64,000 nucleotides of DNA, from the IMG/VR virus record IMGVR_UViG_2925908680_000001. One strand, given 5' to 3'. Within the stretch, counting starts at the first letter, position 1. Every line of letters starts with the position of its first letter. Positions 1 to 64,000 of the stretch are shown one piece after another. The DNA comes from a virus. Its lineage: Duplodnaviria > Heunggongvirae > Uroviricota > Caudoviricetes. Both the position numbers and the translations under genes were made by a program. The notes below the pieces were generated by a model. The model worked only from the letters and a program-made list of their open reading frames with translations. It had not been told where the DNA came from and ran no database searches.

Positions 1-96
1 GTTATGCATCCCCTGTTACCGAATTGCAGCCAGGGCGCGGTGCGCCGAAAAGCATACGGAGGTGGAAGCCCTCGCCGGAGACGTACCCGGCACAGT

Positions 97-173
97 GGTG
101 GTGTAGCTCAGTAGGATAGAGCAGCAGCCTTCTAAGCTGTCGGTCGGTGGTTCGAATCCACCCACCATCGCCA
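97..173 (+). tRNA. tRNA-Arg (anticodon TCT)
   Basis: Cloverleaf by eye: 7-bp acceptor (one GU), anticodon loop cttctaa, T-loop ttcgaat, encoded CCA; resembles E. coli argU. Confidence 0.85.
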
Positions 174-178
174 CTTTA

Positions 179-265
179 GGGGAGTTAGTCCGTAGGGGTA
201 GCGGGGTAGACTGTAAATCTACTGTCATTGCGACTCGGGTGGTTCGACTCCATCACTCCCCACCA
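179..265 (+). tRNA. tRNA-Tyr (anticodon GTA), class II with long variable arm
   Basis: Perfect 7-bp acceptor ggggagt/actcccc, perfect anticodon stem gtaga/tctac with loop ctgtaaa, long variable arm, T-loop ttcgact, CCA; D-arm less regular. Confidence 0.7.
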
Positions 266-269
266 AATT

Positions 270-345
270 GCCGGTTTAGCTCAGTTGGTAGAGCAGTCGC
301 TTTGTAAGCGAATGGTCAGCGGTTCGATCCCGTTAACCGGCACCA
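270..345 (+). tRNA. tRNA-Thr (anticodon TGT)
   Basis: Acceptor gccggtt/aaccggc, D-arm gctcagttggtagagc, anticodon loop tttgtaa, T-loop ttcgatc, CCA. Confidence 0.85.
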
Positions 346-353
346 ACACAACA

Positions 354-427
354 GGTAAGAGCATTTGTAGAGTTCGACTCTCTACCGTGGGCTTTTTCCC
401 GCGATGCGAGCCATAAATGCTCTTACC
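354..427. repeat. Inverted-repeat element 1 (13-bp arms ggtaagagcattt / aaatgctcttacc) enclosing a T-arm-like hairpin
   Basis: Arms at 354-366 and 415-427; inner hairpin gtagagttcgactctctac; followed by conserved motif gttgtgatgaagtgc. Confidence 0.6.
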
Positions 428-574
428 GTTGTGATGAAGTGCAGCTCTTTGAAGCAACCAGAAGATAAGCATCTGGCTTCACAACATAAACCGCAGGAAC
501 GACCAATAAACGGTAGTCCGTATGGAGAACACCCCGTTGAGGAAGAGGCCTGGCCGGAACCGTAACCGGCACTA

Positions 575-664
575 CAATGTTGAGAACACTGGCGTAACGG
601 GGTCATATCCCAATCTACGAATAAATGTTGCGTTGCAGCGTGACAACCAGTGTTCTCAACATTG
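575..664. repeat. Inverted-repeat element 2 (perfect 18-bp arms, 54-bp spacer)
   Basis: caatgttgagaacactgg at 575-592 and exact reverse complement at 647-664; followed by attgtggtgaatgcgc. Confidence 0.7.
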
Positions 665-799
665 TGGTGAATGCGCAGGCTGATGCGCGAAAGACATTGC
701 AGCTATTGCGGAAAAGAGCTGTTCGGCGGGGCAATTAAACGCCCGTGAGAGTCTGAAATAACCGCAAGCCGGAGATCAGCACCGGTCGCCACAATAACG

Positions 800-886
800 G
801 GAGAGTAGGGAGCATGGTGCTCAAGCGGTCTTGAAAACCGTCCCATTGCGCAAGCGATGATGGTTCGATTCCATTACTCTCCGCCA
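800..886 (+). tRNA. tRNA-Ser (anticodon TGA), class II, atypical A at position 8
   Basis: Acceptor ggagagt/actctcc, anticodon stem gcggt/accgt with loop cttgaaa, long variable arm, T-loop ttcgatt, CCA; D-arm irregular. Confidence 0.65.
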
Positions 887-893
887 GTGCAAC

Positions 894-1011
894 GTTAAGA
901 GTATTTGGCTAATTAAGCGAATGCCGGAAGCAGAACCGGATCACCAAATGCGTACAGGCGTCATCGCCGCCCAGCCAGCCAAGTGCTCTTACCATTGCGG
1001 TGAATGCGGCT
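894..1011. repeat. Inverted-repeat element 3 (imperfect arms) plus conserved right-end motif
   Basis: gttaagagtatttgg at 894-908 vs ccaagtgctcttacc at 979-993; followed by attgcggtgaatgcggc, the same motif family as elements 1 and 2. Confidence 0.5.
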
Positions 1012-1369
1012 AAGCGCACGCGGAACAGTTAAAACAATCCTCCTTAGTGGTTAAGTCAAACATCCCGGCGTTAATTGTTAACTGGTTAACGTCACCTGGA
1101 GGCACCAGGCACCGCAATCTAATAAAGTTTCAAGCAATGGAGTTTTTGTTGTCAGACTTCAGATATAGATGGTTGTGGAAGGAGAGCCTGTGCATAGTGC
1201 AGTTATTTCTTCCGCTATTTGTCTGCTTTGTCATGCTTCCTGAGCTGAAATACGCAATTTCAGACACTTTAAGCACTATCGTTACTTTTGTGTTTTATCT
1301 TTACTTTGATTACTTATTGAGCACTAAAATCAATGAATTATCCGAGGAAATGCAAGGTGGCTGTAAGTG

Positions 1370-1498
1370 ATGAATTTTTGGGCGTTTGCCGATAAGAACC
1401 CTGGTTGGACATTTTTATTTCTGCTGGTGGTTGCATATGGGGTCGAGCAAGCGGCAAAAGCCTTACGCGGTTCTGGCAAAAAGCGTAAGCGGAATTAA
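1370..1498 (+). CDS. Small hydrophobic peptide (42 aa), hypothetical
   Basis: Hand-translated ORF MNFWAFADKNPGWTFLFLLVVAYGVEQAAKALRGSGKKRKRN: one predicted TM segment and a basic tail; below the ORF-track size cutoff. Confidence 0.3.
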   Translation: MNFWAFADKNPGWTFLFLLVVAYGVEQAAKALRGSGKKRKRN

Positions 1499-1507
1499 CA
1501 GTAATCT

Positions 1508-1583
1508 GGCCCTTTAGCTCAGTGGTTAGAGCAGGCGACTCATAATCGCACGGTCACCGGTTCAAATCCGGTAGGGGCCACCA
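1508..1583 (+). tRNA. tRNA with CAT anticodon, most like tRNA-Ile2 (ileX type)
   Basis: Near-identical to E. coli ileX as recalled (ggcccnttagctcagtggttagagcaggcgactcataatcgc...), CCA encoded; Met cannot be excluded. Confidence 0.85.
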
Positions 1584-2037
1584 TATTTGGTTGTAACACG
1601 GCGTATGGCACATGCGTCGTTAGCGGTCTGGTGTAGCTGTTAGGTACCTTACTAACACTGCATGGGCACATCAGGTAGCCGGAATGTGCAAGTCACCGCT
1701 GGAGGGATAGCGGACTCAGGGACTCACCATCCTGGCGATTCGGTGTGACAGCCGGAATAGCACGGCGCACAACAGGAAAAGGCGTTTAATTAACGCGAGC
1801 GCCGTTTCCGTTGTGGTAATTGCGGCTATGCGCTCGTGACGAAGCCATTTTCATTCACTACGTTCTGATAAGTGACGTCGCCAGGAGTGGCTAACCTGGC
1901 AGGTGGAGGCACCACCGCCACAACTCCTTTCAATTCATCATATAGCCGCTCAGGCTGTACCCCTTAATTAATACGAAGTTACGACATCACTACCGGCACT
2001 TCCGGGGGATAGTCGCGCGTGTAAAAAAGGAGACGTT

Positions 2038-2613
2038 ATGTTAATGGCGAACGATAACGCATATGCAGAAGAAGATCTCATTTTGAGTGACTTCATAGGG
2101 AAGCGGGAACGCTGGACCAAAAAGCGAGAGGAACTTTACGCCTCATTAGTTCGCAAAGGCGTCAATATCGAAACCGCACAGAGCGGTGATATGACAGTGG
2201 TAAGCGTGGGATTGCACGGTGTAAGCGTGTCAGCAATCAATCATGAGCCATACGTTGCGTTATCCGAGTCAATGGTAAGGTTAGTTAAGTTCCTGAAATA
2301 CACAGAAGCGAATAATGTAATCATTGGCAAAAAGAATATCCCTTTTTCCTCGGCTTTTTACTGGATGATGAAAGGGCTTGATGCCCGGCGGACATCATGG
2401 CCCAAAGGGAGCTATATATCGATGTTCCGTGGCAGTATTGGCAGCAAAGAAAAGCTCTTCGAATTCTTGCCGGAAGAGGCATTCGATATTGTGGAAGGGT
2501 GCGATGTGATGGTGATGCCTCGCCTGGTAATGATGAATGGGGATTTACAGGCGCAGACAGACTGGTTTGCAACTGGTGTGGATATAATCGCGACTGACTG
2601 GGAGGCTTTCTGA
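2038..2613 (+). CDS. Hypothetical protein with DUF2829-like C-terminal domain
   Basis: ORF track; C-terminal pattern FSSAFYWMMKGLDARRTSWPKG ... DLQAQTDWFATGVDIIATDWEAF fits the DUF2829 family signature as recalled; RBS ggagacg before ATG. Confidence 0.55.
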   Translation: MLMANDNAYAEEDLILSDFIGKRERWTKKREELYASLVRKGVNIETAQSGDMTVVSVGLHGVSVSAINHEPYVALSESMVRLVKFLKYTEANNVIIGKKNIPFSSAFYWMMKGLDARRTSWPKGSYISMFRGSIGSKEKLFEFLPEEAFDIVEGCDVMVMPRLVMMNGDLQAQTDWFATGVDIIATDWEAF

Positions 2614-3005
2614 TGTACGGGACTACCAAATTAAGCACTCAACAGGCCACCAATATGGAGTGGTCTATCGCTAACTGTAAGATCGTGTCATGCAATGCCA
2701 CGCGTACTGATGTGGGCCATAAAAGTACTATAACAGGCTATCTAGTAATGACCACCAGGGGGATGAGGGTTAGATTTCGCTGGAAAGCAGAGCAAGTAAC
2801 GCCATTCAGAGAGCCATCAATGCCGCTGCAGGTTGAGCAGGATTATCTATGTTTACCAGAAATAGATGGAGGAATGCTGGTGGAGTCTGATGGTAGTAAG
2901 GCTGATTTTGAAGCCAATTTGAAGCTGGCACAGGCCGTAATCAATAGTTATCGCGGAAAGTGGATCGCAAAAGTGAAACATGTTGTTCGTTTGTCTCGCT
3001 GGTAG
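2613..3005 (+). CDS. Hypothetical protein
   Basis: ORF track; start overlaps upstream stop (ATGA coupling). Confidence 0.5.
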   Translation: MYGTTKLSTQQATNMEWSIANCKIVSCNATRTDVGHKSTITGYLVMTTRGMRVRFRWKAEQVTPFREPSMPLQVEQDYLCLPEIDGGMLVESDGSKADFEANLKLAQAVINSYRGKWIAKVKHVVRLSRW

Positions 3006-3023
3006 CGTTAGGTGTTTAATATT

Positions 3024-3040
3024 AATTTTCTAATATAATC
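3024..3040 (+). promoter_or_regulatory. Operator-like motif aattttctaatataatc (C1-operator-like family)
   Basis: Member of a recurring TTTCTAAYA motif; lies about 75 bp upstream of ORF 3114. Confidence 0.4.
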
Positions 3041-3113
3041 ATCTTTTTACCAGTCTATACAGTTTTAACATTCTCATTATCATCCCCTCGGTCATTTCCT
3101 GCCCGGGGGATTA

Positions 3114-3506
3114 ATGGAACAAATCAGCAGCGCAGAAATTGCGGATATCATGATCAGGGCTGACTGCTATCTGACAGTCACTGAAATTACCACTCTCGCC
3201 AAAGAAAAATACCCTCATCTCCATGTTTCACGAGTAAGTGTAACTAACATCATTCGTCATTTTGTTCGTTCAAGCAGGGCAATCTGTGAGCTGGATGATC
3301 GTGTGTATCCACGAAAATACTGGCTACATGGTCTGAACGGATATCAGTTCAAGGTGCGCGGGCGCACGCCTGAATACGGTAGCTTACTGGTTAAAAACTG
3401 TAGCAGGAAATCAGTCGAACAGGCGCGAAAAGAGCAACGAGAGCTGGTGGACATGGCGAATAAGCTGTGGAATGCCGCCGTTAAAAAGCGTGGTGTTGCT
3501 TTATGA
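3114..3506 (+). CDS. Hypothetical protein; positional analog of P1 late-promoter activator Lpa (unverified)
   Basis: ORF track; immediately upstream of pacA as lpa is in P1; operator-like motif upstream. Confidence 0.5.
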   Translation: MEQISSAEIADIMIRADCYLTVTEITTLAKEKYPHLHVSRVSVTNIIRHFVRSSRAICELDDRVYPRKYWLHGLNGYQFKVRGRTPEYGSLLVKNCSRKSVEQARKEQRELVDMANKLWNAAVKKRGVAL

Positions 3507-4867
3507 GTCTGGTTAATTGGGAGGAGCACCGCGCCCGCTTTATAGCGTTGCGTGAAGAAAAAGGGATCACTGTAAAGGAATACTGTGAGGAGCATGGCCT
3601 TAGCTTCAATACAGCCAGAAAGCATCTCAATATGAAAAAAAATGAGGTGCGGTCGCAGGTAAAGACAACAAAAAAAAGCACCAAATCACCTGAAAAAAAA
3701 CGGGCGGGAAGAGCAACAAAAAAGCTGGAAGAGGGTGCAGAAAAAACAAAATTTACAGAAATTGACAATTCTCAGGGCGCAGGTTCTTTCCGAAGTATGC
3801 CGAGAAAGAAAACTTCGGATCATGAAAATAATGCAAATAATAACAATGAGATAAAAGAATCTGTCAGGAGATCATTGCGCGAAAAAATGGCGAAAATGAT
3901 CCCCGAAGAAGATAAAAGCGCCCCAAAAATTGAGGGATCTTCTGCAATGATCCCTGACGGTGCTGTGCAGCGTGCCACATTGCCCACTACGAATGTGGCT
4001 CGCGATATGATGAAGAACGGCGCAGAAGAACACCTGCGGTTAGCAATTCAAATGGCGCAAGAGCGCGCACTTCAGTATCAAAGCATTGTTGATCAGGAGG
4101 CCGAACGTCTACAGGCGGAAATAGACGCCTTGGGCGATAAAGAGCCAGAAGGAATGCACCCTGGGCAGCGCCTTCTCGGTCTAATCAGTGACGCGGCCTA
4201 CTACATGAATGATTTTATCAGTAGGTTGGCAGCTATATATCAGTCCGAACAAAAGCTGCGACAGGGGGATGAAAAGCTTCGTCAGAGCGCTCGCCAGCAA
4301 GCATTCAAAGAGGCTGAGGCCAGAGAAAAACTCGAATTAGCACGCCTACAGGCCGAACAGCGTGGCAAAGAGATTGAATATCGCATTGGCGCTGACGCAC
4401 GCGCAGCCAGAGTTATCGCCGCCGCTATACGTATGCGTGAGCGCGAGGAACTGGATGATATCGGTGTTGCTGAATACATCGAGCGCCAGGGGGTCAGCGT
4501 CCCGGCTATCCTCGCGGCGCGCGCGGCGAAAGCTATCACTCTTCTCGAACCACCTGTTTCTGACGTCAATGATGTTGATGATGAACAGCTGGACAAAGAG
4601 GCAAGGGAGTTTGCAACGCTTCAGGCTAACCATCCGCAATGGCTGGCAGAGCGCCGGGCGGATGTGGCAACCATTGTTGAAGAATTGGGGTGCGGAGATT
4701 ACGATCGCAATGGCGAGCGTAAAGCTGGAGAATTCGAGGCCAACGACGAAGAGCTGGATATTGACCCTTCGGCAACGGCTGAAATTTACGGTGATTATGA
4801 TGTATCTGATGCAGGGTATGACGCCGGAGATGATGATATCGCGATAGAACCGCCGGAGGATGATTAA
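3503..4867 (+). CDS. pacA: Terminase small subunit, PacA-like
   Basis: ORF track; overlaps start of the large terminase; basic N-terminus and acidic C-terminal tail; synteny with P1 pacA-pacB. Confidence 0.55.
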   Translation: MSLVNWEEHRARFIALREEKGITVKEYCEEHGLSFNTARKHLNMKKNEVRSQVKTTKKSTKSPEKKRAGRATKKLEEGAEKTKFTEIDNSQGAGSFRSMPRKKTSDHENNANNNNEIKESVRRSLREKMAKMIPEEDKSAPKIEGSSAMIPDGAVQRATLPTTNVARDMMKNGAEEHLRLAIQMAQERALQYQSIVDQEAERLQAEIDALGDKEPEGMHPGQRLLGLISDAAYYMNDFISRLAAIYQSEQKLRQGDEKLRQSARQQAFKEAEAREKLELARLQAEQRGKEIEYRIGADARAARVIAAAIRMREREELDDIGVAEYIERQGVSVPAILAARAAKAITLLEPPVSDVNDVDDEQLDKEAREFATLQANHPQWLAERRADVATIVEELGCGDYDRNGERKAGEFEANDEELDIDPSATAEIYGDYDVSDAGYDAGDDDIAIEPPEDD

Positions 4868-6375
4868 TGGCTGGCGGGCGCAAGATTAAATGCGTCACCA
4901 GCGATCCACGCTGGCGCGATATGGTAATCAAATACCGCTACAACTTTACCCAGGCTGTTGTCGATATTTTTGGGATGTTCCCCTCCCACCAGCAGCAGCA
5001 GATCATTCAGTCAGTGCAGGAAACGGGGAGTAGGACGACCGTCACGTCCGGACACGGAACGGGGAAGTCGTCCCTTACCGCGATGTTGCTGTTGATTTTT
5101 ATGATCCTGTTCCCCGATGCCCGTGTCATCATTGTTGCTAACAAGATAGGCCAGGTAAAAACAGGCGTATTCAAATACGTTAAACAGTATTGGGCGAATG
5201 CAGTTAAGCGTCATGGGTGGTTGCAGACCTATTTTGTCCTCTCTGACACCATGTTTTATGAGCGCTCCCGTAAGGGGATTTGGGAAGTTCTCTGCAAAGG
5301 TTATCGACTCGGCAACGAAGAAGCGCTGGCGGGGGAACACGCGGCACATTTGCTTCTAATTCTGGATGAAGCATCTGGTATATCTGATAAGGCGATCGGC
5401 GTAATGACCGGTGCTCTTACTGAAGAAGATAACCGGATGTTGATGCTATCCCAGCCAACAAGGCCAAGTGGTTATTTCTACGATTCGCACCATTCTCAAG
5501 CAAAAACCCCAGACAACCCGAAAGGGATCTGGACAGCAATTGTTCTTAACTCGGAAGAATCACCGTTCGTCACACCACAATTCATCAAGCAGAAGCTTCT
5601 GGAATATGGTGGGCGCGATTCTATTGAGTATATGGTCAAGGTGCTTGGTCAGTTCCCACGAGAAATTAACGGCTATTTGCTTGGTCGTGATGAATGCGAT
5701 CGCGCTGCTCGCCGCAAGGTGTTGTTGGAGAAAAACTGGGGATGGGTGGCAACGGCTGACGTTGGTAATGGGCGAGATAAGTCGGTCCTCAACATCTGCA
5801 AGGTATCTGGTCACAGGGATAAGCGGCGCGTTGTTAACTTTAAGGTAATGGAGATGCCTGGCACTATGGACCCATTGGCCTTTGCTGACTTTATATATAA
5901 CGAATGTACGCCGGAAAAATACCCGAATATAACAATCGCGGTTGATGCCGATGGTTTTGGTTCTGATACGTGTGCGCAGTTGGTGCGTCGTGGTGCGAAC
6001 CCGGTACGTATTCGGTGGGGAAAACCCATGTTTGCGAACAAAGACAGGGAGCGATTTGTTAATCAGCGTGCCTACGCAAATATTATGGCGCGTGATGCCA
6101 TAAAGTCAGGGCGTATGCGGATAGACAGTGACCCAAAAACGGCAGAGCAAGCGTCAAAAATCCCCTTTTTACTGAATGAGGAAGGGAAAATGGCGATGAT
6201 GCGCAAAGAGCACATGCGGCAAAAGCTAAACATCAAATCGCCTGACCGATGGGATACCTACTGCTTCACTATGCTGGTGGACTATGTGCCTGCTAATGAA
6301 GATATTGGTGCCGAAATGGCAACTTTCCGAGATCAGGTTCTGGCGGATATCGAAATGCCAGATCTGGATATATAA
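4867..6375 (+). CDS. pacB: Terminase large subunit, PacB-like
   Basis: Walker A SGHGTGKSS and Walker B LLLILDEASG in the translation; 502 aa. Confidence 0.85.
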   Translation: MAGGRKIKCVTSDPRWRDMVIKYRYNFTQAVVDIFGMFPSHQQQQIIQSVQETGSRTTVTSGHGTGKSSLTAMLLLIFMILFPDARVIIVANKIGQVKTGVFKYVKQYWANAVKRHGWLQTYFVLSDTMFYERSRKGIWEVLCKGYRLGNEEALAGEHAAHLLLILDEASGISDKAIGVMTGALTEEDNRMLMLSQPTRPSGYFYDSHHSQAKTPDNPKGIWTAIVLNSEESPFVTPQFIKQKLLEYGGRDSIEYMVKVLGQFPREINGYLLGRDECDRAARRKVLLEKNWGWVATADVGNGRDKSVLNICKVSGHRDKRRVVNFKVMEMPGTMDPLAFADFIYNECTPEKYPNITIAVDADGFGSDTCAQLVRRGANPVRIRWGKPMFANKDRERFVNQRAYANIMARDAIKSGRMRIDSDPKTAEQASKIPFLLNEEGKMAMMRKEHMRQKLNIKSPDRWDTYCFTMLVDYVPANEDIGAEMATFRDQVLADIEMPDLDI

Positions 6376-6376
6376 A

Positions 6377-6393
6377 GCCCCGCTATGCGGGGC
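6377..6393. terminator. Hairpin between convergent pacB and ORF 6403-7440
   Basis: gccccgc-tat-gcggggc stem-loop; weak U-tract. Confidence 0.4.
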
Positions 6394-6402
6394 CGGTTGT
6401 GA

Positions 6403-7440
6403 TTACCAGAGCTTCGCGGCGTACTGCGTTTGGGGGAATGTGTATCCGTAACGTTCTTCGATTGCTTTGCCGTATTTTTTACGAGCTTCATTCAGTTTAA
6501 TGCCGGTCAGGTCGTCTCCAGAGGCCATCATTACGTCTAACAATTCCAGATCCATTTTATCTAGCCTTGCCATTGCTTCACGTGATGTACGTATCTTACG
6601 CTCAATGATATGGCGAATAGCCGGATCGGCATCCTCCAGCATCTTAGCGGATTTCTGCTTAAGGCTTTCATTGCGAATATCGATGTTCCTTAAGATGTAC
6701 GACTTCGCAACGTAGCTTGGCTGGTGTTTTTCTAGGTCACGAACACGATATAAGTTAAAATCGCCGAGAAGGCTGCAAGGTACCGATTCGACGCCAGAAT
6801 AAATTGTAATGCTCCGGCGTTCACCAACATTATTGACAACGGGGATCGTTGTCTTCGGTAGTCTTGCGAAAACCAATGCGCCATGTGCGCCAACTCTAAA
6901 GCGAGAAAGGGCATTGCTGCCTTCGATGTTTGTTGTCAGCACAACATCTGTATATGCCTCTTTACGCGCCCGGTAGATCTCGCCTTCAGGCTCAGCTTCA
7001 AAGAAGCGCTGTTCTTCTTCAAGAGCACCTACAATTTGAGAAAAAACCCTATTTTTCAGGCTTTTCTTTATGATTTTGTCGTATTTTTTGAGCAATTGTT
7101 CACGTGTAAATGTACGTGTTGTTGTAGCGCTTTGCACAACAACATGCGTGCTTTGATTGGTGTCCTCAATGATGAATGGGATCGGAGAATATACAGACTC
7201 AACAATGTTCGACGCTTTGCCGTCGGCATCGCGGCACATGTCAACGAAGGCTTTCCATTCAGCAAGACATTTTTCAGCTTCTTCTAATATGTTTTGGTCA
7301 TGCGTTAATGCAACATGGCGGAATTCCTCGCCAGCATAACTGGTATCATGGAAAACAGAGTTTGCGACCACCAGCTCTTTCCACCGTTCAGCGGTTTGCA
7401 GGAACCGTTTGTACTCTTTCTCGATCGACTTCTTACTCAT
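6403..7440 (-). CDS. Hypothetical 345-aa protein occupying the position of P1 c1/coi (candidate immunity repressor or accessory defence gene)
   Basis: ORF track; no motif recognised by eye; convergent with pacB, divergent from dre; operator-like motif 17-35 bp upstream of its start. Confidence 0.6.
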   Translation of the reverse strand: MSKKSIEKEYKRFLQTAERWKELVVANSVFHDTSYAGEEFRHVALTHDQNILEEAEKCLAEWKAFVDMCRDADGKASNIVESVYSPIPFIIEDTNQSTHVVVQSATTTRTFTREQLLKKYDKIIKKSLKNRVFSQIVGALEEEQRFFEAEPEGEIYRARKEAYTDVVLTTNIEGSNALSRFRVGAHGALVFARLPKTTIPVVNNVGERRSITIYSGVESVPCSLLGDFNLYRVRDLEKHQPSYVAKSYILRNIDIRNESLKQKSAKMLEDADPAIRHIIERKIRTSREAMARLDKMDLELLDVMMASGDDLTGIKLNEARKKYGKAIEERYGYTFPQTQYAAKLW

Positions 7441-7456
7441 TATTCCTACTCGATTT

Positions 7457-7475
7457 AGTTTTCTAACATAAAATT
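7457..7475 (+). promoter_or_regulatory. Operator-like motif agttttctaacataaaatt
   Basis: Recurring TTTCTAACA motif; immediately upstream of reverse-strand ORF 6403-7440. Confidence 0.45.
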
Positions 7476-7650
7476 ACTATGACAAATTTATGTCGAATAA
7501 CAGAGTGAGTAAAGGATCGAACTGTGATTTTTTGTCATCAATTTTAGAAAACCAACTGTATAAACCACACTTCGCAAATTAAAGACCATGAAGGCAACGT
7601 GTTACTGGTCAAAATCAATCTATGATGGATTAAAAAAAATCGCCATTTTG

Positions 7651-7682
7651 TAACTTTAAATAATTGGCATTATTTAAAGTTA
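7651..7682. other. rox site-specific recombination site (Dre target)
   Basis: taactttaaataat-tggc-attatttaaagtta: 14-bp perfect inverted arms around a 4-bp spacer; equals the reverse complement of rox as I recall it; 150 bp upstream of the recombinase gene. Confidence 0.9.
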
Positions 7683-7834
7683 GGCTATAATCATGTGTAG
7701 ATGAACAGTGTTGACATCACTGAAAATACGTGCCTCGAATCAAAGGTTTGTATTTTGAAAATTAACTTATAGCTACCCTGTCATTTTTATATTTTTCGCG
7801 TAGCGACATCTGTATATAGAGGTGAAATAGTTTC

Positions 7835-8863
7835 ATGAGTGAATTAATTATCTCTGGCAGTTCCGGTGGTTTTCTGCGCAACATTGGCAAAGAGTACCAG
7901 GAAGCCGCAGAAAACTTTATTCGGTTCATGAATGACCAGGGGGCTTATGCGCCGAATACACTGCGCGACCTCCGGTTAGTGTTTCATTCCTGGGCGCGCT
8001 GGTGTCACGCTCGCCAGCTTGCCTGGTTTCCGATCTCACCAGAAATGGCCCGCGAGTATTTTCTTCAGCTGCATGATGCCGATCTGGCTTCGACCACCAT
8101 TGATAAGCACTACGCCATGCTGAACATGCTGCTTTCGCATTGTGGCCTTCCGCCACTTTCGGATGATAAAAGTGTTTCTCTGGCTATGCGGCGCATCCGG
8201 CGCGAAGCGGCAACTGAAAAAGGCGAACGAACAGGCCAGGCTATTCCTTTGCGGTGGGATGATCTGAAACTGATCGACGTCCTGTTGTCCAGGTCAGAAC
8301 GGCTGGTGGACCTGCGCAACCGGGCTTTTCTCTTTGTTGCATACAATACGCTGATGCGTATGTCGGAAATCTCGCGTATTCGCATAAGAGATCTGGACCA
8401 AACAGGTGACACTGTCACGTTGCATATTTCACACACGAAGACAATAACGACCGCAGCCGGGCTTGATAAGGTGCTTTCCCGTCGCACTACTGCTGTGCTG
8501 AATGACTGGCTGGAGGCTTCCGGGCTTCGTGAACATCCTGACGCGGTGCTGTTCCCGCCGGTACACCGTAGCAATAAGGCCAGGATTACGGCAACGCCCC
8601 TTACTGCGCCTGCAATGGAGAAAATATTCAGCGACGCCTGGGTGTTGCTGAATAAAGGAGATGCTACGCCAAACAAAGGAAGATACCGGACGTGGACCGG
8701 GCATAGTGCACGCGTCGGGGCCGCTATCGATATGGCTGAAAAGCAGGTATCTATGGTGGAGATTATGCAGGAAGGAACCTGGAAGAAACCGGAAACACTT
8801 ATGCGGTATCTGCGCCGTGGCGGCGTGTCTGTGGGGGCTAATAGCCGCCTGATGGATTTGTGA
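7835..8863 (+). CDS. dre: Tyrosine site-specific recombinase, Cre family (Dre-like)
   Basis: 342 aa; Cre-like layout including C-terminal WTGHSARVGAA and MRYLRRG segments; adjacent rox site. Confidence 0.92.
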   Translation: MSELIISGSSGGFLRNIGKEYQEAAENFIRFMNDQGAYAPNTLRDLRLVFHSWARWCHARQLAWFPISPEMAREYFLQLHDADLASTTIDKHYAMLNMLLSHCGLPPLSDDKSVSLAMRRIRREAATEKGERTGQAIPLRWDDLKLIDVLLSRSERLVDLRNRAFLFVAYNTLMRMSEISRIRIRDLDQTGDTVTLHISHTKTITTAAGLDKVLSRRTTAVLNDWLEASGLREHPDAVLFPPVHRSNKARITATPLTAPAMEKIFSDAWVLLNKGDATPNKGRYRTWTGHSARVGAAIDMAEKQVSMVEIMQEGTWKKPETLMRYLRRGGVSVGANSRLMDL

Positions 8864-8867
8864 ATTA

Positions 8868-8883
8868 AATTTCTAACACATCT
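8868..8883 (+). promoter_or_regulatory. Operator-like motif aaatttctaacacatc
   Basis: Recurring motif downstream of dre stop, upstream of ORF 8937. Confidence 0.4.
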
Positions 8884-8936
8884 TTTTAGATTAACATCTT
8901 TGCTGTAAAGTACCCTCGCCTATTTAGGAGGGTGCT

Positions 8937-9281
8937 TTGCAGAGTCAAATCACGGAATCAAGACGCTTCAAGGTGGATGGTTACACCGTAACCTTCGCCG
9001 CTGGTGTTAAGAACAGTCATGCTGTCGTTGTGTTCGGCATCATGACCGGGCTTGAGGCCGTCCCTGTGTTTACCCTCGAAAAAAACTGGCGAAATCTGGA
9101 GGAAGCAGAAAGCTACGTCCGGAAAGTAACCATCATTGCCGCCGAAAAACTCCTGGCCCACTATCAGGAAAATTATCGCACTATGGTCGAGAAGATTAAT
9201 CTCGCTTTCACTCGCCCCACTACCGGCTTTATCGCACCAGATACTAATGCAGGTCGATATCCTGCAAGGGGGCGTCGGTGA
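8937..9281 (+). CDS. Hypothetical protein (non-ATG start implied by ORF track)
   Basis: ORF track; TTG start. Confidence 0.4.
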   Translation: MQSQITESRRFKVDGYTVTFAAGVKNSHAVVVFGIMTGLEAVPVFTLEKNWRNLEEAESYVRKVTIIAAEKLLAHYQENYRTMVEKINLAFTRPTTGFIAPDTNAGRYPARGRR

Positions 9282-9754
9282 AAACTTATTACCCATCTCT
9301 GAATTGTTACCCGTCTTCCTATCCAGAATTGTCCGGGAAGCTGTTAGCTCTATTAGCTAAAGCACCTACGGAATGGTTTAAGCCAGTCGTTATTAATCCG
9401 CACTTCCAGGATTACGGATCTGTTCGTACTCGTAACGAACTCAAAAACCTACTGGCGCATGGATTCATTCGACACCGTGCCGGGAAAGGCTATCAGTTAG
9501 CGATTGCGCCAGAAGAGGCCGTGCGGCTATTCGCATATCGTGACAGCCAGACAAAAGCTCGGGTAATAGCTCAAATACTTCATAACGGCAGCACCTATGC
9601 CCGCCAGTTTGGCGGCGACACGTCGCAGTTCTTGCGGGCGGTGCGATCGCTGGAGGAGCAAGGAGTTATTGAAAGTTCCTGTCTTCCTGTTCCTACCGTT
9701 CCACATATCAAACGTCGGGTTTACACCTTCACGCAGAGAGCTAAAAAACTATGA
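9278..9754 (+). CDS. Hypothetical protein
   Basis: ORF track; GTG start overlapping upstream stop. Confidence 0.45.
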   Translation: MKTYYPSLNCYPSSYPELSGKLLALLAKAPTEWFKPVVINPHFQDYGSVRTRNELKNLLAHGFIRHRAGKGYQLAIAPEEAVRLFAYRDSQTKARVIAQILHNGSTYARQFGGDTSQFLRAVRSLEEQGVIESSCLPVPTVPHIKRRVYTFTQRAKKL

Positions 9755-10245
9755 TTTACGTAAAAGTGAAACGCCTACATCCGGCAGCAAAACTTCCAGC
9801 TTATGCCACCTCCGGATCGGCGGCGATGGATTTTGAGGCTGTTGAAATAACACCATGCGTCGATAGCAATGGTGAAATTTCCTCAAGCTGGTGGGTGCAT
9901 ACCGGACTGGCTATGGAGATCCCGCCCGGCTGGTGTCTGAAACTCTATCCGCGCTCCGGGTTGGGTTGCAAAAAACATACCCGCCTGGCTAACTGCGTAG
10001 GAATTATCGACTCCGATTATCGCGGTGAAATCATGGCAAAACTGATTGCTGATCCCGGCGGGGAAGGCGTTTGCCTCAAGCCTGGAATGGCTGTTATGCA
10101 AGGCATTTTTGAGCGTGTTGAACAAGTCTCACTAGTCGAGGTTGAGGAACTCAACGAAACGGAACGTGGTGCTGGTGGCTTTGGTAGCACATCGGAAGGC
10201 CACTTTGAAATTAAGCGTTCACCGCTTCAGTACGAAAAGTTATAA
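9751..10245 (+). CDS. dut: dUTPase (deoxyuridine triphosphatase)
   Basis: Trimeric dUTPase motifs GIIDSDYRGEI and RGAGGFGSTS in the translation. Confidence 0.85.
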   Translation: MIYVKVKRLHPAAKLPAYATSGSAAMDFEAVEITPCVDSNGEISSSWWVHTGLAMEIPPGWCLKLYPRSGLGCKKHTRLANCVGIIDSDYRGEIMAKLIADPGGEGVCLKPGMAVMQGIFERVEQVSLVEVEELNETERGAGGFGSTSEGHFEIKRSPLQYEKL

Positions 10246-10259
10246 GCAGAGAAAAGACT

Positions 10260-10910
10260 ATGAATAACATGGCAACGAAAGAGCTTTTTAAGGTCCTTCC
10301 CAAATACAAAGCTCACAAAAACGTTAGTGCATCGAAAATCAAAAATGTTGTTATTTTCGGAGTAACTGATGACCCACTTTGGGGCTGCATCGAACTCGTT
10401 GAACCCAAAGGGGCAACAGTTTGTGTTGACGCAATTTTTTTACAAAAACACCGACCAAAAACTGGCGGGTATCTGATCGTTTATGAAAACGGTTATCTGT
10501 TCTATGCCCCGGAGAAACCATTTGAGCAATGCTATGGCCTGGTTAACGACGCCTCCGAAAATGGGGTATCGCTCAGCATTGAAGGTCACAATGGGGTGAC
10601 ATTCATTACAGCCAGGGACGTAACTATTGCTGTCGGTGGCATCATTACCACACAAGAAGAAATCGACCTTGAAGCAGCCGACTTTTCTGACGCGCTAATG
10701 TGGCTGAAAGAAGGAAAAAATGTAGCTCGACGCGAGTGGAAAGGCGAAAAGCAATTCTGCTGGTTAGTTCTCGCTGGGAGCGTCAATTTACATGACATTC
10801 AGGTTCCTTATGGTGACCATTTTGTGTTGAAAGATGCACAAAATATAAACAGCGTTTGGTTGCCGTCTGTTGATGATTTACTGGCTTGTGACTGGTTTGT
10901 AGTGGAGTGA
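10260..10910 (+). CDS. Hypothetical protein with C-terminal DUF2829-like domain
   Basis: C-terminal FSDALMWLKEGKNVARREWKG ... WLPSVDDLLACDWFVVE fits the DUF2829 signature as recalled; about 120-aa N-terminal extension. Confidence 0.55.
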   Translation: MNNMATKELFKVLPKYKAHKNVSASKIKNVVIFGVTDDPLWGCIELVEPKGATVCVDAIFLQKHRPKTGGYLIVYENGYLFYAPEKPFEQCYGLVNDASENGVSLSIEGHNGVTFITARDVTIAVGGIITTQEEIDLEAADFSDALMWLKEGKNVARREWKGEKQFCWLVLAGSVNLHDIQVPYGDHFVLKDAQNINSVWLPSVDDLLACDWFVVE

Positions 10911-10916
10911 TTTGAC

Positions 10917-11693
10917 ATGGAAAGCACCAAAACAATTCAATACCGCTTGCGTAATGGCCTGCTGGTGGCTGTTAACGCCGACATGTCACTGCCGTTTGAC
11001 ACGATTGAACGCACTATCATGACGTATCTCGGCTTTAATGAAGAGCTGAATGAAGAGCATGGCGTAGCTATATGGAGTGATGCAGACAGCGGCGTTCGTC
11101 GTTACATCACCGCCAGGGGCAAAGACTACTCTCTGGAAGAACTGTTTGCCCTTGCGCAGTCTTTCGAATGTGTAGCATTAGACCTGTTTAATGATCCTGC
11201 TATAGCGCAACGACTTATACGCGAGCTTGGGCTATCCGTTACACCAATTATCTTTAAAAATGGCAGCCTAACTGGCACATGGCGCGTAGAACGCATCTCA
11301 AACTACCTTCCATATAACCGACAGTTAAATGGAGTAATCTCCGGCGTTAATCAGCCCGTAGCGTGTGAAAATGTAAACCTGGTTGTCGCTGTTTTGGCAA
11401 CCGCATGTCGTGTTATCGGTTTGGCTAAACAGGCATTTATTCATTTCCCAAATGGTGCAGAAGGTAGCGCAGAGATTATCGCGTGTGATTTCGAATTTAC
11501 CTGGATGCTACGCGAATATCTGGACCAAACAGTATTCCGTGCCGAAGAACTGGATATGTATATCACGTCAACGATTCCAGACGATGTGCGAGCTGAAGCA
11601 ATCGCTACAGCCAGGGCGAAATGCCGTGCGGCGATTGCAGAACGGGCCAAAGAAGAACAGTCCAATGATACAGCGGCAGAAGAGGTGAAATAA
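10917..11693 (+). CDS. Hypothetical protein
   Basis: ORF track; followed by an intrinsic terminator. Confidence 0.55.
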   Translation: MESTKTIQYRLRNGLLVAVNADMSLPFDTIERTIMTYLGFNEELNEEHGVAIWSDADSGVRRYITARGKDYSLEELFALAQSFECVALDLFNDPAIAQRLIRELGLSVTPIIFKNGSLTGTWRVERISNYLPYNRQLNGVISGVNQPVACENVNLVVAVLATACRVIGLAKQAFIHFPNGAEGSAEIIACDFEFTWMLREYLDQTVFRAEELDMYITSTIPDDVRAEAIATARAKCRAAIAERAKEEQSNDTAAEEVK

Positions 11694-11697
11694 CAAA

Positions 11698-11727
11698 AAG
11701 CCCGCTTGGTATGGCGGGCTTCTTTTC
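11698..11727 (+). terminator. Rho-independent terminator
   Basis: gcccgc-ttggtatg-gcgggc stem-loop followed by ttcttttc. Confidence 0.7.
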
Positions 11728-11923
11728 AAATACTGGAAGCACTTTGTCTGCTACCAAGCATTCTCTGTTTAAGCACAACCATTTCCTGACGGCATAACAC
11801 AGCAATAGCGGTCCTGGCACCAATTTGCTTACCAATCAGGTATTGCTTTACCTCGCGGCGACTCACGCCATCAAGAAGCATCTTTAACGCTTCACGGGAC
11901 AATTTGTTGTATTTGCGTGCCAT
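11726..11923 (-). CDS. Small hypothetical protein, possible HTH
   Basis: ORF track frame with ATG at 11923 (MARKYNKLSREALK...). Confidence 0.35.
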   Translation of the reverse strand: MARKYNKLSREALKMLLDGVSRREVKQYLIGKQIGARTAIAVLCRQEMVVLKQRMLGSRQSASSI

Positions 11924-11927
11924 TAAT

Positions 11928-12203
11928 CTACTCCGCAGAACCATACAATCTACGTAGCGTGGTAGCAGTAGATGCAGATATCGCCCTTAAAACCTCCTCC
12001 TTACTTACATCACTGCGGGAGAGGATTTCAGAAGGCGATATTTCCTTTAACGACTTTTGCTTCTCTTTGCAGTTCTCGACCAGTTCCGCAGGAATAACAA
12101 ACCTGCTATCAATCGGCACAAGTTCATCAAGCGTTTGTTTGGGTACGTTAAACGTAGGATTCTTGAACACCGCAGATTCGGTTCTTAAGTTAATTTTCGA
12201 CAT
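11928..12203 (-). CDS. Hypothetical protein with Doc-like C-terminal tail
   Basis: C-terminus ...EEVLRAISASTATTLRRLYGSAE parallels the Doc C-terminus ...[19 protein letters not shown] encoded just upstream. Confidence 0.45.
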   Translation of the reverse strand: MSKINLRTESAVFKNPTFNVPKQTLDELVPIDSRFVIPAELVENCKEKQKSLKEISPSEILSRSDVSKEEVLRAISASTATTLRRLYGSAE

Positions 12204-12222
12204 TGTTTCGTAACTCCACTAC

Positions 12223-12603
12223 TCAAGTCTTGGAACCATATAGTTCACGTAGCTTTTCTGCGACTGAAGATACGGCGATTTCACCAGTCGCAGCCCCTAC
12301 AGTAAGGTCTGCCAGTTCAGGTGAATCAAATACCTGCACCCCGTTACGGCGTAGAAATAGCAGCGCACTGTTTAGCGCGGTACGCTTATTGGCATCATTG
12401 AATATATGCCCTCTCGCTGTAGCCACCAGGTAGGTGGCGGAGACTTCGAAAAGGTCGGTGATCTCTTCGTAGGCAACTCTGGCCTGAACTCTCCCGATAA
12501 TGGCCTCTGCCCTGCCCGGATCTGACATGCCAGGCAGGCCGCCGTAGCGGCTTATATTCGCATCATGAAGCGCAATAAGTTCTTCCGGTGATATATGCCT
12601 CAT
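12223..12603 (-). CDS. doc: Doc toxin (Fic/Doc family kinase)
   Basis: 126 aa; I recognise the P1 Doc sequence pattern; coupled to phd. Confidence 0.9.
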
Positions 12604-12824
12604 TATCGGTTAACCAGTTCCTTGTTGGTGGAGTCCAGGGTGTCAAACAGGGATGCAAATTCAGCATCCAGCGCCGCTTTTTTGTAGGCTTCGAAAGTAG
12701 ACTTGCTGACAATTACTGCTGGCTCACGGCCTCTGCGGGTGATTTCAACCTCTTCCCCGGCTTCAACATTGTTGAGCACTTCAGAAAGGTTGCCGCGCGC
12801 GGTACGGAAGTTAATGGATTGCAT
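12603..12824 (-). CDS. phd: Phd antitoxin
   Basis: 73 aa from [39 protein letters not shown]...; stop overlaps doc start. Confidence 0.9.
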
Positions 12825-12896
12825 AAACACCTCGTGTACTCGTTATGTGTACACAATTATAAACCTCACAGGCATAAAGCACCAGCCCTTTGCAGC

Positions 12897-13286
12897 TTAA
12901 ATAACCGGACAATCATCAAACTCCCCAATTCGGGCATCATTGATGACATGAGTGATCACACCAAAAACAGCATTACTGCCCGTGCATCCATCGTCATCTA
13001 CTGGTAACGCCTCTTTCTTCCCGGTGCTTAAATCCTCCAGGTGCTGGCGCGGATACTTCCTGTATCTCTTTATGCGATATTCACCCTCCATAGCGCAGAC
13101 AAGTAGCGAACCATCAACCGGAGTAAGTGAGGAATCGACCACCAGCAAAGCACCCTGCAATATTCCCTCACGGTGATGGCTATCAGCTGCCCGCATGAAG
13201 TAGGTTGCTGATGGATGCCTGATTAGTTGCTGATCAAGAGAAATTCGGCTTTCAACATAATCCGCCGCAGGAGAAGGGAAGCCCAT
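12897..13286 (-). CDS. humD: UmuD-like protein (HumD homolog, S24 peptidase family)
   Basis: 129 aa; UmuD-prime-like sequence; LexA box directly upstream; humD-phd-doc synteny as in P1. Confidence 0.75.
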   Translation of the reverse strand: MGFPSPAADYVESRISLDQQLIRHPSATYFMRAADSHHREGILQGALLVVDSSLTPVDGSLLVCAMEGEYRIKRYRKYPRQHLEDLSTGKKEALPVDDDGCTGSNAVFGVITHVINDARIGEFDDCPVI

Positions 13287-13305
13287 AGCGTTTTCACCTC
13301 AACAA

Positions 13306-13325
13306 TACTGTTCATTTATACAGTA
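13306..13325. promoter_or_regulatory. LexA (SOS) box
   Basis: tactgttcatttatacagta matches the CTG-N10-CAG consensus; 20-40 bp upstream of humD. Confidence 0.75.
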
Positions 13326-13460
13326 TACATTAAAGGGACACCTTTGGTGCAAACGCGTTACGTACATCAACCACCGCTGATGATTTTGTGCTCTTTGCTA
13401 CTATTCATCACCAACGGATCAGCGTAACCTCGTTGCCAATCAGTTAATAAGGAATTAGCT

Positions 13461-14042
13461 ATGCCTAATCGCATTCCTCTCGATCCTGTATTGCCCAAGA
13501 ATTTTGACTGCACTCCTAACGAGAAACGCTCTAAAGCTCAGCTGGACGCCTGGTGGGACCATCCCTATGGGGTTACAGAACATGACGGGAAAATTGTTGT
13601 TTATTGTCTGAATGGTGGCGCGTGGGACCGTCCATCCGTGCTTGGTTTGGCAAATAACTATGATGAAGCCTGTGAACTTGCCGAAAGACAGCAGGCTAGA
13701 TGGGTGAATACACGGTCTGAACCGACATTCATGTTTTCAAAAGAACCGCCATTTATACTGGCGAGGATGCCGCAGCGACCGGATCATCAACAAGAAATTG
13801 TTGCTGAATTTTCCTCAAGGGATGAGATGAATCTCTTCTCATTAAAGCAGGAAGAAAGGGATCGCGTCGAAGTGTCTCCAACTCTCGACCACAACCAGAT
13901 GAACCTGGCCCAACTCGCCTGGTACAGCAAAGAATTAGAGATGTCTATTGCCCGACTTGAAAACGAAAAAGCCGCTATCCAAGCCCAGCATGAAGTAGTT
14001 CTGAACCGGATTAGAGAAATGCAAAACGATAATAGAGGCTAA
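13461..14042 (+). CDS. Hypothetical protein with C-terminal coiled coil
   Basis: ORF track; RBS aggaat before ATG; divergent from humD. Confidence 0.5.
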   Translation: MPNRIPLDPVLPKNFDCTPNEKRSKAQLDAWWDHPYGVTEHDGKIVVYCLNGGAWDRPSVLGLANNYDEACELAERQQARWVNTRSEPTFMFSKEPPFILARMPQRPDHQQEIVAEFSSRDEMNLFSLKQEERDRVEVSPTLDHNQMNLAQLAWYSKELEMSIARLENEKAAIQAQHEVVLNRIREMQNDNRG

Positions 14043-14102
14043 ATCGAGGTAGAAAACACATTGTTTAAGGCCACTAATTGTGGCCTCAAAGGGGAGAGAT
14101 GC

Positions 14103-14654
14103 TTATTGGCTATGGCTAAAAATCAAATGAGACACTTCATGTGGTTGTAGCTCGTCAAGATCCGGGGCCACAAAACCTTTTCCGAAAAACTTCACAAGTA
14201 ATTCACCAGCCGAATCATTGTCACCTATTACACGAAAGTCATACGGCAGCATCGCAAGTTGACGGCGTAATCCTGCGGAGAAAGTCGAACCTAACAGCGC
14301 CCACGAATTGCCGCCCGCGTTGTGTACAGCTGCGCTCTTAAAAATAGACTCAGTTATCCATATTGGGCCATCTTTTAAAGGAAGATAGGTTCCCCAAAGT
14401 AACTGTCTGCCATGTGATCGCGTGAAATACCGGGCCATCTTCGGATTGCTATGCTGCTTAGGAGCACCTGGTCTATATGTCTGATACCCAGCCAACATCC
14501 CATCAAACCTGTATAGAGGGAATGTAACTACTCCTTCACTTTCATCGATCCACTGTCTATATGGGTGTATATCATGGCGGTAGTTACGAGTTAGCAAATG
14601 AGCTTCCAGCTTTCCAAATTTTGTCATATTCCGTTCTTCCTGCATACTGGGCAT
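14103..14654 (-). CDS. Hypothetical protein, possible Toprim-like fold
   Basis: Segments IWITESIFKSAAV and FRVIGDNDSAGEL resemble Toprim E and DxD motifs; weak. Confidence 0.4.
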   Translation of the reverse strand: MPSMQEERNMTKFGKLEAHLLTRNYRHDIHPYRQWIDESEGVVTFPLYRFDGMLAGYQTYRPGAPKQHSNPKMARYFTRSHGRQLLWGTYLPLKDGPIWITESIFKSAAVHNAGGNSWALLGSTFSAGLRRQLAMLPYDFRVIGDNDSAGELLVKFFGKGFVAPDLDELQPHEVSHLIFSHSQ

Positions 14655-14929
14655 GTGTTCTCTGTGAAATATGGGAAACTATTATCCAGCTCATCTACCC
14701 ACTGTTTATGGTCGAAGCAGAAAAATATCTCCCACGGCATTCCATATTCTTCCATCCATAGGCGGATCTGCATTTCTATTGGAATCGGCGGTATTGCAGA
14801 CACCATATCAACAGGATAACAGTTCAGACGACGTTCCAGTTTTTCTACTCTCTTCTGGAGATGAAATATCCGATCCAGATGCACACGCCGCTCCCGTGCC
14901 ATTTTAAAATAAAGCTCGCCGGTCATCAT
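14624..14929 (-). CDS. Small coiled-coil plus C-terminal Cys-motif protein (paralog A)
   Basis: C-terminus WEIFFCFDHKQWVDELDNSFPYFTENTCPVCRK; paralogous to the adjacent ORF. Confidence 0.5.
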   Translation of the reverse strand: MMTGELYFKMARERRVHLDRIFHLQKRVEKLERRLNCYPVDMVSAIPPIPIEMQIRLWMEEYGMPWEIFFCFDHKQWVDELDNSFPYFTENTCPVCRKNGI

Positions 14930-15213
14930 TAACTCCTACATTCAGGGCAAGAGTTCCCTTCCGCAAAATAGGGGAAACTGCTATCAAGCTCATCACACCA
15001 TCTGCGATGGTCGTAGCACCAAAACGCCTCCCACGGTGCACGGAAATACTTCATCCACCAGGACACTCGATCAGGTATATCTGCTGGTGGCAGCTCTTCT
15101 GGCAATAATTTGCCTGATAATTCCCTTTCCGCCCGCGCCAGCATTCCTTTTAGACTCGCATTCTCTTTTTCAAGAATATCTATGCGCGCCTGTAACTCAG
15201 CTTTCGTTGGCAT
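14929..15213 (-). CDS. Small coiled-coil plus C-terminal Cys-motif protein (paralog B)
   Basis: C-terminus WEAFWCYDHRRWCDELDSSFPYFAEGNSCPECRS; start chosen at MPTKAEL. Confidence 0.5.
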   Translation of the reverse strand: MPTKAELQARIDILEKENASLKGMLARAERELSGKLLPEELPPADIPDRVSWWMKYFRAPWEAFWCYDHRRWCDELDSSFPYFAEGNSCPECRS

Positions 15214-15877
15214 GGTCCGCCTCATGCTTTTCAGCCACCAGCGGCAATAAAGCCCTGGCCATCTTATGAACCAACAGAGCATCGATAATGCCAAGCGTAT
15301 GCCCCGGCTTAATGTTTAATGCCGCCTCAAGGTGACACCTTTCCAGGTCACTTTTCTCGGCTTGTTTATGATGATCTGGCGTAATAACGTCGCCCAAAAC
15401 ACGGCTAATTCTTTCTCGTAATTGCTGGGTGCCTGCACACTTGATCGCTGTATCGTGGAGACGGTTAACCAGTTCGCGATAAACATGCGGCTTAATGCGG
15501 ATACGTTCACCGGTGACGCCCTTTCCTGGCGCTGGCACCGAACTATCCGGAATATCCGGATAGTTGCCAGCCTCGTAAGCTACCCGCAGCCAGTGCATGA
15601 ATGTTTCAGTGGACACACAACCACAGTCCACATCGATTTTTCCGCGTTGCTGTTCCAGCCACTGCTCAAAATTCAATCTACACGTATTACTTTCATGTTG
15701 CTCTTTTTGTCTCAAGGCCAGCACCTGTTGGGCCAGTTCCAGAACGATACCGGGTGACGCTAACCTCTCAAATTCCAATAAATAGTTTGCGTCAGGATGA
15801 CAAGTAGCCTCGCCTGCAAAAAATACCAATTGCTGTAAGTATGCTGTCGTTAGAGTAGTCATTTCTTTTTGCGCCAT
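15197..15877 (-). CDS. Hypothetical early protein sharing a C-terminal module with ORF 24369-24989
   Basis: Shared segment YRELVNRLHDTAIKCAGTQQLRERIS vs YRELVDALRDVAIECHGTDQLRARLS. Confidence 0.5.
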   Translation of the reverse strand: MAQKEMTTLTTAYLQQLVFFAGEATCHPDANYLLEFERLASPGIVLELAQQVLALRQKEQHESNTCRLNFEQWLEQQRGKIDVDCGCVSTETFMHWLRVAYEAGNYPDIPDSSVPAPGKGVTGERIRIKPHVYRELVNRLHDTAIKCAGTQQLRERISRVLGDVITPDHHKQAEKSDLERCHLEAALNIKPGHTLGIIDALLVHKMARALLPLVAEKHEADHANES

Positions 15878-16233
15878 TTCTTTTCACATTCCTTAGTCCA
15901 TTTTTCAATGTTCATTTTGGCAATATCAGTCATTCCATCACCTAAGAAATACTTTTTCCGGTACGTCTTGCACTTAAACCACACTACAACAGCCACCAGC
16001 CAGAAAATAAAAGGCCATACGGCAATACCAACTCCAGCCGCGATAAAGCCCAATATCCATAAATGAAGCTCTCCAACTTCTGTTTCCGGCAATATTCTTA
16101 AAGAATTAAACAGCAGGCTGAACGAATGGTCGTATGCATTGGCAGTATAAGACATGCAATCCATATAATTAAAGTCATAGCCTGCGGCTGCCGCCCATAA
16201 TGGGCGGTCAAGAAAATGTTTTAGTGTCATCAT
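15859..16233 (-). CDS. Hypothetical membrane protein
   Basis: Hydrophobic stretch ILGFIAAGVGIAVWPFIFWLVAVVVWF; basic C-terminus. Confidence 0.45.
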   Translation of the reverse strand: MMTLKHFLDRPLWAAAAGYDFNYMDCMSYTANAYDHSFSLLFNSLRILPETEVGELHLWILGFIAAGVGIAVWPFIFWLVAVVVWFKCKTYRKKYFLGDGMTDIAKMNIEKWTKECEKKWRKKK

Positions 16234-16239
16234 ATTAAT

Positions 16240-16533
16240 TTAAGGTTCAGACCAGTTATCTTCAATAGCAATGCTTAATCTTTGTAGCCATTCTGCTAAT
16301 TTCAGCATTGCTTCTCTTTCGCTTAAACCACACGGAAAATCATCAAGCGATATTGTTGGCTTGAAGTTTCCCAAATTATCCATTTCAACGGTCAGATTTT
16401 GCTCCAGAACGGTATTTCTTACGCGGCTATTGTGCCGAAGCAAATATACTGAACGTGATTTATTGGTTTTGTGGTCGAACGTATATTCGGTAAGTATCAT
16501 CTGACTTCCGCCATGATTATTACCGCGCCACAT
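16240..16533 (-). CDS. Hypothetical protein
   Basis: ORF track. Confidence 0.4.
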   Translation of the reverse strand: MWRGNNHGGSQMILTEYTFDHKTNKSRSVYLLRHNSRVRNTVLEQNLTVEMDNLGNFKPTISLDDFPCGLSEREAMLKLAEWLQRLSIAIEDNWSEP

Positions 16534-16556
16534 AATTACTCCGTGTTAATTGAAAT

Positions 16557-16919
16557 TTAGCTATTAATCTTCACTTTTATCGCGAACACCTTTACCGGTT
16601 TATCACCGAAGTGTGGATGTGTGATTGTTTTTATTTCATATCCGTTATACGGGACGTCTATTCTGCGACTGGAATCGTCGCGCTTCGGATATCCCTTTGT
16701 GATAATCAGGCGGTCATATTCCCGGAACATGATTCGCTTATTCCAGTAGTCATTACACAAGCGATACTCTTCCGTTTTCTCTCCAGACTTCATCTGGTCG
16801 AAATATTCACCGTTAACTGCCAGTTGAAGGTTAGCCACGGTTAACCTCCTGCGGTGGTTCCGGTAGCGGCATCCAGTGAGTTGCCTGCTCAATACCATTA
16901 CCCGGTTTAATCGTTGCAT
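16557..16919 (-). CDS. Hypothetical protein (true start probably internal)
   Basis: ORF track; overlaps the upstream gene. Confidence 0.4.
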   Translation of the reverse strand: MQRLNRVMVLSRQLTGCRYRNHRRRLTVANLQLAVNGEYFDQMKSGEKTEEYRLCNDYWNKRIMFREYDRLIITKGYPKRDDSSRRIDVPYNGYEIKTITHPHFGDKPVKVFAIKVKINS

Positions 16920-18075
16920 CTCCGCGCCGAAAGGTGCTTCCGGTATAGCGTGCGGAGCATATTAGCGGTTCAACCAGAGAGCTATCGAAATTCACCGAAA
17001 TAAGCACGTTCTGGCCCTTTTCAGGCATTCGCTCACTACAGCTTATCCAACTATCCGAAATTACCGGAGAGTTTACGGCTAACGAGCGACCCAACTCAGC
17101 GCGGGCTTGCCAGGCTAACCAGGCAGCGTTTTTTGCGCCAACACCAGCTATGGGGAGGTTCTCGTCGTTATTCCAGGCATTGAAAGCTGCACGTTCATCA
17201 AGCCCAACAGGTACTACTGCCAACTGACTGGCATATTTGTTAATGGTAACGATAAGCTCTTGCTCAGCCTCATCCAGACAATCACCGATACCTCGCCTGT
17301 CACCGTCAAAATCATCGAAATCGGCACGAATCTTGGCAACCTTCAGGATTGCGGACAACACCTCACTAAGAATTACCGGATAGTTGGTTGACGTTTCCGC
17401 GATTTCCCGAAAATTATTGGTTGATGTTTCCGCGATTTCCCGAAAGTTTCCGGCATGAAGCATAGCCGCGCGGCAGGCGTTCCAGCCACCACGAAACCCA
17501 TTAGCCCATGCATCACTTTTCGGTAATTTCTCCATTAAATCATCAGCAATTTCCCCAGGTACTACCGGCACTGGCTTGGCGGTATAAAGCGGTGTTATAT
17601 CTGCCCGAAAATTACATGCTTTATGCAGCCGCACCCACCGTTCGACTTCTGCTTTGTCAAAATACATACCAGTGAACGTGTTATATTCACGGTCAATTTG
17701 CGTGAATGTTACCTTCCACGCCACCGGCTCTGCTTCCAGCGATGCCAGCGCAATTCGTGCCAGTTCTTCCGCTTCTTCTGCTGGCAGTACAACGTTGCTA
17801 CCCGGTCCGTATGTTTCGCGCCACTGCTTGATTGTCAGCAGTCGCTCTTTGGTTATAGTGGTCATGGGTTTTCCATCCGCCATCTCTTCATCGGTTTCCC
17901 ATAAAACTCGCGCCTGCCCCTCACAGACTTGAATGACTCCGCCACGACCGCAGGAGTTGCACTTAACGGCATCGTCATCCCACAAGGCGGTTTCATTTCC
18001 GCGAGCTGTTTTGACCGTGTGTGATTTATTCCCGCAGCGGCATTTGTTGAGCCAGTCAATAGTGAAAGTTTTCAT
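16831..18075 (-). CDS. Ea22-like early protein with DUF551-like C-terminus
   Basis: C-terminal ...ATHWMPLPEPP pattern; internal tandem duplication NFREIAETSTN x2. Confidence 0.5.
   Translation of the reverse strand: MKTFTIDWLNKCRCGNKSHTVKTARGNETALWDDDAVKCNSCGRGGVIQVCEGQARVLWETDEEMADGKPMTTITKERLLTIKQWRETYGPGSNVVLPAEEAEELARIALASLEAEPVAWKVTFTQIDREYNTFTGMYFDKAEVERWVRLHKACNFRADITPLYTAKPVPVVPGEIADDLMEKLPKSDAWANGFRGGWNACRAAMLHAGNFREIAETSTNNFREIAETSTNYPVILSEVLSAILKVAKIRADFDDFDGDRRGIGDCLDEAEQELIVTINKYASQLAVVPVGLDERAAFNAWNNDENLPIAGVGAKNAAWLAWQARAELGRSLAVNSPVISDSWISCSERMPEKGQNVLISVNFDSSLVEPLICSARYTGSTFRRGDATIKPGNGIEQATHWMPLPEPPQEVNRG
17385..17450. repeat. 33-bp in-frame tandem duplication inside ORF 16831-18075
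   Basis: ttggttgacgtttccgcgatttcccgaaaatta followed by ttggttgatgtttccgcgatttcccgaaagttt. Confidence 0.8.
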
Positions 18076-18341
18076 GATGCCTCTCCTTTACCCGCTGCTT
18101 TCGCCTGCTCTTTAGCAAGTCGCTCCGCTTCTCTGAAATCCCAATCCACTCGATGTGCTATATCAATTGCAGAGCGCACGGTTCGCTCAATTAGCGTATC
18201 CAGATTGTCAATTGTCATTGCCATATCTGGATTGCGAGATAAAATCTCCGCCCTCTGAATCTGCCAGTTGTTGCAGGTTTCAAGTAATGAGTTAGCCATA
18301 TCACTCTCCTTTGATGCGAATGCCAGCGGTGCGGGAATCAT
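18072..18341 (-). CDS. Hypothetical protein
   Basis: ORF track. Confidence 0.4.
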   Translation of the reverse strand: MIPAPLAFASKESDMANSLLETCNNWQIQRAEILSRNPDMAMTIDNLDTLIERTVRSAIDIAHRVDWDFREAERLAKEQAKAAGKGEAS

Positions 18342-19053
18342 TCCATCGCTTTACTTCTTCACGAATTACGTCAATGCATTCTTTCGAATCCATTAGGTAA
18401 TCTTCATCAAAAAGACGTTCCTGTTCGTTTTCTATCGCAACAATGATTGCTTCAACTAACTTTTGTGCCTGAGAATCACTTTCTAACTCTGCTATGCGCT
18501 TCTCTGCGGCTTCCAGCTTCTCGCGCATATCGTCAACGTACTCGACCAGAGATCCGCCAGCAGGAATTTCGCACTCCTCGACCAGTTGGAAGTAGATATC
18601 AGCTGCGGCCCGTGTGTTGCTATGCCTTGCGTCGCCCATCTCACCTTCACGAAGAGCATCGCGTTCGGCGGTAAGATTGGCTATTTTGCTGTCTTTGCCT
18701 TCCAGCTCAACGCGCAGCCTCCCAACCGTTAGCGCAATTTCCTCGTTCTCCTGGTCGCGGCGTTTGATGTATTGCTGTTTTCTTTCCAGCTCATCCAGCA
18801 GCGCCAAGACGGTAGCCGGATTGGCTGCGGCGATGAATTCAGCATTGGCCTGCTGTTCCATTTGGAAATCTTCATCGAAACCGCTTTCTGGATGCGCTCC
18901 TTCAATTCTGCAAATTGGAAGATATCCAACAACCTCACGATGAATTAGCGCATCATCACCATCAAATCGGCCATTTCCATATTCGAGCGACCACACACCA
19001 CACGTTGCTTTCTCTGCCTTTTCACGCAGTGCCTGATAGTCAATCTTGTTCAC
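18301..19053 (-). CDS. Ea22-like coiled-coil protein
   Basis: N-terminus MNKIDYQALREKAEKAT... shared with neighbouring paralogs. Confidence 0.5.
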   Translation of the reverse strand: MNKIDYQALREKAEKATCGVWSLEYGNGRFDGDDALIHREVVGYLPICRIEGAHPESGFDEDFQMEQQANAEFIAAANPATVLALLDELERKQQYIKRRDQENEEIALTVGRLRVELEGKDSKIANLTAERDALREGEMGDARHSNTRAAADIYFQLVEECEIPAGGSLVEYVDDMREKLEAAEKRIAELESDSQAQKLVEAIIVAIENEQERLFDEDYLMDSKECIDVIREEVKRWNDSRTAGIRIKGE

Positions 19054-19643
19054 TGGTTGCCTCCTTTGCGAAGCTGGGCGGCGAACTCGTTAAGTGATAT
19101 GTAGCAATCTCCAAATGTTAACGAACCGCTCGACCGCATATGCTCCATAGCCATCTCCACGCCCTGCGCCCGTACTTCAGCCAGGAAAGCGTCGGTAGCT
19201 GGCGTTTCGCTGTGGTGCAGGGCATCATTAATAATCATCGCAGCAACTCCGGCCTGCCCTGCATCCGTGACCGACACATGCTCAAGAGTTACGGCCATTG
19301 CGTGTTTCAGCCCAGCGTTCTCTGCCACCAGCGCAGCGAGATTAGTCTCAAGCTCTGAAATTCGGCACGTGGCATCAATATTTGTGTCCTCCAAGCACTT
19401 AATTTCACCAAGCAGCTCCAGTGCAACCTTTGGGTTGAACGCGGCAACATGACGAGCGTTGTTCTCTGCATTTTTCTGTCCATCAAAGCCGGTCCATTTG
19501 ATAACGTCTTCACATCGTTCATCACCGGGCGTGCGCACCGCATAAGTACCAGTATCCGTCGAAATAAATGCGACCCATTCGTCTGGTGTTGCCTTTTCTG
19601 CCGCCTCACGCAGTACCTGATAGTCAATTGTCATTCTCGCCAT
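19050..19643 (-). CDS. Ea22-like protein
   Basis: N-terminus MARMTIDYQVLREAAEKAT; C-terminal [16 protein letters not shown] module shared with ORF 23095-23706. Confidence 0.5.
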   Translation of the reverse strand: MARMTIDYQVLREAAEKATPDEWVAFISTDTGTYAVRTPGDERCEDVIKWTGFDGQKNAENNARHVAAFNPKVALELLGEIKCLEDTNIDATCRISELETNLAALVAENAGLKHAMAVTLEHVSVTDAGQAGVAAMIINDALHHSETPATDAFLAEVRAQGVEMAMEHMRSSGSLTFGDCYISLNEFAAQLRKGGNQ

Positions 19644-20275
19644 CCTTCACAGTTGTAATCACTACAGCCTTCAAAATCATATGGGCTGTACTGCCAGGTG
19701 ATTTTTCCGCAATGCGGACAATTCCAGCGCACCTTCCCGCTTCGTGACTTCTTTCTTCTGTTTTGCTTTTTCAACCAGTCAGGCATGATCAAACCTGCGC
19801 CCTGAACCATTGTTCTGCGGTTAAAATTATTGATATTGAACGTCCGCCGCTTTGCTGCATCGGCAATGGAAAATGGCAACCAAACTATTCCTGGTTCGTT
19901 TTTGTTGGCGACGCTAAAGATGGTTGCTTTACTGAAGTCATCGGTTGGCAATCCACCGTGTTGAAGCCAGTAAACATCGTTGCCATTCCAGCAACCTTTT
20001 TTGTAGGCCACATACGCAGTGCAATCTGACTCAATCAGGCTTTCTGTAGGGATGTACTGGCAATCAACGTGCCACACTGCCATTGCATCCACGCTATCAG
20101 CGCAAACAGGCTGATCGATATCTCGACCACAATTCCAGGCTTTTTGGGCTTCTTCCAGCGTGTAAACATGAGCGCGATCGATATCAGAGCTGTAACCATT
20201 GCCGTTATGGCAATGGAATGAGGCGTTATTACCCACAGTTTCACGCAAGCACATCATGTAAAAGCGGTTATTCAC
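19631..20275 (-). CDS. Cysteine-rich hypothetical protein
   Basis: ORF track; CxxC pairs including C-terminal NCPHCGK...GCSDYNCEGW. Confidence 0.45.
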   Translation of the reverse strand: MNNRFYMMCLRETVGNNASFHCHNGNGYSSDIDRAHVYTLEEAQKAWNCGRDIDQPVCADSVDAMAVWHVDCQYIPTESLIESDCTAYVAYKKGCWNGNDVYWLQHGGLPTDDFSKATIFSVANKNEPGIVWLPFSIADAAKRRTFNINNFNRRTMVQGAGLIMPDWLKKQNRRKKSRSGKVRWNCPHCGKITWQYSPYDFEGCSDYNCEGWRE

Positions 20276-20561
20276 TGGTTGCCTCCGCTTCCCACGTTTT
20301 CAGACTTTCACCACAGAACGGGCAAAATGAAACTCGAATCGGCGATTTAGAAAATTCACCAGACCGCAGCATGATCAGGTCCTGTGAATGAATTAATTCA
20401 TGGTTATAGATTTTGTATTTCAGCAGACCTTTCCGCGTCGTGTATTCAGCATCCTGCTCCAGGGATTGTGCCAACGCCGCGCACGGTTCTATTTTTTTGT
20501 CATTAATCAAACAAGTGGAGATTCTGCACTTTGCAGCTCCGTCACCATTACCTTGACTCAT
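20268..20561 (-). CDS. Small zinc-ribbon-like protein
   Basis: CxxC...CPFCG pattern. Confidence 0.4.
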   Translation of the reverse strand: MSQGNGDGAAKCRISTCLINDKKIEPCAALAQSLEQDAEYTTRKGLLKYKIYNHELIHSQDLIMLRSGEFSKSPIRVSFCPFCGESLKTWEAEATSE

Positions 20562-20574
20562 TGCATTGTTCCCA

Positions 20575-21570
20575 TCAGTTATTGAACGTGATCACTCCGC
20601 GCTCGATGGCGAAGTCGAAAAGCTGGTTGGCGGCTACGTAAAGGCGTATGCCATGTGCTTTTTCCCATGCCCGGACATCGTTTTCTGCGCTTCTGGCGCA
20701 TTCATCGCAAAGAGGAACGGCCCAGCGATCGTGTTCGTTTAACGAGCGGGCGCGGTACATGAACGGGTGGTTAACTTTGCCACCGCATCCGATGCACGGA
20801 CGAGAAACCACAAACCGGAGATAAGCCGGGCTTTTACCGAGGACCGCTTTTGGTCGGCGCATATACAGCAGGCCAGAATCCTCATCTACAGACAGGTTGA
20901 CGATCTGCTCTGCGGTTATGTCCACCAGCTCGCGCGTACTGCGCTCCCAGGTGATATCTGATTCTTTCAGCGTACCGGTAGGGATGTCAGTTTTTGGCTG
21001 ACAAAATGCAATGCGACCAGCTTCATCAGGCAGTTCGTCTTTAAGATTCCGGCGAATGGCCCAAAAGGTGAGTTCAACCATGCTCAGATCGCGATCTGGC
21101 GGAAGTTTTAACTCGCTGGCAGCCCAGTTCATAATCCAGTTGGCGCGATTCAGTGACAGTTGGTCTTCCAGCTTGCCGTATCCCTTCATCATGTATTCCG
21201 CATCATGCTTCCAGCACAGGCGAACGGCAGAACCGTTATAGAAGTGAGTGGTTAGCTGGTGGCTACAATCGCGCTTATCATGCGCCTGGCAATCGTGAAT
21301 GTTGGTGCTAACCCAGTGAACGATAGAATCCTCGCCACCTAACGCATTAAATACGCGCTCACTTTGAAAAAAGGGTGTCAGTGACTGGTTGGCAACCAGG
21401 GAATAATTCAGGTCCACGACGCCATCAGGGGTGTTTTCAGCCTGTTCGCGCGGCAATGGGGAGATAAGAAAACGGCGACCGGCGCCGATGTAATTGCTGG
21501 TGGGCTTATCTACAGGAAAGACAGCCACACCAGTTTCATTTACGACATATGGGGTGATTATTGCACTCAT
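20575..21570 (-). CDS. Hypothetical protein with C-terminal zinc-binding/HNH-like region
   Basis: C-terminal CIGCGG...H...CDEC pattern. Confidence 0.5.
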   Translation of the reverse strand: MSAIITPYVVNETGVAVFPVDKPTSNYIGAGRRFLISPLPREQAENTPDGVVDLNYSLVANQSLTPFFQSERVFNALGGEDSIVHWVSTNIHDCQAHDKRDCSHQLTTHFYNGSAVRLCWKHDAEYMMKGYGKLEDQLSLNRANWIMNWAASELKLPPDRDLSMVELTFWAIRRNLKDELPDEAGRIAFCQPKTDIPTGTLKESDITWERSTRELVDITAEQIVNLSVDEDSGLLYMRRPKAVLGKSPAYLRFVVSRPCIGCGGKVNHPFMYRARSLNEHDRWAVPLCDECARSAENDVRAWEKAHGIRLYVAANQLFDFAIERGVITFNN

Positions 21571-21610
21571 AATGCATACCGACTCTGTTTTGTTCCGAGC
21601 GGTAAAATAA

Positions 21611-21656
21611 TATGTTAGAAAATTAAAATCAACAATCTAACACGATTTTGAGCGCG
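21611..21656. promoter_or_regulatory. Pair of operator-like motifs (tatgttagaaaatt and aatctaacacg)
   Basis: Recurring TTTCTAACA motif in both orientations upstream of reverse-strand ORF 20575-21570. Confidence 0.4.
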
Positions 21657-21674
21657 TAAACGATGTAACCCGGC

Positions 21675-22358
21675 TTACGGTTGCCCTCCCTTCACCTGCA
21701 TTAGCGTCAGGTTTCCGCAAAATACAGCACCAGTATCGATATAATGCTGGTTCCAGAATGCTTTTGGGCTTTTAGCCGGGGTGTGTCCGAAGATAAAGCG
21801 ATCTGCACCTGTAATTTCTTCACCGATGCCATCTATCGAATCACTAACACGGTCGCGCGACCAGATGACATTGAAAAGCGGCACAGCCTTACCGAACTGA
21901 TACTCTCTATCCGGATAGTCAGCATGAGCAATGACAATAGTCTCCTGCCCGGTGTTCAGCTCAATGATATGAGGCAATTGCCTTACCAGCTCCACCAGCG
22001 CCCTGGCTAAAACTTCCTTATCACTATCCAGCATAAAGAACCACTGGCCGCCATTCATTAGCCAGTTATTCACGTTTCCAGCTGGGCTTAACGCATCGAT
22101 CATCAACCGCTCATGGTTACCCATGACAGCCCGGAACCAGGGCATCTGCAATAACTCCAGGCATTCGACATTTTCAGTACCGCGATCGATAAGGTCGCCG
22201 ACTGATATCAGTAAATCCTGCGCCGGGTCAAAATCCACACGATGGAGTTCATTCATAAGCAGGGTGTAGCAACCGTGCAAATCACCAACAACCCATATGT
22301 TTCTGTATCCTGAACCATCAATACGGCTATATAACGCCTGGTCGTTAACGGTGATCAT
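21675..22358 (-). CDS. Ser/Thr protein phosphatase (lambda PPase-like metallophosphoesterase)
   Basis: Motifs GDLHG, GDLIDRG and GNHE in the translation. Confidence 0.85.
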
Positions 22359-22582
22359 TCTGCAACATCCTCCAAATCAGCAACCGCGTCCATCACATCA
22401 GAACCTCGAATAACTTCAAAAGCGCGGCAGGCCATTTGAAATACCTGTTGTTCTTGCGGGTGCGGAGACTCCCAATATTTGAAGCCTGGGCGATGCGTGT
22501 ACCCCATCATGGAATAAAAATCGCCAGCAAGTTCAATCGCGGCATCAACAAGTTCGCGATTAGTCATTCGCTTTGCTGCCAT
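22355..22582 (-). CDS. Hypothetical protein
   Basis: ORF track; overlapping-stop coupling. Confidence 0.4.
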
Positions 22583-22853
22583 TTGCTTTCTCCTGTCGGA
22601 ACATCACGATCATCAGGTCACCTTTTGTCGCTATCCTGGCTGTTGTGCCAGGCTCAATGCGGCTAAGTTCAAATGCGTCATAGAACGCCTCTAACGCTTT
22701 CTGGCGTATCTCCTGTTTGCGGCGCTTTCCCCACTGCTTTAGAAAAACAGAGGCCGCCCACTTCCCCGCACTGAACATGATGTAAAACCAACCGAGCAGG
22801 GCCAAACCTGTGTTGAGGGCCGTATCGATCGTTATCGTGGTGTCGATATTCAC
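22560..22853 (-). CDS. Hypothetical small membrane protein
   Basis: N-terminal hydrophobic segment LALLGWFYIMFSAGKWAASVF. Confidence 0.4.
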   Translation of the reverse strand: MNIDTTITIDTALNTGLALLGWFYIMFSAGKWAASVFLKQWGKRRKQEIRQKALEAFYDAFELSRIEPGTTARIATKGDLMIVMFRQEKANGSKAND

Positions 22854-23098
22854 TGTGGTGGCTCCTGCTTTTCTGCCTTCAATACCATGCGCGAACCATC
22901 ATCCAGCTCCCAATTAATTTCACCGCCTTCTTCCATGACCAGATGCCAGACGAGTTGAGCGGCCTCGTTGGTTACATCACGACCGCGATCATTGCCAACA
23001 CGACGTTTTGTTCCATCCCCTAAGTCACGCATTTTTGCCAACACGATGGTTTTTGATAGCGGTGAAAAACCAAGCTGTAGTCGTGCTGAATTGCTCAC
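22850..23098 (-). CDS. Hypothetical protein
   Basis: ORF track. Confidence 0.4.
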   Translation of the reverse strand: MSNSARLQLGFSPLSKTIVLAKMRDLGDGTKRRVGNDRGRDVTNEAAQLVWHLVMEEGGEINWELDDGSRMVLKAEKQEPPQ

Positions 23099-23706
23099 TG
23101 TTTCCCTCCCTTGCGAAGCTCTGCGGCAAAGTCAGTGGCATGTTCACCGAGTAGCTTCCAGTTATCGCGTATATCAGATGCAAATGACTGTTCAGATTTT
23201 GAGTTACATTTCTGTGCAAACATCTCCAATCCCTGCGCCCGGACTTCAGCCAGGAAAGCGTCGGTGGTTGGAGTCCCTTCAACCTTCAGCCCTATAGGGG
23301 CCAGGTAATACTTCAGCCCCGCATTCTCCGCCGCCAGCGACGCGCAATTACCCTCCAGCTCTGCAATGCGCTGTTTTGCAGCATCAAGTTCAATCGATAA
23401 TTTTTCCAACTGCTCTTTATGCTTCTTGTATTCCTGATATGCGTGCCAGGACTGACCTTTGCGCACACTATCAGTAATATCAGTAATCTGTTCTGGTGTT
23501 AGCGTGGTTAGTGGCTGTGCTGGGAAAATCAGCACTTTCCCGGAATCCCAATCAAAACCAGCGTGAATTGACTGAACCTCAACTGAGGGTGTTGAACCAA
23601 TGCTGCCAGGCGAATGAACAACGATCGTTACATCCATATCGCGACGATGGCTGTGGTTGTTGGACAAAATACGATTCACCAACTCAGAAAATTTGGAAAA
23701 TTTCAT
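23095..23706 (-). CDS. Ea22-like protein
   Basis: Start chosen at MKFSKF; coiled coil; C-terminal module shared with ORF 19050-19643. Confidence 0.5.
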
Positions 23707-24065
23707 GCTGATTCCCTTTGCTCTTCCTGGATAATATTGTTGCAATCTTTCACGCACTCGTTGCAGATGAAAACGTTGTCCCCGGCAATTAACTTTTTAA
23801 CGGTGTGCTGGGATTTGTTGCAGAAGCTGCAATAAAGCGTTGGACTGGCTGATACGGATTGTGCGCCAGATGTCAGCCGCGCGATGTCGTTCTTGCGACG
23901 CAATATCACACGGCTGCACTCGACCAGCATCTCCGGGGATATCTTCTCCTCCGTAGCGAGCGTTTCTAATCGTTCGAGTATGTGGAAGGCTTTTTCCTGG
24001 GTAATCCTGGGTAATTCAGCGTTACGCTCTGCCAGTTGTGCGGGCGTTAAACCTTCAGACTTCAT
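23703..24065 (-). CDS. Small protein with C-terminal ClpX-type C4 zinc-binding domain
   Basis: [34 protein letters not shown] closely parallels the ClpX N-terminal zinc-binding domain [34 protein letters not shown]. Confidence 0.6.
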
Positions 24066-24372
24066 ACACTCTCCTTTCGAAATAAACGTACTGATTAATC
24101 ATGCCCAGGGGCATTTCGAGTTTTTCCGCGATCTCACGGCGGGGAACACCACACTGATGAAGCTGCCGTGCCAGTTCTATATCGCTCTGCCGGTATTTGG
24201 CTGACGGATGAAAGTCTCCTTTCAGAATCATGCTGATCCCCAGCTCCCGCGCTTTAGTCCTGACGGCATCACCGGTACGACCGATCAGCTTCCCAATACT
24301 CTCTACCGTCATAGTTCCGGCGCACTGGCGGAGTATCATGATTTCTGCCCTTCCCCATCCCCGCCAGCTCAC
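24055..24372 (-). CDS. Putative DNA-binding regulator (two HTH-like segments)
   Basis: ORF track; helix-turn-helix-like stretches. Confidence 0.45.
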
Positions 24373-24989
24373 GCCGACATCCTCTGAGACATAAACTCCA
24401 CAAAACGAACTGCATCTTCAGAAACAACGCCGCATGACTTCAGATAATTCATTGCGTCATCAGGTAGCGGATTAGTTGGTTCGGCATTTGCCAGGGATTG
24501 AGATAAACGCGTGATTAATTTGACCATTCTCCGCTGCCGGAGGTTGTATCCTTCAGCTAAAGACAGGTAACTGGAAAGGGTATTGCTTAAGCGGGCGCGA
24601 AGCTGATCCGTGCCGTGACATTCAATAGCAACATCACGTAACGCATCGACCAGTTCACGGTAAAGATGCGCTGCCATTCTGCAATCTGTGTCAGATGGTG
24701 CTTCATAAATTACCGTCAACCCCAGTTTTTCAGCCAGAGCGTGTTCTGCACGTGCTCCTGCGGACACATCCCATCCCTTAAGCAGATAGATCGCATCAGC
24801 AGAACGCACCATTGCCAGGCAAATATCCATGTATTCACTCTGACAAAGGCCACCAGGTAACACAGCTGGATTCAGAACGATATGCCCTTCAGCCATCAGC
24901 TCGCTCGCTTTCGCATTAAACGCCGCACGGTTGTAATCTGGATAACCAGTCATCGGCCCCGCGATGTAAATTTTCAAAACACGTTTCAC
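24369..24989 (-). CDS. DUF4406 (nucleoside 2-deoxyribosyltransferase-like) domain protein
   Basis: N-terminal KIYIAGPMTGYPDYN...VLNP pattern; start moved to the internal ATG with RBS gggga. Confidence 0.6.
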   Translation of the reverse strand: MKRVLKIYIAGPMTGYPDYNRAAFNAKASELMAEGHIVLNPAVLPGGLCQSEYMDICLAMVRSADAIYLLKGWDVSAGARAEHALAEKLGLTVIYEAPSDTDCRMAAHLYRELVDALRDVAIECHGTDQLRARLSNTLSSYLSLAEGYNLRQRRMVKLITRLSQSLANAEPTNPLPDDAMNYLKSCGVVSEDAVRFVEFMSQRMSA

Positions 24990-25147
24990 CATCAAAATTT
25001 CCCCAAAATCGTGACGCAAAACATAAGCACTGCGAAAAGCTCAATACCAAGCTCAAGTAGCGCCAACGCCCCGAAAAACAACACATAGAACAGGCCAATC
25101 TCATTCACAGATGGCTGGTGGATCGCACTTAAAGCTATAAGCATCAT
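24990..25147 (-). CDS. Small hydrophobic peptide (about 52 aa), first gene of the reverse-strand early operon
   Basis: Hand-translated MMLIALSAIHQPSVNEIGLFYVLFFGALALLELGIELFAVLMFCVTILGKF; strong RBS ggagga; stop overlaps downstream ATG. Confidence 0.35.
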
Positions 25148-25185
25148 GTCCTCCAAACAGTTATCAGGAATGATATTAATGTTTT

Positions 25186-25222
25186 GTGTTAGAAAATCAA
25201 TTTTGAATATCTAATCATTTTG
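25186..25222. promoter_or_regulatory. Operator-like motifs in the divergent promoter region between the early operon and ref
   Basis: tgtgttagaaaat (reverse orientation) and atatctaatcatt (forward). Confidence 0.4.
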
Positions 25223-25264
25223 ATCAATCATAGAAAAATCGCTGAAAAGTAAGAGGCAGCCATC

Positions 25265-25843
25265 ATGCAGAAACAGAGCTATTGGGAGAAACAGAGACAA
25301 AAAGCCATGCAAAAATTGGCTGACCCAGCCTGGCGAGAGGAACAAAGGGCAAAGCGCCTTCAACAAGCTCAACGCCAGCAGCAGCGAGCGAGAGAAAAAG
25401 CCGCATCGCCTGAATATCGGCAAAAGAAAATTGAAAAAGCAAAGCAATATGAACAGCGGAGAAAAGATAAAGCTGTATCCGCTCCGTCCAAAAAAACACG
25501 CACGTCACGCGGCCTGAAAGGCAGATCACTCACAGCCGATGAACGCCGGATACAGACCGCTATCGGTGCTCTCCCCTGCATTGCCTGCCATATTCACGGG
25601 CAACATAGCCCAGTGGTATCCCTGCACCATATCTTCGGGAGAACGGCAGAGAACGCACATAGATATGTCCTCCCTTTGTGTAAATGGCACCACCAGTACG
25701 CAGCGCCAGCCGAGGTCCGAGAACAATATCCCTGGCTGGTCCCTGTTCATGCTGACGGAAAAATAGGCGGAAAAGCAGATTTCATGCGGCACAATGCCGA
25801 TGAAATGACGTTGTATCAGATGGCGATTGAATTGATAAATTAG
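25265..25843 (+). CDS. ref: HNH-type endonuclease, Ref-like
   Basis: Basic low-complexity N-terminus then HNH-like core (CIACHIHG...HHIFGR...CKWHH). Confidence 0.6.
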   Translation: MQKQSYWEKQRQKAMQKLADPAWREEQRAKRLQQAQRQQQRAREKAASPEYRQKKIEKAKQYEQRRKDKAVSAPSKKTRTSRGLKGRSLTADERRIQTAIGALPCIACHIHGQHSPVVSLHHIFGRTAENAHRYVLPLCKWHHQYAAPAEVREQYPWLVPVHADGKIGGKADFMRHNADEMTLYQMAIELIN

Positions 25844-25857
25844 TTTTCTAACATTTT
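25842..25857 (+). promoter_or_regulatory. Operator-like motif agttttctaacatttt
   Basis: Recurring motif downstream of ref. Confidence 0.4.
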
Positions 25858-26174
25858 AAGTTGAATTGTAAATTTCTCCGATGTACATTCACTACCGATT
25901 GGCACACCGGTCAACTTTTTGAGACAAACTGTTTAGTTTTTCGTATTATTGCCGCCGCTATACCTATGGCGGTGCAATATAGGTGGCTGAAAAGCCCCCG
26001 TTGACTCACGGTGTTCCAGCCTTTATTGCGCCGCCACCAGACCGTGGAACAGTCGATGGCGGCTCCGAAAGCAAGGAGTCACCACACTATGAACAGCTAC
26101 TGTCTTTTCCCATCACTCGTTGTCCGCCACTCACGCGATAATCTGCATTCTTTACTCGCGCTGGGGGTGTCAAA

Positions 26175-26342
26175 ATGACCGTTCGCTACCTCAACTTTCA
26201 AATCCAGAACATCACTGGCGGTTGCTATGACTGGTTTGTCACTCTCGGAAAAGAAGTGATCACCGGGAAGCTGGATGAAGTGAAAGCTAAAGCAATGGCC
26301 TACGCCTGCAAGCAAGCCCGGAAGAAATCCGCCAAAGCATAA
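26175..26342 (+). CDS. Small hypothetical protein (55 aa)
   Basis: Hand-translated MTVRYLNFQIQNITGGCYDWFVTLGKEVITGKLDEVKAKAMAYACKQARKKSAKA; RBS ggggtg; coupled to a 29-codon upstream ORF (26089-26178). Confidence 0.3.
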   Translation: MTVRYLNFQIQNITGGCYDWFVTLGKEVITGKLDEVKAKAMAYACKQARKKSAKA

Positions 26343-26446
26343 AATACTGACTGTTGCGCCCTGGCATTATCGTGGGGTATATTTCTACGGCACCTTAGAA
26401 AAACGGGTGCCGGGATTGGAACCCCGGATAATGCAAAAGGCGACAC

Positions 26447-26470
26447 AGACGCCGAAAGCGTCTTTTTTTG
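26447..26470 (+). terminator. Rho-independent terminator
   Basis: gacgc-cgaaa-gcgtc followed by ttttttt. Confidence 0.65.
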
Positions 26471-26499
26471 TGTCATGCCATCGCACAGCCATACGTAGC

Positions 26500-26625
26500 G
26501 TTTAGCTCAGAGATCAATGGTAGTGCTGGCTGGGCTGCCGAAAGGCAGGCCGGTTCCCTTTTGCGCCGGTAGTTCCAACCCAGTCAGTGCTACCGCCATT
26601 GAGATTGGAACCTCACGCGGTAGCT
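26500..26625 (+). ncRNA. Putative c4-like antisense RNA / target region of immunity module 1
   Basis: Structured leader upstream of icd; ggttccaa segments complementary to ttggaacc near the icd RBS; by analogy to P1 immI. Confidence 0.3.
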
Positions 26626-26654
26626 CCTTAAATTAGCAAAAGGAGGCTGCCAAT

Positions 26655-26870
26655 ATGGCTACTATCCCTACCCCAACTCATTCTGAATTTATCTGGCGTT
26701 TCTATTCCTGCCAAAAACACCTGTATATCTGCGTCATGGCTGCTACCGAAGCAGAAGCTCGTTCATACCTTCCTGAAGAACCCTGCATTTTTGCCGCACG
26801 CTTCACTCTTGATGCGATGGAGATCCTAAATTACTGGAATCTGCCAATGAACTGCGTGGAGGTGCACTGA
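26655..26870 (+). CDS. icd: Icd-like host cell division inhibitor
   Basis: 71 aa; immediately precedes and is coupled to the antirepressor gene (TGATG overlap), as in P1 immI. Confidence 0.65.
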   Translation: MATIPTPTHSEFIWRFYSCQKHLYICVMAATEAEARSYLPEEPCIFAARFTLDAMEILNYWNLPMNCVEVH

Positions 26871-27811
26871 TGAATCTGTCCATCTCTCAAAAAGCGACAA
26901 TGACCAGTATTGAGATCGCGGAACTGGTAGGTAAGCGTCATGATAATGTGAAGCGTACCATTGAAGTATTAACTAAAGGTGGTGTCATTCAATTTCCTCA
27001 AATTGAGGAAATTGAAAATAAACAATCAGTTGGCCCTCGTCGATTTTCCAAGGCTTACATATTTGAAGGCGAACAAGGAAAACGAGACAGCATCATTGTC
27101 GTCGCGCAGCTCTCTCCGGAATTCACCGCCCGGCTGGTGGACCGCTGGCGCGAACTGGAGAATGCCCGGGTACAGTTAAAATCAAAAGCCGAAATTCTGG
27201 CTGAAATGGCGCAAATGCATCTTGAGCATGAACGCCGGATCAACGCCGTAAATGCCCAGGTAGCCGAGGTATCAGCACAAGTATCGATGGTCGCTGAAAC
27301 ACTCGAGCAAATCAAGAAAGGCAATATTCCGGAAGGCTACATTGGCTACCGCCAGCTGGCGGCGAAATGTGGCCTGACTGAAGCCAAATGTCGCAACCTG
27401 GTTAACGCTTTCCGGATTCCCACCGATACGCATGAGTTTTTAACTCCAGATGGTTTGCTTGCGCGACGCTCCATTGTGGCCCTGGTCCCCTTCCGGAAAG
27501 CCTTTAAGCAGGTGATGTCGGAGGCAGAACCACGCAATAAACGCTGGTATCATCCAAAGATGGGGATGTTTCAGGCAATCCACCATCCTGTGCCTGAAAG
27601 CCCAAAGGATAATCTGTCACTACATACCGTCAGAGAGAAGATCAGGACTGGATACGCAACAGTGTGTCGTCGTTCTTCCTGGCCTGAAGGTATATGGGTG
27701 TGGCCCGAAGGTGGATCACGAAAGCACTGGCGCACCATCCGTGACGGGAAAATCCATGCTATTGATTTAGCTCCAGAGGATGTTATTGCTATGGACTGGA
27801 TTGTTAGTTAA
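26870..27811 (+). CDS. ant: Antirepressor (Ant-like) with Rha-type N-terminal domain
   Basis: N-terminus MTSIEIAELVGKRHDNVKRTIE; 313 aa; paralog at 45623-46549. Confidence 0.7.
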   Translation: MNLSISQKATMTSIEIAELVGKRHDNVKRTIEVLTKGGVIQFPQIEEIENKQSVGPRRFSKAYIFEGEQGKRDSIIVVAQLSPEFTARLVDRWRELENARVQLKSKAEILAEMAQMHLEHERRINAVNAQVAEVSAQVSMVAETLEQIKKGNIPEGYIGYRQLAAKCGLTEAKCRNLVNAFRIPTDTHEFLTPDGLLARRSIVALVPFRKAFKQVMSEAEPRNKRWYHPKMGMFQAIHHPVPESPKDNLSLHTVREKIRTGYATVCRRSSWPEGIWVWPEGGSRKHWRTIRDGKIHAIDLAPEDVIAMDWIVS

Positions 27812-27828
27812 ATGCTGCATCCCCGGCG

Positions 27829-27849
27829 ACGCCGGGGATTTAACTGCCA
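27829..27849 (+). terminator. Hairpin terminator after ant
   Basis: atccccggc-gac-gccggggat. Confidence 0.5.
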
Positions 27850-27870
27850 AATAATCGGATTATCCGCACG

Positions 27871-28182
27871 ATGAAAAAAATAGATTTCACTTATTCTGCC
27901 GCCACACTTGAGCGGCGCTTCACCCTCATTAGAGAGTTGGAACTGTCAAAAGTCTGGTATCAAATCCTACTGGATGAAGAGTTTTCACTGATGGTTATAG
28001 CAGAAAAATTGGCTATGCCTAATGATCGGCACAAGGTCATAGCCAGCCTCGATCTGGTGACAAACAGATACTGGGAAACAGAGGAACTACATGAGGCGGG
28101 AGTAATTCGTGACCTGATGGAGAATTCCGTTCCCCGCCGCTATCGTGCAGGGAACGGCATCTCCGTGGTTAAAGGTGTTTAA
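27871..28182 (+). CDS. Hypothetical protein
   Basis: ORF track. Confidence 0.45.
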   Translation: MKKIDFTYSAATLERRFTLIRELELSKVWYQILLDEEFSLMVIAEKLAMPNDRHKVIASLDLVTNRYWETEELHEAGVIRDLMENSVPRRYRAGNGISVVKGV

Positions 28183-28571
28183 AGCTCACCTGCGCGCTGT
28201 TTTTCAAGCACAGATTTAACATTTGGCGCTTTCCCTTTAAAAGAATGGAAAGTGCCACATTTTTCTGTTTTAACCTCGCGCAGAGCTTCGCCATCGGCGT
28301 TCTGCCATTGATGGGATAATGTCATATCACCGCGAGAAGGAACATCCAGCGAGTACAGCGTGTAAGTTCCCCCCATCTCCGCATACTCCTGGAACACATA
28401 GCTCATTACGTCAGATTCAGTTTTTCGGTGTGCGTTATCAACCTTATTCCCATTCAGAAATATGGCATCTGGATAGATTTTTATATCAAACCTACCGCAC
28501 TTAACTTGTAAATTTCCGGCGCTCGCGATCAAAGGGAAAGACGCCAGTAAAGCAATAGCCAATCTTTTCAA
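28179..28571 (-). CDS. Secreted hypothetical protein (signal peptide)
   Basis: N-terminal MKRLAIALLASFPLIASA signal-like sequence. Confidence 0.55.
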   Translation of the reverse strand: MKRLAIALLASFPLIASAGNLQVKCGRFDIKIYPDAIFLNGNKVDNAHRKTESDVMSYVFQEYAEMGGTYTLYSLDVPSRGDMTLSHQWQNADGEALREVKTEKCGTFHSFKGKAPNVKSVLEKQRAGEL

Positions 28572-28591
28572 TTCTGCCTCCGCTGCGTAAC

Positions 28592-29215
28592 TTATTGCCC
28601 GTATTTTTTACACCATTGCTCTGCCATTTGTTTGGCTAAAGGCCCGGCTACTGCACTGTATTCTGCTGTTTTACTTTGCACACATGAAGCAGATGGTTTT
28701 TTATTTCGCTGCTCGGTTAGTTTGCGCTCATAAGCCATCATGCTATCGAACCCGGCAATATCACTTTGGCGAAGCATTCCCTTTTTAACCAAAAATTGCT
28801 GCCCCTCGGGCACCAGCGCAAGCATAAAAAGTGGTTGTAATAACTCACCTAATCCTTGCTGGCGATACACTTCGAATTGCTGCCATCCCTGACTTAATCT
28901 GGAAAGAGTATCTTTGGTTGAATAACCTGTTTTTGTTATAGCTTTGTCCGTCAGATATGCTGTATATGCAAAAACGCAAAAGTCAGTTTTACCAATAAAC
29001 TGAGTTCCAACAGGCCGTAATGGAATGCCCTCTCTCTTGCAAAAGTCCATAATTGCCGCTTGTGAATGATCCCCACCAGCGTTATTCATAACCTGCTGCC
29101 CTGCCCTGTATTGTGCAGGTAACGCAGTTGCATTGGCTGTATTAACAGATACGCATCCCAACATAGCCGCGAGCGCGGTCCCTAAAACCCTTAACTTCAC
29201 TACACCGTCCTTCAT
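28592..29215 (-). CDS. Secreted/periplasmic hypothetical protein
   Basis: N-terminal signal-like LRVLGTALAAMLGCVSVNTANA; several cysteines. Confidence 0.55.
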   Translation of the reverse strand: MKDGVVKLRVLGTALAAMLGCVSVNTANATALPAQYRAGQQVMNNAGGDHSQAAIMDFCKREGIPLRPVGTQFIGKTDFCVFAYTAYLTDKAITKTGYSTKDTLSRLSQGWQQFEVYRQQGLGELLQPLFMLALVPEGQQFLVKKGMLRQSDIAGFDSMMAYERKLTEQRNKKPSASCVQSKTAEYSAVAGPLAKQMAEQWCKKYGQ

Positions 29216-29326
29216 GTAAACAAAATGAAGTTTTATGTTACAAAAACAATCAACTACATCAACATGATTTAGGCCAAATTTCGGTCAAAAAATAAAATCC
29301 ACAAAAAGTGGTTGACACTATTTTGG

Positions 29327-29349
29327 AAATCACAAACTGCACATAATCC
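29327..29349 (+). promoter_or_regulatory. Late-promoter-like element aaatcacaaact + -10-like cataat
   Basis: Member of the recurring AAATCACAAAST motif upstream of structural genes. Confidence 0.4.
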
Positions 29350-29430
29350 ATCGCGCTAACGGCTCCCGTTGAAGGTTCTTTTGACGATTAACTTTCAGCC
29401 GAAGCGCGGTAGGGAGTCATAACGCCAAAG

Positions 29431-29456
29431 CAGGCCGCCATGTGCGGCCTTTTTTT
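29431..29456 (+). terminator. Intrinsic terminator inside the 5' leader of ORF 29484
   Basis: aggccgc-catgt-gcggcct followed by ttttttt, about 25 nt before the RBS ggaggaagg. Confidence 0.6.
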
Positions 29457-29483
29457 GTATCCGTCATCCGTGGAGGAAGGACA

Positions 29484-30137
29484 ATGGAAAAGATCGCAAT
29501 ATTCAGCCTGACCACCAGCAAGCCTCAAATGCTCACTGCAATACTGAAAGACGGTGCTCTCATTATTAACGAAGTAAAACCCCTTCCCGCGTCAGCATTG
29601 GAGCAAAAGCAAAAAATTCCTCCAGCCATAGCAGCCCTGCGGAAAAGCAAATTTAAGGTACTGGTAGACGAAATTACGCCAACGATCTCCGCTGGCACCG
29701 GAGCAAGCCAGGTGACTCTCAAGACCCGTCATGCCGATGGCAGAGCAGCAATCATCGTCGGGATGGAAAGATACAGAGAGTTAAAACTCCAGAAGCTATT
29801 ATCCCTGCCGCAAAATAACAAAGGTGCTTTCGAAATCCCCGACTCTATCGTTGATACCGAATACAACGGTAACGGAGAAGAAGTCTACAGGGTGAACTGG
29901 CAGGATATCAGGCCGGAGCATATTCTGATGATCCTGTGTTGCTACGCGACCGTATACCACAACGTTGCCAGTGCGGATTACGTAGAGCAGATGACCGGTA
30001 CAGTCGAGAAAGAGCAAAAAACAGGCATACTCGCTTCGTTCCTTTCCATTATTGGGCATGAAAAAGTTAAAGCAGGCACCTCCCAGCCAAAGTCACTGGC
30101 TGGGAAAGAAGTTGATGAAGATACCGTGATACTTTGA
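29484..30137 (+). CDS. Hypothetical protein
   Basis: ORF track frame; start moved to MEKIAIF with a strong RBS. Confidence 0.5.
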   Translation: MEKIAIFSLTTSKPQMLTAILKDGALIINEVKPLPASALEQKQKIPPAIAALRKSKFKVLVDEITPTISAGTGASQVTLKTRHADGRAAIIVGMERYRELKLQKLLSLPQNNKGAFEIPDSIVDTEYNGNGEEVYRVNWQDIRPEHILMILCCYATVYHNVASADYVEQMTGTVEKEQKTGILASFLSIIGHEKVKAGTSQPKSLAGKEVDEDTVIL

Positions 30138-30445
30138 TCACATTAGTAGCTTTGTTAACTCCCTCAACACCAGGTAGAAGAGTAACAAAAATATTGACGC
30201 GAGTATTTGAGTGGTCAATGAGGCGTTCATAAACAGATCAATTAGCTTTAATATTTCGAAGATAACATCCATGTCATTCACTCCGTTTAATTTTTAATCT
30301 AATGCCAGCAAATGAAGCTGGCCCCCGCATAAAGATTAATGAAAGTCACTTGTCACCAGTGAGGGGATTTATGGTGGCCTGTCTGTTTCTCGCATTTCAC
30401 ACCCTGCATACAGTTTCCCCCAGGTTATGACTGAGAGGCTTTGTT

Positions 30446-30775
30446 ATGGGCTATAGCAGACTCGACGATAGGTACATTGAAGACGATATTTTTCGTGCGC
30501 TGTTTCACCAGGAAATGATTAAGCGGGTATCGGAGTATCACTCTGATAATTTCCAGTACACGATAAAGATTGATGAAGTATATCGTTCAGACCTTGCAGC
30601 CTACCGGGCGTATGGCAATGCAGATTTGCGCTGGGTATTCCGGGTGCTGGTGGGCCATGAGTCAGAAATGGAAGAAATGCCCGCCGGGACCACGTTAACT
30701 CTTCCTGATGTGGCATGGCTGAGGAATAAGATCCGTGATTACGCGAGCGCGGAACCGGAGATAGAAAATGCCTGA
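30446..30775 (+). CDS. Hypothetical protein
   Basis: ORF track; coupled to the downstream gene. Confidence 0.45.
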   Translation: MGYSRLDDRYIEDDIFRALFHQEMIKRVSEYHSDNFQYTIKIDEVYRSDLAAYRAYGNADLRWVFRVLVGHESEMEEMPAGTTLTLPDVAWLRNKIRDYASAEPEIENA

Positions 30776-31964
30776 TTTCCTGAAAAACCAGGACGGGCGC
30801 TATATCACTGACGGCCTGTCCTCTAAGGACTTCACGCGTTTATTCGACCTTATCAGGAAAGAACAAACCCGTAAGCGCCGGCAAGCTCACCGGACGCTGA
30901 CGCCAGGTAGACTGAGGAACAAATCCGCCGAAGATATTCTCAAGTTAGGGAAGAAAAAAGGCGGCACGTTCTTCACGCGAGACGACCTGAAAGGTTTCGA
31001 AAAGCTACGGAGTAAAACGCGCGAAAAATATGACAGCAAGACGGCTGGCATCACATACGCCCAGCTGGTGGCATCCAGCCAGGCAATCGATATTAAGCGT
31101 GCAAATAACGCCGTGGATGACGGATCCGGTATCAAAAGAGCTACCCCCGTATCTCTTCGCCACAATGTGATTAATATCCGCGTAGAAGCATCGGATATAT
31201 CCGTCCACCAGCACCATATCGTCCGGATACGCTTTGAAGAATGGGATCAGATGGTTGATGACATCGCAGAAGACGATAAATCAGCTCTCAAAATCACTAA
31301 ATCACTGTGCGCCGGGCGAGTGTCTTTCGATTGTGACTGTGGTCGTCATCAATACTGGTATCGTTACATCGCCACTGCGGGTAACTTTGCCCTGGCACCG
31401 CCAAAAGAATACGCCTATCCAAAAGTTCGCAACCCGAAGCTGCAAGGCGTCGCCTGTAAACACGTGATCCACTCAATGACGCGGTTACAGTCCGCCAGTT
31501 GGCAAATGAGTATTGCTCGTGCGCTACAAAAGGCTGCAACGCAAATTGCATTTGGTGACGATCGCCGCCGTACAACTAAACACTTCTCAAAAGAAGACGA
31601 GAAGGAGTTTAATCGCAATCGTAGCAGTAAAACGAACGTTGAAGCCGCCAAACGCGAATGGAGGCTCTATCAGAAGCGCCAGGCAGCTTTAAGTACAAAA
31701 CTGGCAAAGGACAACGGCAAGATCGACAAGCTACGTGACCAATTGACCAGGGCCAGAAAGTTGTCAGACGCACAGAAAAAACGGGCGGCTGCAAAAGAAG
31801 CGGCCTTGCAACGTGAGAAACAGAAAAATAAGGAACTTCAGCAACGCCTTGCCGATCAGTTCGCACTGAAGAAGCAGGCGTTCATTGATGCACTGGTCAT
31901 GGCAGGAACGTCACCTGAGCAAGCTGAAAAAATGTTTATGGAGTACGTGAAGAAAGGTTCTTGA
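30768..31964 (+). CDS. SWIM zinc-finger-like protein with basic coiled-coil C-terminus
   Basis: CDCGRHQYWY...CKHVIH fits a CxCxnCxH SWIM pattern; C-terminal Lys/Arg-rich coiled coil. Confidence 0.5.
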   Translation: MPDFLKNQDGRYITDGLSSKDFTRLFDLIRKEQTRKRRQAHRTLTPGRLRNKSAEDILKLGKKKGGTFFTRDDLKGFEKLRSKTREKYDSKTAGITYAQLVASSQAIDIKRANNAVDDGSGIKRATPVSLRHNVINIRVEASDISVHQHHIVRIRFEEWDQMVDDIAEDDKSALKITKSLCAGRVSFDCDCGRHQYWYRYIATAGNFALAPPKEYAYPKVRNPKLQGVACKHVIHSMTRLQSASWQMSIARALQKAATQIAFGDDRRRTTKHFSKEDEKEFNRNRSSKTNVEAAKREWRLYQKRQAALSTKLAKDNGKIDKLRDQLTRARKLSDAQKKRAAAKEAALQREKQKNKELQQRLADQFALKKQAFIDALVMAGTSPEQAEKMFMEYVKKGS

Positions 31965-31998
31965 TTGACAACAAAGGCGGTCATACAGACCGCCAAAC

Positions 31999-32358
31999 TC
32001 ATACACCAACCAGGCTTTCAAGAGGAATGCCAAACTGGGAATGTAAACGACGAATCATAGGTAACGTTAAATTTCGTGTCCCATTTAGCACTTCGTAAAC
32101 ACGATTTGACTTACCAATCGCCGGTTCCAGATCCTTCACGGTCAGCCCTTGCTGTTCCATACGGAATTTAATGGCCTCAATAGGTGATGGTGGCTCAATT
32201 GGGTAATGTTTTTTCTCGTACTCCTCAATGAGAAGACACATAACCTCAAAGAAATCGCCTTCCGGTGTGTTCATTTCCGGTTCATTATCGAACATCGGTT
32301 CGACCGCACGCAGTGCGGCCTCATAATCTTGTTCTGTACGGATAGGTTTAATGTTCAT
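31999..32358 (-). CDS. higA: HigA antitoxin (XRE-family HTH)
   Basis: 119 aa HTH protein directly downstream of higB. Confidence 0.8.
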   Translation of the reverse strand: MNIKPIRTEQDYEAALRAVEPMFDNEPEMNTPEGDFFEVMCLLIEEYEKKHYPIEPPSPIEAIKFRMEQQGLTVKDLEPAIGKSNRVYEVLNGTRNLTLPMIRRLHSQFGIPLESLVGV

Positions 32359-32361
32359 GAT

Positions 32362-32664
32362 TTACTCCAGTTCTATTGTATCCGCTTCAATGGCATCGTA
32401 TTCCTTATGTGTTCCAATAAACTTAACGAACATCCATCCTCGCTGATAAGCAATTGCGACAATTAACCTGTAATCATTTCCCTTAATATTGAACACCACG
32501 CGCCTGTTTTTAAGGATGCTGGCTGTCCGGTACTGTTCTTTGATCTCAGCCGGATTTTTCCAGTCAGCCTTTGTTGCTTCATCAACCCATGCCTTTAATG
32601 GCTGTTCTGCATCGGGATTCTTCGCCCAGAAATCCCTTAGTGTTTTTACCGAAATTATTTTCAT
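32362..32664 (-). CDS. higB: HigB toxin (RelE/ParE superfamily mRNA interferase)
   Basis: 100 aa from MKIISVKTLRDFW...; THKEYD motif as in E. coli HigB; start placed at the internal ATG behind a -10-like tatact. Confidence 0.8.
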   Translation of the reverse strand: MKIISVKTLRDFWAKNPDAEQPLKAWVDEATKADWKNPAEIKEQYRTASILKNRRVVFNIKGNDYRLIVAIAYQRGWMFVKFIGTHKEYDAIEADTIELE

Positions 32665-32694
32665 CACAGATTCCTTCTCTCTGAAAGTATAGTA

Positions 32695-32740
32695 GTCCCA
32701 ATATGGGACAATGTAAAGCACTTTAGTCCCATGCTGGGAT
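32695..32740. promoter_or_regulatory. Palindromic operators in the higBA promoter
   Basis: gtcccaatatgggac (perfect palindrome) and gtcccatgctgggat, upstream of higB. Confidence 0.6.
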
Positions 32741-32748
32741 ATGAATTG

Positions 32749-32768
32749 AAATCACAATCTCCAGACAA
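32749..32768 (+). promoter_or_regulatory. Late-promoter-like element gaaatcacaatct
   Basis: Variant of AAATCACAAAST upstream of ORF 32809. Confidence 0.35.
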
Positions 32769-32808
32769 TGCACCCTCGATACCTGATAAATCGACCTTTG
32801 AGGATGCT

Positions 32809-33601
32809 TATGGGCCGTTTTGACGAATGGTTTTCTGACGATGCAAACCTGGCAAGTAAGGAGTCAGAACATGACAGCACGCAGAGAGAAACGCCAGCGC
32901 CGATTGAAGCGAATGCAGGAGGCGCGCCGGAACATGGCAATACCAGTTCGGATTCATTCAGCATTCTGGAAGAGCAACCCGCCGCCAAAGCTGATAGCCA
33001 TGATAATTTTGCTGATAGCAACGGTGGCCTTACTCCAGATGCTGGCGAATCAGATATAGCCATACTTCCACCTTCCCTGGCTGGCAGAGAACCAACTCCA
33101 CAGCTAAAAGCACGCTATAACGGGCATAAAGCCTTTAACGACCAAATCCGCACAGACTGGATGCTGATTATTGAATCCAGCCCAGACGCGTTTCAGGCTC
33201 TCTTATATCGACCAGATGTTGGCACATATGGGGTAGTCAGCGACGAAACAGGAGAAGAGTCATTCACTGAACTGGATAACAACCAACGCGAACTGACTTA
33301 CCAGGAACCTGAAATCGTTTATGTGCTGGATAACCCGGACGGGCGTGACTCTTTCCATGCGATTGACGCAGACGGTGAGCAGGATGGCTTAACCGATGAT
33401 GTTCTGATTCTGCGTATTGCAGCAAATAACGTCCCCGTCGGCTCAATTCTTGAATGGAATGAAGAGATGGTAAACGGCGTAGCCCGCCGCTGGTGGTACG
33501 TGCACCGTATTTTTAGCTACGGCACACAGCATGTTGGTTCGCTTTACTACTGCATACCAGCCAGGAATTTTGATACGACTCAAAACGGAGTGATCGAATG
33601 A
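32809..33601 (+). CDS. Acidic hypothetical protein (structural-module candidate)
   Basis: ORF track frame with start at MGRFDEW. Confidence 0.4.
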
Positions 33602-34365
33602 CTTCAAATAAAACCCTCCTGGCGCGAACAGGTGAATGGCAAACCTCACGCACAGGAAAATTCCAGACCACGGGCTTTGAAAACGTGGATAACGCGTTTG
33701 CGACGCTAATCAGCAACATTTTTTCTGATATCTTACTGGTGGCCCCCGCGCCGGAAGAAAAACGCTTTGCGTCATTCTTGAATCGTCCACCAGCAGAGCG
33801 TGTCTATGTGGCCCGTTTCGACAATGCGATCGAGTTTCTTAAAGCAGTTCGTCGCGCAAATGCCGGGCAAGGGAGAAAACCTGAAAACCAGAACATTAAC
33901 CGGGATGCTCTCCCCCTGGTCAATATCTCACGCACTATGGATATCAATTATATCAACGATGATCAGCAGATTGACCGCAAAAAAGTAGCCAGTTTTTGCG
34001 AACCGGATACCGGAATGCCTTTAGCAGAACTGGAATACACCCAGGCCATTCTGACGTATGACGTTACGTTAATGGCAACTGATAAAGCGACCATGAGTCT
34101 GATGTGTAATTCGCTGGGCGCACGGCTTCGCCTGATGACAGGTACACAATTTGAAGCAACCACTCACCTTGTTCGTGTTCCGGTCCCGCTGATTTGCTCG
34201 ATACAGGATGCCAAAGAAGTCGGCTTTACGGATGTTTCAGCACCAATTGGAGAAGAGCGTATTTATGCCACACAAGCGCCGATAAGTGTGATTGCAGACG
34301 TGATCACAGCATGGGAGTTGGACGCAAAACGTATTATTACCGAAACCTCGATATCTATGGGGTGA
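33598..34365 (+). CDS. Hypothetical protein (baseplate/tail module candidate)
   Basis: ORF track; ATGA start/stop overlap. Confidence 0.45.
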   Translation: MTSNKTLLARTGEWQTSRTGKFQTTGFENVDNAFATLISNIFSDILLVAPAPEEKRFASFLNRPPAERVYVARFDNAIEFLKAVRRANAGQGRKPENQNINRDALPLVNISRTMDINYINDDQQIDRKKVASFCEPDTGMPLAELEYTQAILTYDVTLMATDKATMSLMCNSLGARLRLMTGTQFEATTHLVRVPVPLICSIQDAKEVGFTDVSAPIGEERIYATQAPISVIADVITAWELDAKRIITETSISMG

Positions 34366-34368
34366 TAA

Positions 34369-35349
34369 GTGGCCCAGGAGTTACAACAATATTTTCTACA
34401 GTCAGTGCTCATTAACGATAACAAAGTGCCACGAGACTGGATTTTTACCGCAGTATATGTAGAAAAAACCAGCCTCAAAGCCCCTTTGCTAAAACTGGAA
34501 ATTCATGACGCTACCGGCACCGTAATTGATGACTGGAAAGCCAAATACGGTGCATCGCTGGTGGCTGAAATGGGCGAACCAAACGGTAATGCAGGCACTT
34601 TTAAAACAGATTTCTTTGTTACGTCTGCAATGCTGGCTGGTGATGTTGTTACCGTTATTGCTGTCAGTGAAGACGTGCGCAGGTTTAAGATCCCCTCCCC
34701 GCGCACAAATTTACATACCAACAAAACACCAGACGCTATATTCAAGGCATATTCCGGCAAGCTTAAAATTACCAGCAGCGTGCTAAAACGCGCAGTTACA
34801 TATCATCTGAATGCCGGTGACAAACCGTCAAAAATGCTTTCGGAGATAGCGCGAGACAAAGGTGCATTATGTTGGGTATGCCGGGGGGAATTTAACTTTT
34901 ACACCCTGGCTGATCTGATGAAGCAAACGCCATCATTTACCTACGAGGGGAATAACCCTAAAGCAGAATACACTTTGTCCAAAATGCGCCTACTCCAACA
35001 GGAACATGCGACAACAGCAAAGAATCAATATCGTTTTGTTGGGTATTCCATGACCGATGGCTACGTCGAATATGGCGATAGCTCACTCCCAGTGCGTTAT
35101 ATATCCGACTCTGATATGGAAACTCTTCGCAATATGCAGCTGTCTCTCGTCCCCAAAATGGATATAGAAGTCGCAGGCAATCCTGATATAAAACCGGGGA
35201 TGGTGATAGAGATTATCGTATACCGCTATGACCAGGAAAACCGCATTGATGAATCAATGCCCCGTAAGCTGATAGTAAAAAATGTTGCGCACTTTGAAGA
35301 CCGCGTAGGCTACACAACACGAATGATATTGGGAGTGCCGAACAAATGA
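34369..35349 (+). CDS. Hypothetical protein (baseplate hub candidate)
   Basis: ORF track; operon with the spike-like gene. Confidence 0.4.
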   Translation: MAQELQQYFLQSVLINDNKVPRDWIFTAVYVEKTSLKAPLLKLEIHDATGTVIDDWKAKYGASLVAEMGEPNGNAGTFKTDFFVTSAMLAGDVVTVIAVSEDVRRFKIPSPRTNLHTNKTPDAIFKAYSGKLKITSSVLKRAVTYHLNAGDKPSKMLSEIARDKGALCWVCRGEFNFYTLADLMKQTPSFTYEGNNPKAEYTLSKMRLLQQEHATTAKNQYRFVGYSMTDGYVEYGDSSLPVRYISDSDMETLRNMQLSLVPKMDIEVAGNPDIKPGMVIEIIVYRYDQENRIDESMPRKLIVKNVAHFEDRVGYTTRMILGVPNK

Positions 35350-35999
35350 AGCGTAGAGCGCAAATTGTTGGAACTGTGCACCCGGCAGGGCTTATGCGTG
35401 CTCAAGTCCGTGTTTTACCTGACTGGAATGGCGTTCCTGATGACGATCTACCCTGGGCGGAATACCTGTTACCCATCGGAAACGCTTTTGTACCCACAGT
35501 CAAAGGTGACCTGGTCTGGGTAGAGTTTCCTTATTTAGATGTTAACGGTCGAATAGACACCAGACGCCCAATGATAGTTGGTGCCGCTCAGGATGCACCG
35601 GGTGGAATTCCAAACGTTGCACCAGAAGCATCTGGCAAAGGCAACGGCTGGACGCCGCCGGAAGTAGATGGAGCACCTCCCCGCCCCCAAATCTCAGCAA
35701 CGAAAGACTTCGTTATTCACCGCAACAATATTCTTGAAGTACGAACTGCTGGTGGCGGCTATGAAATTGCCAATACGGCAGCAGGCTCAAGGATTGGCAT
35801 GAATGAGTCCGGGCAGATATATATCATTGGTCCGGCTGATGTAATCGTGAATGCAGGAGGGAGTGTTAACGTCAAATCAGCCAACAACATCAATGTTAAT
35901 GGGGAAAATATAGCTGTCACCGCTAACGGAGACATAGCTTTCAAGGCAGGAGGAACCTTTCAGGCCACTGCTGGCAACTTCGATTTCAAGAAAGGATAG
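35346..35999 (+). CDS. Baseplate central spike-like protein (OB-fold N-terminus, beta-helix C-terminus)
   Basis: N-terminal VKGDLVWVEFPYLDVNG and C-terminal short repeats VNAGGSVNVKSANNINVNGENIAVTANGDIAFKAGG. Confidence 0.5.
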   Translation: MKRRAQIVGTVHPAGLMRAQVRVLPDWNGVPDDDLPWAEYLLPIGNAFVPTVKGDLVWVEFPYLDVNGRIDTRRPMIVGAAQDAPGGIPNVAPEASGKGNGWTPPEVDGAPPRPQISATKDFVIHRNNILEVRTAGGGYEIANTAAGSRIGMNESGQIYIIGPADVIVNAGGSVNVKSANNINVNGENIAVTANGDIAFKAGGTFQATAGNFDFKKG

Positions 36000-36014
36000 A
36001 AAATGCACCCATTT

Positions 36015-36050
36015 GTGTTAGATAATTAACATGTATTTTCTAACACAAAT
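36015..36050. promoter_or_regulatory. Inverted pair of operator-like motifs upstream of rdgC
   Basis: ccatttgtgttaga ... tctaacacaaatgg: 14-bp perfect inverted repeat ending about 10 bp before the rdgC start. Confidence 0.5.
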
Positions 36051-36058
36051 GGTGAGAC

Positions 36059-36964
36059 ATGAGATCAGTCGCTTTCAAAAATATCTTCATCTATCGTCTT
36101 TCACGCGAAGTTAGCTGGGATACTGCAGCGGTAAACGCTGCTCTTGGCAAATTTGTGTTTACCCCATGCGGTTCTCAGGACATGGTTAAAGCTGGTTGGA
36201 CGCCTGTTCTTGGCAACAACCTCACACATGAATACCAGGGTTTTCTTCTGATACAGCATAAACGAGAGGAAAAAATCCTACCTTCTCAAGTGCTCAAAGA
36301 AGAGTTACAGAAAAAAATCCTGACACTTGAAGAAGAGCAAGACAGAAAGCTGAAGAAGACCGAAAAAGATTCGCTGAAGGATGAAGTGCTTCACTCTCTT
36401 CTTCCTCGTGCTTTCACGAGAAAATCACTCGCCAAAATCCTGATCGACCGCAGCAACCATCTGGTATTCGTTGAGGCAAGCAGCGCCAAAAAGGCAGAGG
36501 ACCAGCTGGCTTTATTGCGAAAATCGCTCGGCAGCCTGCCTGTCATTCCATTCACACCACGCGAACCGCTGGAAATTACAATGACCGAGTGGTTTAAAAA
36601 CGGCTTCCCTGCCGGATTTACAGCAGGTGAAGACGCCACATTAAAGGGTCTGCTCGATAATGGTGGTGCCGTTCGCTGCAACAAAGTTGATCTACAGTCC
36701 GACGAGATTATGTCTCACATTGAGGCGGGGAAAGTAGCTACGACCGTTGCAATTAACTGGATGGAACGCGCGTCGTTCAGAGTCAACGATGATATGAGTA
36801 TCAAAGCCCTGACATTCTGTGATGATCTCTATGACCAGAACGACGATATCGACCGGGAGGATGTAGCACAACGATTTGATGCTGATTTCGTGCTCTTTAC
36901 GGGCGAATTATCTGCACTGTTTAACGCGCTGGTGGAGGCCATTGGCGGTGAAGCAGAACGATAA
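36059..36964 (+). CDS. rdgC: Recombination-associated protein RdgC homolog
   Basis: Strong similarity to E. coli RdgC as recalled (FTPCGSQDM, KLKKTEKDSLKDEVLHSLLPRAF, SAKKAEDQLALLRKSLGSLPV). Confidence 0.85.
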   Translation: MRSVAFKNIFIYRLSREVSWDTAAVNAALGKFVFTPCGSQDMVKAGWTPVLGNNLTHEYQGFLLIQHKREEKILPSQVLKEELQKKILTLEEEQDRKLKKTEKDSLKDEVLHSLLPRAFTRKSLAKILIDRSNHLVFVEASSAKKAEDQLALLRKSLGSLPVIPFTPREPLEITMTEWFKNGFPAGFTAGEDATLKGLLDNGGAVRCNKVDLQSDEIMSHIEAGKVATTVAINWMERASFRVNDDMSIKALTFCDDLYDQNDDIDREDVAQRFDADFVLFTGELSALFNALVEAIGGEAER

Positions 36965-36980
36965 TAACCGACAGCTTGTT

Positions 36981-37628
36981 GTGAGTCTTTGTGATTTTAC
37001 GGGGGCAATGGTTGCCCCCTGGCTGGAATACGGTGTCGATGCCGCTATCGTCGATCCACAGCACTTATCGACCAGTGACGAGCGGATGCAATCAGGTGCC
37101 GTTCTGACGCGTATTAGTGCGATCATCGATAGCGATGAAGTATACGCTTTTCTCCGTAAGAATTTGCAGCGCATCGTGTTTCTGGCCGGGTTCCCACCGT
37201 GTACTGACCTGGCTGTTTCCGGCGCGCGCTGGTTTTCGGACAAGGCTAATAAAGATCCGGTTTTCCAGTTCAAAGCAATGCAGGTTGTCTGGCAGTGTTA
37301 TGACATTGCAAAGATGATCGGTTGTCCGTACATGATTGAAAATCCGGTCAGCAAAATATCGACATTCTGGCGTAAGCCAGATCACATCTTTCACCCTTAC
37401 TTCTTCACTGCATATTGTCAGGAAGATAACTACACCAAAAAAACATGCCTCTGGAGCGGCCAGGGCTTTGTCATGCCTGATGCCCTAATGGACGAATCAT
37501 TAGGCAAGCCAGATAACAGAATCCATGCCGCGCCACCAGGGCCTGACAGGGCTAATTTTCGAAGTGCTACTCCACATGGATTCGCAAAGGCAGTTTTCGA
37601 AGCGAATAAGGGGGTGCTCTATGAGTAA
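36981..37628 (+). CDS. Putative DNA (cytosine-5) methyltransferase-like protein, short form
   Basis: Motif I-like SLCDFTGAMV and motif IV-like GFPPCTD; GTG start assumed; stop overlaps dam start (ATGAGTAA). Confidence 0.45.
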   Translation: MSLCDFTGAMVAPWLEYGVDAAIVDPQHLSTSDERMQSGAVLTRISAIIDSDEVYAFLRKNLQRIVFLAGFPPCTDLAVSGARWFSDKANKDPVFQFKAMQVVWQCYDIAKMIGCPYMIENPVSKISTFWRKPDHIFHPYFFTAYCQEDNYTKKTCLWSGQGFVMPDALMDESLGKPDNRIHAAPPGPDRANFRSATPHGFAKAVFEANKGVLYE

Positions 37629-38526
37629 ATCTATAGCAAGCATAGCCATAGAAAAACAGGATACGATGGCTGAAATTAGCTATATGCGCACCATTCGGAC
37701 TCAGGATGAATATGAGCGTCCGATATTCAAATGGGTAGGTGGTAAATTCTCAGAATTGCCTACAGTGCTTGAGCATCTACCACACGGTAAGCGGTTAATA
37801 GAACCATTCGTTGGTGGCGGTTCCGTATTTACGAATGCAGGATTTCGCCACAACCTGCTTAATGATATTAACGGTGACCTGATTAACTTCTATCAGACAT
37901 TGCAGCGAGAAGGACATTCGCTTGTCACGCTGTCATATAGTTTTTTCCAAAATTACAACAACGCTGACGCTTACCTCGAAGTGCGTGAGGCATTTAACAG
38001 AGGAAAGTATGACCAGCTACATCATGCTGCCGCCTTTTTGTACCTTAATCGGCACTGTTTTAATGGCGTAACGCGGTACAACCAAAATGGCGAGTTCAAC
38101 GTGGGGTATGGCAAATACAAAGCGCCCTACTTCCCACATGCAGAGATGGAGGCATTTTTGGCTGATGACGTACTCAAAAACACGTCCTTTGTATCAGGTG
38201 ACTTTGCTGGCGTCATCGAGGCGGCTGGTGAAGGCGATGTGATTTTTTGCGATCCGCCGTATGAACCGCTGCCGGATACAGAAGGGTTTACCAGTTATTC
38301 AGGAAATAGCTTCCGTTTCGACGAACAGAAACGGCTGGTATCTCTATTGGTGGAAGCCCACCAGCGCGGCGCTAAGGTAGTGATAACAAATAGTGGTGCG
38401 CCAAACATCCGTGAACTATATGAAGGAAACGGGTTTAAAGTACATCATATGGCAGCCAGACGGTCGGTGTCCTGCAAGGCGTCAACACGTGTAGTTGCTA
38501 ACGATATAATTGCAATAATGAAGTAA
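37621..38526 (+). CDS. dam: DNA adenine methyltransferase (Dam family)
   Basis: FKWVGGK, EPFVGGGSVF and DPPY motifs. Confidence 0.85.
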   Translation: MSKSIASIAIEKQDTMAEISYMRTIRTQDEYERPIFKWVGGKFSELPTVLEHLPHGKRLIEPFVGGGSVFTNAGFRHNLLNDINGDLINFYQTLQREGHSLVTLSYSFFQNYNNADAYLEVREAFNRGKYDQLHHAAAFLYLNRHCFNGVTRYNQNGEFNVGYGKYKAPYFPHAEMEAFLADDVLKNTSFVSGDFAGVIEAAGEGDVIFCDPPYEPLPDTEGFTSYSGNSFRFDEQKRLVSLLVEAHQRGAKVVITNSGAPNIRELYEGNGFKVHHMAARRSVSCKASTRVVANDIIAIMK

Positions 38527-38529
38527 AAA

Positions 38530-38558
38530 ACGCCGCAGTAGCGGCGTTTACTTTTTTA
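38530..38558. terminator. Bidirectional intrinsic terminator shared by dam and glnS
   Basis: acgccgc-agta-gcggcgt flanked by an A-run and a T-run. Confidence 0.7.
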
Positions 38559-38574
38559 TGTGGCGAAATACCTA

Positions 38575-40236
38575 TTAACCTAACTTCGCCCAGGTATCAC
38601 GCAGCCCAACGGTGCGGTTAAATACCGGTTTTTCCGCCGTAGAATGGCGGCTGTCGAGGCAGAAATAACCTTCACGCTCAAACTGGAATGCTTTACCCGC
38701 TACCGCTTCTTTCAGCGACGGTTCAGCAAAACCCTGTTTGATCACCAGCGATTCCGGGTTAATCACCGACAGGAAATCATCCGCAGCACCTGGGTTCGGC
38801 ACGCTGAACAGACGATCGTACAGGCGGATTTCAACCGGCAGCGCATGTGCCGCGCTCACCCAGTGAATAACGCCTTTCACTTTACGACCATCTGCCGGAT
38901 CTTTGCTTAAGGTGTCGGCGTCATAAGTACAGAAGATGGTGGTGATATTGCCTTCGGCATCTTTCTCCACGCGTTCAGCCTTAATGACGTAAGCATTACG
39001 CAGACGCACTTCTTTACCCAGCACCAGACGTTTGTACTGCTTGTTAGCTTCTTCTCGGAAATCGGCGCGGTCGATCCAAATCTCACCGCTAAACGGCACC
39101 TGACGGTTACCCATTTCCGGTTTGTTTGGATGGTTCGGCATGGTGACCATTTCGCCTTCGCCCTGATAGTTTTCGATGACCAGTTTCACCGGATCGATAA
39201 CCGCCATTGCGCGCGGCGCATTTTCGTTGAGATCTTCACGGATGCAGGATTCCAGCGACGCCATCTCAATGGTGTTGTCCTGCTTGGTCACGCCGATGCG
39301 TTTGCAGAACTCACGAATAGAAGCCGCAGTGTAACCACGACGACGCAGACCGGAAATGGTCGGCATACGCGGGTCATCCCAGCCTTCAACGTGCTTGTCG
39401 GTCACCAGCAGGTTCAGCTTACGCTTGGACATCACAGTGTATTCCAGATTCAGGCGCGAGAATTCGTACTGGCGCGGGTGAACAGGAATGGTGATGTTGT
39501 CCAGCACCCAGTCGTAAAGGCGACGGTTGTCCTGGAACTCAAGCGTACACAGAGAGTGCGTAATACCTTCCAGCGCATCGCTGATGCAGTGGGTGAAGTC
39601 GTACATCGGGTAGATGCACCACTTGTTGCCAGTCTGGTGGTGTTCAGCAAACTTAATGCGATACAGCACCGGATCGCGCATCACGATAAACGGCGAAGCC
39701 ATGTCGATTTTCGCACGCAGGCAGGCTTTACCTTCTTCAAAACCACCGGCACGCATTTTTTCGAACAGCGCCAGGTTCTCTTCAACGCTGCGATCGCGGT
39801 ACGGGCTGTTTTTACCCGGCTGCGTCAGGGTGCCGCGGTATTCGCGGATCTGTTCCGGCGTCAGTTCGTCAACATACGCCAGGCCTTTGTTGATCAGTTC
39901 AACAGCATAGGCGTGGAGCTGATCAAAATAATCGGAGGAGTAACGGATGTTGCCAGACCAGTGAAAACCTAACCATTCAACGTCGTTTTTAATCGACTCG
40001 ACGTACTCGATATCTTCTTTTACCGGGTTAGTGTCGTCGAAACGCAGGTTGCACTGGCCTTTATAGTCCTGGGCGATCCCGAAGTTCAGGCAGATAGATT
40101 TCGCATGACCAATATGCAGATAGCCATTCGGTTCCGGCGGGAAACGGGTATGTACTGTGGTGTGCTTACCACTGGCCAGATCTTCATCGATGATCTGACG
40201 AATAAAGTTAGTCGGGCGGGCTTCTGCCTCACTCAT
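38575..40236 (-). CDS. glnS: Glutaminyl-tRNA synthetase (GlnRS), near-identical to host E. coli protein
   Basis: 553-aa translation matches E. coli GlnRS over essentially the full length from memory ([25 protein letters not shown]..., HIGH and VMSKR class I motifs); only the extreme C-terminus seems to differ. Confidence 0.95.
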
Positions 40237-40504
40237 TGTGGATTCCTCAAAGCGTAAACAACGTATAACAGCGTATGATCTTATAAGCCGAATAGGCTGA
40301 CAACCACTAGTTGATTAGAAATTGCTTTCTATCGTTATTTCAATAATGAGCTTTTTCATTAAGCCCACTTTTGCGCATAAGTAAATTAATGACAAATGGT
40401 ACACAATTGGAACCAAAAAGGATGTAAAGGTGCACCAAATTAGTGGTGTATTGGTGCACCTTTGGTTCAAGACTTTTTAAGTTCTAAAACCAACCTGAAA
40501 GACT

Positions 40505-40792
40505 TTATTTTGCTTCCTCAGACTCCGCTAACATGAGGATAGCATGGCGGATCATATTCAATTTGCTACGATTATGCTTTTTACTTAACGCATCAAGTAC
40601 CTGGTACTCGTATTCATTGAAACCAACACGAATAGATTTAAAATCACGTGGAGCGTCCTTATCGAGCACTTTGTTGTCTTCTGGTTGCTCACCCGGCACC
40701 AAATCAGCCTTACTTGCAAAATCCTCAATTCGGCGTTCAAGATCGGGGTCTTTTACTTCGGGGGCTTTTACCGATTTACGAGGCTTAATCAC
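40505..40792 (-). CDS. Ribbon-helix-helix partition/centromere-binding protein (ParG-like)
   Basis: 95 aa; C-terminal RHH-like FNEYEYQVLDALSKKHNRSKLNMIRHAILMLAE; coupled downstream of parA. Confidence 0.6.
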   Translation of the reverse strand: MIKPRKSVKAPEVKDPDLERRIEDFASKADLVPGEQPEDNKVLDKDAPRDFKSIRVGFNEYEYQVLDALSKKHNRSKLNMIRHAILMLAESEEAK

Positions 40793-41426
40793 TTAATAAC
40801 TCCTTAACCAACATCTGGATTTCACCTTTAGCTTTCCCGTTGTCCATCTCAACAACGCCCTTCCCTTCAGCCATGCAATCGCGGTAAACCTTACGATCAC
40901 GAATGATGGTTTTCAGCAACTTCAGTTGCGGATATTCAGCCAGGTACTCTTTGGCCTCATTGGTTTCATTCACAACCGGATTGGATGGGGCCATTGTTAA
41001 GACTGCGAACGCCTTAATGCTAGGATTAGGCATCAGGTCCAAAGCCTCTTCAAACACTTCAACAAAGTGTGCCAGCGTGTCTAAATCTGGTTGAGATGGT
41101 CTGAATGGGACCAACACAATATCTGCAGCGGTTATGCCTGTACGCATCTCTTTGCTATCGCGCCCGGCTGTATCAACAACTACAAATTCATAACGCTTAT
41201 CCAGATCGAGAAGTGTTTCTCGAATATTACCAAACTTCTGGACACAATGAATTACAGGAGAAACCTCTGCCGTGTTACGGTCAGCGGCCCAGCGGGCAGC
41301 TGTTCCTTGCTTGTCTGCATCTAGTAACACTACATCCTTATTTTCGCGGGCAAGCTCCGCACAGATGTTTACGCTTGTGGTTGATTTTCCACAGCCACCT
41401 TTTTGGCTGACTACCAATATAATCAT
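40785..41426 (-). CDS. parA: ParA-family partition ATPase (small type Ib)
   Basis: Deviant Walker A VVSQKGGCGKSTT; 213 aa. Confidence 0.8.
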   Translation of the reverse strand: MIILVVSQKGGCGKSTTSVNICAELARENKDVVLLDADKQGTAARWAADRNTAEVSPVIHCVQKFGNIRETLLDLDKRYEFVVVDTAGRDSKEMRTGITAADIVLVPFRPSQPDLDTLAHFVEVFEEALDLMPNPSIKAFAVLTMAPSNPVVNETNEAKEYLAEYPQLKLLKTIIRDRKVYRDCMAEGKGVVEMDNGKAKGEIQMLVKELLSD

Positions 41427-41711
41427 ATCCGTTCCTCGGTGTTATTTTGGTATCAAACTGGTTCCAAACAGAAGCCTTATTGATGCGGTTTTGGCTCTAT
41501 AGTGGAGTCATTATGCTTTGCAAAAGTATAACACTAATCATTCTAAATTTGCCCTCTGTTGCATCCTGTTTAACACGAAATCAGCACTAAATTGGAACCA
41601 GATACAAAGCAGCACCATAACAACACCGTTTTGGTACTAAAAGAGCACCAAACTAGAATCATAACGGTATAAAAAAGGCTGCAAATTGCAGCCTTTGAAG
41701 ATGTAGATTGG

Positions 41712-42083
41712 TTAATCAGGGAGTGAGTTTGCCAAATTCTGAGCAGAGCGGCTTTTCGGAACGCCTGGTTTTTTTACATCCTCTGAGACAGAGGTTTTTC
41801 CTTCAGTAGGTTCCCGAACTTCATGCGAAATTTCAAGAAACGAAACCAGCATTTTTCTGATCACTTCAGAGCTATTATCACCGGATAAAAGCGATGCCAA
41901 CATGGGAGGTAATCTGCTATCAACCTCGCCAAGAGCGATACCTGCAAGCATCGCAGTGCGCACCATATCATTGCGATCACTTAATGGATGGGCCTCAATT
42001 TTTGCCACAGCATATTGCTCACTGGCGTAAGCGTTAAGATCTGAACGAAGATAAAACATTATTTTTCGACGTTCTTTAGACAT
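41712..42083 (-). CDS. parR: ParR/StbB-like centromere-binding protein
   Basis: 123 aa directly downstream of parM; ParR-like N-terminal segment. Confidence 0.65.
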   Translation of the reverse strand: MSKERRKIMFYLRSDLNAYASEQYAVAKIEAHPLSDRNDMVRTAMLAGIALGEVDSRLPPMLASLLSGDNSSEVIRKMLVSFLEISHEVREPTEGKTSVSEDVKKPGVPKSRSAQNLANSLPD

Positions 42084-42093
42084 GGCAACCTCA

Positions 42094-43053
42094 TCAACCG
42101 ATAGATTTTAGACCATATACAAGAGCAAGTTGTGGATCATCAGCAACGAAAAACCTATCGTCACGAATGTTTACCTGCTCACGGATAGCATCAGCAACAA
42201 GCGGCGCGCCGCCACCAATTACCATAACATGTGTGTATCCTTTGAAATCACTGATCACATCCAGTACGCGTGTACGGAGTCGCTCTATGCTTGACGAAAT
42301 GGCTTTCTTAACATCATCAATAGCAGACGGATCGTTAATATTGTCGGTCAGATAATCCTCATCATCTCGATTAATGATTAATTGATCGACGTTATAATTA
42401 GAGGTTTCGGTATTAGCTTTTGCAAGTGCCTGTCTGACCTCTTTAGTTACCAGCGAAACGCCGAGATTAGAATCGCCAAATACGCGAGAAACGGCGGTCA
42501 TTTGCCCGGCAACCATCGACACATCCAGAGTAGTCCCGCCAAGATCAACAATAAGCACAGAATGCGCTGGCACAAGGCTGTCGCACAGACCGATCCCTGC
42601 GGGTATTGACTCCGGGCGCACAGTCACTTTTTTGATAGTAAAAACCTGACCTTTGTTAAGGGTGACTGGTCGCATCAGGCTGGCCTTTTTCCGCTCAATA
42701 TTTTTCATGTTGTATTGTGCGTCGTCGTCATAAAACTCTGCCAGTGGCAACGTGACTACTATTTCCACTTCTTGAGGCTCAATGCCACTTGTAAGCAGGG
42801 CATGATGAACAGCAAGCACATTAAGCGGGCTGTATTGCCATTCAACGTTATTCGTTGGCAGAACATCCGGCGAGATCAAGTCATATGAATATTTTTCGTC
42901 ATCAATGATGTAGTTAAACGTTTTTCCTGCGCCAAATGTGGCGGACCATCCACGTTTAAAACTGTTCGGGCAGATATGGGTTCGAGTTTCCCCGTCTTGT
43001 TCCCACAGCATTTTGATATTGGTAGAACCATCGTCGATAAAAATGCGCATCAT
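42094..43053 (-). CDS. parM: ParM/StbA actin-like segregation ATPase
   Basis: Start at MMRIFIDDGSTNIK; strong similarity to R1 ParM as recalled (SPNSFKR, NVLAVHHALLTSG, DLGGTTLD, THVMVIGGGA); 320 aa. Confidence 0.85.
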   Translation of the reverse strand: MMRIFIDDGSTNIKMLWEQDGETRTHICPNSFKRGWSATFGAGKTFNYIIDDEKYSYDLISPDVLPTNNVEWQYSPLNVLAVHHALLTSGIEPQEVEIVVTLPLAEFYDDDAQYNMKNIERKKASLMRPVTLNKGQVFTIKKVTVRPESIPAGIGLCDSLVPAHSVLIVDLGGTTLDVSMVAGQMTAVSRVFGDSNLGVSLVTKEVRQALAKANTETSNYNVDQLIINRDDEDYLTDNINDPSAIDDVKKAISSSIERLRTRVLDVISDFKGYTHVMVIGGGAPLVADAIREQVNIRDDRFFVADDPQLALVYGLKSIG

Positions 43054-43071
43054 ATTGCTCCACTTCTGAGA

Positions 43072-43205
43072 CACATTTGAGAAAGAATTGAATCTTATAT
43101 GAGAAAACAAAATAAAACCAGAAGTTGAGAGAGCAAAAAGCACCAGATTTGAGACAAACCAGAGACAAACTAGAGACACACTAGAGACAAGTATGAGAAA
43201 CAAGA
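43072..43205. repeat. parC-like centromere: about 8-10 direct repeats with 10-11 bp period
   Basis: tttgagaaag, tatgagaaaac, gttgagagagc, tttgagacaaa, ccagagacaaa, ctagagacaca, ctagagacaag, tatgagaaaca immediately upstream of parM. Confidence 0.6.
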
Positions 43206-43219
43206 AATCTTAAGAGTGA

Positions 43220-43240
43220 AAATCACAAAGTGGAGAAGAT
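43220..43240 (+). promoter_or_regulatory. Late-promoter-like element aaatcacaaagt
   Basis: Recurring motif 30 bp upstream of the PAAR gene. Confidence 0.4.
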
Positions 43241-43261
43241 TTAAGAAAAAGGAGGTGTTAG

Positions 43262-43546
43262 ATGAGTGCAATAGCGACCTGTGACACAGTTTGTTCCGGT
43301 CATGGAGGATTCCCTCCGCGACCTGTAGCAGAAACAGTTTCCTGGTTTACCGTAAATGGAAAGCCAGTTGTTGTAGATGGTGCCATGTTTCCCAGTCACA
43401 CTGACGGTAACAGTGCACATCCAGGGGCAGCTGTATCGACGCGAGTATGGTTTTCGATAGGTGGAAAGGGAGTTGTCTGTGTAGGCGATCCGCTTTCTTG
43501 TGGTTCTGTTATCGCCAACGGCGAGGATATTTTTCAGGTTGCATAA
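43262..43546 (+). CDS. PAAR-domain spike-tip protein
   Basis: 94 aa with PAAR-like pattern CSGHGGFPPRP ... GDPLSCGS. Confidence 0.7.
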   Translation: MSAIATCDTVCSGHGGFPPRPVAETVSWFTVNGKPVVVDGAMFPSHTDGNSAHPGAAVSTRVWFSIGGKGVVCVGDPLSCGSVIANGEDIFQVA

Positions 43547-44352
43547 TGCTTGATTCAATAGGTGAAGTTAAAGCCTTCAAAATTCTGTCAGATGCCGGTA
43601 TCTCTACACCAGAATCTATAACCATAAGCCGGGCAGCTTCTGTAAAAGCCTCATCGCTCGCCAGCGCCATACAGGGAATAGTTCACGCCGATAAAACCTA
43701 TCCTGATTCTGTTTCGGCCTGGACTACTCAATTGCTTGGCTTTTCTGAACAGCTCAATGAGGCCAGCAAAGCGTCTTCATCACTGGCTGATTCTCTTTCC
43801 CCATACACCAAGCCATCAGAGCTGTTACAGATGAAGATTGGCTGGGAATGCTACGCAAAAGGTAACGAGCTGACCCCCATACCTGCTTTCGCCCTTGTTG
43901 AGGGAATGGGGAATGTTTCCATTCCGCAATCTCTAACGGACGCATTGACGGCGCTAAAACTTGATGCTCTGAAAACCGCCATGAACGCCATTAACGCAAA
44001 AATTGAAGCTGCCGGAAGTGCTGGTGGTGGTGAAAGCAATGGTGGACAGGGTGGTGCTGGGGGCGCTCAGGCTCCAGTCATTACTCAGGATGAAATTGAT
44101 GCTTTACGGGAAGCAGTGACAGCCGCCGAAGTTTTACTCTCCGAAATTAACTCAGCAAGTGAGGGTGTCGTAGCCCTTACAGGTCGCATTAAAACGTCAA
44201 CCACTCAGGCAACCAAAGGTTTAGAGAACGCTGTCGCCATCACGTTAACTGGTTCTCTACTGGATGATGCAGTAATGAGTCCGGCAATCAGTTTAATCAT
44301 GCCACAAGGCGTTATCGATGCGCTCCAAAAGAACACCAAAAAGGAACCATAG
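43546..44352 (+). CDS. Hypothetical protein (Ala/Ser/Gly-rich)
   Basis: ORF track frame with ATG at 43546. Confidence 0.45.
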   Translation: MLDSIGEVKAFKILSDAGISTPESITISRAASVKASSLASAIQGIVHADKTYPDSVSAWTTQLLGFSEQLNEASKASSSLADSLSPYTKPSELLQMKIGWECYAKGNELTPIPAFALVEGMGNVSIPQSLTDALTALKLDALKTAMNAINAKIEAAGSAGGGESNGGQGGAGGAQAPVITQDEIDALREAVTAAEVLLSEINSASEGVVALTGRIKTSTTQATKGLENAVAITLTGSLLDDAVMSPAISLIMPQGVIDALQKNTKKEP

Positions 44353-44422
44353 AAACACCACTTAGGCACACAAAAGGATGTAAATTGGTACATGTTTAAC
44401 ACCAAAAATGAACCTGGAGAGG

Positions 44423-44881
44423 ATGGTTTTGAAAAAGATAATTTTGATTGTAAATGCGCTTTTAGCCATTTCTGGAATTTACCGAACAACGACGGCAGTT
44501 ATCGAACACATCAGGTATGTCCGATCGCTTGAAGACTCAAAATCACAACTGGAAAGCACGAACAACACGCTTTCTACCGCATTACAGTTAAGTGAGAACG
44601 CTCGCTCAGCCATGCTGACCGAAAACGAAAGAATTAAAGCACTGGAAAAGGAGTACCAGCGCAAAACAGCAGAACTGAATGCCAACCTAATCAAACAACG
44701 AGAGGAAAGCCAGAATGAAATCACTCGCCTTGAAAATACGTTGCGCCGTGCTGGGATTAACGATGTGCGTGTACCTGATGACGTTATCAGGATGCAGCGG
44801 GAACGGGCAAAAGCCATCAACCAGCGTGCCAGTGAAAATTACCGTAGAAGCCACCAGCAAGCCGCAGGCAAATCTGATTGA
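44423..44881 (+). CDS. Rz-like i-spanin
   Basis: N-terminal TM segment (KKIILIVNALLAISGIY) then coiled coil; RBS ggagagg; embedded lipoprotein ORF in +1 frame. Confidence 0.5.
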   Translation: MVLKKIILIVNALLAISGIYRTTTAVIEHIRYVRSLEDSKSQLESTNNTLSTALQLSENARSAMLTENERIKALEKEYQRKTAELNANLIKQREESQNEITRLENTLRRAGINDVRVPDDVIRMQRERAKAINQRASENYRRSHQQAAGKSD

Positions 44882-45041
44882 TTACTCCCCTTGTTTAGTG
44901 CCAGAGGACACGCCAGTGCTGTTAAACAAGTATCCGACATACGCTGAACAGTTATTCAGCACGATCGACGAATGCAACCAACGAAACGCACTGAATAACC
45001 AAAGAAACAGGGAGATTTGGGAAGGGGACAGGCGGCAGTGA
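44715..45041 (+). CDS. Rz1-like o-spanin lipoprotein (overlapped architecture)
   Basis: Signal peptide with lipobox LSGC; starts inside Rz in another frame and extends beyond it; RBS gaggaaag. Confidence 0.5.
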   Translation: MKSLALKIRCAVLGLTMCVYLMTLSGCSGNGQKPSTSVPVKITVEATSKPQANLIDYSPCLVPEDTPVLLNKYPTYAEQLFSTIDECNQRNALNNQRNREIWEGDRRQ

Positions 45042-45068
45042 GCTTCACAAAAGCTACATAATTATTTT

Positions 45069-45081
45069 GCGTTAGAAAAAT
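45069..45081 (-). promoter_or_regulatory. Operator-like motif (atttttctaacgc on the reverse strand)
   Basis: Recurring TTTCTAACA-like motif downstream of the spanins. Confidence 0.3.
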
Positions 45082-45289
45082 AATTTGAATTTTCGAACAT
45101 AAATAATAAAATAAATCATCAAAAATTTGATGTTGATCTTCCATGTTTTCAGGCTTATATTCACGCCGTCGTAGCAAATTCTGCGACCGGGTTTAGCAGC
45201 CTGAATGATTGTGCGGACAACCGCAGATTTCCGATATTGCGGTATTTTTGTGTCCGTAAACCGCGTTACGCCCGAATTATGGTGGGGCG

Positions 45290-45400
45290 TGATGGGGAGG
45301 CTTCGGCCTGCTGGTTTCACAATCGCCAGTCTGCTAACCCCGTCACGTCCTGCCACCCGTTTAGCAGCGGGTAGCAGGTTGTTAAACCTGATTGTGAGGC
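45290..45400 (+). ncRNA. Putative c4-like antisense RNA / target region of immunity module 2
   Basis: tcacaatc (45317-45324) complementary to gattgtga (45390-45397) at the icd RBS; ctgctaacc (45331-45339) complementary to gtttagcag (45359-45367). Confidence 0.35.
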
Positions 45401-45407
45401 CGTAACT

Positions 45408-45623
45408 ATGGTTAATGCCAATCCTTGCCCTCGCCCGGAATTTATCTGGCGCTTTTATTCCTGCACAAAACACACCTACATCAGCGTAATGGCAGCTACT
45501 GAGGCTGAAGCGCGTTCATTTCTTCCTACAGATCCGTGCATTTTTGCCGCTCGCTTTAAACCCGATGCTCTGGACGTTTTGACCTACTGGAACCGCCCAA
45601 TGAACTGCGTGGAGGTGCACTGA
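45408..45623 (+). CDS. icd: Icd-like host cell division inhibitor (second copy)
   Basis: 71 aa, about 75 percent identical by eye to ORF 26655-26870; coupled to ant. Confidence 0.65.
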   Translation: MVNANPCPRPEFIWRFYSCTKHTYISVMAATEAEARSFLPTDPCIFAARFKPDALDVLTYWNRPMNCVEVH

Positions 45624-46549
45624 TGAATCTGTCCATCTCTCAAAAAGTGACAATGACAAGTATTGAGATCGCGGAGCTGGTGGGAAGTCGTCATGACAAG
45701 GTGAAACAATCTATTGAACGACTGGCGGGACGAGGTGTAATAGCTTTTCCCCCAATGGGGGAGAAGCCCACCGCAGGCCGCCCGGCGAGCTATTACGTCT
45801 TTGAAGGCGAGCAAGGCAAGCGCGACAGCATTGTTGTCGTCGCACAGCTTTCTCCCGAATTTACCGCCCGACTGGTGGACCGCTGGCGCGAACTGGAGAG
45901 TGCCAAAGTACAGTTAAAATCAAAGGCCGAAATCCTGGCCGAAATGGCGCAAATGCATCTTGAGCATGAACGCCGGATCAACGCCGTAAATGCCCAGGTA
46001 GCCGAGGTATCAGCACAAGTGTCCAGGGTCACTGAAACACTTGAGCAGATCAAGAAAGGCAATATTCCGGAAGGCTACATTGGCTACCGCCAGCTGGCGG
46101 CGAAATGTGGCCTGACTGAAGCCAAATGTCGCAACCTGGTTAACGCTTTCCGGATTCCCACCGATACGCATGAGTTTTTAACTCCAGATGGTTTGCTTGC
46201 GCGACGCTCCATTGTGGCCCTGGCCCCCTTCCGGAAAGCCTTTAAGCAGGTGATGTCGGAGGCAGAACCACGCAATAAACGCTGGTATCATCCAAAGATG
46301 GGGATGTTTCAGGCAATCCACCATCCTGTGCCTGAAAGCCCAAAGGATAATCTGTCACTACATACCGTCAGAGAGAAGATCAGGACTGGATACGCAACAG
46401 TGTGTCGTCGTTCTTCCTGGCCTGAAGGTATATGGGTGTGGCCCGAAGGTGGATCACGAAAGCACTGGCGCACTATCCGAGATGGGAAAATCCATGCTAT
46501 TGATTTAGCTCCAGAGGATATTGTTGCTACGGACTGGATTGTTAGTTAA
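45623..46549 (+). CDS. ant: Antirepressor (Ant-like), second copy
   Basis: 308 aa; C-terminal two-thirds near-identical to ORF 26870-27811, N-terminal Rha-type region diverged. Confidence 0.7.
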   Translation: MNLSISQKVTMTSIEIAELVGSRHDKVKQSIERLAGRGVIAFPPMGEKPTAGRPASYYVFEGEQGKRDSIVVVAQLSPEFTARLVDRWRELESAKVQLKSKAEILAEMAQMHLEHERRINAVNAQVAEVSAQVSRVTETLEQIKKGNIPEGYIGYRQLAAKCGLTEAKCRNLVNAFRIPTDTHEFLTPDGLLARRSIVALAPFRKAFKQVMSEAEPRNKRWYHPKMGMFQAIHHPVPESPKDNLSLHTVREKIRTGYATVCRRSSWPEGIWVWPEGGSRKHWRTIRDGKIHAIDLAPEDIVATDWIVS

Positions 46550-46557
46550 TTACTGTT

Positions 46558-46580
46558 GCCCCGGCCAGGCCGGGGCTTTC
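46558..46580. terminator. GC-rich hairpin between convergent ant and ORF 46585-46989
   Basis: gccccggcc / ggccggggc followed by tttc. Confidence 0.5.
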
Positions 46581-46584
46581 GTGA

Positions 46585-46989
46585 CTAAAAATCTGTTCGC
46601 TGTCGCCATGCGTTTTTTAACTCAGGAATATCCGCCATTTCAATTAACTTGCGAAGTCCAGCACTGACTTTCCCATTGCCAACCATAGCAAGCCAATCTC
46701 TTACTGCTTTCGGCATGTAGAGCGTTGCAGTTACCGGCTCTTCAACCCTGGCAGGACATCCGCATACAGGCCATTTAATTGATTCCATAACTTCGGATGC
46801 CGGGGTGAGGGCGGGGACATTGAGTATATCTCTACCAGAAAACTGGATAACGATCCGTTCAGCGAGCGAGAGTATCTCACTTTCGGCAAGAATTGATGCC
46901 AACTGCGCCTCAACAAGAAAGCGACTTGTTGTGTTCAGAGAGTGGCTCTTAGCGCCATTTTTATACGAAACAAAGATTCGATACGCCAT
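46585..46989 (-). CDS. Hypothetical protein
   Basis: ORF track; operator-like motif directly upstream. Confidence 0.45.
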   Translation of the reverse strand: MAYRIFVSYKNGAKSHSLNTTSRFLVEAQLASILAESEILSLAERIVIQFSGRDILNVPALTPASEVMESIKWPVCGCPARVEEPVTATLYMPKAVRDWLAMVGNGKVSAGLRKLIEMADIPELKNAWRQRTDF

Positions 46990-47017
46990 AACTCTAATGA
47001 TTTGTGTTAGAAAACTA
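46990..47017 (-). promoter_or_regulatory. Operator-like motif (agttttctaacacaaatcatt on the reverse strand)
   Basis: Recurring motif immediately upstream of ORF 46585-46989. Confidence 0.45.
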
Positions 47018-47077
47018 AAATTAAATCACATAACAACATGCGTGTTAATATATTTTATTTTACTAAACCTATTGACT

Positions 47078-47098
47078 AAATCACAAAGTAGGTATTGT
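47078..47098 (+). promoter_or_regulatory. Late-promoter-like element aaatcacaaagt + tattgt
   Basis: Recurring motif 50-70 bp upstream of ORF 47148. Confidence 0.4.
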
Positions 47099-47147
47099 TA
47101 GCCCGTCAAAAGAACCTTCACGCCGCGCCCGAATTTAGGGCTTAACC

Positions 47148-48845
47148 GTGAATAAAAACATTCAGCCAGCTCGTGATCGCGAGCGCGAGATTATGAATCG
47201 GGCGGCAAGCGTCATGGCTATGACCGTCGATCCGACCACCGATGCAGCAGGCAACATGATTGCTGACCAGGCAGTAATGATGGAAAACCTGGATAAAGCA
47301 ATCCAGAAAGTGCCTATGTTTGAAGGCGTAAATCCAGAGGTTGCACGTCAGATCGCTGGTGGGTGGGCTATGTCTCTGCATGAGTACAAGCGCCAGCATG
47401 GTCACTACCCGGCAAGCGATATCCTGGCAAACGCACACATGGCACTTGAACGCCTGATGACTGAATGTGCCAGCGATACACACGTAGGCACTGGCAAGGC
47501 AATGTTTGAGTCTGTCGCGCAATCAATGCGTAGCTCTGACGGCGTAATGAAAGTTGCTCAATATGCTGCACTAATTCTGCCTGCCTCTCTGGGTGCTGCT
47601 ACCAGTGATGCCTGTACTTTTGTTCCTTGTGATCGTGATGAGTCAAATATTTATGAACTGGTCAACGTAGCAGGCACAAAATTCGGCACCTTCGAGCAAG
47701 GTGACGAACTGAATATGCAATCCGCTGGTGTTTATTCTCAAATGAAGCGCCTGTATACCCTTTCCACGAAAGGGGACGGCAGCACCAAAACTTTCCAGTT
47801 CGACATCCAAAATTTTGAGGGGCAGTCCTGCCCGCTGCGTGCTGGTTATAACAAGCTGCTTATCAACCGCAAACCGTCCAAGGTTGACGACGGCGATGGC
47901 AACCTTTATTTCAATGATAAAGACTGCAAAGGCAATGCATTCTCAGCTACCGCAAAAGTCGCTTATGACACTGGTGTCATCGACATTACCTTCACTCAAG
48001 CGCCAGCAGAAGGGACTGAAATTGCGGTTCAGGTCGAAATTAACATCGAGCGCAATCCAAGCCTGATTCCGGTAATCAACCAGGCTATGCGTAAGTATGA
48101 AGTTCGACCGTCTCAGTACGTAATTGCTTCCGAACACACCGTAATGTCCGCTTCCGATTTAAGCCGTGAACACGGCCTTGAATTGGCGGCACTTCAGTTC
48201 TCCGCAATGCGGAACTGGATCTCCCATGAAACCGACATCATGCGTCTGCGCACCCTGGTATTCCATACCGTTTATGGTCGTGAATTTGATGTGGCTCTGC
48301 CTGAAGCTCAAAACTATGAGTCCTGGGTCGGCCTCCTGCGCCACGCAGTAAACGCCCTGTCTCAGGAAATGGCAAACCGCACCCTGACCACAGGTATTCG
48401 CGGTGGCTTCGCAGGTGGTGACGCAGCTAACTTCCTGCGTTCTCTGCCTCCACAGCACTTCCAAATCGCGCCGGGCTACGTTCAGTCACCGTATGTGCAG
48501 TACATCGGCACCCTGTTTGGCACGATTCGTATTTACGAAGTGCCGCAGCCTGTGTGTGAGCAATTCAAGGCTCAGGGATATGACTTAGGTCTGGATGACA
48601 TTTATTTCTATGGTCGCGGTGAAGGCATCGGTAAAGCCGGGCTGATCGCTGGTGATGCGGTCCCAGCAATCCCGTATGTGCACGAAACCAATCCATCTCT
48701 CGTTAACCGCACCACTCTCTGGGGTAGTGCTATCAACGAAGTCCACCCGCGCAACGGTGAGAATTATTTCGCCCGCCTGCGTCTGACTCGTGCCAAAGAA
48801 GGTGCTATCGACATGCTGACAGGCAAGGTTAACGAAAAAAAGTGA
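47148..48845 (+). CDS. Major structural protein (major capsid candidate)
   Basis: 565 aa; first gene of the structural block; GTG start per ORF track, alternative ATG at 47193. Confidence 0.4.
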   Translation: MNKNIQPARDREREIMNRAASVMAMTVDPTTDAAGNMIADQAVMMENLDKAIQKVPMFEGVNPEVARQIAGGWAMSLHEYKRQHGHYPASDILANAHMALERLMTECASDTHVGTGKAMFESVAQSMRSSDGVMKVAQYAALILPASLGAATSDACTFVPCDRDESNIYELVNVAGTKFGTFEQGDELNMQSAGVYSQMKRLYTLSTKGDGSTKTFQFDIQNFEGQSCPLRAGYNKLLINRKPSKVDDGDGNLYFNDKDCKGNAFSATAKVAYDTGVIDITFTQAPAEGTEIAVQVEINIERNPSLIPVINQAMRKYEVRPSQYVIASEHTVMSASDLSREHGLELAALQFSAMRNWISHETDIMRLRTLVFHTVYGREFDVALPEAQNYESWVGLLRHAVNALSQEMANRTLTTGIRGGFAGGDAANFLRSLPPQHFQIAPGYVQSPYVQYIGTLFGTIRIYEVPQPVCEQFKAQGYDLGLDDIYFYGRGEGIGKAGLIAGDAVPAIPYVHETNPSLVNRTTLWGSAINEVHPRNGENYFARLRLTRAKEGAIDMLTGKVNEKK

Positions 48846-48991
48846 TGGTGGCGAACGTGTCGGTATCACCAACGTCACTTGACGTAGATGAAGGTGAAAC
48901 TATCGCCGCGAACACTTCAAAGGCACAGAAAAAAACAAAGCAGAAGTAAGGCAAAAACACGCCCCTGATTAAGGGGCGTTCAGGAGAAAAA

Positions 48992-49270
48992 ATGGCAAAC
49001 ATTCAAGTAACTATCACGCCATCTGACGCAACAGACAAATCTTTCACTGTTGAGTCAGATCACCCTGAAATTGTCCGGGTTGATGGCACTACATGTACCG
49101 CTCTTAAGGCCGAGCAGGCAGTGCTGACAATCAAAACAAATGACGGCAATAAAACCGCACAGTGCACAGTCACTGTTAGGGAGGCACCTAAAAGCGTAAG
49201 CGCCGTCAGTGTTGAACCAACTACGAAAGAAGTAACCGTAGGCGACAACTTCACGGTAAGCGAATCCTGA
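48992..49270 (+). CDS. Bacterial Ig-like domain protein (possible decoration protein)
   Basis: 92 aa with Big_2-like pattern (TVESDHPEIVRVDG...LTIKTNDGNKTAQCTVTV). Confidence 0.5.
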   Translation: MANIQVTITPSDATDKSFTVESDHPEIVRVDGTTCTALKAEQAVLTIKTNDGNKTAQCTVTVREAPKSVSAVSVEPTTKEVTVGDNFTVSES

Positions 49271-49337
49271 TCAGAGACTGCCCATTAACCGTGGGTAGCC
49301 TTGCCTCGTTCTCTCGCTTTAGAGGATAAGAACCAGC

Positions 49338-50996
49338 ATGAATAAGATTAGTTTTTCGGTAGGGCAGGCAGCTGGCGTTGCTGTAATGTCAGTAAATGCT
49401 GACGCTACCCTCACCAATACCAGCGGTGGCGCATCCGTCTTTGCTGGGCTTGTAATATCGCGTCGTGGCGCACCGGGTAAGGTACTGAAAGTTGACGATA
49501 CGACTTATCAAAGCGTATTAGGTTCACCGATTCACCCTCGCCAGGGCGCGGCATTTGAACCATATCGCCACGTGGAGCGTGCAGTAAAAGGCGGCTCTGG
49601 ATATGTCGTTCGAGTTTGCGCTAAAGACATGAAGGTGCCGGGTATTTCTGTTTCCGTTGTGGGCAGAGCAAAAGCGGCAAAGGCGAGTAAAGAACTTTCC
49701 GTTGAACCAACTGAAACCACAGTAAATCCAGGTGACACATTAAGCGTTGGTGTTGCTTCAACTGCAACGACTCAATCAGTGTCCTTCACACCCAAAGAGA
49801 CGCCCCAGATTAAAGGTGAAGAGAAGGCATTATTCTTCATCAAAGATGGTGATGCATCTCAAAATCGCACGTTATCACTAACTCGCGATGATGAAGAAAG
49901 CGAACTCTTTACGCTGACGCTGAAAGAAAAACAAACCGATGGGTCCATTGAGGTGCTGGAAAGCCACCAGGTGTCTTTCAATCCAGAAGGCACTAACGAC
50001 ATGGGCCAACCAGCATGGATTCCGACACTGCTTGAAAGCCAGTCCACTCGAATTGGTGCCGTACTGGCAGATAATGCAGAAGCATCCGCTGCTCAACTCA
50101 TTTTTGAGGATGTAGCTTTTGAAGGTGGTACTGATGGAGATCTGTCCGAAATTGACACTGAAGACTATCTGGAAGCATTAAAGGTTCTCGAAGCTTCAGA
50201 GGTTAATTACACCGCATTGCTGTCACTGGGTTGTTATGACGCATCCGCCTTAGCCGCAATCAAAAAGCTGGCTGAAGATGTTCGCGTAGACATGTTCTAT
50301 GACCTGAAGGGCAACCAGACACCTGAAAACGCTATTTCAGAAGCGAAAAGCCATAGTTTTGGCGGCTCACATCAACCAAGCCGTTACTACTTCCCGCTCT
50401 CCTGCCGAGATACTTTCACTGGAATGAATGTCGTCTATGGCATTAGCTGCGACGCATTCGTAGCGAAAGCAAAAGGAGTGGCGCTGGTACCGGATGTTGG
50501 TGGTTGGCATTACGCACCGGCAGGTATATCACGCGCGATTATTGATCGACAGAACATTGCCCGAATTCCAAATATCGGTGCAGTTGATCGTGAAGCGTTC
50601 GTTCTTGCGCGCATTAATCCAGTTTCAGTTGCTGCTGACGGGTCCGTTTACATTGACGACTCTTTAACAACTTACAGCAAAAACAACTATCTGCGATTCC
50701 AGCATGTGTCTTCCTTGATGAACGCCATCGCCAGAGATTTCTATGAAGTAGCTCAGGCGATTAAGCACGAACCGGATGGCATTACCAAAGAAACGCTAAT
50801 GAAAGCAATGACTGAATTGCTTGACCGTTACGTTGCAGCCGGTGCGCTGGTTACTCCACGTGACAAGTCCCAGGGCGAAGATCCATATGTTGTTCAGGTT
50901 GTCCAAAAGGACATCGATCTGTGGGAAGTGTCCTGGTCTGTTTGTCCGACCGGTACAGCTCGCCGAATCGTCGGTAAGCCAATTCTGATGCGCTGA
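49338..50996 (+). CDS. Tail sheath protein candidate
   Basis: 552 aa with Ig-like insertion; size and position upstream of a tube-sized ORF; followed by a hairpin. Confidence 0.45.
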   Translation: MNKISFSVGQAAGVAVMSVNADATLTNTSGGASVFAGLVISRRGAPGKVLKVDDTTYQSVLGSPIHPRQGAAFEPYRHVERAVKGGSGYVVRVCAKDMKVPGISVSVVGRAKAAKASKELSVEPTETTVNPGDTLSVGVASTATTQSVSFTPKETPQIKGEEKALFFIKDGDASQNRTLSLTRDDEESELFTLTLKEKQTDGSIEVLESHQVSFNPEGTNDMGQPAWIPTLLESQSTRIGAVLADNAEASAAQLIFEDVAFEGGTDGDLSEIDTEDYLEALKVLEASEVNYTALLSLGCYDASALAAIKKLAEDVRVDMFYDLKGNQTPENAISEAKSHSFGGSHQPSRYYFPLSCRDTFTGMNVVYGISCDAFVAKAKGVALVPDVGGWHYAPAGISRAIIDRQNIARIPNIGAVDREAFVLARINPVSVAADGSVYIDDSLTTYSKNNYLRFQHVSSLMNAIARDFYEVAQAIKHEPDGITKETLMKAMTELLDRYVAAGALVTPRDKSQGEDPYVVQVVQKDIDLWEVSWSVCPTGTARRIVGKPILMR

Positions 50997-51040
50997 TTTA
51001 TAACCCCCCGCTAAATGATGCGGGGGAGAGAGGTTTGAAT

Positions 51041-51775
51041 ATGAAAAATTATACTGCTGATCCTTTTATGCGTGCGATTTTCGGTTCTGGCTGCTTTGAA
51101 AGCGGTGATAAATCCACGCAGGACAATAATGATAACGCCATGCTGGAAAGCGCAGGACAGAAAGGAAAGGACACTCAACCAAAGCCCAAAGACGACATTG
51201 AAACCGCGATGATGGAAGCGGTTGAATCCCGTGCACAAGGTGATATGCGCAGCCTGGCAGCTTCCATGCTTGCTGGTTGGGTTGAAGATGGTGATCCGGA
51301 GGCTGACTCATTTGATGCATTAGCAATCACTATGGCTGGCCTGGCTGATATCGATGAAGACACCGATTTCACCGATGAGCAAATCGATGCTTATAACGAT
51401 GCTCTCGCAGCTCTTGCTGATGCAGCTGTTGCGCTTGGCGCTGATCAGGACGATGTAACCGAAATGATCGACGATGAAGATGACTCAGCTGCCGAACGTG
51501 TTTATGACGCTCTTTCCGAAAGCGACACCGACATGATGGAAACAGCTATTGCCATTTACACCGTTGCTGGTGGTGATAGCGCAATGCTGGAAGCGGTACG
51601 TAAAAAAGTGGTTCGTGATGGCAAGGTTACCATCATCCGTAAACGCCCGCGTCCTCGCCGCATGACGTCATTGCAAAAACAGGCGCTGAAAAAAGCACGC
51701 CGCAAAGCACATACATCCGTAGCGAATATCAACCGCAAAAAATCAATGCGCATTCGCAAAAAACGCGGTTTGTAA
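51041..51775 (+). CDS. Acidic protein with basic C-terminal tail
   Basis: ATG at 51041 behind RBS gagagg; Asp/Glu-rich body, Arg/Lys-rich C-terminus. Confidence 0.45.
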   Translation: MKNYTADPFMRAIFGSGCFESGDKSTQDNNDNAMLESAGQKGKDTQPKPKDDIETAMMEAVESRAQGDMRSLAASMLAGWVEDGDPEADSFDALAITMAGLADIDEDTDFTDEQIDAYNDALAALADAAVALGADQDDVTEMIDDEDDSAAERVYDALSESDTDMMETAIAIYTVAGGDSAMLEAVRKKVVRDGKVTIIRKRPRPRRMTSLQKQALKKARRKAHTSVANINRKKSMRIRKKRGL

Positions 51776-51824
51776 GTGACATAGGCCGCCTGCAAAGGTG
51801 GCCTCTACCTGGGAGAAATAGCGT

Positions 51825-52415
51825 TTGATTTGCGGCGCGATAATGCCTGACGGAATAAGTCCGTTAATGAAGGTTTATATCCTCTCTTCAGAGGATATGG
51901 TCGTCGGTTATATCGGTGAAGGATCTACCGCAGAACTGTCATCAATGTGGCAATCACCATTTGAAAACCAGTCAGTAGGAGGTTTGCTTGGCGGTATTAG
52001 CGCTGCGGCTGGCTCTCTTGCAGATACGCTTCAGACCGCAACCGGCGTAACAACAAAAACCCTCTTCAACTCAATGCTTGTTTGGGAAGGTCAGCAACCG
52101 CCTGAATTTAATCTGGTAATTGATTTCATGGCGACAACGAACGCGCAACTTGAAGTGAACGCAGCCATTACAGCATTGCTGAAGATGGAATCGCCGGAAC
52201 TGAACAATGTAGCGCCATTCGGTCGTCGCCCGGAGACAGTAACGTTAAACATAGGTAGGAACATAGCCCTTACCGACGTTGTTATCAAAAGCGTGAGTTA
52301 CCAACTGGACGCCCCGCGCACACCGGAAGGCTATTTCACTCATAACACGGTAACCCTGCAATGCAGCGGTAACACATCGATCAACCGTAGCAATATCTCA
52401 TCTGTTTTTGTGTAG
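51825..52415 (+). CDS. Hypothetical structural protein
   Basis: ORF track. Confidence 0.4.
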   Translation: MICGAIMPDGISPLMKVYILSSEDMVVGYIGEGSTAELSSMWQSPFENQSVGGLLGGISAAAGSLADTLQTATGVTTKTLFNSMLVWEGQQPPEFNLVIDFMATTNAQLEVNAAITALLKMESPELNNVAPFGRRPETVTLNIGRNIALTDVVIKSVSYQLDAPRTPEGYFTHNTVTLQCSGNTSINRSNISSVFV

Positions 52416-52423
52416 GAGTATTT

Positions 52424-52915
52424 ATGTCCGGTTTTGCAAATACAAAAGCCGATATGGCCTTTCTAAAATCCCGGTTTAATAAAAACCTGGCTGCAGGCGA
52501 AAAACTTATTGGTTCTGAATATTGGATGACCATTAAGGGTTACGAACATCTGTCTGTACTAGTTCGTACAGCTCAGTTACCAGAAATGACACGTGAAGAT
52601 GTGGAGGATTACGCCCCTGGTGGCATGAAATTCAACCAGCACGGACCATTACGCAACTCTGGTGAATTTCAGGTCACATGCGCGGAAACTATCGAAGGCG
52701 CAGTTCTCGCCGCTGTAAAACAGATGGTATACGGAAAAGAATATCTGGAAATTACCTTACAGGCGGCGGCTGAATCGAATAGCGGTAACCATAAAGGTCT
52801 GATCCGCACATATTCTCATTGCAAAGTGTATTCCGACGCCGTGGACTTCTCATCCGAAGACGTAACGGCGGTCGTTAAACCTTCCCTGCGCATTGTTTAC
52901 AACTGGGCGGAATAA
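52424..52915 (+). CDS. Tail tube protein candidate
   Basis: 163 aa; RBS aggagt; size typical for a contractile-tail tube protein. Confidence 0.4.
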   Translation: MSGFANTKADMAFLKSRFNKNLAAGEKLIGSEYWMTIKGYEHLSVLVRTAQLPEMTREDVEDYAPGGMKFNQHGPLRNSGEFQVTCAETIEGAVLAAVKQMVYGKEYLEITLQAAAESNSGNHKGLIRTYSHCKVYSDAVDFSSEDVTAVVKPSLRIVYNWAE

Positions 52916-52969
52916 TCCCTATCCCGCCCTTGTGGCGGGAACATCCTTGTTATTGAGTTGTAGGCAACA

Positions 52970-53521
52970 ATGACACCAATTGAATTATTAGAAAGCGTTA
53001 AAGAGCGATTTAATCCGCTGCTTGTGCGTGAAGAAGAAACGTTGAAAGCATTCCTGATCAAAGCTCTGACCACGTATCAGGACAGGGCAGGGGTAGTGAA
53101 AACGTTAAAACTTGAAAAAGCTGGTGGTACTGCAATCCCGTTGCCAGAAGATTATCTCTCTCTGGTTCATGTTACCGACAACAACGGCTTATTGGTCTAT
53201 TCGGATGAATTATCCGGATTTATTGAATTAGAGCTAACAGGTTCAGAACGCTGGCCTTTTCGAATGCTGTATCTGGTTAATCTACGCGACAGAGAGCTGG
53301 ATGAATGGCAAGTGCCTCCTGCAATCATTGGAATGCTGGAGGAATATCTGGAGGCGCTTATCAATGTAAGAAATGTCGCCCGGCAGCGTAGAGCGTCCAT
53401 CGACGGGAAATTTGACTACTCAGATCTGCCCGATGAAGCCACGCTATATGCCCGCGTGCAGGAGATTGAGGAAAAAATGTCCTCAAACCGGGCCATTATT
53501 CCGGGGGCTACCATTTTTTAA
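52970..53521 (+). CDS. Hypothetical structural protein
   Basis: ORF track. Confidence 0.4.
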   Translation: MTPIELLESVKERFNPLLVREEETLKAFLIKALTTYQDRAGVVKTLKLEKAGGTAIPLPEDYLSLVHVTDNNGLLVYSDELSGFIELELTGSERWPFRMLYLVNLRDRELDEWQVPPAIIGMLEEYLEALINVRNVARQRRASIDGKFDYSDLPDEATLYARVQEIEEKMSSNRAIIPGATIF

Positions 53522-53536
53522 CGCTGGAGGCGCAGA

Positions 53537-54244
53537 GTGAGTATTTTCAGCAGCGTTGGTAGAACGTTGACCACCGCATTGTCATTTAACACGAAATCAT
53601 TCACCAGCAACCTCATTAGCGACATTCTTGATAAAGCCATATCAGGCGGCGGGGTAAGCGGGAATTACAGTAGCGATATTGCCTACGGGAAAAATATTGT
53701 TGCTGCCGCTATGCGTATCCGTTACGCCCAGGGGTGGCAGTGGACCGTTGAAGTGGATGGCCTGAACGGCTTCGATATGTTCGTGAAGGATATCACCTAC
53801 AGCAGTGGAAACATTGAGACAGAAAGCAAGGTGATCGGCAGCGTAGAATTCAGCAAGCCAACCTATGTTAGCGCCGGACCGGTCACTATGACCGTGAGGG
53901 ATACCGAAGATGGCAAGATCATGGACTGGTTCAAAGAGCGTCGTTCTCGTGTAACAAATCCTGATGGAACAATAAACCTTCCTCCTGAATATCTGATGAA
54001 AATCCGTGTCTACCGGGTGACTCAGGACGGCGGAAAAGAACTGGAAGAAGAAATGCGCGTATTTCCTACGCAACTTGGGGAAATCACACGCTCACGTGAT
54101 CAGGTGTCAGAGTTCTTGTCATACCCAATCACTTTCCAGAAATACACATCCGCAGGCTCAGGTGTTTCTGCTTTGGTCAACGGTGCCGCTGGCATGGCTA
54201 CAAGTGCGTTAAAGGGGGCTGTGAGTGGAGTGATCAAATTCTGA
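53537..54244 (+). CDS. Hypothetical structural protein
   Basis: ORF track; GTG start behind RBS ggagg. Confidence 0.4.
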   Translation: MSIFSSVGRTLTTALSFNTKSFTSNLISDILDKAISGGGVSGNYSSDIAYGKNIVAAAMRIRYAQGWQWTVEVDGLNGFDMFVKDITYSSGNIETESKVIGSVEFSKPTYVSAGPVTMTVRDTEDGKIMDWFKERRSRVTNPDGTINLPPEYLMKIRVYRVTQDGGKELEEEMRVFPTQLGEITRSRDQVSEFLSYPITFQKYTSAGSGVSALVNGAAGMATSALKGAVSGVIKF

Positions 54245-54334
54245 ATAGCTTTAATTATGTGTGCTGGAGGGTTGCTCATTTCCCGTCAGCACCCACGCCC
54301 TCAACGATAGCGGGTAGGGAAGGTAGCGCAATTT

Positions 54335-54625
54335 TGAGGGCATTTTTTACATCATCAATTCATCTGTAATGAAGGCATTCTTTACACATTTCATATCAAT
54401 CAGTTAACACAGTGAATGATAATAAAAAAGCGCAATAAGAATGCACGATACGCACGATATTGGTTGAGGGCGATTTTTACATAGTCCTTACATATCAATA
54501 CGTTATATAAAAACACAACTTGCTAATAACAAGATACATGCAATTAAGATGTAAAAATTGCCCTCAATTGCCGATCGTTAAGGGCAAATTCTACACCTTG
54601 AGAGGGGTGTAAAAATTGCCCTTAA
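54335..54625. repeat. Iteron array downstream of repA (incA-like)
   Basis: About five 19-20 bp iterons of family tgagggcaatttttacatca in both orientations at 54335, 54466, 54551, 54579 and 54606. Confidence 0.75.
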
Positions 54626-55410
54626 GACTGCTGATAGGTAAATTTTATCCTGGTAACTTTGCCGCCTTCCGTCACCTCTGAGAAGACTATTTTCATTTTT
54701 GTATTTTTTTCAATCTCTGCTACAGCCTTCGTTAAAAAACTTCTCTTAAATTCGGCATACCGCTGATAGCTTTTTGGTAACCCATAACGCTCCCGCATCC
54801 ATTCGACGCCAAGTATGGCAAAGCCGCTTCCATCATCCTTCCTGTACTGGCATAAGGACTCATAAAGCCGCATAGAATAAGGATTTGTAAGGCGAGATAC
54901 TTCGGTAAAATTCAGCCTTGTGAATCTCTTATCAAGCAGAGTAAAAAACGGCATGAGATATGGATTAAGATGAATAATGTAAGTCCCGCGCCGTGGTGAA
55001 TAGGCATCCTTAATCATCCAAGGATAAGACTCATAACTGTCTTCTGATTCGGTCGATTCATCAGGGTTATATATCGTAACTTTCTTCTCGCTAAGCCCTG
55101 AAATGGCCTTACGAATATCCTTGCTGGCTTCAGCAGAGGGCAAATTATACATCTCTGCATATTCGTTGACCGTCAACTCACAGGCACCTGAACCAAGAAC
55201 GCCATCCTTAGAAGCATAGCGAAGTCTTCCCACCACAATAAACAACAGTCGCTTTTGGTCGCGAGTCAGGTGATAAGCAGCCTCCGTGATCTCATTGGCT
55301 TGTGCCAAACTACGACTAATAGGTGTCGCTGACTCAATCAGGCTGACGGCTTTTGCTGTTAATTCCGCTCTGTTCATAACCCTGTGTGATCCTTCAAATG
55401 GTGAGGGCAA
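54622..55410 (-). CDS. repA: Replication initiator RepA (iteron-binding Rep family)
   Basis: 262 aa flanked on both sides by iterons; Rep_3-like winged-helix segments. Confidence 0.8.
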   Translation of the reverse strand: MPSPFEGSHRVMNRAELTAKAVSLIESATPISRSLAQANEITEAAYHLTRDQKRLLFIVVGRLRYASKDGVLGSGACELTVNEYAEMYNLPSAEASKDIRKAISGLSEKKVTIYNPDESTESEDSYESYPWMIKDAYSPRRGTYIIHLNPYLMPFFTLLDKRFTRLNFTEVSRLTNPYSMRLYESLCQYRKDDGSGFAILGVEWMRERYGLPKSYQRYAEFKRSFLTKAVAEIEKNTKMKIVFSEVTEGGKVTRIKFTYQQS

Positions 55411-55660
55411 TTTTTACATCACTTTGAGGGCAATTACTACACCTTTTAAGGGCAAATCTTACACCTTTTGAGGGCAAATCTTACACCGATCGTATTTAAT
55501 TGAGGGCAAATCTTACACCAGCCTCCTCTACAGCCCGCGCCACTACTGGCTCCAGCGACGCCTAAAAAGGATCTAAAAAGAATTAAAAATGGAAAAAGGT
55601 TTATAAAAATACTCTGTGGATATGTGAGTAGCGTCACTTAAGGTGTAAAAATCACCCTCA
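55402..55660. repeat. Origin-proximal iteron array with AT-rich region, GATC sites and DnaA-box-like site
   Basis: Iterons at 55402, 55425, 55447, 55469 and 55501 (about 22-bp spacing) plus inverted copy at 55641; tgtggatat at 55615-55623; AT-rich 55560-55610. Confidence 0.75.
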
Positions 55661-55765
55661 ATAATCGCTTCTCGACCGGCAAAGATCTTCATTCAATCCC
55701 CATCGCAAATCACACACTCCCTATCCTCTGGAAAATGAACAGATACCTGCTTTTCGGAGGAATAA

Positions 55766-56587
55766 TTGAACATTCCAAAATTCCCATTGCCTTCCCGTCC
55801 TGAGACAGAAATTCAGTTCCACGCCCCTACCGTGAAGGATGCGCTGAAATATTCTGACCTGAACCCGGCAGAAGATGAGGCAACTACTACAGAGTACCTT
55901 AACTCTATGCAGGATGGTGAAATTAACGACAGTGCTAACTGGACAGTTCAGGATCGCAGAACTGCTCTTTGGTGGATATTTGTTAATTCGCGCCCCGATG
56001 CAGTAATGACCTACTCCTATGAGTGCAGTCACTGCGGTAATACGCATCATGCAGATATTAACCTGAGCGACCTGGCCCAAACAGTAGAAATACTCACTGT
56101 ACCTCCTTACGTGAAAACCAACGTACCAGTAAATGGAGTACCAACTGACTGGATACTTAAACCATTAACCGGGAAAGGCGCGGAACTCCTTGAACGAATG
56201 CGAGCGTCACTTCCTGATATGAAAAGCCCCGAATACAGTGCTGGCGTGGCACGGATGCGAATTGCTGAACTCGCTTTATGCACGGCGCTTGAAGACGATC
56301 CGGAGGACTTCACGCAGGCCGCTAACCGACGCTTTGACATCATTGAAAGCATGGCGCTTGAAACCGAATTTACTCCGCTTGTGGCTCGCATACAGCTTAT
56401 GCAAAAAGACCTACGCCACGGCCTGAAAATGTCTATTGAGAGAGGCTCAAGCCGACTGATCCTGCCTCCGCAACATTGCAAAAACGCTAAGGAGGGTGCA
56501 GATGTGACAACCACACTGTACGTCCCCTTTCTCAATAGAGAGTTTATCCCATCAATTAGATCTGAATGGATGGCTAACCATTATTAA
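55766..56587 (+). CDS. Hypothetical protein
   Basis: ORF track. Confidence 0.45.
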   Translation: MNIPKFPLPSRPETEIQFHAPTVKDALKYSDLNPAEDEATTTEYLNSMQDGEINDSANWTVQDRRTALWWIFVNSRPDAVMTYSYECSHCGNTHHADINLSDLAQTVEILTVPPYVKTNVPVNGVPTDWILKPLTGKGAELLERMRASLPDMKSPEYSAGVARMRIAELALCTALEDDPEDFTQAANRRFDIIESMALETEFTPLVARIQLMQKDLRHGLKMSIERGSSRLILPPQHCKNAKEGADVTTTLYVPFLNREFIPSIRSEWMANHY

Positions 56588-56601
56588 CAACCTGACTCTA
56601 T

Positions 56602-59600
56602 ATGGATATCAGCCCGTTAGCGACGTTGAACAATTACCGCAATGGCGAGCACTCCATATGTCAAAAGCCCTGGAAGAAAAATACAAAGCTCAAGCCGGGA
56701 AACGTTGATCGCGCTGGTAAAAGAGAGGTTATTTTGAAAGAGAATAAAGACCGTATCGCAATAATTGACGCTATTCAGGAAGCGAGCACAAACGAACTTA
56801 AAGCTCTTGCTGAGGTAAAAGACGCCATTCTTTCTGGGGCAAGCACCATAACTCAACAGGACGAAAGGCAAGGCAGAGTTAGCAACAGACTATCACGCAG
56901 GCATAAAGAGTACGAGCAAAGTACATCTGATAGCGTTAGAGATGTCCAAACTAACCCATATAAAAAACGTCTCCCTGCTAAAAAGGAAAGGGCACCGATA
57001 AACCAAACCGTGGACCGCGCTATCGTTGCAACGAACACACCAGAAAGTGTTCGCTCCGTGCAATCACGTCAGACCATCCGAAAATCGGAAGGTTTTATAC
57101 CGGTAGCTGCTAATTCAGCCCCTCTTGAACCACAACCCCCCCAAAGTCTAAAAGGCCCGCTGCGGGATAGTAATGGACGTTTTGTATCCCAGAAAAGTAA
57201 TGAGGATGTAGCCAGAAAAAAAGAATTGCAGAACGCACGTAAAGCCGACGCAAAATTACAAGCTGGCTTTCTCAGAAAGCTAGGTTCCATTATGGGGGTA
57301 GATGGCAATCAGTCTTCCAGTGAAGAGTCTTTAACAAATGCAGCTGGTGTCGGTGCTGGTGGGCCGTTATGGATGGCGGCTCGTGGCATGTACGACATAA
57401 CTAAAGAGATCACAGGTAAAGCAGAATCTCTTAAAGAATTGGTAGAAAAGGGGAAAAAAGAAACATCAACCTCGAAAGCGATATCACCAGTAATTACTTA
57501 TCCGGCGGCGGTGAATTCTCAAAAAGCAACATCTGCAAAAGCGTTCAATAACGCTGTTGAGACAAAATCCGCACAAGCAGTAGAAGAGCAAACCAAAATC
57601 CTTCAGACCAATGACAACAAAATAATTGATGGTCTGGAAAATGTTTCTGACGAGATAGTTAAGCTTCGGAAATCAGTGTCTTCTGGAAATAAGTTCGGCT
57701 TAAGTGATCTCTGGAAAAATCGAGCAAGCAGAAGAAATAAAATCAATATTGGTGATCAGACGGGAAAAAATAAACGGAACAAATCGAAAAGGAAAGGACG
57801 CAATCTTGGGAAAAAAGCACTCTCCGCTGGCGAAAAAGTTGCTGCCGGTAGCGCTGCGGCTGGCACTGGTGTCGGAGCAGCAAAAGTAGTTAAAAATAAG
57901 ATCAGCAAACCCAAAGATGTAAGCACTATCAGCGATACATCAAAGGGGATTGCAAAGGAAACAAAAAATACTGCTAAGGCCGTGAAGTCAGCTGGTGTTG
58001 TGGCTGAAGATGCCACCATTAAAACCGGCGAAGCCATTGCAAAGAAAAAAACTGAATCTGTAGCCCTCAAAAGTGCTGCAAAAATAGGTGTTAAATCAGC
58101 AGCATCCACAGCGGCAAGAGCGGTCCCTATCATCGGTTCGCTGGCAATGGCTGGATATGACGCCATAGATGGTTACACAGATACAGAGGCGCAAAAGGCA
58201 GCCTTTGGTTTAAGTGACGATGATGCTGTATCCGAACAGCAAAAAACGGCTTACGCAACAGCTAATGTGCTCGATATGGGGGGCTTGGTGTCGGGCGCAA
58301 CGAACTTGATAGGGAAAGGAATTTCTGCGCTAGGATTTGAAAGAGCAGGTGAAAAACTTCAGAATTTTGATACCGGAGATATTGCTCGTGGTGTTAACGG
58401 CGCGGTAGATATCACCAAATCTGTTTTTGGTAGCCTTAAGGATACATTTTTATCCACTGACGAAAACACGAAACAAGTAAAAAAAGCTGTTGAAGACGGC
58501 ACCAAAAAAACTGTCGATGCGATTCATTCTCTAGGTGAACAATTACAAGGTGGGCGTAATGGCGAGGATGGAGTTGGTGAGCACGGGTATACTTCTCCAA
58601 CTGAATTTAGTGCACCTGCCAACAACACCATTGCAGCGGATCTGAATATTGGCGGCAGCAACGCTAAAAACCGCAATTACCGAAATAATAATCTCGGTAA
58701 TCTTGTTTTTGCCAACCAGGAAGGGGCGACGCTGGAATCGCCAAATGCAAAGGGTGAACAACGTTTTGCGCGATTTAACACACCTGAAGAAGGGATCAGG
58801 GCACTGGCAAACCAGGTTTCCAGCTATTACAACGGCACCAGTGCTGCAGCGGGATATCAGAAGTTACAGACGGTATCCAGCATCATTTCAAAATGGGCAC
58901 CGCCAAATGAGAACAATACTAACCAATATATTGATAACGTCAGTAAATATCTTGGTGTATCGCCTAATGAAAAAATAGATGTCAGCAACCCAGAGGTTAT
59001 GACGCAATTAGTTCGTGCAATTGCGACGAAAGAAGGCGGAAATCCGGCAGTTAATAATGAGTTCATTAAGAATGCACTTGGAGCATTTAACACTAACACT
59101 GGTCGATGGGAGGGACAATTCTCTGACGAAACATTGGCGCGGATTAATAAAATTCAGAAAGAAAATGGTGGTCAGCTAATTGCCCGCGATTCGCAATATA
59201 GTGTTGGTCGCAAGGTAAAATATGCTAATGGAAAATCTCCAGCTCAACCAGTTTTGAATGCCGTTCCGACAGCAACACAACAGCCAATTGAGGTTGCACA
59301 ACATGCCCAGGCAGTCAAAAAGCCACAAAAAACAGGCAATCAATCGCAACCGATTAATCCAGAGATTGTTGATGTTAATACTGGCTCGCCATCAAGTCTG
59401 CTTGAGAGATTAATCGCTATAAATGACAGCGGGGTAGGTAATTTATTTGGAGGTGCGGCTACCAGCCTTGCTGGTACAAGCCTTGGCCTGATTAAGGATT
59501 TTGCGTCGGCGACTTCGTTTGGTTCTATATCTTCGCTTTCCGAAAAAGCGAAAGGAATGGATCAGGCTCTTACTGAAAAGATATCCGGCTTAACCGGTAA

Positions 59601-60537
59601 ATCTTTTGGATTTAAAAAAGCTTCTCAAGTGGCTGATATCGCAACAGCCATACAACAAAAACGCACTGTTAATCACGATACAGAAATCATTGATCTACTT
59701 CCGGGAGATCAAGTATCCCCTTCTACTCCGAAAACTCCACAGCAGGAGCAGGCTCTAGCAATCAGCCAGGCTATGGAGGGCTTTTCGTCTGCAGCGCCAG
59801 CACCGAAAACTCCACAGCAGGAGCAGGCTCTAGCAATCAACCAGGCTATGGCGGGAGCTGCGCCAGTAGTTACCTCTGGAAAACGAACTATCACGGCACC
59901 AAGTGATGTGCAGATTTATGACAACGGCTACAAGGTGGTTACAGGTGAGGATAAGAGCTTCTTTGGTTCGCTATTTGATTCCACGGTGTCAGGGCTTAAA
60001 CAGACAGGAACCGCAGTAATTCCTGCCGTTGGCGATAACCTTTCACGACTTGTTGGGGGGATTGATAGTACAGGGATATTGAACGATCTTGTAATGCAGT
60101 CTACTGGACAGAATAGTGCGATTGCGCGAGCTATTAGCCCATTAACAAGAAATGTTGGAGACTGGCTGAATGGGGGGATTCAACAAACCGCTAATAGCAT
60201 TAGGGGAATAGCAACTGGTGCCAATAACGCCATATTTGGCTCTGCTTCAGCTGTGCAAGAACCTTTTCTTGCTATGCCACCACAGCTTCCTACTGTAACA
60301 GATCTCGCACGAAGCGGAATAAGACAACCATTAACTACTGACACTATAAATAACGATCCTGCTATGTTGAAGGCGCTGGATAACATCTGCTCTATCCTGA
60401 ACGATCTTCTGAATGTGAACAAGAACAATACAAAAGGCGATCCGGATAAGGTTGTCAAAACATCGCAGCCGCAACCGCGACCACGTGCTAGCACAACTAT
60501 TAATGACCCGTCGCTGGATGCTCTGCTTGAGGATTAA
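56602..60537 (+). CDS. Tape-measure / injection protein candidate (Sit-like, 1311 aa)
   Basis: Very large protein preceding baseplate-like genes; low-complexity Ala/Lys-rich regions; internal tandem repeat; true start uncertain. Confidence 0.55.
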   Translation: MDISPLATLNNYRNGEHSICQKPWKKNTKLKPGNVDRAGKREVILKENKDRIAIIDAIQEASTNELKALAEVKDAILSGASTITQQDERQGRVSNRLSRRHKEYEQSTSDSVRDVQTNPYKKRLPAKKERAPINQTVDRAIVATNTPESVRSVQSRQTIRKSEGFIPVAANSAPLEPQPPQSLKGPLRDSNGRFVSQKSNEDVARKKELQNARKADAKLQAGFLRKLGSIMGVDGNQSSSEESLTNAAGVGAGGPLWMAARGMYDITKEITGKAESLKELVEKGKKETSTSKAISPVITYPAAVNSQKATSAKAFNNAVETKSAQAVEEQTKILQTNDNKIIDGLENVSDEIVKLRKSVSSGNKFGLSDLWKNRASRRNKINIGDQTGKNKRNKSKRKGRNLGKKALSAGEKVAAGSAAAGTGVGAAKVVKNKISKPKDVSTISDTSKGIAKETKNTAKAVKSAGVVAEDATIKTGEAIAKKKTESVALKSAAKIGVKSAASTAARAVPIIGSLAMAGYDAIDGYTDTEAQKAAFGLSDDDAVSEQQKTAYATANVLDMGGLVSGATNLIGKGISALGFERAGEKLQNFDTGDIARGVNGAVDITKSVFGSLKDTFLSTDENTKQVKKAVEDGTKKTVDAIHSLGEQLQGGRNGEDGVGEHGYTSPTEFSAPANNTIAADLNIGGSNAKNRNYRNNNLGNLVFANQEGATLESPNAKGEQRFARFNTPEEGIRALANQVSSYYNGTSAAAGYQKLQTVSSIISKWAPPNENNTNQYIDNVSKYLGVSPNEKIDVSNPEVMTQLVRAIATKEGGNPAVNNEFIKNALGAFNTNTGRWEGQFSDETLARINKIQKENGGQLIARDSQYSVGRKVKYANGKSPAQPVLNAVPTATQQPIEVAQHAQAVKKPQKTGNQSQPINPEIVDVNTGSPSSLLERLIAINDSGVGNLFGGAATSLAGTSLGLIKDFASATSFGSISSLSEKAKGMDQALTEKISGLTGKSFGFKKASQVADIATAIQQKRTVNHDTEIIDLLPGDQVSPSTPKTPQQEQALAISQAMEGFSSAAPAPKTPQQEQALAINQAMAGAAPVVTSGKRTITAPSDVQIYDNGYKVVTGEDKSFFGSLFDSTVSGLKQTGTAVIPAVGDNLSRLVGGIDSTGILNDLVMQSTGQNSAIARAISPLTRNVGDWLNGGIQQTANSIRGIATGANNAIFGSASAVQEPFLAMPPQLPTVTDLARSGIRQPLTTDTINNDPAMLKALDNICSILNDLLNVNKNNTKGDPDKVVKTSQPQPRPRASTTINDPSLDALLED
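59728..59877. repeat. 75-bp in-frame tandem duplication inside the tape-measure gene
   Basis: ccgaaaactccacagcaggagcaggctctagcaatca(g/a)ccaggctatgg... repeated; encodes PKTPQQEQALAI(S/N)QAM twice. Confidence 0.8.
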
Positions 60538-60542
60538 TACAG

Positions 60543-60917
60543 ATGCTTTATGAAATAGACGCAAGACTTCAAACGAATGAGAGCGGTGTCATTATTGCAG
60601 AAGGAAGTACCGCAGCATGGATGGCCCGACTTGACGAGTGGTTACGAACCCCTGAAGGGAGTGTTTATGGTTTACCCTCTTGGGGGAATCCAATGGAAGA
60701 ATTTAAGCATGAACCATTCGGCTCTGAAACTTCGCACATAGTTGAAGTGGCTATTGAAGGGAGAATGATGAAAAAACTACGGCAAGACTTGCCAGGTTTG
60801 GATGTGCAGGGGATTCGTTGCACATCAATTTCTGAAGATTCTTTATTAATTAGTTTTTATGCGAAAGGTGGGAGCATGGATATTGTTATGCAGAAATCAA
60901 GTGGGGTGGGCGCGTGA
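60543..60917 (+). CDS. Hypothetical baseplate-module protein
   Basis: ORF track; coupled to the next gene. Confidence 0.45.
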   Translation: MLYEIDARLQTNESGVIIAEGSTAAWMARLDEWLRTPEGSVYGLPSWGNPMEEFKHEPFGSETSHIVEVAIEGRMMKKLRQDLPGLDVQGIRCTSISEDSLLISFYAKGGSMDIVMQKSSGVGA

Positions 60918-62344
60918 CGATTACAGAATTACTGGACAAATTTAACGCTAAGTTAAATGAAAACACATGGTGGTCACGATTTGTAAATAGTCAGTTTGTG
61001 CAGATGCACGCTATATTCGGATCACAGCTTATTTATATTGCCCGTACATTTGCAAGCCGCGGCCTCACTGAGGGACTTATTTCAACGGCTACGCGCCGCT
61101 CAAGTATTTTAGCGGTTGCTGAAGATCGTAGCTACGTAGGGCGATTTGTTAGTGCTTCATACGGAACAACGTCTATAACCAATAAAACTGATCGGGATAT
61201 TACATTACCAGCCGGGGCTGAATTGCTTGCCAATGACCAAACACCTTTGGCAATTATTAACAGTGTTGTAATTCCTGCTGGAGGAACTGTTTCTGGCGTA
61301 GAAACTAAACAGCATGAAGCTGTTAGCGTTACATTTGATATTGAGAAGGAAACTTTATTTCTGACATTGTTGCTTTCCAGAGAGTTAACAAAAGAAGTCT
61401 CTAGCCTGGATGTTTATGTTATTACAGATGGCGTAGAAGAAAAATGGACATATAACCCATTATTTAGAATGTCCAGAGACAAGAGTAAGCACTATTCATT
61501 GGCATATAAACCTACAGAACAACTTGGAGTCAAGTTTGGTGATGGTTCTATGGGTATGATGCCTCCAGCAGGCTGTCAGGTTCGAATCGATGTTATGGCT
61601 AGCCTTGGCGACTATACTTTGGCTGAAGGACAAAAGTTAGAACCGGCTGGAAATATCGCTCAATATGTGGAGTCACTTGAGTTTAAAACTGATTCGATCA
61701 TTACCGGTGGTAGTGGTATGGAAACTACAGAAGAAACTCGAAATCGTGCTCAGTATTATGTTGCATACGATGAACAAGTGGTATGGGGCGGTGATTATCG
61801 CCAATTCATTCAGAATGTTGTTCATGGAACTTCATGGTTGAACGTTTGGGGCGAAGCGTTACAAGAGAAAATAACTGGGTTTGACGTTCGAAACATCAAC
61901 AAAATTTTCTTTTGCGGACATAAGCCGGGTGTAAGCCAGGCTCAGCTAAAATCAGAAATACTGAAAGCTCTAGAGAATGTTCCAAATGAGTTGAACAAGC
62001 GGTTCGAGTATGTAGATACAAATGAACAGCCATTTACTATAAATTTTATAGGTATTGCACGTAAAAATGTTCTGATAGACGATGCTCAAAATGCTATTAA
62101 AGCAGCGTTGGAAGATAATTTTGGCCGTGATTCGTCATCATTCAGTTTATTACTACAGAGTGATGATGATTCCCAGCAATGTTATGCACAGGTAAAAGTT
62201 AAAGATATTTGGCGAGTAATAGAGTCTCTGGATATGTTTCTGTCTTACGACATAACAATACAAAATATGAAAGATGCTGTTTACTTTAATGACTTCATTT
62301 ATCTTGACGTGAAATCTTCAACGTTCAGCATTTCTTACCCGTAA
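60914..62344 (+). CDS. Baseplate protein candidate
   Basis: ORF track; 476 aa; GTG start overlapping upstream stop. Confidence 0.45.
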   Translation: MTITELLDKFNAKLNENTWWSRFVNSQFVQMHAIFGSQLIYIARTFASRGLTEGLISTATRRSSILAVAEDRSYVGRFVSASYGTTSITNKTDRDITLPAGAELLANDQTPLAIINSVVIPAGGTVSGVETKQHEAVSVTFDIEKETLFLTLLLSRELTKEVSSLDVYVITDGVEEKWTYNPLFRMSRDKSKHYSLAYKPTEQLGVKFGDGSMGMMPPAGCQVRIDVMASLGDYTLAEGQKLEPAGNIAQYVESLEFKTDSIITGGSGMETTEETRNRAQYYVAYDEQVVWGGDYRQFIQNVVHGTSWLNVWGEALQEKITGFDVRNINKIFFCGHKPGVSQAQLKSEILKALENVPNELNKRFEYVDTNEQPFTINFIGIARKNVLIDDAQNAIKAALEDNFGRDSSSFSLLLQSDDDSQQCYAQVKVKDIWRVIESLDMFLSYDITIQNMKDAVYFNDFIYLDVKSSTFSISYP

Positions 62345-62354
62345 TGAGGTTAGC

Positions 62355-63200
62355 ATGAAAGATAATTGGCTTAAGGAACGATTAACTAAAGTAAAACAGG
62401 ATTCCCATCTCTGGAGTGCCTTTATAGACGCTTTGCAAGATGTCTGGAATGAGGCAGTAGAACCAATATTAACAAGAATAAGTAACAGAAAATCCTTCTT
62501 CACTATGGACAGTGAGGATATGGATGCCCGCATTGCTGAATACGGGCGTTTTTTCGTTATCACTGAAAAAGATAAGACCCGTAGGCCAATGCTGCTGGCG
62601 CAACGATTAGATGAAGTGCACTTTAAAGGCACTATCTTGCCTATTGAGCAGACATTCTGGCGTGAATTCGGTTGTATTCCTGTTAGTTGGGAACCGCTAT
62701 ATGCACCTGTAAATATAGAAAAACACCCCTATGGTTCATATTTTGCGACAGAAATAGAAATACCTACGGCACAGGCTCAATTCGGTGAGTTCTTCCTGAC
62801 ATCAAGGGGGCTGGTCGTTGTTGATCAGAACAAGCTATATCGCTCATATGGAGAGCAGGATAAAGAAGCCGCTGTGCAGAAATTGTTATCTGACTTCGAA
62901 ACAGTAATAGCCCCTTTGTTGCCATTGCATATTGTTTTTGATGGCGTCTCGTTTCGGCTTAGTGCTGTATTCCCTGAAGTGGCAGAAATACTAAATTGCC
63001 TGTCTACGGATGTTTCGGTAATTGAAGGTGTTTATGTTACTGAGAGTATGGCTGATATGCTATCCCGTAGTGATACCTCCTGCCAGGTAAACAATATTTC
63101 TCTTAACGCCATACCGAACAGAACGGCAGAAAAGCAATTACATCTTGATGTAACCCCACTCGATGCGTGGCCTTTGGATTACCACCTTCAACCTGTTTAA
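62355..63200 (+). CDS. Hypothetical baseplate/tail protein
   Basis: ORF track; followed by hairpin cttccccc-aaatg-cgggggaag. Confidence 0.45.
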   Translation: MKDNWLKERLTKVKQDSHLWSAFIDALQDVWNEAVEPILTRISNRKSFFTMDSEDMDARIAEYGRFFVITEKDKTRRPMLLAQRLDEVHFKGTILPIEQTFWREFGCIPVSWEPLYAPVNIEKHPYGSYFATEIEIPTAQAQFGEFFLTSRGLVVVDQNKLYRSYGEQDKEAAVQKLLSDFETVIAPLLPLHIVFDGVSFRLSAVFPEVAEILNCLSTDVSVIEGVYVTESMADMLSRSDTSCQVNNISLNAIPNRTAEKQLHLDVTPLDAWPLDYHLQPV

Positions 63201-63235
63201 TAATTCTTCCCCCAAATGCGGGGGAAGAACAACGG

Positions 63236-63256
63236 AAATCACAAACTGAGCATACT
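63236..63256 (+). promoter_or_regulatory. Late-promoter-like element aaatcacaaact + tactct
   Basis: Recurring motif upstream of ORF 63295. Confidence 0.4.
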
Positions 63257-63294
63257 CTCCTTTGGTTCATTGCTTATGAAGGGGCTATGTTCGT

Positions 63295-63741
63295 ATGGCT
63301 GAAAATTTAAAGGCAAGAGATGGTAACCGCCTGTATAAGGCGCAATTGCTTTCCTACTATTATTCACGCCGCGCTGAGTCGGCGATCGGCAAAGGTGCGC
63401 GTTTTGTTATCTCTAAGGCGTATTGGTGCAAATCTAGTCTGGTAACTGCTAATGGTGCAGGAGGCTGGAATATAGCGGACATTCCACTCGATTTTAAATT
63501 GAGTAACGCTCAACAGTTTGCTGTGTCCGATCTGATATTGTCCAGTGTGGATGGGATTATCACTATCAATGCAGCCTTCCCTCAAGAAAGAATGCCGGAT
63601 AACACGCCTTACGACTTTAACACGCTTGTGCTTGTTGATGCTGAGGAACAGGCTTTTGCTGTGCTTTGCACCCAGCAAGACACCCTCTATAAAGGTAAAC
63701 GTTACAGTATTCTCATGACAATCGAGCAAGTTGAGGGATGA
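63295..63741 (+). CDS. Hypothetical tail protein
   Basis: ORF track. Confidence 0.45.
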   Translation: MAENLKARDGNRLYKAQLLSYYYSRRAESAIGKGARFVISKAYWCKSSLVTANGAGGWNIADIPLDFKLSNAQQFAVSDLILSSVDGIITINAAFPQERMPDNTPYDFNTLVLVDAEEQAFAVLCTQQDTLYKGKRYSILMTIEQVEG

Positions 63742-63743
63742 TT

Positions 63744-64000
63744 ATGGGTGCTGATAAAACGAACAACATAATGACACTATCCTCTGGTGTCTCACAGCCG
63801 TTGCTTGCTGATGTTCAATATTTCGAACTCTATAGTAGTTCGGCTCTTAACAGAAAACTTAAAAATATTGTTTTGCCGGGCTTTTACTGTGGATTTGAAC
63901 CAGTTCCCGGCACAGGGTTGAGCGTCCGTATAACTTCTGAAAACTCAGAAGGTAAAGGGGCTGCTTCAGTAGATGTAAATAATGTTCAGATATCCGTTCA
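63744..64000 (+). CDS. Structural protein, 5' part only (runs off the window)
   Basis: ATG at 63744 just after the upstream stop; open to the window edge. Confidence 0.4.
   Translation, partial: MGADKTNNIMTLSSGVSQPLLADVQYFELYSSSALNRKLKNIVLPGFYCGFEPVPGTGLSVRITSENSEGKGAASVDVNNVQISV

What the first reader, a model, noticed from the sequence alone, without database searches (positions are those of the whole stretch)
1..1600. Five-tRNA cluster interspersed with three related inverted-repeat elements ending in a conserved 25-nt motif
tRNA-Arg, -Tyr and -Thr are packed with 4-5 nt spacers, followed by tRNA-Ser (A at position 8, irregular D-arm) and tRNA-Ile2/Met. Between them, three long inverted-repeat units each end in CTYWWCMRTTGYGRTGAAKKGC (about 420-445, 653-678, 986-1011), and unit 1 encloses a T-arm-like hairpin that looks like a tRNA remnant. 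They may be processing signals, small RNAs or miniature mobile elements that shuffle tRNA cassettes.
Basis: seen in the sequence. Interest (0 to 1): 0.5.

Follow-up and report, generated by a model that had tools for sequence, protein, structure and literature searches.

The report
Phage tRNA cluster punctuated by RNA hairpins
The start of this P1-like phage-plasmid window is a long untranslated early transcript carrying five tRNAs, four members of an undescribed conserved RNA hairpin family and small-RNA-like modules; the hairpins are real RNA structures found across enterobacterial phages, but their function is still only inferred.

Summary
ARAGORN calls all five tRNAs. The three inverted repeats are real, and a fourth lies at 1768-1815. 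The window is P1-like (closest phage D6), and 1-2037 corresponds to the leader of the P1 ban operon.

The units belong to a hairpin family with a conserved 12-bp base, covarying upper stem pairs and at least 25 unrelated apical inserts. Covariation (13 of 20 pairs compensatory, 0/500 shuffles) and a G.U:A.C ratio of 67:2 show that the tRNA-sense strand folds, so selection acts on RNA.

The family occurs in:
- P1, where GenBank annotates plp and upl antisense over it;
- D6 and P7;
- SSU5-like phage-plasmids;
- yfdP-type chromosomal prophages, which lack tRNAs at that site;
- one viral contig, as a unit with its own predicted promoter and terminator.

My best inference, untested, is that the hairpins are RNase III-type punctuation sites that release the tRNAs and sRNA modules. 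A MITE reading is not supported. The "odd" tRNA-Ser is a known (8/4) tRNA-Ser.

Overall: a new, unannotated RNA motif of moderate interest.

The parts
1..96 (+). End of an upstream leader module. It contains the hairpin GCCGGAGACGTACCCGG followed by CAC (74-93), which abuts tRNA-Arg. The promoter lies outside the window.
   Evidence: Repeat families D6 and D8. Colinear with D6 L001 1501-1595. In P1 this operon starts at the C1-controlled Pban promoter, about 650 nt upstream of the first tRNA.
97..173 (+). tRNA-Arg (anticodon TCT)
   Evidence: ARAGORN. Rfam tRNA model, 70 bits. 83% identical to the rV5 tRNA-Arg.
179..265 (+). tRNA-Tyr (anticodon GTA), class II
   Evidence: ARAGORN. Rfam tRNA model, 41.9 bits against a gathering score of 29.
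270..345 (+). tRNA-Thr (anticodon TGT)
   Evidence: ARAGORN. Rfam tRNA model, 67.2 bits.
347..433 (+). The stem is CACAAC, a bulged A, then GGTAAGAGCATTT, pairing with AAATGCTCTTACC and GTTGTG. The interior contains a T-arm-like hairpin at 367-385. H1 starts 1 nt after the CCA of tRNA-Thr.
   Evidence: Fold energy -43.1 kcal/mol, z -5.8. 21 pairs. Compensatory stem variants in D6, P7 and SSU5-like loci. T-arm enrichment.
430..486 (+). Short tail module. GUGAUGAAG pairs with CUUCACAAC, enclosing a small hairpin at 458-476.
   Evidence: Fold. The same sequence follows hairpin types A, B, C and D in P1-like and SSU5-like loci.
487..569 (+). Spacer with possible tRNA relics. TAGTCCGTATGG at 514-525 resembles the 5' part of tRNA-Tyr. 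The hairpin GCCGGAACCGTAACCGG followed by CAC at 553-572 resembles the 3' end of tRNA-Thr.
   Evidence: Repeat families D17, D6 and D8. Rfam gives no tRNA hit here at E<=10, so the relic reading is inference.
570..669 (+).
   Evidence: Inverted repeat I1, 96% complementary. Fold energy -55 kcal/mol, z -6.8. 26 sequence variants in 90 copies.
662..795 (+). STnc100-like module a. It has a closing stem UUGUGGUG/CGCCACAA, a 5' small hairpin GCGCA..UGCGC and a 3' hairpin CCGGA..ACCGG. It is 95% identical to the leader of yfdP-type chromosomal prophages.
   Evidence: Fold. blastn match to L131 2993-3139, 95.2%. Matches on 744 chromosomal places in E. coli genomes. No Rfam hit of its own.
800..886 (+). 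(8/4) tRNA-Ser (anticodon TGA). It has an 8-bp acceptor stem, a 4-bp T stem, a 5-bp D stem with a 3-nt loop, a long variable arm and G73.
   Evidence: ARAGORN. Rfam tRNA-Sec model 43.5 bits, below the threshold of 47. Read directly from the sequence. This kind of tRNA is described in phages by Mukai et al. (PMC5389517).
889..998 (+). It is a hybrid: the 5' arm is of the GTTAAG type and the 3' arm of the CTTACC type, giving two mismatches at the base. The interior (about 913-975) is about 83% identical to the region downstream of tRNA-Ser in phage rV5, where a different stem encloses it.
   Evidence: Fold z -2.1. rV5 sequence. blastn window 800-975 against L004 2774-2943, 82.8%.
996..1116 (+). 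STnc100-like module b. The closing stem is UGCGGUG/CACCGCA and the 3' hairpin is CCUGGAGGCACCAGG.
   Evidence: Rfam RF02076, 39.4 bits against a gathering score of 47, E 2.4e-7, model positions 31-147. Fold.
1367..1498 (+). Small ORF of 43 aa in the position of P1 tciC. A 107-aa ORF at 1047-1370 precedes it. These are the only plausible coding stretch inside the finding.
   Evidence: ORF list. No Pfam hit for either ORF. P1 and D6 annotation of tciB and tciC at the colinear position.
1508..1583 (+). tRNA with CAT anticodon (Ile2 type).
   Evidence: ARAGORN calls it Met(cat). Rfam tRNA model, 68.2 bits. The P1 homologue is annotated tRNA-Ile2, 89% identical to ileX.
1585..1765 (+). Conserved leader segment X. 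It is shared with the P1 leader upstream of ban and with the start of the yfdP-prophage leader.
   Evidence: blastn: 83% to P1 L002 3170-3448 and 74% to L131 2699-2861.
1768..1815 (+). The arms are CACAACAGGAAAAGGCG and CGCCGTTTCCGTTGTG.
   Evidence: Repeat families D3 and D9. Fold. Model R1 scores 42.1 bits on the + strand and 22.2 bits on the - strand.
1812..1925 (+). STnc100-like module c. The closing stem is UGUGGU/GCCACA and the 3' hairpin is GGUGGAGGCACCACC.
   Evidence: Fold. Repeat family D10. The assignment rests on architecture only; there is no Rfam hit.
2038..2613 (+). First ORF downstream of the noncoding leader. It carries a Tad2-like (anti-Thoeris) domain. Listed here for context.
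   Evidence: Pfam PF11195, 39 bits against a cutoff of 25.

Best explanation
Window 1-2037 is the mostly untranslated leader of an early operon of a P1-like phage-plasmid. In P1 the equivalent operon is the ban operon, repressed by C1. It is transcribed left to right as one long RNA made of independently folding modules whose 5' and 3' ends pair:
- five tRNAs;
- four hairpins of one family (H1-H4);
- three or four STnc100-like modules.

Each hairpin has a sequence-conserved 12-bp base (CACAAC + GKTRAG pairing with CTYAMC + GTTGTG). Above that come 7-10 further pairs that covary freely, and then an apical insert of 10-100 nt that is swapped between unrelated types.

Shown:
- The hairpins are selected as structures of the tRNA-sense strand.
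- They are a widespread family.
- They start 0-2 nt after a tRNA CCA end or after a module end.
- They end exactly where an STnc100-like module begins.

Inferred:
- The stems of 18-23 bp are cut by host RNase III or a similar double-strand-specific activity. This would punctuate the precursor and free the tRNA 3' ends for trimming.
- The same cut would create the 5' ends of the sRNA-like modules, which in lambdoid prophages are made by a promoter instead.
- It would also release the few nucleotides that the hairpin shares with the closing stem of the next module.

The repeated conserved ends also serve, as a by-product, as homology for recombination that shuffles modules between phages.
For: Context:
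- The region is colinear with D6, P7 and P1.
- P1 annotation places Pban and the C1 operator upstream.
- There is no sigma-70-like promoter in 1-2200; the two weak terminator-like matches there are no more than the shuffles give.

Structure:
- Fold z-scores are -5.8 and -6.8 on the + strand and weaker on the - strand.
- In 32 distinct scaffolds, 96.4% of cells are paired and 13 of 20 pairs change on both sides. No shuffle out of 500 reached these values, and slid controls give 35-54% pairing.
- G.U pairs number 67 against 2 A.C mismatches on the + strand.
- All hairpins are co-oriented with the tRNAs in 130 loci.

RNA level:
- L136 has a predicted promoter (10 of 12 consensus positions), then three hairpins plus a tail module, then a predicted intrinsic terminator, with no ORF or tRNA.

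Junction logic:
- Hairpins begin 0-2 nt after CCA.
- The tail is the 5' start of STnc100.
- Canonical STnc100 starts at that same sequence, directly downstream of its own promoter (primer sequence in PMC12370729).
- Three window segments fold to the STnc100 architecture, and their closing stems overlap the hairpin 3' arms by 4-8 nt.

Stem length of 18-23 bp meets the established requirement for E. coli RNase III (own knowledge). Precedents, also from own knowledge:
- the T7 early RNase III sites;
- the lambda N leader;
- rrn operons;
- RNase III- and RNase E-dependent release of DicF from a prophage operon;
- RNase III involvement in T4 tRNA-cluster processing.
Against: - No cleavage or transcript data exist for these elements, and I found none in the literature.
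- RNase III needs little sequence specificity, so it does not obviously explain why the basal 12 bp are conserved in sequence.
- H3 and H4 have interrupted stems and weak z-scores (-2.1 and -2.0).
- Some loci carry hybrid units whose arms no longer pair, so not every copy is maintained.
- Several hairpins are adjacent to neither a tRNA nor an sRNA module. An example is types A and B in tandem.
- The L136 unit contains three hairpins for a single tail module, which is more than punctuation would need.
- The hairpins for the covariation count were picked by a pairing-based scan, so the percentage paired is inflated by selection. The compensatory-change counts are not.
Confidence: 0.45

Rival explanations
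1. The hairpins are themselves the product. They would be stable small RNAs with a constant stem that serves as scaffold and processing handle, and a variable apical domain that gives specificity. They might act as decoys or regulators, possibly anti-defence, expressed early together with phage tRNAs.
For: - The L136 transcription unit, with its own predicted promoter and terminator, encodes only hairpins plus a tail module.
- There are at least 25 discrete, unrelated interior types on one scaffold.
- The H3 interior is conserved between rV5 and the window although the stem is replaced.
- Some interiors mimic tRNA T-arms.
- The operon also carries tRNAs and a Tad2-like gene.
- The basal 12 bp are conserved in sequence, which suggests a specific binding partner.
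Against: - No target, binding partner or phenotype is known.
- CRISPRi knock-down of the overlapping P1 genes plp and upl scored as non-essential (PMC10695390).
- Variation within a type is low and gives no sign of diversifying selection.
- Hybrid, non-pairing units are tolerated.
- This reading is compatible with the best explanation rather than exclusive of it.
Confidence: 0.25
2. The elements act at the DNA level. They would be miniature inverted-repeat transposable elements, or attC-like folded recombination sites that move tRNA cassettes.
For: - Long inverted repeats with conserved ends.
- The ends ...AAC and GTT... resemble the integron attC R''/R' boxes (RYYYAAC/GTTRRRY).
- A bulged A follows the first 6 bp in one subfamily.
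- Unit length of 48-137 nt is like that of attC sites.
- Module order is combinatorial among loci.
- The same hairpin type is found with different tails, for example in L088.
Against: - The hairpins have a single orientation, always that of the tRNAs.
- There are no copies elsewhere in the 64-kb window, and none occur outside these leaders.
- No transposase or integron integrase is annotated in the D6, P7 and P1 stretches fetched, which extend about 1.5 kb either side of the match.
- The RYYY and RRRY parts of the attC consensus are not met: CACAAC/GTTGTG contains A and T at those positions.
- I did not look for target-site duplications.
- A predicted promoter and terminator frame the unit in L136.
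- Hybrid junctions lie in shared sequence, as expected of homologous recombination.
- The G.T excess on one strand would also fit a folded top DNA strand, so that argument alone does not exclude the attC-like version.
Confidence: 0.07
3. The hairpins are cis-acting leader structures that keep RNA polymerase going through a long untranslated RNA. They would either work like the put RNAs of HK022 (processive antitermination) or passively deny Rho a loading site.
For: - They lie in early-operon leaders directly downstream of repressor-controlled promoters in P1 and in yfdP-type prophages.
- In L136 the first hairpin starts a few nucleotides after the predicted transcription start.
- The leader has more than 1 kb without translation.
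- G is at least as frequent as C along it, so it is not rut-like.
Against: - put RNAs are two-stem, roughly 70-nt elements with defined bulges (PMC9378689). These are single hairpins with variable tops, repeated many times.
- The SSU5-like and rV5 copies sit inside tRNA clusters rather than at operon starts.
- Passive anti-Rho structure would not need a conserved base sequence.
Confidence: 0.1
4. The units are neutral relics: decayed tRNA genes and duplicated junk in a fast-recombining region, or coding sequence of the minus-strand genes plp and upl annotated in P1.
For: - T-arm-like hairpins occur in 3 of 25 interiors.
- tRNA-like fragments lie in the spacers (families D17 and D8).
- P1 GenBank annotates plp and upl here.
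- The region is dispensable in the P1 CRISPRi screen.
Against: - Compensatory changes at 13 of 20 stem pairs and the 67:2 G.U:A.C asymmetry are not expected of neutral decay.
- The family is conserved at 74-95% identity in otherwise unrelated phages and prophages.
- The plp ORF is intact in only 28 of 125 related loci and is broken in the window.
- plp also overlaps the end of tRNA-Thr in antisense.
Confidence: 0.08

Closest known systems
RNase III processing hairpins in polycistronic phage and rRNA transcripts (T7 early sites R0.3-R1.3, the lambda N-leader site, rrn operon stems, DicF release in the Qin prophage)
   Same: - Hairpins of about 20 bp placed between functional units of one long early transcript.
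- The copies within a genome are related in sequence.
- The stem is constrained while the top is free.
- Neighbouring small RNAs would be released by cleavage.
   Different: - No cleavage has been shown here.
- The T7 sites have a characteristic internal loop; these stems are almost perfect.
- The basal 12 bp are conserved across unrelated phages.
- The apical parts are swapped between discrete types.
STnc100 / PasD prophage sRNA family (Rfam RF02076)
   Same: - Window 996-1116 aligns to model positions 31-147 with the same closing stem, 5' small hairpin and 3' CCNGG hairpin followed by CACC.
- Like STnc100 in prophages, the P1/D6 copy lies next to a TerB gene.
   Different: - The score is below the gathering threshold (39.4 against 47 bits).
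- The module has no promoter or terminator of its own and is embedded in a longer transcript behind a hairpin.
- The other two modules (662-795 and 1812-1925) resemble STnc100 only in architecture.
tRNA clusters of P1-family phages (P1 tRNA-Asn, Thr and Ile2; D6; P7) and of rV5-like and SSU5-like phages
   Same: - Same position and order as in P1, D6 and P7.
- Thr, Ser and Ile2 are shared with D6 and P7.
- Arg, Tyr and Ser are about 83% identical to those of rV5.
   Different: - This window has Arg in place of Asn, plus Tyr, giving five tRNAs where P1 has three.
- The published annotations list no RNA elements between the tRNAs.
(8/4) tRNA-Ser / allo-tRNA (Mukai et al. 2017, PMC5389517)
   Same: - 8-bp acceptor stem and 4-bp T stem.
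- Long variable arm and G73.
- A serine anticodon.
- Found in a phage tRNA cluster.
   Different: That paper does not mention enterobacterial phage-plasmids. Aminoacylation is untested here.
Integron attC sites
   Same: - Imperfect palindromes of 50-140 nt whose ends carry ...AAC and GTT....
- The middle is variable.
- The copies form an array with a single orientation relative to the cargo.
- One strand is favoured for folding.
   Different: - There is no integron integrase, attI or Pc.
- The full RYYYAAC/GTTRRRY consensus is not met.
- One copy is framed by a predicted promoter and terminator.
- Many units have no cargo gene.
Stable RNAs species 1 and 2 (rnaC, rnaD) in the phage T4 tRNA cluster (own knowledge)
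   Same: Non-tRNA structured RNAs of unknown function that are co-transcribed and co-processed with phage tRNAs.
   Different: No sequence relationship was tested or is expected. The T4 RNAs are single genes, not a repeated family with a common stem.

Membership tests
tRNA (Rfam RF00005 / ARAGORN) | Cloverleaf scoring above the curated threshold, with an anticodon call | tested here: met
   Arg, Tyr, Thr and the CAT tRNA score 41.9-70 bits against a gathering score of 29. All five are called by ARAGORN.
(8/4) tRNA-Ser | 12-bp acceptor branch split 8/4, long variable arm, G73 and a serine anticodon | tested here: met
   Read from 800-886:
- acceptor stem GGAGAGUA/UACUCUCC;
- T stem AUGG/CCAU;
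- 6-bp variable arm;
- G at the discriminator position;
- anticodon UGA.

The tRNA-Sec model aligns it at 43.5 bits. Definition taken from PMC5389517.
(8/4) tRNA-Ser | Charged with serine and active in translation | not testable with these tools
   Needs an aminoacylation or suppression assay.
STnc100 sRNA (RF02076) | Score at or above the Rfam gathering threshold of 47 bits | tested here: not met
   39.4 bits, E 2.4e-7, and only model positions 31-147 of 206 are matched.
STnc100 sRNA (RF02076) | Consensus architecture: closing stem UGGUG/CACCA, 5' small hairpin, 3' CCNGG hairpin | tested here: met
   Alignment to the model. Folds of 662-795, 995-1116 and 1812-1925.
STnc100 sRNA (RF02076) | Independent gene with its own promoter and intrinsic terminator | tested here: not met
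   There is no sigma-70-like promoter in 1-2200, and neither of the two weak terminator-like matches there (1188-1202 on +, 1796-1782 on -) follows a module; their number equals the shuffle expectation. Canonical loci have both a promoter and a terminator.
RNase III substrate | About two turns (at least ~20 bp) of mostly uninterrupted double-stranded RNA | tested here: met
   - H2 has 23 bp.
- H1 has 21 pairs with one bulged A.
- H3 and H4 have 18-20 pairs with interruptions.
RNase III substrate | Staggered cleavage in the stem that depends on rnc | not testable with these tools
   No transcript-end data are available, and the literature searches found none.
MITE / small mobile element | Many dispersed copies in both orientations, with target-site duplications and a related interior | tested here: not met
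   - Copies occur only in these leaders and only in one orientation.
- The interiors are unrelated.
- Target-site duplications were not searched for.
Integron attC site | R''/R' boxes matching RYYYAAC/GTTRRRY | tested here: inconclusive
   The AAC and GTT triplets are invariant or nearly so. The flanking positions are CAC and GTG, which breaks the Y/R rule.
Integron attC site | Adjacent intI integrase, attI and cassette promoter | tested here: not met
   No integrase is annotated in the fetched stretches of D6, P1 or P7, which extend about 1.5 kb either side of the match. The ORFs next to the region in the window are Tad2-like and Lpa.
HK022 put antiterminator RNA | A roughly 70-nt two-stem RNA with defined bulges just downstream of an early promoter | tested here: not met
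   These are single hairpins of 48-137 nt with variable tops, repeated along the leader. The put description is from PMC9378689. The sequences themselves were not compared.
Any curated Rfam family (for the hairpins H1-H4) | A covariance-model match | tested here: not met
   Only chance-level microRNA-precursor hits fall on the hairpins at E<=10. Nothing was found in L131 or L136.

The most novel reading that the evidence does not exclude
The hairpins may be a new class of phage-encoded small RNAs built on a constant double-stranded scaffold that a host or phage factor reads over one helical turn. The apical cassettes would be exchangeable, and some mimic tRNA T-arms. They would be produced early, in arrays with replacement tRNAs and anti-defence genes, to neutralise or mislead RNA-directed host defences or to reprogramme host RNA metabolism. 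On this reading the tRNAs, hairpins and sRNA modules together form a portable noncoding anti-defence island shared by P1-like, SSU5-like, rV5-like and yfdP-type phages.
Probability: 0.15. Interest if true: 0.8.

Novelty: new variant of a known kind. Interest (0 to 1): 0.5.

Why it matters
- It would replace two long-standing hypothetical P1 genes, plp and upl, with a conserved structured-RNA family. This affects the annotation of more than a thousand P1-like and SSU5-like plasmids and hundreds of E. coli prophages.
- It would show that the early leaders of these phages are polycistronic arrays of noncoding RNAs (tRNAs, hairpins and STnc100-like sRNAs). It also gives a concrete, testable model of how such arrays are cut into working parts.
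- The same region carries tRNAs of the kinds used against tRNA-cleaving defences, and a Tad2-like gene. The hairpins are therefore reasonable candidates for RNA-level functions in phage-host conflict.
- The conserved ends explain how tRNA and RNA modules are exchanged among unrelated phages.

Tried and rejected
- **Rfam on the hairpins.** Permissive thresholds gave only chance microRNA-like hits.
- **Covariance model R1.** It was built from stems with the interior replaced by GAAA. It cannot span long interiors and recovered only H4, so I used my own pairing scan instead.
Taken literally it matches one copy only. A 14-mer core with 2 mismatches is not above chance across the window (10 found, 7 expected). 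Only the corrected 20-mer is specific.
- **Intact tRNAs enclosed by the conserved stems.** I looked for them to test a "tRNA inside a processing stem" origin. Six loci with long interiors had no tRNA within 1.5 kb, so this was dropped as anything more than speculation.
- **boxA (nut/rrn) resemblance.** GCTCTTAC in the 3' arm resembles boxA. I rejected this because other stem variants (TACCCTTACC, GTTCTCAAC, GATCTTACC) lack it and the sequence is base-paired.
- **Small ORFs starting at the ATG in the tails.** Rejected because there is no usable ribosome-binding spacing and no conservation; H4 has no ATG, and the rV5 copy lacks the ATG that opens the 30-aa ORF (921-1013) inside the H3 interior.
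- **Minus-strand coding (plp/upl).** Rejected.
- **Genome-collection scan with the exact scaffold.** It hit a single species representative and so said nothing about breadth.
- **Literature searches.** Searches for P1 transcript maps, for the motif strings and for phage-plasmid hairpins found nothing relevant. The 2004 P1 genome paper is not held.

Full report
**What the window is**

Bases 1-2100 match phage D6 best (91.5% identity over 76% of the query), then P7, P1 and more than a thousand P1-like plasmids. One E. coli plasmid is 97.7% identical over the full length. In P1 the colinear stretch is the ban operon. It starts at the C1-controlled promoter Pban and runs through a "dicF-like region", tRNA-Asn and tRNA-Thr, tciA/B/C and tRNA-Ile2 to ban. 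The window begins about 95 nt before the first tRNA, so the promoter lies outside it. Within 1-2200 there is no sigma-70-like promoter, and the two weak terminator-like matches are no more than chance gives. The only plausible coding stretch is 1047-1498. The next ORF (2038-2613) has a Tad2-like anti-Thoeris domain, and it is followed further on by Lpa.

**Checking the observation**

ARAGORN calls Arg(tct) 97-173, Tyr(gta) 179-265, Thr(tgt) 270-345, Ser(tga) 800-886 and a CAT tRNA at 1508-1583. Four of these pass the Rfam tRNA threshold.

The Ser gene is matched only by the tRNA-Sec model, at 43.5 bits against a threshold of 47. The acceptor stem has 8 bp (GGAGAGUA/UACUCUCC), the T stem 4 bp, and the D stem 5 bp with a 3-nt loop. 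There is a long variable arm and G73. That is the (8/4) tRNA-Ser architecture already described in phages (PMC5389517).

The three inverted repeats are real and fold far better than shuffles, with z-scores of -5.8 and -6.8 for units 1 and 2 and -2.1 for unit 3. The corrected 20-mer GYTCTYAMCRTTGYGRTGAA matches all three exactly, against 0.09 expected by chance.

**What the units are**

Each unit is a hairpin that begins CACAAC and ends GTTGTG. I collected relatives from several sources:
- phage and plasmid records;
- 120 viral contigs holding the 3' motif;
- six further viral contigs with long interiors;
- E. coli chromosomes.

Together these show one family. The basal 12 bp are conserved in sequence, in two interchangeable versions (GGTAAG/CTTACC and GTTGAG/CTCAAC). 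A bulged A follows the first 6 bp in one subfamily. The next 7-10 pairs differ from copy to copy yet remain paired. The apical 10-100 nt fall into at least 25 unrelated types.

On an alignment of 32 distinct scaffolds, 96.4% of cells are paired and 13 of 20 pairs show changes on both sides. No shuffle out of 500 reaches the observed values, and slid controls give 35-54% pairing. Even the outermost helix has a compensated variant, CACAGC/GCTGTG.

The hairpins for this count were found by a pairing-based scan, so the percentage paired is inflated by selection. The number of distinct compensated stems at homologous positions is not.

Wobble pairs are strongly one-sided: 67 G.U against 2 A.C on the tRNA-sense strand. 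The folds are more stable on that strand. Every hairpin in 130 loci is co-oriented with the tRNAs. The other 62 kb of the window contain none, and shuffled sequence gives none.

**Where else they occur**

The family occurs in:
- P1 itself, at L002 about 1755-1841, 1975-2074 and 2253-2331. GenBank annotates the minus-strand ORFs plp and upl there;
- D6, P7 and Ro157c2;
- SSU5-like phage-plasmids of E. coli, Klebsiella and Cronobacter, with five hairpins and four tRNAs in 1.6 kb of noncoding DNA;
- rV5 in part, where the interior of unit 3 is about 83% conserved but is enclosed by a completely different stem.

The plp ORF is intact in only 28 of 125 related loci and is broken in this window, so minus-strand coding is unlikely.

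The hairpins are not tied to tRNAs. 744 chromosomal places in 5,426 E. coli genomes match the 3' arm of unit 2 plus its tail. These lie in a noncoding leader of about 700 nt between a cI-like repressor gene and yfdPQR, and no tRNA is annotated there. That leader shares window 648-794 at 95% identity and 1585-1749 at 74%.

On contig L136 a good promoter match (TTGACA-18-TAAAGT) is followed within a few nucleotides by three hairpins and a tail module, and then by an intrinsic-terminator match. There is no ORF or tRNA in between, and the unit sits between tail genes like a moron. Together with the strand asymmetry, this places the function at the RNA level.

**The "25-nt motif" is a junction**

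Its first half is the 3' arm of the hairpin. Its second half (RTGAAKKGC) is the 5' start of the next module. Rfam's STnc100 model aligns to 996-1116 (39.4 bits, E 2.4e-7, below the gathering score of 47). The model's closing stem caUGGUG/CACCAug corresponds to UGCGGUG/CACCGCA in the window.

Canonical STnc100 begins with CATGGTGAATCCCCC (primer sequence in PMC12370729). In lambdoid prophages it has its own promoter and terminator and normally no upstream hairpin.

Segments 662-795 and 1812-1925 fold to the same plan: a closing stem, a 5' small hairpin, and a 3' CCNGG-type hairpin followed by CACC(R)CA. They have no Rfam hit, so their assignment rests on architecture alone.

In each case the hairpin's 3' arm and the next module's closing stem share 4-8 nt. 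The hairpins start 0-2 nt after a tRNA CCA.

**How it most likely works**

The leader is a string of modules, each closed by pairing of its own ends, with almost no spacer between them. The established property of E. coli RNase III is cleavage of about two turns of double-stranded RNA. H1 (21 bp) and H2 (23 bp) meet that requirement, and H3 and H4 come close. Precedents for RNase III punctuation of phage and prophage polycistronic RNAs include the T7 early sites, the lambda N leader, rrn operons, DicF release and the T4 tRNA cluster (own knowledge).

I therefore infer that the hairpins are cut near their base. This would free the tRNA 3' ends for trimming. It would also create the 5' ends of the STnc100-like modules, which elsewhere are made by a promoter.

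This step is inference (confidence about 0.45). That the elements are selected RNA structures in a polycistronic leader I hold at about 0.85.

Several points count against the RNase III model:
- There are no transcript data.
- The sequence conservation of the basal 12 bp is unexplained.
- Some hairpins have no neighbour that needs releasing.
- Hybrid, non-pairing units are tolerated.

**Rivals**

- **Hairpins as the product.** The L136 unit, the discrete apical types and the anti-defence neighbourhood (phage tRNAs and a Tad2-like gene) keep open the reading that the hairpins are themselves trans-acting small RNAs (0.25).
- **DNA-level readings (MITE or attC-like).** These explain the shuffling: about 60 module orders occur among 130 loci. 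They fail on orientation, on distribution and on the absence of an annotated recombinase in the stretches fetched (0.07). Hybrid junctions sit in shared sequence, as homologous recombination predicts.
- **put-like antitermination or anti-Rho structure (0.1).** This fits the leader position but not the architecture.
- **Neutral relics or minus-strand coding (0.08).** These are contradicted by the covariation and by the ORF decay.

The tRNA-remnant idea for unit 1 is supported in a limited sense. Canonical T-arm-like hairpins occur in 3 of 25 interior types, against 0.05 expected. No intact tRNA was found inside a stem.

**Novelty**

The tRNA cluster, the (8/4) tRNA-Ser and STnc100 are all known. 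The hairpin family is not in Rfam and is not annotated in any record I fetched. It was also absent from the searchable literature, including a search for the motif strings themselves. Its kind, structured punctuation in a phage early transcript, is known. Three features are new: the conserved base with exchangeable tops, the array with tRNAs and sRNA modules, and the spread across unrelated phages. I rate it a new variant of a known kind, with interest 0.5.

Noticed in passing
window 800-886: The tRNA-Ser(UGA) has the rare (8/4) architecture and looks like tRNA-Sec to Rfam. It scores 43.5 bits here. A variant in locus L028 scores 48 bits and so passes the tRNA-Sec gathering score of 47. Phage-plasmid copies may therefore be mis-annotated as selC.
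   Followed up: partly
window 2038-2613: The first ORF after the noncoding leader has a Tad2-like (Thoeris anti-defence 2) domain (PF11195, 39 bits). In P1 this position is occupied by ban. The operon thus combines phage tRNAs, structured RNAs and a candidate anti-defence protein.
   Followed up: partly
window 26390-26600 and 45155-45360: There are two separate C4 antisense RNA loci (76.7 and 70.5 bits). One lies beside an isrK-like RNA and the other beside c4-a1b1 target sites. This suggests two immI-type antirepressor control regions in one 64-kb window.
   Followed up: no
L002 (P1 NC_005856) 1720-2289: The P1 genes plp and upl are annotated on the minus strand across the end of tRNA-Thr and three of the hairpins. 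The plp ORF is intact in only 28 of 125 related loci, and its product is Cys-rich and of odd composition. They are probably not genes.
   Followed up: yes
L136 1956-2745 (minus strand): A self-contained transcription unit lies between phage tail genes. It consists of a predicted promoter, three hairpins of the family plus a tail module, and a predicted terminator. It has no ORF or tRNA and is arranged like a moron.
   Followed up: partly
L131 2600-3336 (E. coli O157:H7 chromosome); also L132, L134, L135 and L137: yfdP-type prophages carry a noncoding leader of about 0.7-1.3 kb between the cI-like repressor gene and yfdPQR. It contains family hairpins and segments 74-95% identical to window 648-794 and 1585-1749. 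There are 744 chromosomal matches in 5,426 E. coli genomes.
   Followed up: partly
L004 (phage rV5 DQ832317) 2963-3061: ARAGORN reports a 99-nt "tRNA-???" with a four-base anticodon call between tRNA-Ser and tRNA-Thr. It is not annotated in the record. rV5 also has a 30-bp AT-rich hairpin between tRNA-Tyr and tRNA-Ser (2679-2770).
   Followed up: no
window 74-93, 553-572, 768-793 (also 1094-1113 and 1900-1922): A recurrent short hairpin of the type GCCGGA-N6-8-CCGG is followed by CAC or CACCA. It ends each tail module and resembles the 3' end of tRNA-Thr (AACCGGCACCA). Two copies lie 3-6 nt before a tRNA, and the third directly abuts hairpin H2.
   Followed up: partly
L038, L047, L089 and similar loci (unit 2 / unit 3' hybrids): Some P1-like loci carry a fusion of the 5' half of unit 2 with the 3' half of the P1-type unit 3. 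The halves are joined within the shared interior GTAACGGGGTCATATCCCAATCTAC, and the two arms no longer pair. This is direct evidence of recombination between modules.
   Followed up: partly
window 1047-1498: Two small overlapping ORFs (107 aa and 43 aa, apparently hydrophobic by eye) occupy the position of P1 tciB/tciC. They have no Pfam match. The TerB gene (tciA) present in P1, P7 and D6 is absent here.
   Followed up: no

Follow-up and report, generated by a model that had tools for sequence, protein, structure and literature searches.

The gene at positions 2038–2613 (plus strand) in a tailed-phage record of the class Caudoviricetes (IMG/VR IMGVR_UViG_2925908680_000001; the 64,000 nucleotides analyzed are called the window here) raises the question of what a DUF2829-like protein does just downstream of a tRNA cluster. 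The original prediction regarded it as one of two diverged, paralogous DUF2829 copies in the element, which were suggested to differ in function and perhaps in ligand. The protein, termed ORF2038 here, is an uncharacterized, divergent member of the known Tad2 (DUF2829) family, and we consider below its two domains, its genomic setting, its relationship to the other copy, and the role that it might play.

Identity and conservation of ORF2038

The reading frame fills 2038–2613 of the plus strand exactly, with an ATG start codon and 191 codons followed by a TGA stop, and a Shine-Dalgarno sequence, AAGGAG, can be read at 2027–2032 (plus strand), 5 nt before the ATG. Both peptides quoted in the original prediction are present in it, FSSAFYWMMKGLDARRTSWPKG as residues 103–124 and TDWFATGVDIIATDWEAF as residues 174–191. 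The protein is 99.5% identical to that of orf6 of Escherichia phage D6 (YP_009914683), which is labeled "hypothetical protein," and is 100% identical to one encoded by the E. coli plasmid pNCYU-26-73-5 (CP042620.1, 93.7 kb), while PHROG 7362, a family of unknown function, covers its full length with an E-value of 2e-135. ORF2038 is under purifying selection: among orthologues with approximately 91% identity (dS 0.4–0.6), dN/dS is about 0.09 and both domains behave alike, the N-terminal domain being constrained as strongly as the C-terminal one (0.07–0.11). The analysis shows that a D6/P1-like enterobacterial phage-plasmid carries ORF2038 as a functional accessory gene.

The view that ORF2038 is a decaying or nonfunctional reading frame might appeal to a few truncated or frameshifted variants (P0006–P0008 and P0010) and to an orthologue with two in-frame stops in the locus L029, but we regard it as very improbable because it is contradicted by the low dN/dS at that level of synonymous divergence, by the strong Shine-Dalgarno sequence, and by the full-length gene found in 121 of the 125 matching plasmids and in 97 of the 98 E. 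coli genomes in which it occurs. An even more improbable, indeed scarcely credible, explanation is that the protein is a toxin. RefSeq now calls the exact gene "Thoeris anti-defense Tad2 family protein," whereas older records use "hypothetical protein" or "MW1434 family type I TA system toxin," and the toxin reading comes from the latter name, which some orthologue records in RefSeq and PLSDB carry in the form "MW1434 family type I toxin-antitoxin system toxin." The same proteins, however, have since received the Tad2 name, and no NCBIfam model matches ORF2038 at E ≤ 0.1; the sole NCBIfam listing, at E = 0.11 with 10.6 bits against a cut-off of 902 bits, is an unrelated equivalog of the shikimate pathway. 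Type I toxins are small and hydrophobic, but ORF2038 is a soluble two-domain protein of 191 amino acids with a confident globular model, and a search with Rfam found no antisense RNA family. A PADLOC search of ORF2038 also gave no match.

The orthologue in L029 (IMGVR_UViG_2534681774_000017, 3207–3779) is peculiar also in that dN/dS in its C-terminal half is raised to 0.49, and in at least this one element the Tad2-like gene seems to be undergoing decay.

Structure of the C-terminal domain

Pfam PF11195 matches residues 103–190 of ORF2038 (2344–2607, plus strand) with an E-value of 1.2e-9 and 39 bits, against a curated cut-off of 25, over model positions 3–72 of 73, and it also matches 27 of the 27 aligned relatives. 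The family is small: among 1.84 billion cluster representatives, HMMER found only 29 relatives at E ≤ 1e-3. An AF2 model calculated from an alignment of 27 of those proteins, with a mean pLDDT of 90, was used for structural comparison instead of one from seven near-identical sequences, which was good in the N-terminal domain and poor in the C-terminal domain. The Tad2 fold is present in the model, with the α1 helix, the antiparallel β-sheet, the C-terminal α3, and the "DW" strand, and the best matches in BFVD are phage proteins described as "Thoeris anti-defense 2-like domain-containing." The C-terminal domain is thereby shown to be a bona fide Tad2-like (DUF2829) domain, of the class that has a long insertion between β2 and β5 (residues ∼129–161).

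Ligand-pocket positions

Residues that contact the ligands in SPO1 Tad2, i.e., W25, N26, W73, and D79 (10.1101/2023.05.01.538930), and in HgmTad2, where W21, N22, G23, S90, T92, and D93 contact gcADPR (10.1101/2023.11.15.567273), were carried onto ORF2038 by alignment. In the gcADPR pocket, W21, M76, W87, and D93 of HgmTad2 correspond to W121, M165, W176, and D182 of ORF2038, while N22 is replaced by P122, L88 by F177, S90 by T179, and T92 by V181, and G23 is deleted. Three of the four core residues of this pocket (Trp, Asn, second Trp, and Asp) are kept, as W121, W176, and D182. In the cyclic-dinucleotide pocket, R31 of HgmTad2 falls at F130/R131, K46 at E142, S47 at F143, F70 at V159, and N85 at T174. 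Within the two-domain clade (n = 14), both Trp residues are invariant, Asp is found in 10 of 14 proteins, and the equivalent of G23 is always deleted; the position of N22 is occupied by P, R, M, N, D, G, or H, the residues aligned with S90 and T92 differ among members, and R31, S47, F70, and N85 are neither kept in ORF2038 nor conserved among its clade members. The insertion scaffold, including an LP motif, is common to the ORF2038 clade, HgmTad2, and SptTad2.

The aligned contact positions thus suggest that the aromatic/acidic clamp survives and that both known pockets have lost their polar contacts, and, judging from the alignment, the Trp pair and Asp are the only parts of either pocket under visible constraint across the clade. 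Li et al. report that ∼99% of short Tad2 proteins keep the gcADPR site, which makes the ORF2038 clade atypical.

The N-terminal domain

The N-terminal domain (residues ∼7–96; 2056–2325, plus strand) has the topology α-α-β-β-β-α in the model, which corresponds to the α-β-β-β-α fold of dsRBDs and also resembles the phage "ABA sandwich" fold. No Pfam family matches it at E ≤ 10, its profile finds only spurious ankyrin-repeat matches in the PDB, and among 5.8 billion proteins the profile recovers just truncated copies of the same gene. These searches show that the domain is lineage-specific and has no sequence relatives beyond the small two-domain family. On reading the sequence, we did not find the basic motifs of dsRBDs (KKxAK at the start of helix 2 and the GPxH loop), and the net charge of the domain is about −2; binding of dsRNA is unsupported because KKxAK is missing and the charge is negative. 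The domain might instead provide additional oligomerization, a second binding site, or targeting.

Genomic setting and distribution

Over bases 1–7666 the window matches the P1-like phage-plasmid Escherichia phage D6 at 97.4% identity, and the order of genes is the tRNA cluster, small tci-like ORFs, ORF2038 (orf6 of D6), orf5, lpa, pacA, pacB, c1 (on the minus strand), and a Cre-like recombinase gene. The cluster (97–1583, plus strand) comprises five tRNA genes detected with ARAGORN and Rfam, Arg-TCT, Tyr-GTA, Thr-TGT, Ser-TGA, and Met-CAT, the last of which is separated from the start of ORF2038 by 455 nt, so that the predicted placement of a DUF2829-like gene past the cluster is borne out together with the assignment to PF11195. 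The lpa gene (3114–3506) is matched by Pfam BPP1_LPA at E = 5e-57, and the Cre-like recombinase gene (7835–8863) was recognized by our reading of its translation; the D6 record marks a rox site there.

Downstream of ORF2038, orf5 (2613–3005, plus strand) encodes 130 amino acids and belongs to PHROG 7004, also of unknown function; it has no match in Pfam, in the PDB by sequence, or in PADLOC. Its ATG overlaps the TGA of ORF2038 in the sequence TGATG, which suggests translational coupling, and the two are therefore probably cotranslated. The orf5 gene adjoins close orthologues of ORF2038, but L030 and L032, two loci with 43% identity, lack it; hence it is not an obligatory partner of the Tad2-like gene. 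When IMG/VR was searched with an alignment of five sequences as the query, the Tad2-like gene was located upstream of lpa-pacA-pacB-c1 in 31 loci, and the position ahead of (orf5)-lpa-pacA-pacB-c1 was held even in relatives with 43–53% identity. A scan of genome contigs with the family pattern of ORF2038 detected no relative.

A tblastn search of PLSDB found relatives of ORF2038 in 125 plasmids, from Escherichia (97), Salmonella (16), Shigella (6), Pantoea (4), and Enterobacter (2), of which 123 are nonmobilizable. Almost all of the plasmids among the matches listed are 80–96 kb, and one is 216 kb. In complete genomes of E. coli the gene occurs in 98 of 5426, always on a plasmid of ∼90 kb, and among 50,697 phage records relatives were found in D6 only (two records). 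Enterobacter, Klebsiella, Pantoea, and Rosenbergiella are the sources of more remote two-domain relatives, whose contigs measure ∼83–93 kb.

The spacer of 455 nt between tRNA-Met and ORF2038 (1584–2037) contains no long ORF, and Rfam finds nothing in it. A scan of 1300–3600 for sigma-70 promoters and terminators gave no excess over the expectation from shuffled sequences, and the consensus of the P1 C1 operator had no match with up to three mismatches allowed; the promoter of orf6-orf5 presumably lies within 1584–2037.

Some features of the surroundings are worth recording. The D6 record annotates three tRNAs (Asn, Thr, and Ser) versus five in the window, and the match to D6 across 97–1583 is fragmented; the tRNA/tci region therefore differs between elements that are otherwise 97% identical. 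The tRNA-Ser(TGA) gene scores as tRNA-Sec in Rfam below the threshold (43.5 versus 47 bits). At 996–1116, Rfam gives the sRNA STnc100 a subthreshold score (39.4 bits, gathering cut-off 47; E = 2e-6; model positions 31–147 of 206), in a segment that overlaps the start of a 107-amino-acid ORF at 1047–1370. On the minus strand, 12223–13286 carries what we take, from the ORF translations, to be doc-like (12223–12603), phd-like (12603–12830), and humD/UmuD-like (12897–13286) genes. We assume that in the P1 map phd-doc lies just upstream of lpa, a place taken here by the Tad2-like gene and orf5.

A second DUF2829 protein and comparison of the two copies

Searching the 545 six-frame ORFs of the window with a local HMM made from ORF2038 relatives revealed ORF10260 (10260–10910, plus strand; E = 2.4e-11), a protein of 216 amino acids whose gene directly follows that of dUTPase (9751–10245). 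Its residues 141–215 form the Tad2-like domain and match PF11195 with an E-value of 4.2e-18 (66 bits). NCBI names its homologues "DUF2829 domain-containing protein," and the closest solved relatives by PDB sequence search are MoTad2 (E = 1.3e-9) and SPO1 Tad2 (E = 2e-5). In some E. coli relatives DUF2829 is fused straight to the adjoining dUTPase (P0103, PF00692 plus PF11195).

Direct BLASTP comparison of ORF2038 with ORF10260 was not significant (E = 0.25), but hhalign of the two families gave a probability of 99.3% and an E-value of 3.8e-20, the confident part of the alignment being the C-terminal domain. The N-terminal halves could not be aligned with each other with confidence and have no Pfam match in either protein, in agreement with the prediction that the DUF2829 domains are mounted on different N-terminal modules. 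The two Tad2-like domains share 18% identity (14 of 79 positions); that of ORF10260 is 41% identical to MoTad2, while for that of ORF2038 the figure is 24% with HgmTad2 and SptTad2 and about 30% with short relatives that have a "WP-xG" loop (24–31% overall). Given the low mutual identity and the different nearest relatives, they represent different Tad2 lineages brought together in one element rather than a recent duplication within it. The idea of two paralogous, diverged copies is therefore right in that both are genuine DUF2829 domains, which align with the family and with each other, and wrong in that the divergence did not take place within the element.

The loop that reads GWNG in >90% of the ORF10260 family is EWKG in ORF10260 itself, so the key Asn is replaced there too (N to K). 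The ligand-contact positions of ORF2038 and ORF10260 differ from each other and from those of the characterized Tad2 proteins, which fits the suggestion of different specificities.

Rha-family proteins in the window

A two-gene module composed of a 71-amino-acid ORF and a Rha-family (Phage_pRha) protein gene occurs twice, at 26655–27811 and 45408–46549, about 18.7 kb apart. The Rha-family proteins (26870–27811 and 45623–46549; 313 and 308 amino acids) share 89% identity and differ hardly at all in their middle and C-terminal parts. In both, the last ∼65 residues (RRSSWPEGIWVW...DLAPEDVIAMDWIVS; "RRSSWPEG...DVIAMDW") are similar to the first strands of DUF2829 and to its final "DW," including a WP-xG loop like that of ORF2038. 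Pfam found nothing in these C-termini, even when the 65 residues were isolated; local HMMs against the database of 545 ORFs gave E-values of 0.06–0.33, below significance; and hhalign gave a probability of 35% over 38 columns. As all three methods fell short of significance, we did not count the C-termini as DUF2829 domains.

Discussion

What is already known includes the Tad2 family, its fold, and its mechanism, and annotation pipelines place the ORF2038 gene in that family. Since RefSeq thus already names it, the novelty of the assignment is modest. What has been undescribed so far is an enterobacterial phage-plasmid clade that combines a dsRBD-like N-terminal domain with a loop of the form "W-P/x-(deletion)-x-G."

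The role of ORF2038 is, most likely and with moderate confidence on our part, that of an anti-defense signal sponge with a noncanonical specificity, as suggested by the precedent of the family and by the retained Trp/Trp/Asp clamp. The protein would probably oligomerize, as do characterized Tad2 proteins, whose homotetramer consists of two V-shaped dimers, and might sequester a nucleotide-derived immune signal from a host defense of the Thoeris, CBASS, or Pycsar type, which would shield the phage-plasmid during infection or induction, while the MoTad2-like ORF10260 would handle another signal. In SPO1 Tad2 and HgmTad2, the Trp pair and Asp clamp the ligand, and Asn-Gly of the GWNG loop binds its diphosphate (10.1101/2023.05.01.538930; 10.1101/2023.11.15.567273). 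Because Asn-Gly is replaced by Pro with a deletion of one residue and T92 by Val, the canonical mode of binding 1''-3' gcADPR seems unlikely in ORF2038, and a different signal is possible.

For that reason we find it improbable that ORF2038 works as a type I anti-Thoeris Tad2 of the canonical kind, with 1''-3' gcADPR bound in the manner of SPO1 Tad2, an explanation that would agree with the shared fold and family and with the conserved Trp, Trp, and Asp of the pocket. The Asn that is essential there (N26 of SPO1 Tad2 and N22 of HgmTad2) is the very residue changed to Pro, next to the deleted Gly, and the W21A/N22A mutation of HgmTad2 strongly lowers gcADPR binding (10.1101/2023.11.15.567273); moreover, T92 is Val, and characterized Tad2 proteins are single domains of ∼90–100 amino acids, whereas ORF2038 has two domains in 191. 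The main rival, since the clade as a whole conserves neither of the known pockets, is that the DUF2829 fold serves a use other than sequestration of an immune signal, such as protein–protein interaction or regulation, with the N-terminal domain providing the main activity. We consider this unlikely, if distinctly less so than canonical gcADPR binding. The unconserved polar ligand contacts of both pockets would be explained by it, as would the equal constraint on the N-terminal domain (dN/dS 0.07–0.11) and the fusion of DUF2829 to many unrelated modules (dUTPase in P0103, PF21825, and the multidomain BFVD matches). It is opposed by the structural ligand clamp, which is kept as W121, W176, D182, and D187-W188, and by the fact that all DUF2829 proteins with demonstrated activity are signal sponges (10.1101/2023.05.01.538930; 10.1101/2023.11.15.567273; 10.1101/2025.08.24.671296; 10.1101/2024.01.03.573942), and the absence of basic dsRBD motifs from the N-terminal domain leaves dsRNA binding unsupported as an alternative activity. 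A more elaborate form of the sponge hypothesis, to which we assign only a slim chance, is that ORF2038 is a fused "double sponge" or a sponge of new specificity, in which an N-terminal domain of the Acb4 fold class and a Tad2-like domain with a remodeled pocket (WP-xG, without Asn-Gly) would each bind their own signal or would jointly bind one undescribed immune signal of Enterobacteriaceae. If this were true, ORF2038 and ORF10260 would compose a multisignal anti-defense set of the phage-plasmid.

P1/D6-like phage-plasmids are frequent in E. coli, Salmonella, and Shigella and spread resistance genes. If both Tad2-like proteins are active sponges with different specificities, they would help to explain how such elements become established in hosts with signaling-based defenses. 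The ORF2038 clade can also be regarded as a natural test of ligand choice in Tad2 because it lacks the Asn-Gly loop kept in nearly all Tad2 proteins, although family, fold, and sponge mechanism have all been described well already, which limits the payoff.

Comparison with characterized sponges

The N-terminal domain shares its α-β-β-β-α topology with Acb4, the anti-CBASS sponge of SPO1 (PDB 9E4W), which forms a tetrameric pinwheel with nucleobase pockets, as well as with dsRBDs and the phage ABA sandwich (1R7L). It draws the structural neighbors of Acb4, namely, dsRBDs, RNase III, ribosome hibernation factors, and release factors; Acb4 was itself described as dsRBD-like, with this set of neighbors (10.1101/2024.12.30.630793). 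The likeness to Acb4 is at the level of the fold only, with no detectable sequence relationship.

The C-terminal domain most resembles the long-insertion sponges HgmTad2 (AcrIIA7) and SptTad2 (PDB 8KBI–8KBM, 8WJC, and 8WJD), with which it shares the long β2-β5 insertion and the "LP" motif (FEFLPEE in ORF2038 versus VKSLPES/VKSLPDA in HgmTad2/SptTad2). The equivalents of W21, W87, D93, and D98-W99 of HgmTad2 are conserved, the last pair as D187-W188, whereas N22, T92, S47, F70, N85, and K46 are changed to Pro, Val, Phe, Val, Thr, and Glu, respectively, and G23 is deleted; the identity to HgmTad2 and SptTad2 is only 24%, and ORF2038 has the extra N-terminal domain of ∼96 amino acids. Motifs of ORF2038 (ATDWEAF, IATDWE, SWPKG, and related ones) and the motif LACDWFVV of ORF10260 had no match in the portion consulted of the supplementary text of a sponge screen that covered 84 proteins. 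With SPO1 Tad2 (PDB 8SME, 8SMF, and 8SMG), the founding anti-Thoeris gcADPR sponge, ORF2038 has the family, the fold, and W25/W73/D79 in common, but SPO1 Tad2 is a single domain of 89 amino acids with a short insertion, against the long insertion of ORF2038, the identity is 19%, and N26 is not conserved. MoTad2/ModTad2 (PDB 8V3E and 9EIB), a sponge for His-ADPR and cUMP, is just 23% identical to ORF2038, and its GWNG loop contrasts with EWKG in ORF10260. The ligands of Tad2 homologues range over gcADPR, His-ADPR, N7-cADPR, cyclic dinucleotides, and cUMP/cCMP (10.1101/2023.11.15.567273; 10.1101/2025.08.24.671296; 10.1101/2024.01.03.573942).

Follow-up and report, generated by a model that had tools for sequence, protein, structure and literature searches.

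A dispersed asymmetric motif in a D6-like plasmid prophage probably forms the operator set of its own C1-family repressor

An asymmetric motif with a TCTAA core recurs between the genes of the 64,000-nucleotide stretch of viral DNA analysed here (the window), and most probably it represents the operators of a C1-family prophage repressor that the element itself encodes at 6403-7440 on the minus strand. The window represents a plasmid prophage similar to phage D6 and distantly related to P1. Judged from sequence, the system is most likely of an expected kind, with a recognition sequence that is new relative to that of P1.

Results

The repeated motif is real. With up to two mismatches, RTTTTCTAACAYAAA matches the window ten times (3025+, 7458+, 21609-, 25183-, 29232-, 36012-, 36035+, 45066-, 45089+ and 47001-) against 0.62 matches expected; its frequency, which the first-pass annotation of this DNA had named as a point on which its proposal could fail, is thus above expectation. 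Shuffled windows contained at most three matches, and none of 100 shuffles reached ten. The short core TCTAAYAYAAA, with one mismatch, was marginally enriched in the window (9 against 4.05 expected). A 19-mer position weight matrix (PWM) added two strong sites, 8865-8883+ and 25840-25858+, and a weak one, 7537-7555-. All 12 strong sites, at nine loci, are intergenic, where at least nine dispersed intergenic sites had been proposed; the two that are flagged as coding owe this to a spurious antisense ORF that covers them within the c4 leader, and intergenic placement is significant (P ~1e-6) even with these two counted against it. Prior-free counting of 12-mers ranked the motif first among non-Chi classes in both the window and D6, as it did the known C1 operator in P1.

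D6 (MF356679 / AY753669) shares 96% identity with the window across most of the window's length, encodes an identical C1 protein and carries the same motif in the same places (15 PWM hits); the operators are unannotated in both of these GenBank records. Further D6 sites predicted by the PWM, outside the extent of the window, lie at pmgS/pmgR and adjoining repL/c4. In contrast to D6, which has other ORFs there, the window contains an additional P1/P7-like c4-icd-ant module at 45.1-46.5 kb. D6-like relatives include 93 plasmid records that cover >80% of a 20-kb query. The sites and associated features of the window are as follows.

3002-3016, minus strand: weak inverted partner of the lpa site (p=0.003)
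3025..3039, plus strand: operator-like site before the late promoter activator gene lpa (3114-3506)
6403..7440, minus strand: c1, C1-family prophage repressor of 345 aa, candidate reader of the motif
7458..7472, plus strand: operator-like site between c1 and dre, 18 bp before the c1 start codon
7538..7552, minus strand: second, weak site between c1 and dre (PWM score 9.2)
8868..8882, plus strand: site directly after the stop of dre (cre-like) and upstream of ORF 8937-9281 (PWM score 15.8)
21609..21646: inverted pair in the gap between ppp and the pdcB-like DUF968 gene (20575-21570, minus strand); strong 21609-21623 minus, weak 21632-21646 plus (p=0.0003)
25183..25220: inverted pair in the divergent gap between ref (25265-25843, plus strand) and the leftward early operon; strong 25183-25197 minus, weak 25206-25220 plus (p=0.002)
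25843..25857, plus strand: site overlapping the ref stop codon (PWM score 18.6)
26513..26600, plus strand: C4 antisense RNA of immI module A (Rfam RF01695, 76.7 bits)
26655-26870 and 26870-27811: icd and Ant-type antirepressor genes of immI module A
29232..29246, minus strand: single site between the phrog_12786 gene (28592-29215, minus strand) and mat (29442-30137, plus strand)
36012..36049: strong inverted pair before rdgC/hrdC (36059-36964, plus strand); 36012-36026 minus and 36035-36049 plus, with an 8-bp gap
45066..45103: strong inverted pair before immI module B; 45066-45080 minus and 45089-45103 plus
45155-45207, 45275-45360, 45408-45623 and 45623-46549: c4-a1b1, C4 RNA, icd and ant of immI module B
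47001..47015, minus strand: single site 12 bp before ORF 46585-46989, in an intergenic region in common with the major capsid gene

The placements given in the first-pass annotation (upstream of the lpa-like gene, after dre, at the head of the early operon and ref, and before ORF 46585-46989) were all recovered; the c4 pair (45066/45089) and the sites at 21609, 29232 and 25840 had been missed or left unlisted. The site said to adjoin an orphan gene is the one at 7458, and that gene is most likely c1 itself. The motif had also been described as asymmetric, which is true of the unit site, although not all sites are solitary. An inverted partner occurs at an identical register in 5 of 10 loci, the three weak partners each with p <= 0.003, so that single and paired operators both occur. 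Paired sites stand head-to-head with an 8-bp gap and their cores 22 bp apart, a register kept in the window, Ec80 and L016/L018. The pairs of P1 (Oban, Oc1ab), in contrast, are tail-to-tail with a 6-bp overlap and cores 11 bp apart, and P1 does not have the fixed head-to-head arrangement of the window.

As the first-pass annotation had proposed, the distribution parallels the P1 C1 regulon: at six of eight motif loci, a neighbour is the orthologue of a P1 gene for which C1 operators are annotated (lpa, c1/cre, ref, mat, hrdC-dmt and c4). The site before lpa (PF25716), the arms of which are kept in relatives, is the counterpart of P1 Olpa and is followed on its 3' side by a promoter-like site at 3056-3083. 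The 7458..7472 site is the counterpart of P1 Oc1a-e and likely serves c1 autoregulation; it is unchanged across C1 alleles of 100, 80 and 70% identity, and the pK91 remnant still has c1 together with the neighbouring site. The TTTAGAAAA core of the weak 7538..7552 site is kept in four genomes, and equivalents of the 8868..8882 site, after cre and of the matching class, are present at the Leclercia, Pantoea and L016 loci. At the 25183..25220 pair, the counterpart of P1 Oref, the flanks diverge among relatives while both arms are kept. The ref-stop site is also found in D6, Ec80 and Sh70, and its position relative to ref matches that of P1 Omat/Op2b; Omat lies upstream of mat in P1, as does the 29232..29246 site here. 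The pair before rdgC, the counterpart of P1 Odmt upstream of uhr-hrdC-dmt, fills the 60-bp gap; its 18-nt arms, 8 nt apart, are 94% complementary and include the perfect 14-nt stretch noted at first pass, and in four genomes the spacer is variable and the arms are invariant. The 45066..45103 pair, the counterpart of P1 Oc4, lies directly upstream of immI module B. ORF 46585-46989 belongs to phrog_7830, which has no assigned function, and class-matched sites at this capsid/orf52 position are also present in D6, Sh70, Ec80 and Pantoea.

At the rdgC and c4 pairs the sites overlap promoter-like hexamers, and at lpa such hexamers are adjacent. A promoter-like -10 lies inside the left arm of the rdgC pair, and the right arm of the c4 pair falls within the spacer of a promoter-like TTGAAT-16-TAAAAT at 45085-45112. 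The remaining sites have sub-threshold hexamers only or a start codon nearby, and a simple promoter scan at the sites gave no overall enrichment, with clear overlap at only 2-3 loci. Several sites lie 10-18 bp from a start codon and thus downstream of any promoter, which would imply a roadblock or an effect close to the RBS, and not classical occlusion of a promoter. The motif was also considered as an Lpa-dependent late-promoter box and rejected, as the annotated late promoters of P1 yield a different motif, AAGTGACT, and the motif precedes lpa itself; this -22 box followed by a -10 hexamer has only two matches in the window, none at motif sites.

The C1 protein of the window is 100% identical to that of D6, belongs to phrog_1678 in common with P1 C1, and aligns with P1 C1 at 21% identity over 240 aa (BLASTP, E=2e-8); its C terminus extends about 60 aa further than that of P1 C1. 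Pfam PF27008 (Phage_P7_repressor_C1) is assigned to a 99%-identical cluster representative; against the NCBIfam equivalog for C1, the window protein scored 25 bits, far under the 500-bit cut-off.

The 17-bp P1 C1 operator consensus, correctly given in the first-pass annotation, is ATTGCTCTAATAAATTT (P1 record; PMC8546580). A PWM derived from the annotated operators of NC_005856 gave no real site in either the window or D6 (top score about 13 bits, against 18-25 for P1's own sites), nor did the window PWM find a real site in P1. The two operators have about 9-10 of 17 positions in common, comprising the TCTAA core and scattered A/T.

Motif class follows C1 lineage. P1 has the class ATTGCTCTAAT; genomes with C1 44-100% identical to that of the window have the D6 class, TTTTCTAACA, their alleles retaining TTTTCTAAC(A). 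Two lineages with about 30%-identical C1 carry ATTCTAAGGCTTTT and CAATTCTAAAW at equivalent positions, with nine matches to ATTCTAAGGCTTTT against 0.63 expected, the Leclercia and Pantoea consensus motifs having been counted in the very genomes they came from. All classes have the TCTAA core and equivalent positions in common and do not cross-match: with its own PWM P1 has 19 sites, and no other genome more than two; with the D6-class PWM, D6-class genomes have 13-19 sites, against 0-1 for P1, Leclercia and Pantoea. Motif discovery without a prior, run on intergenic regions at equivalent positions, recovered each class, including the true operator in P1, and among relatives the arms are invariant while spacers and flanks diverge.

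Discussion

The C1 homologue, the P1-parallel loci, the PWMs that do not cross-match, the lineage co-variation and the conserved arms together support the reading put forward at first pass, of a C1-type global repressor regulon with altered specificity. From sequence and by analogy with P1, we infer that C1 is the binding protein and that its binding represses. In the plasmid-prophage state, C1 would occupy about a dozen dispersed intergenic sites, each an asymmetric unit of 15-19 bp, (TTA)RTTTTCTAACAYAAA, and probably filled by one C1 monomer, as the reported P1 biochemistry and the predicted fold of C1 suggest. At half of the loci, two head-to-head sites with cores two helical turns apart would place two monomers on one face of the DNA. 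Occupancy would shut off neighbouring lytic-cycle and accessory genes, namely lpa, and hence all late genes; the ref-side early operon, ref, mat and the pdcB-like gene; rdgC/hrdC and the methylases 3' of them; and the c4-icd-ant immunity module. C1 would in addition control its own gene and might affect dre. The Ant-type antirepressors (phrog_63, anti-repressor Ant) of the two immI modules, held in check by C4 antisense RNA, would bring about release. The window has two C4 RNAs and one c4-a1b1 leader; module A, near the c4 leader of which there is no site (the nearest is about 530 bp upstream), is likely the antagonist arm of the switch.

Co-variation with C1 lineage extends to other genes near immC, so alone it does not single out C1. 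Any tightly linked regulator would behave likewise, and a different phage or host factor co-varying with the immC region, or a shared early-promoter element, might underlie the motif, the sites being AT-rich and within promoter-bearing intergenic regions. We consider this unlikely. The site distribution mirrors the experimentally defined P1 C1 regulon, c1 and its adjacent site stay together in the pK91 remnant, and by eye the motif has no likeness to the IHF or DnaA consensus. As a promoter element, the reverse complement TGTTAGAAAA would be a poor -10, with the final T missing, and is mostly directed away from the adjacent gene.

It is still less probable, to the point of being improbable indeed, that the inverted pairs act as RNA, in the form of terminators, processing sites or RBS-sequestering hairpins that insulate early genes from read-through. 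The rdgC pair would suit such a role best, as it folds to -21.3 kcal/mol (z = -6.2), extends with its 3' arm to the rdgC Shine-Dalgarno region and sits in a 60-bp gap after a same-strand tail gene. However, half of the loci are single or have partners too weak for stable stems, the stems are not followed by a T-run, conservation of the arms lies in the sequence itself, with an invariant TCTAAC core, and not in compensatory changes, and the asymmetric sequence is found in both orientations relative to genes. Chance or AT-rich intergenic composition, favoured only by the marginal enrichment of the short core, is refuted by the enrichment of the full motif, the fixed pair register, the conservation across diverged relatives and the lineage-specific replacement by other motifs.

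A C1 operator set of this kind resembles the P1/P7 system in its homologous repressor family, in its dozen or more dispersed intergenic sites with an asymmetric unit and a TCTAA core, in its mixture of single and paired sites, in its targets (lpa, c1/cre, ref, mat, hrdC-dmt and c4-icd-ant; in D6 also repL and pmgR/S) and in its immI antisense-RNA/antirepressor arm. The circuits differ in that P1 has Coi (inactivator), Lxc (co-repressor), ImcA and ImcB, none of which had a tblastn match at E<0.01 in the window or D6, whereas the window has two immI modules. Lxc was likewise not detected in a D6-like plasmid (PMC6799933).

Unexpectedly, the AlphaFold2 model of the window C1 (pLDDT 86.6) has a fold like that of Tus, the replication terminator of E. 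coli, and models of D6-type and P1-type C1 gave structural matches to Tus-Ter only, with moderate TM-scores against Tus of 0.31-0.51. When PDB sequences were searched with a profile made from the C1 alignment, Tus was not retrieved, giving no sequence-level similarity, and the literature corpus searched held no paper linking C1 to Tus. To our knowledge, the C1 repressor family is without a solved structure. Tus binds as a monomer to an asymmetric site about 20 bp long, and the same mode has long been inferred for P1 C1; a Tus-like C1 fold would fit monomer binding to asymmetric sites. We can tentatively speculate that the P1 and D6 C1 repressors and Tus belong to one kind of DNA clamp for asymmetric sites, possibly of common ancestry, with the operators read by a Tus-fold monomer. 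If so, the TCTAA-core operators, dispersed and oriented as they are, would be related to Ter sites in mechanism, specificity classes would arise through flank changes around a fixed core, and bound C1 might be an orientation-dependent roadblock, which would fit sites 3' of promoters and by start codons. Tus-Ter is a replication fork trap, whereas the function proposed for C1 is transcriptional repression.

Phage-plasmids like D6 are frequent among E. coli and Salmonella, and their lysis-lysogeny control has so far been inferred by P1 analogy only. The four operator classes with a TCTAA core at conserved positions, together with the confident Tus-like model, may provide a handle on how a C1 monomer reads an asymmetric site. 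With parts of the P1 circuit (Coi and Lxc) missing and immI duplicated in the window, the operator set defined here offers a testable regulon map, and it would predict which phage-plasmids are homoimmune and which are heteroimmune.

Placement and pairing of the recurrent motif

Megablast of the segment from 30000 to 50000 gave a match to Escherichia phage D6, a plasmid prophage and distant P1 relative, that is inverted relative to the query, covers 93% of it and is 96% identical; 93 plasmid records also matched the segment with >80% coverage. The window corresponds approximately to the part of D6 that takes in the tRNA cluster, lpa-pacAB-c1-rox-dre, early region, ref and immI module, and then mat, tail genes, rdgC-methylases, glnS, partition genes, and capsid and tail genes. 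The left-end cluster of four tRNA genes (97-342 and 1508-1580) and the glutaminyl-tRNA synthetase gene (38575-40236, - strand) are known D6 features.

When up to two mismatches were allowed, RTTTTCTAACAYAAA matched 10 times in the window, compared with 0.62 expected and a shuffle maximum of 3. Prior-free counting of 12-mers with one mismatch returned the same motif as the top non-Chi class in both the window and D6, and the same procedure applied to P1 yielded the known C1 operator. The motif is a real feature of this element. The Chi sequence GCTGGTGG occurs in 39 copies against 1.73 expected (for example, at 1423, 2876, 3443 and on to 57355) and is the dominant 12-mer class also in D6-like, Leclercia and P1 genomes, P1 being a Chi-rich genome. 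A genome-wide search with a 19-mer position weight matrix (PWM), as proposed in the first-pass annotation, added two further strong sites and a weak one.

Motif sites in the window, with neighbouring genes and P1 counterparts
3002-3016, weaker partner arm (p = 0.003)
3025, +, motif match; lpa; P1 Olpa
7458, +, motif match; c1 and dre; P1 Oc1a-e (with 7537)
7537-7555, -, weak PWM site; c1 and dre; P1 Oc1a-e (with 7458)
8865-8883, +, PWM-added site directly past the dre stop
21609, -, motif match
21632-21646, weaker partner arm (p = 0.0003)
25183, -, motif match; ref; P1 Oref
25206-25220, weaker partner arm (p = 0.002)
25840-25858, +, PWM-added site overlapping the ref stop; P1 Omat (with 29232)
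29232, -, motif match; mat; P1 Omat
36012, -, and 36035, +, motif matches forming a strong pair; rdgC/hrdC; P1 Odmt
45066, -, and 45089, +, motif matches forming a strong pair; c4; P1 Oc4
47001, -, motif match

Each of the 12 strong sites falls between genes; a spurious antisense ORF of the c4 leader overlies the two that seem to be exceptions. Site orientation follows the adjoining gene in most cases, and a fork-trap-like polarity around the replicon was set aside for that reason. The earlier proposal of a motif dispersed over at least nine intergenic sites is thus borne out. The unit site is asymmetric, as had also been proposed, but it is not always solitary, because 5 of the 10 loci carry an inverted copy at identical register (19-mer starts 21 bp apart). 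Paired copies are arranged head-to-head with their 5' ATTTT ends facing each other across 8 bp, which separates the TCTAAC cores by 22 bp. At rdgC, the two 18-nt arms are complementary at 17 of 18 positions and include the perfect 14-nt stretch already noted in the first-pass annotation. The same register recurs in relatives, with four pairs in the E. coli plasmid NZ_CP104667 and others in two more distant c1 loci (L016 and L018). Intergenic regions at rdgC, ref/early operon, c1 and lpa were aligned across four genomes (the window, D6, and the plasmids with 80% and 70% identical C1 alleles). None of the arms varies, and this holds for the weak left arms and the weak 7537 site as well, while the inter-arm spacers and flanks diverge.

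A role as an RNA hairpin is possible for the rdgC pair. If transcribed, 36003-36058 folds with -21.3 kcal/mol (z = -6.2) into a hairpin whose 3' arm extends to the ribosome-binding region of rdgC; such a hairpin could shield rdgC from read-through of the upstream tail genes. However, hairpin formation explains neither the single sites nor the sequence-level conservation of the core.

Comparison with the P1 operators

The P1 record NC_005856 annotates 20 C1 operator half-sites, and their extraction confirmed the consensus ATTGCTCTAATAAATTT, which is also given in PMC8546580. The first-pass annotation had given this consensus correctly and noted a resemblance to the window motif. The resemblance holds for the common TCTAA, on which alignment gives ~9-10 of 17 common positions, but not at the level of whole sites: neither the window nor D6 contains a real site by the P1 PWM, and P1 contains none by that of the window. 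Pair geometry also differs, since the bivalent P1 operators (Oban a/b and Oc1 a/b) overlap by 6 bp in a tail-to-tail arrangement, with cores 11 bp apart.

By contrast, the distribution of the sites does parallel the P1 C1 regulon, as had been suggested. With orthology of the adjoining genes assigned by tblastn and Pfam, the lpa, c1/dre, ref, mat, rdgC/hrdC and c4 sites match P1 operators, and beyond the window D6 has extra sites, both at pmgS/pmgR and in the interval separating repL from its c4-icd module, where P1 has OpmgR and OrepL. This agreement with an experimentally defined regulon disfavours the idea that the motif is bound by another factor or represents a promoter element common to the sites. 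The orientation of the motif likewise counts against both, and it would make a poor -10 element. The Lpa late-promoter box was rejected as the identity of the motif because the two are distinct. Chance recurrence is excluded by the excess over expectation and shuffled sequence. Full-text literature searches turned up nothing relevant on the motif sequence or on operators in D6, the two primary D6 papers lying outside their scope, and the D6 GenBank records contain no operator features.

The candidate repressor

The ORF at 6403-7440 (- strand) encodes a protein identical to D6 C1. It shares 21% identity with P1 C1 over 240 residues (E = 2e-8), belongs to the same PHROG and carries a C-terminal extension of ~60 amino acids. 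Pfam PF27008 (Phage_P7_repressor_C1) was found on its 99%-identical cluster representative, although the window protein itself scores far below the NCBIfam equivalog cut-off for P1 C1. Site 7458 lies only 18 bp from the c1 start codon; therefore, the 'orphan gene' downstream of a site in the first-pass annotation is most likely c1 itself.

No sequence relatives of C1, Tus included, were found in the PDB. A confident AlphaFold2 model of the window C1 from a 23-sequence alignment (mean pLDDT 86.6) gave four significant Foldseek matches in the PDB, all of them E. coli Tus on Ter DNA (E = 4e-8 to 2.6e-6, probability 1.00, ~275 aligned columns). The model of P0011, a protein 98% identical to P1 C1 (pLDDT 80.3), also matched Tus only, with both proteins aligned along almost their entire length (E ~3e-9, TM 0.45-0.51). 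These models suggest a Tus-like fold for C1, at moderate TM-scores. Tus acts as a monomer on an asymmetric site, and P1 C1 has been biochemically characterized as a monomer on asymmetric operators. No paper connecting C1 with Tus was found in the searchable literature corpus.

Co-variation of the motif with the C1 lineage

Searches with tblastn recovered plasmid C1 alleles with 100, ~90, 80, 70, 68, 62, ~30, 29, 28 and 24% identity to that of the window, with further alleles of 60, 51, 48 and 44% identity coming from the protein database.

Motifs accompanying divergent C1 alleles
E. coli NZ_CP104667 (whole), C1 80%: 21 TTTTCTAACA sites
Shigella NZ_CP026818 (whole), C1 70%: 15 PWM hits (score >= 14)
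c1 loci L016, L018 and L017, C1 51, 48 and 44%: same core upstream of lpa, in the c1-cre interval and past cre
Leclercia pE1_003, C1 30%: (A/G)ATTCTAAGGCTTTT
Pantoea pPSP-26e, C1 28%: CAATTCTAAAW

The Leclercia motif occurs in 9 copies against 0.63 expected (<=2 mismatches), with three between c1 and cre and others directly past cre and upstream of rdgC and ref. Among the places where the Pantoea motif lies are the position past cre, the interval separating the pmgS- and pmgR-like genes, the capsid/orf52 gap and the region upstream of rdgC. Because the first searches of these two genomes were seeded on TCTAA, discovery was rerun without a prior on positionally equivalent intergenic regions, yielding ATTTTCTAAC for the window (6/6 regions), ATTGCTCTAA for P1 as a positive control (5/5), TAATTCTAAGG for Leclercia (4/5) and CAATTCTAAA for Pantoea (5-6 of 6). 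When nine genomes or loci were cross-scanned with the four PWMs, the resulting matrix was cleanly diagonal; the PWMs for Leclercia and Pantoea had been built from the same genomes in which they were counted. Within the D6 class, the idea that the 3' flank co-varies at a finer scale (YAAA in the window, CATT with the 70% allele) was rejected, as flanks are mixed with the 80% allele and in the 44-51% loci. In pPSP-26e (CP009882), the palindrome ATGTTTGTAAACAT and its one-mismatch variants reach ~33 copies, far above the operator-like motif; the palindrome is not present in the window.

Promoters and the immunity circuit

A consensus promoter scan revealed no overall enrichment and resolved few loci. 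A -10 (GATAAT) falls within the left arm of the rdgC pair, and the lpa site has a weak promoter-like site directly downstream. At the c4 pair, a TTGAAT-16-TAAAAT site holds the right arm in its spacer and is followed by a second promoter-like site, resembling P2c4/P1c4 of P1. Sites 29232, 36035, 47001 and 7458 are 10-18 bp from start codons, which would place their action downstream of the transcription start. The rox site (TAACTTTAAATAATTGGCATTATTTAAAGTTA, 7651-7691) overlaps the strongest promoter-like site of its region (TTGGCA-16-TATAAT, 11/12, toward dre); thus, Dre bound at rox could autoregulate dre.

RNA features of the two immI modules (Rfam)
26513-26600, C4 antisense RNA (module A)
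45155-45207, c4-a1b1 leader (module B)
45275-45360, C4 antisense RNA (module B)

Downstream of each C4 RNA lie icd and an Ant-type antirepressor gene of phrog_63. The second module (45066-46549) comprises the operator pair, leader, C4 RNA, icd and Ant-type gene. Over c4-icd this module is ~90-94% identical to P1/P7, whereas D6 has unrelated small ORFs (orf53/54) at this position. The element therefore has at least two, possibly three, antirepressor modules of different origin. An Rfam call of the Hfq-binding RNA isrK (26390-26468, 62.5 bits), just upstream of the module A C4 RNA, occupies the place of the module B leader and is thus probably the equivalent target leader rather than an independent sRNA.

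No counterparts of P1 Coi, Lxc, ImcA/B, Ant1, KilA, Ssb or Ban were detectable by tblastn in the window or D6, and PMC6799933 likewise reports a D6-like plasmid with no detected Lxc. The D6-type switch therefore seems to rest on C1 and antisense-controlled antirepressors, lacking the Coi/Lxc layer, which sets lysogeny probability in P1 (PMC8546580).

The C1 homologue, the P1-like positions, the PWMs without cross-match and the lineage co-variation all support the repressor regulon with altered specificity envisaged at the outset. The best explanation for the motif is that it marks the operators to which the D6-type C1 repressor is inferred to bind, a new specificity class within a known kind of regulon that differs from that of P1 in pair geometry and in a simpler set of C1 modulators. 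S. Typhi pK91 (NZ_CP029871), picked for its 68% C1 allele, was rejected as a sample of this regulon because it is a conjugative multiresistance plasmid with only a D6-like c1-dre remnant (59977-66979: theta subunit, umuD-like, phd/doc, dut, dre and c1), the remaining phage genes being missing. The remnant retains the c1-adjacent site, and its orphan C1 could give immunity to D6-class phage-plasmids.

Follow-up and report, generated by a model that had tools for sequence, protein, structure and literature searches.

The c1 repressor gene of a D6-like phage-plasmid, its predicted dispersed operators and a Tus-like core in the modelled protein

The C1 protein of phage P1 is an established repressor, which has been described as a monomer that recognizes asymmetric 17-bp operators. 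These are dispersed as single and bivalent sites at lpa, c1, ref and the 3′ end of ref, and the immC region of P1 carries six annotated operators. In P1 and P7, c1 lies between pacB and a recombination site with its recombinase gene, and it is oriented towards pacB. Phage D6, reported to be heteroimmune to P1, contains a gene that has been annotated as c1 since 2004, with the descriptions ‘c1, phage repressor protein, similar to the C1 repressor of phage P1’ and ‘prophage repressor’. In D6-like Salmonella plasmids the gene is given as the C1 lytic repressor, and Lxc is missing from them (PMC6799933). The consensus of the P1 operators is ATTGCTCTAATAAATTT (PMC8546580).

The DNA analyzed here, called the window in what follows, is a stretch of 64,000 nucleotides from the IMG/VR virus record IMGVR_UViG_2925908680_000001, one among more than 100 D6-like phage-plasmids. 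It is highly probable that the 345-residue reading frame found between its pacB and rox-dre genes is c1 and that it encodes the element's master repressor of the prophage state (immunity C), with a dispersed operator and a predicted Tus-like core.

The c1 gene, its surroundings and its family

The gene that the original prediction had placed on the reverse strand between pacB and rox-dre was confirmed as an ATG-started open reading frame at 6403..7440 on the minus strand. It is flanked on one side by pacB (4867..6375, plus strand), towards which it is transcribed as in P1, and on the other side by rox (7651..7682), which is followed by dre (7835..8863, plus strand). The start codon is preceded by an AGGA Shine-Dalgarno sequence at 7447..7444, and the gene is followed by a G+C-rich hairpin terminator (6376..6394, minus strand), composed of an 8-pair stem with seven G-C pairs and a T-rich tail, which sits inside the 27-bp gap between c1 and pacB. 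The rox site, TAACTTTAAATAATGCCAATTATTTAAAGTTA, annotated under this name in AY753669, is 32 bp long with perfect 14-nt arms; it is the boundary of the immC block and lies outside the repressor circuit. A near-consensus sigma-70 promoter directed towards dre is located partly within it (7664-7691, plus strand; TTGGCA, a spacer of 16 bp and TATAAT, 11/12 positions matching).

The immC block is flanked by two plus-strand genes (2038-2613 and 10260-10910) whose products contain a Tad2-like (anti-Thoeris) domain, PF11195, with E-values of 1.2e-9 and 4.2e-18, respectively, both above the curated cut-off. Their D6 counterparts, D6_6 (mapped) and probably D6_114, are annotated as hypothetical. Four tRNA genes (97-342 and 1508-1580) are found upstream of the lpa-pac block; in the same area of D6, a tRNA-Ser (anticodon UGA) is annotated.

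The region is 98.6–99% identical to that of phage D6 (AY753669, MF356679), where c1 is likewise found between pacB and rox-dre, and its product does not differ from D6 C1 at any residue (100% identity; AAV84948.1 in AY753669; ASR76322.1, D6_1, in MF356679). The two c1 genes differ at five nucleotides, each a synonymous change at a third codon position. In the spacer between c1 and dre, 13 of 394 positions differ, none of them within 7441-7556 or rox, the operator, promoter and rox sequences being identical. The window is a mosaic relative of D6: the identity is 90–98%, some segments have been replaced, and there is a second c4 region. Two of its segments, 13334-14935 and 15572-20272, gave no blastn match to D6 positions 41200-91159 and, from this comparison, may be cargo that differs from that of D6 or may reflect a rearrangement. 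The same c1 locus is present on at least 110 D6-like plasmids from E. coli, Salmonella and Shigella, where GenBank submitters name the product ‘phage repressor protein’ and RefSeq mostly ‘hypothetical protein’.

The homology to P1 C1 was found with several methods. BLASTP aligns the D6-type and P1 proteins over 240 residues with 21% identity (E=2e-8), and phrog_1678 is matched end to end by both of them (2.8e-170 for D6-type C1 and 2.6e-140 for P1 C1). A search with a D6-type profile retrieves P1-type C1 at 1e-82, with PF27008 (Phage_P7_repressor_C1) on every match. The NCBIfam model NF041318 (phage_rep_C1) matches residues 7-240 (E=8.9e-6) with a score of 25.4 bits, compared with 607.5 for P1 C1, and thus below its equivalog cut-off of 500. 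In a local copy of Pfam, which is older than PF27008, neither D6 C1 (E<=1) nor P1 C1 had a match. A tblastn search of phages with D6-type C1 at E<=1e-5 returned D6 only, since P1 is too distant for that search mode. The C1 family is small, with 122 clusters (50% identity) in a set of 1.84 billion representatives.

The D6-type and P1 proteins share a homologous core of about 245 residues. R41, P86, P88, R157, R159 and H186 are among the positions without variation in a ten-sequence alignment of D6-type proteins with P1 C1. D6-type C1 is longer than the P1/P7 protein (345 residues vs 283) and has a conserved helical C-terminal extension of 100 residues at the place where P1 C1 has a short basic tail. 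Two further relatives were traced through C1, here called L005 (C1 51% identical) and L006 (C1 44% identical; Logan SRR12267734, contig 54), and both keep the order lpa-pacA-pacB-c1-site-recombinase. L005 retains the exact D6 rox. L006 contains a rox variant, TAACTTTAGATAACTCCCATTATCTAAAGTTA, at about 9715-9746, adjoining a gene for a 342-residue Dre-like recombinase, and the two may represent a new heterospecific recombinase/site pair. The Tad2-like genes are also found in L005 and L006, one of those in L006 being fused to a dUTPase.

C1 of the window is a member of the P1/P7 C1 family, in which it belongs to a separate, heteroimmune subfamily. The original prediction had presented the gene as an orphan without a recognizable motif that stood in for c1, and had held that clear homology to P1 C1 would make it simply c1; the identity with D6 C1 and the homology described above establish that it is c1. 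Its option of a divergent immunity repressor agrees with this identity and homology and with the C1-type dispersed motif that sequence analysis predicts (see below). The other option was that the hotspot between pacB and the recombinase had taken up an unrelated gene with an accessory or anti-phage defence function, in favour of which the missing match in the local Pfam copy and the frequent RefSeq label may be cited. However, four independent sequence comparisons tie the protein to P1 C1, no family of the PADLOC-DB defence models matched C1 at E<=1, and the synteny is conserved in divergent relatives, down to 44% identity of C1. The probability of an accessory or defence gene is therefore close to nil, this reading being already refuted by the homology results at the level of sequence.

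Predicted operators and the c1 promoter

The operator-like motif that had been noticed upstream of c1 is real and occurs more often than expected by chance. Its distance from the gene had to be revised: the 13-mer TTTCTAACATAAA is found at 7460-7472 on the plus strand, antisense to c1 and 20–32 bp 5′ of the ATG, instead of the 17–35 bp originally given. With up to two mismatches, it occurs ten times in the window, compared with 2.16 expected occurrences, and at least ten were found in none of 100 shuffles. A scan of the window with a position weight matrix (PWM) yielded 12 sites that score 18 bits or more and have the consensus ATTnAnTTTTCTAACAYAAA, and all seven exact TTCTAACA octamers of the window are inside these sites. 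Ten of the 12 cores are fully contained in the 9.6% of the window outside the greedy ORF call, and the remaining two are inside a single 133-residue ORF, which is probably spurious. Two of the loci (36008-36053 and 45062-45107) are bivalent, each made up of two inverted cores at a distance of exactly 25 bp. At both c1 and lpa, L005 and L006 retain the core TTTTCTAACA in intergenic DNA that has otherwise diverged. Sigma-70 matches over the operators are many but weak (8–9 of 12 positions) in this AT-rich DNA, and they were not counted as evidence.

The motif is very probably the operator of D6-type C1, as predicted from its sequence and distribution. It resembles the P1 consensus in its TCTAA core and general layout, and the arrangement as dispersed asymmetric sites, single and bivalent, at lpa, c1, ref and the 3′ end of ref is that of P1. 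The P1 consensus itself has no match in the window at up to three mismatches, nor does the P1 immC region contain the D6-type motif. The repressor and its predicted operator have thus diverged together, as one would expect of relatives that are heteroimmune. The geometry of the bivalent sites also differs, since in the D6-type pairs the 5′ ends face each other with the cores 25 bp apart, whereas the 3′ ends overlap in P1 Oc1ab. It is conceivable that the TTTTCTAACAYAAA motif, though real, is bound by another phage or host factor and that C1 itself recognizes a different sequence, given that the motif is AT-rich, overlaps the many weak sigma-70-like matches and owes its operator role to sequence-based prediction. 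This is highly unlikely, however, because the motif has the same TCTAA core and general layout as the P1 operator, is found at the positions of P1 operators and, as in P1, occurs as single asymmetric sites and inverted pairs.

At c1, the predicted proximal operator (7452..7476, plus strand; 29 bits) contains the core TTTCTAACATAAA and is just downstream of the putative c1 promoter, antisense to the gene; L005 and L006 have the same core at the same place and in the same orientation. The promoter (7485..7513, minus strand) would consist of a -35 hexamer TTTACT at 7513..7508, a 17-bp spacer and a -10 hexamer TAAATT at 7490..7485, which together match the consensus at 8 of 12 positions. The hexamers and their spacing recur in L005, where the sequence of the spacer has diverged. 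On the other side, a weaker, distal operator-like site, GGTTTTCTAAAATTGA, is located at 7538..7555 on the minus strand, in the sense orientation of c1. It scores below the PWM threshold, and its aligned counterparts are TTTTTCTAACA (L005) and TTTTCTAACAC (L006). Together with the proximal site, at a distance of 71 nt, it makes up an 87% inverted pair. As both sites bracket the probable promoter, C1 would be expected to repress its own gene, a negative autoregulation that we infer from the sequence.

Several of the predicted sites are positional equivalents of P1 operators. The one at 3019..3043 (plus strand; PWM) is 71 bp upstream of lpa, which was confirmed in the window by PF25716, and corresponds to P1 Olpa, located 71–87 bp upstream of lpa; sites are also found upstream of lpa in L005 and L006. 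The site at 25179..25203 (minus strand) is equivalent to Oref; it is located 62 bp upstream of ref, between this gene and the divergent orf88. A third one, at 25837..25861 (plus strand), covers the stop codon of ref, as does P1 Omat, to which it corresponds in position, and is upstream of the first c4-icd-antirepressor region, the C4 RNA of which is at 26513-26600. The bivalent site at 45062..45107 precedes the second c4 region (c4-a1b1, 45155-45207; C4 RNA, 45275-45360) and is comparable to the C1-controlled operator reported upstream of c4 in P1. The other bivalent site (36008..36053), which has the same 25-bp geometry, is upstream of hrdC-dmt.

The PWM also placed single putative operators at the end of dre (8862..8886, plus strand), 51 bp upstream of the orf117-dut operon, and at 21605..21629 (minus strand), 35 bp upstream of a pdcB-like operon. 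Two more, both on the minus strand, are found 13 bp upstream of a simB-like gene (29228..29252) and 8 bp upstream of an orf52-like gene (46997..47021).

From this map, C1 would most likely bind the asymmetric operator of about 20 bp defined by the consensus, and its binding to the single and inverted-pair sites that precede operons for early functions and lysogeny control (lpa, ref, the two c4-icd-antirepressor regions, hrdC-dmt, the pdcB-like and simB-like genes and the dut operon) would keep lytic functions off.

P1 accessory functions and the c4 modules

The absence of coi from this slot, noted in the original prediction, was borne out. On the minus strand between c1 and dre, the largest ORFs have 33 and 24 codons and none is of the size of coi. 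The tblastn searches with P1 Coi, ImcA, ImcB and Lxc, for which P1 C1 served as positive control, gave nothing better than E=0.13 in the window, D6 positions 1-7467 and 41200-91159, L005 and L006. The window thus differs from P1, as coi, imcA, imcB and lxc were not found in it. Another difference concerns the LexA site that P1 has at P2coi, since no LexA box was found near c1 in the D6-type region. The sole good LexA-box-like sequence in the window, TACTGTATAAATGAACAGTA, is at 13306-13325 and adjoins homologues of hot and humD.

A second region resembling c4-a1b1, the C4 antisense RNA and icd/antirepressor is found at 45155-46579, where it replaces D6 orf53. Its icd part is 77% identical to that of the first region (26390-28141). 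Judged by sequence, the element has two immI modules, a situation likewise noted for pYU39_89 (PMC6799933). Because homologues of Coi, ImcA, ImcB and Lxc, an upstream coi gene and a LexA box near c1 are all absent, relief of repression probably runs through the c4-controlled icd-antirepressor modules, and only through them.

The predicted Tus-like fold of C1

In a comparison of AlphaFold models of D6-type and P1-type C1 with the structures in the PDB, the only significant match was E. coli Tus. The Tus structures (1ECR, 4XR0-2) match both models over almost the full chain; a common alignment of 27 sequences underlies the two models. For the P1-type model (98% identical to P1 C1; pLDDT 79.8), the match to Tus has an E-value of 2.1e-9 and TM-scores of 0.52/0.49 over 310 columns; the C1-Tus TM-scores are moderate, ranging from 0.33 to 0.52. 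At the sequence level, hhalign gave a probability of 52% (51.6%) with a shallow profile of 27 sequences and 14% (14.4%) with a deep profile of 117 sequences, the alignments being collinear in both cases. A phmmer comparison of C1 with Tus was not significant, D6-type C1 did not match the Pfam Tus family at E<=1, and a sequence search of the PDB with the family profile returned nothing below E=0.5, so that no solved structure of a C1 relative was detected by sequence. As the profile-profile match is weak, and weaker with 117 sequences, we describe the relationship between C1 and Tus as a similarity of predicted fold and do not claim sequence homology. A resemblance by eye between the D6 operator and the Ter core (TTCTAAC vs TTGTAAC; TATGTT vs TATGTT) was dropped, because a match in both orientations is expected by chance in AT-rich DNA.

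Tus, as Kamada et al. reportedly described in 1996, is a monomer that clamps the asymmetric Ter site with interdomain β-strands. A monomer on a long asymmetric site also corresponds to what has been reported for P1 C1, and in the C1 model the conserved arginines of the family are on β-strands E39-46 and E155-170. The core of C1 (residues ~1-245) is predicted to have the two-domain Tus fold, and for this reason one monomer may clamp one asymmetric site, probably via β-strands carrying R41, R157 and R159. The C-terminal 100 residues of D6-type C1 are modelled as an extra helical hairpin, not present in Tus, with a possible role in oligomerization or looping. The two proteins further differ in function, fork arrest by Tus as opposed to transcriptional repression by C1, and in the number of sites, C1 having many per 90-kb genome. 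We see about an even chance that the P1- and D6-type C1 repressors are a second family with the otherwise unique Tus fold and that they read their operators as Tus reads Ter, as monomers that would clamp the duplex via interdomain β-strands with invariant arginines.

The fold similarity also invites the reading that this C1 homologue is no longer an immunity repressor and is a Tus-like polar barrier to forks or helicases, or a plasmid-maintenance factor, immunity being provided by another protein. The 100-residue extension that P1 C1 lacks and the absence of the Coi and Lxc partners would fit it as well. The Tus fold is, however, no argument against repression, since the established repressor P1 C1 gives the same match. 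The predicted sites are promoter-proximal at lpa, c1, ref and c4, like P1 operators, and not at replication termini, and a non-systematic look at the window revealed no other candidate for a master repressor. A barrier or maintenance factor is therefore very unlikely, and a prophage repressor remains the preferred reading. As such, D6-type C1 would resemble the lambda CI-type repressors, which combine a helix-turn-helix (HTH) and an S24 peptidase domain, in being the master repressor of the prophage and, as inferred here for C1, in repressing its own gene. It differs from them in its predicted fold, with no HTH or peptidase domain detected, and in its asymmetric sites, and nothing points to RecA-dependent self-cleavage.

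Of the results described here, only the modelled Tus-like fold of the C1 family may be new; no paper linking C1 to Tus was found in the literature searched, the coverage of which was incomplete, so that novelty is not proven. The C1 family may be the first relative of Tus, and the predicted fold offers a structural explanation of asymmetric operator recognition by P1 C1. If true, it would account for the long-known recognition of operators by a monomeric protein without an HTH, would hint at an evolutionary connection of a phage-plasmid repressor with a taxonomically restricted enterobacterial terminator, and would lead one to ask whether C1, when bound to its operator, blocks helicases or replication forks in a polar manner. 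The RefSeq label ‘hypothetical’ for D6-type C1 could be corrected. The D6-type immunity circuit appears to be simpler than that of P1, with neither Coi nor Lxc detected, and the operator consensus together with the 12-site map provides a model of immunity, open to testing, for the D6-type elements that are common in E. coli and Salmonella.
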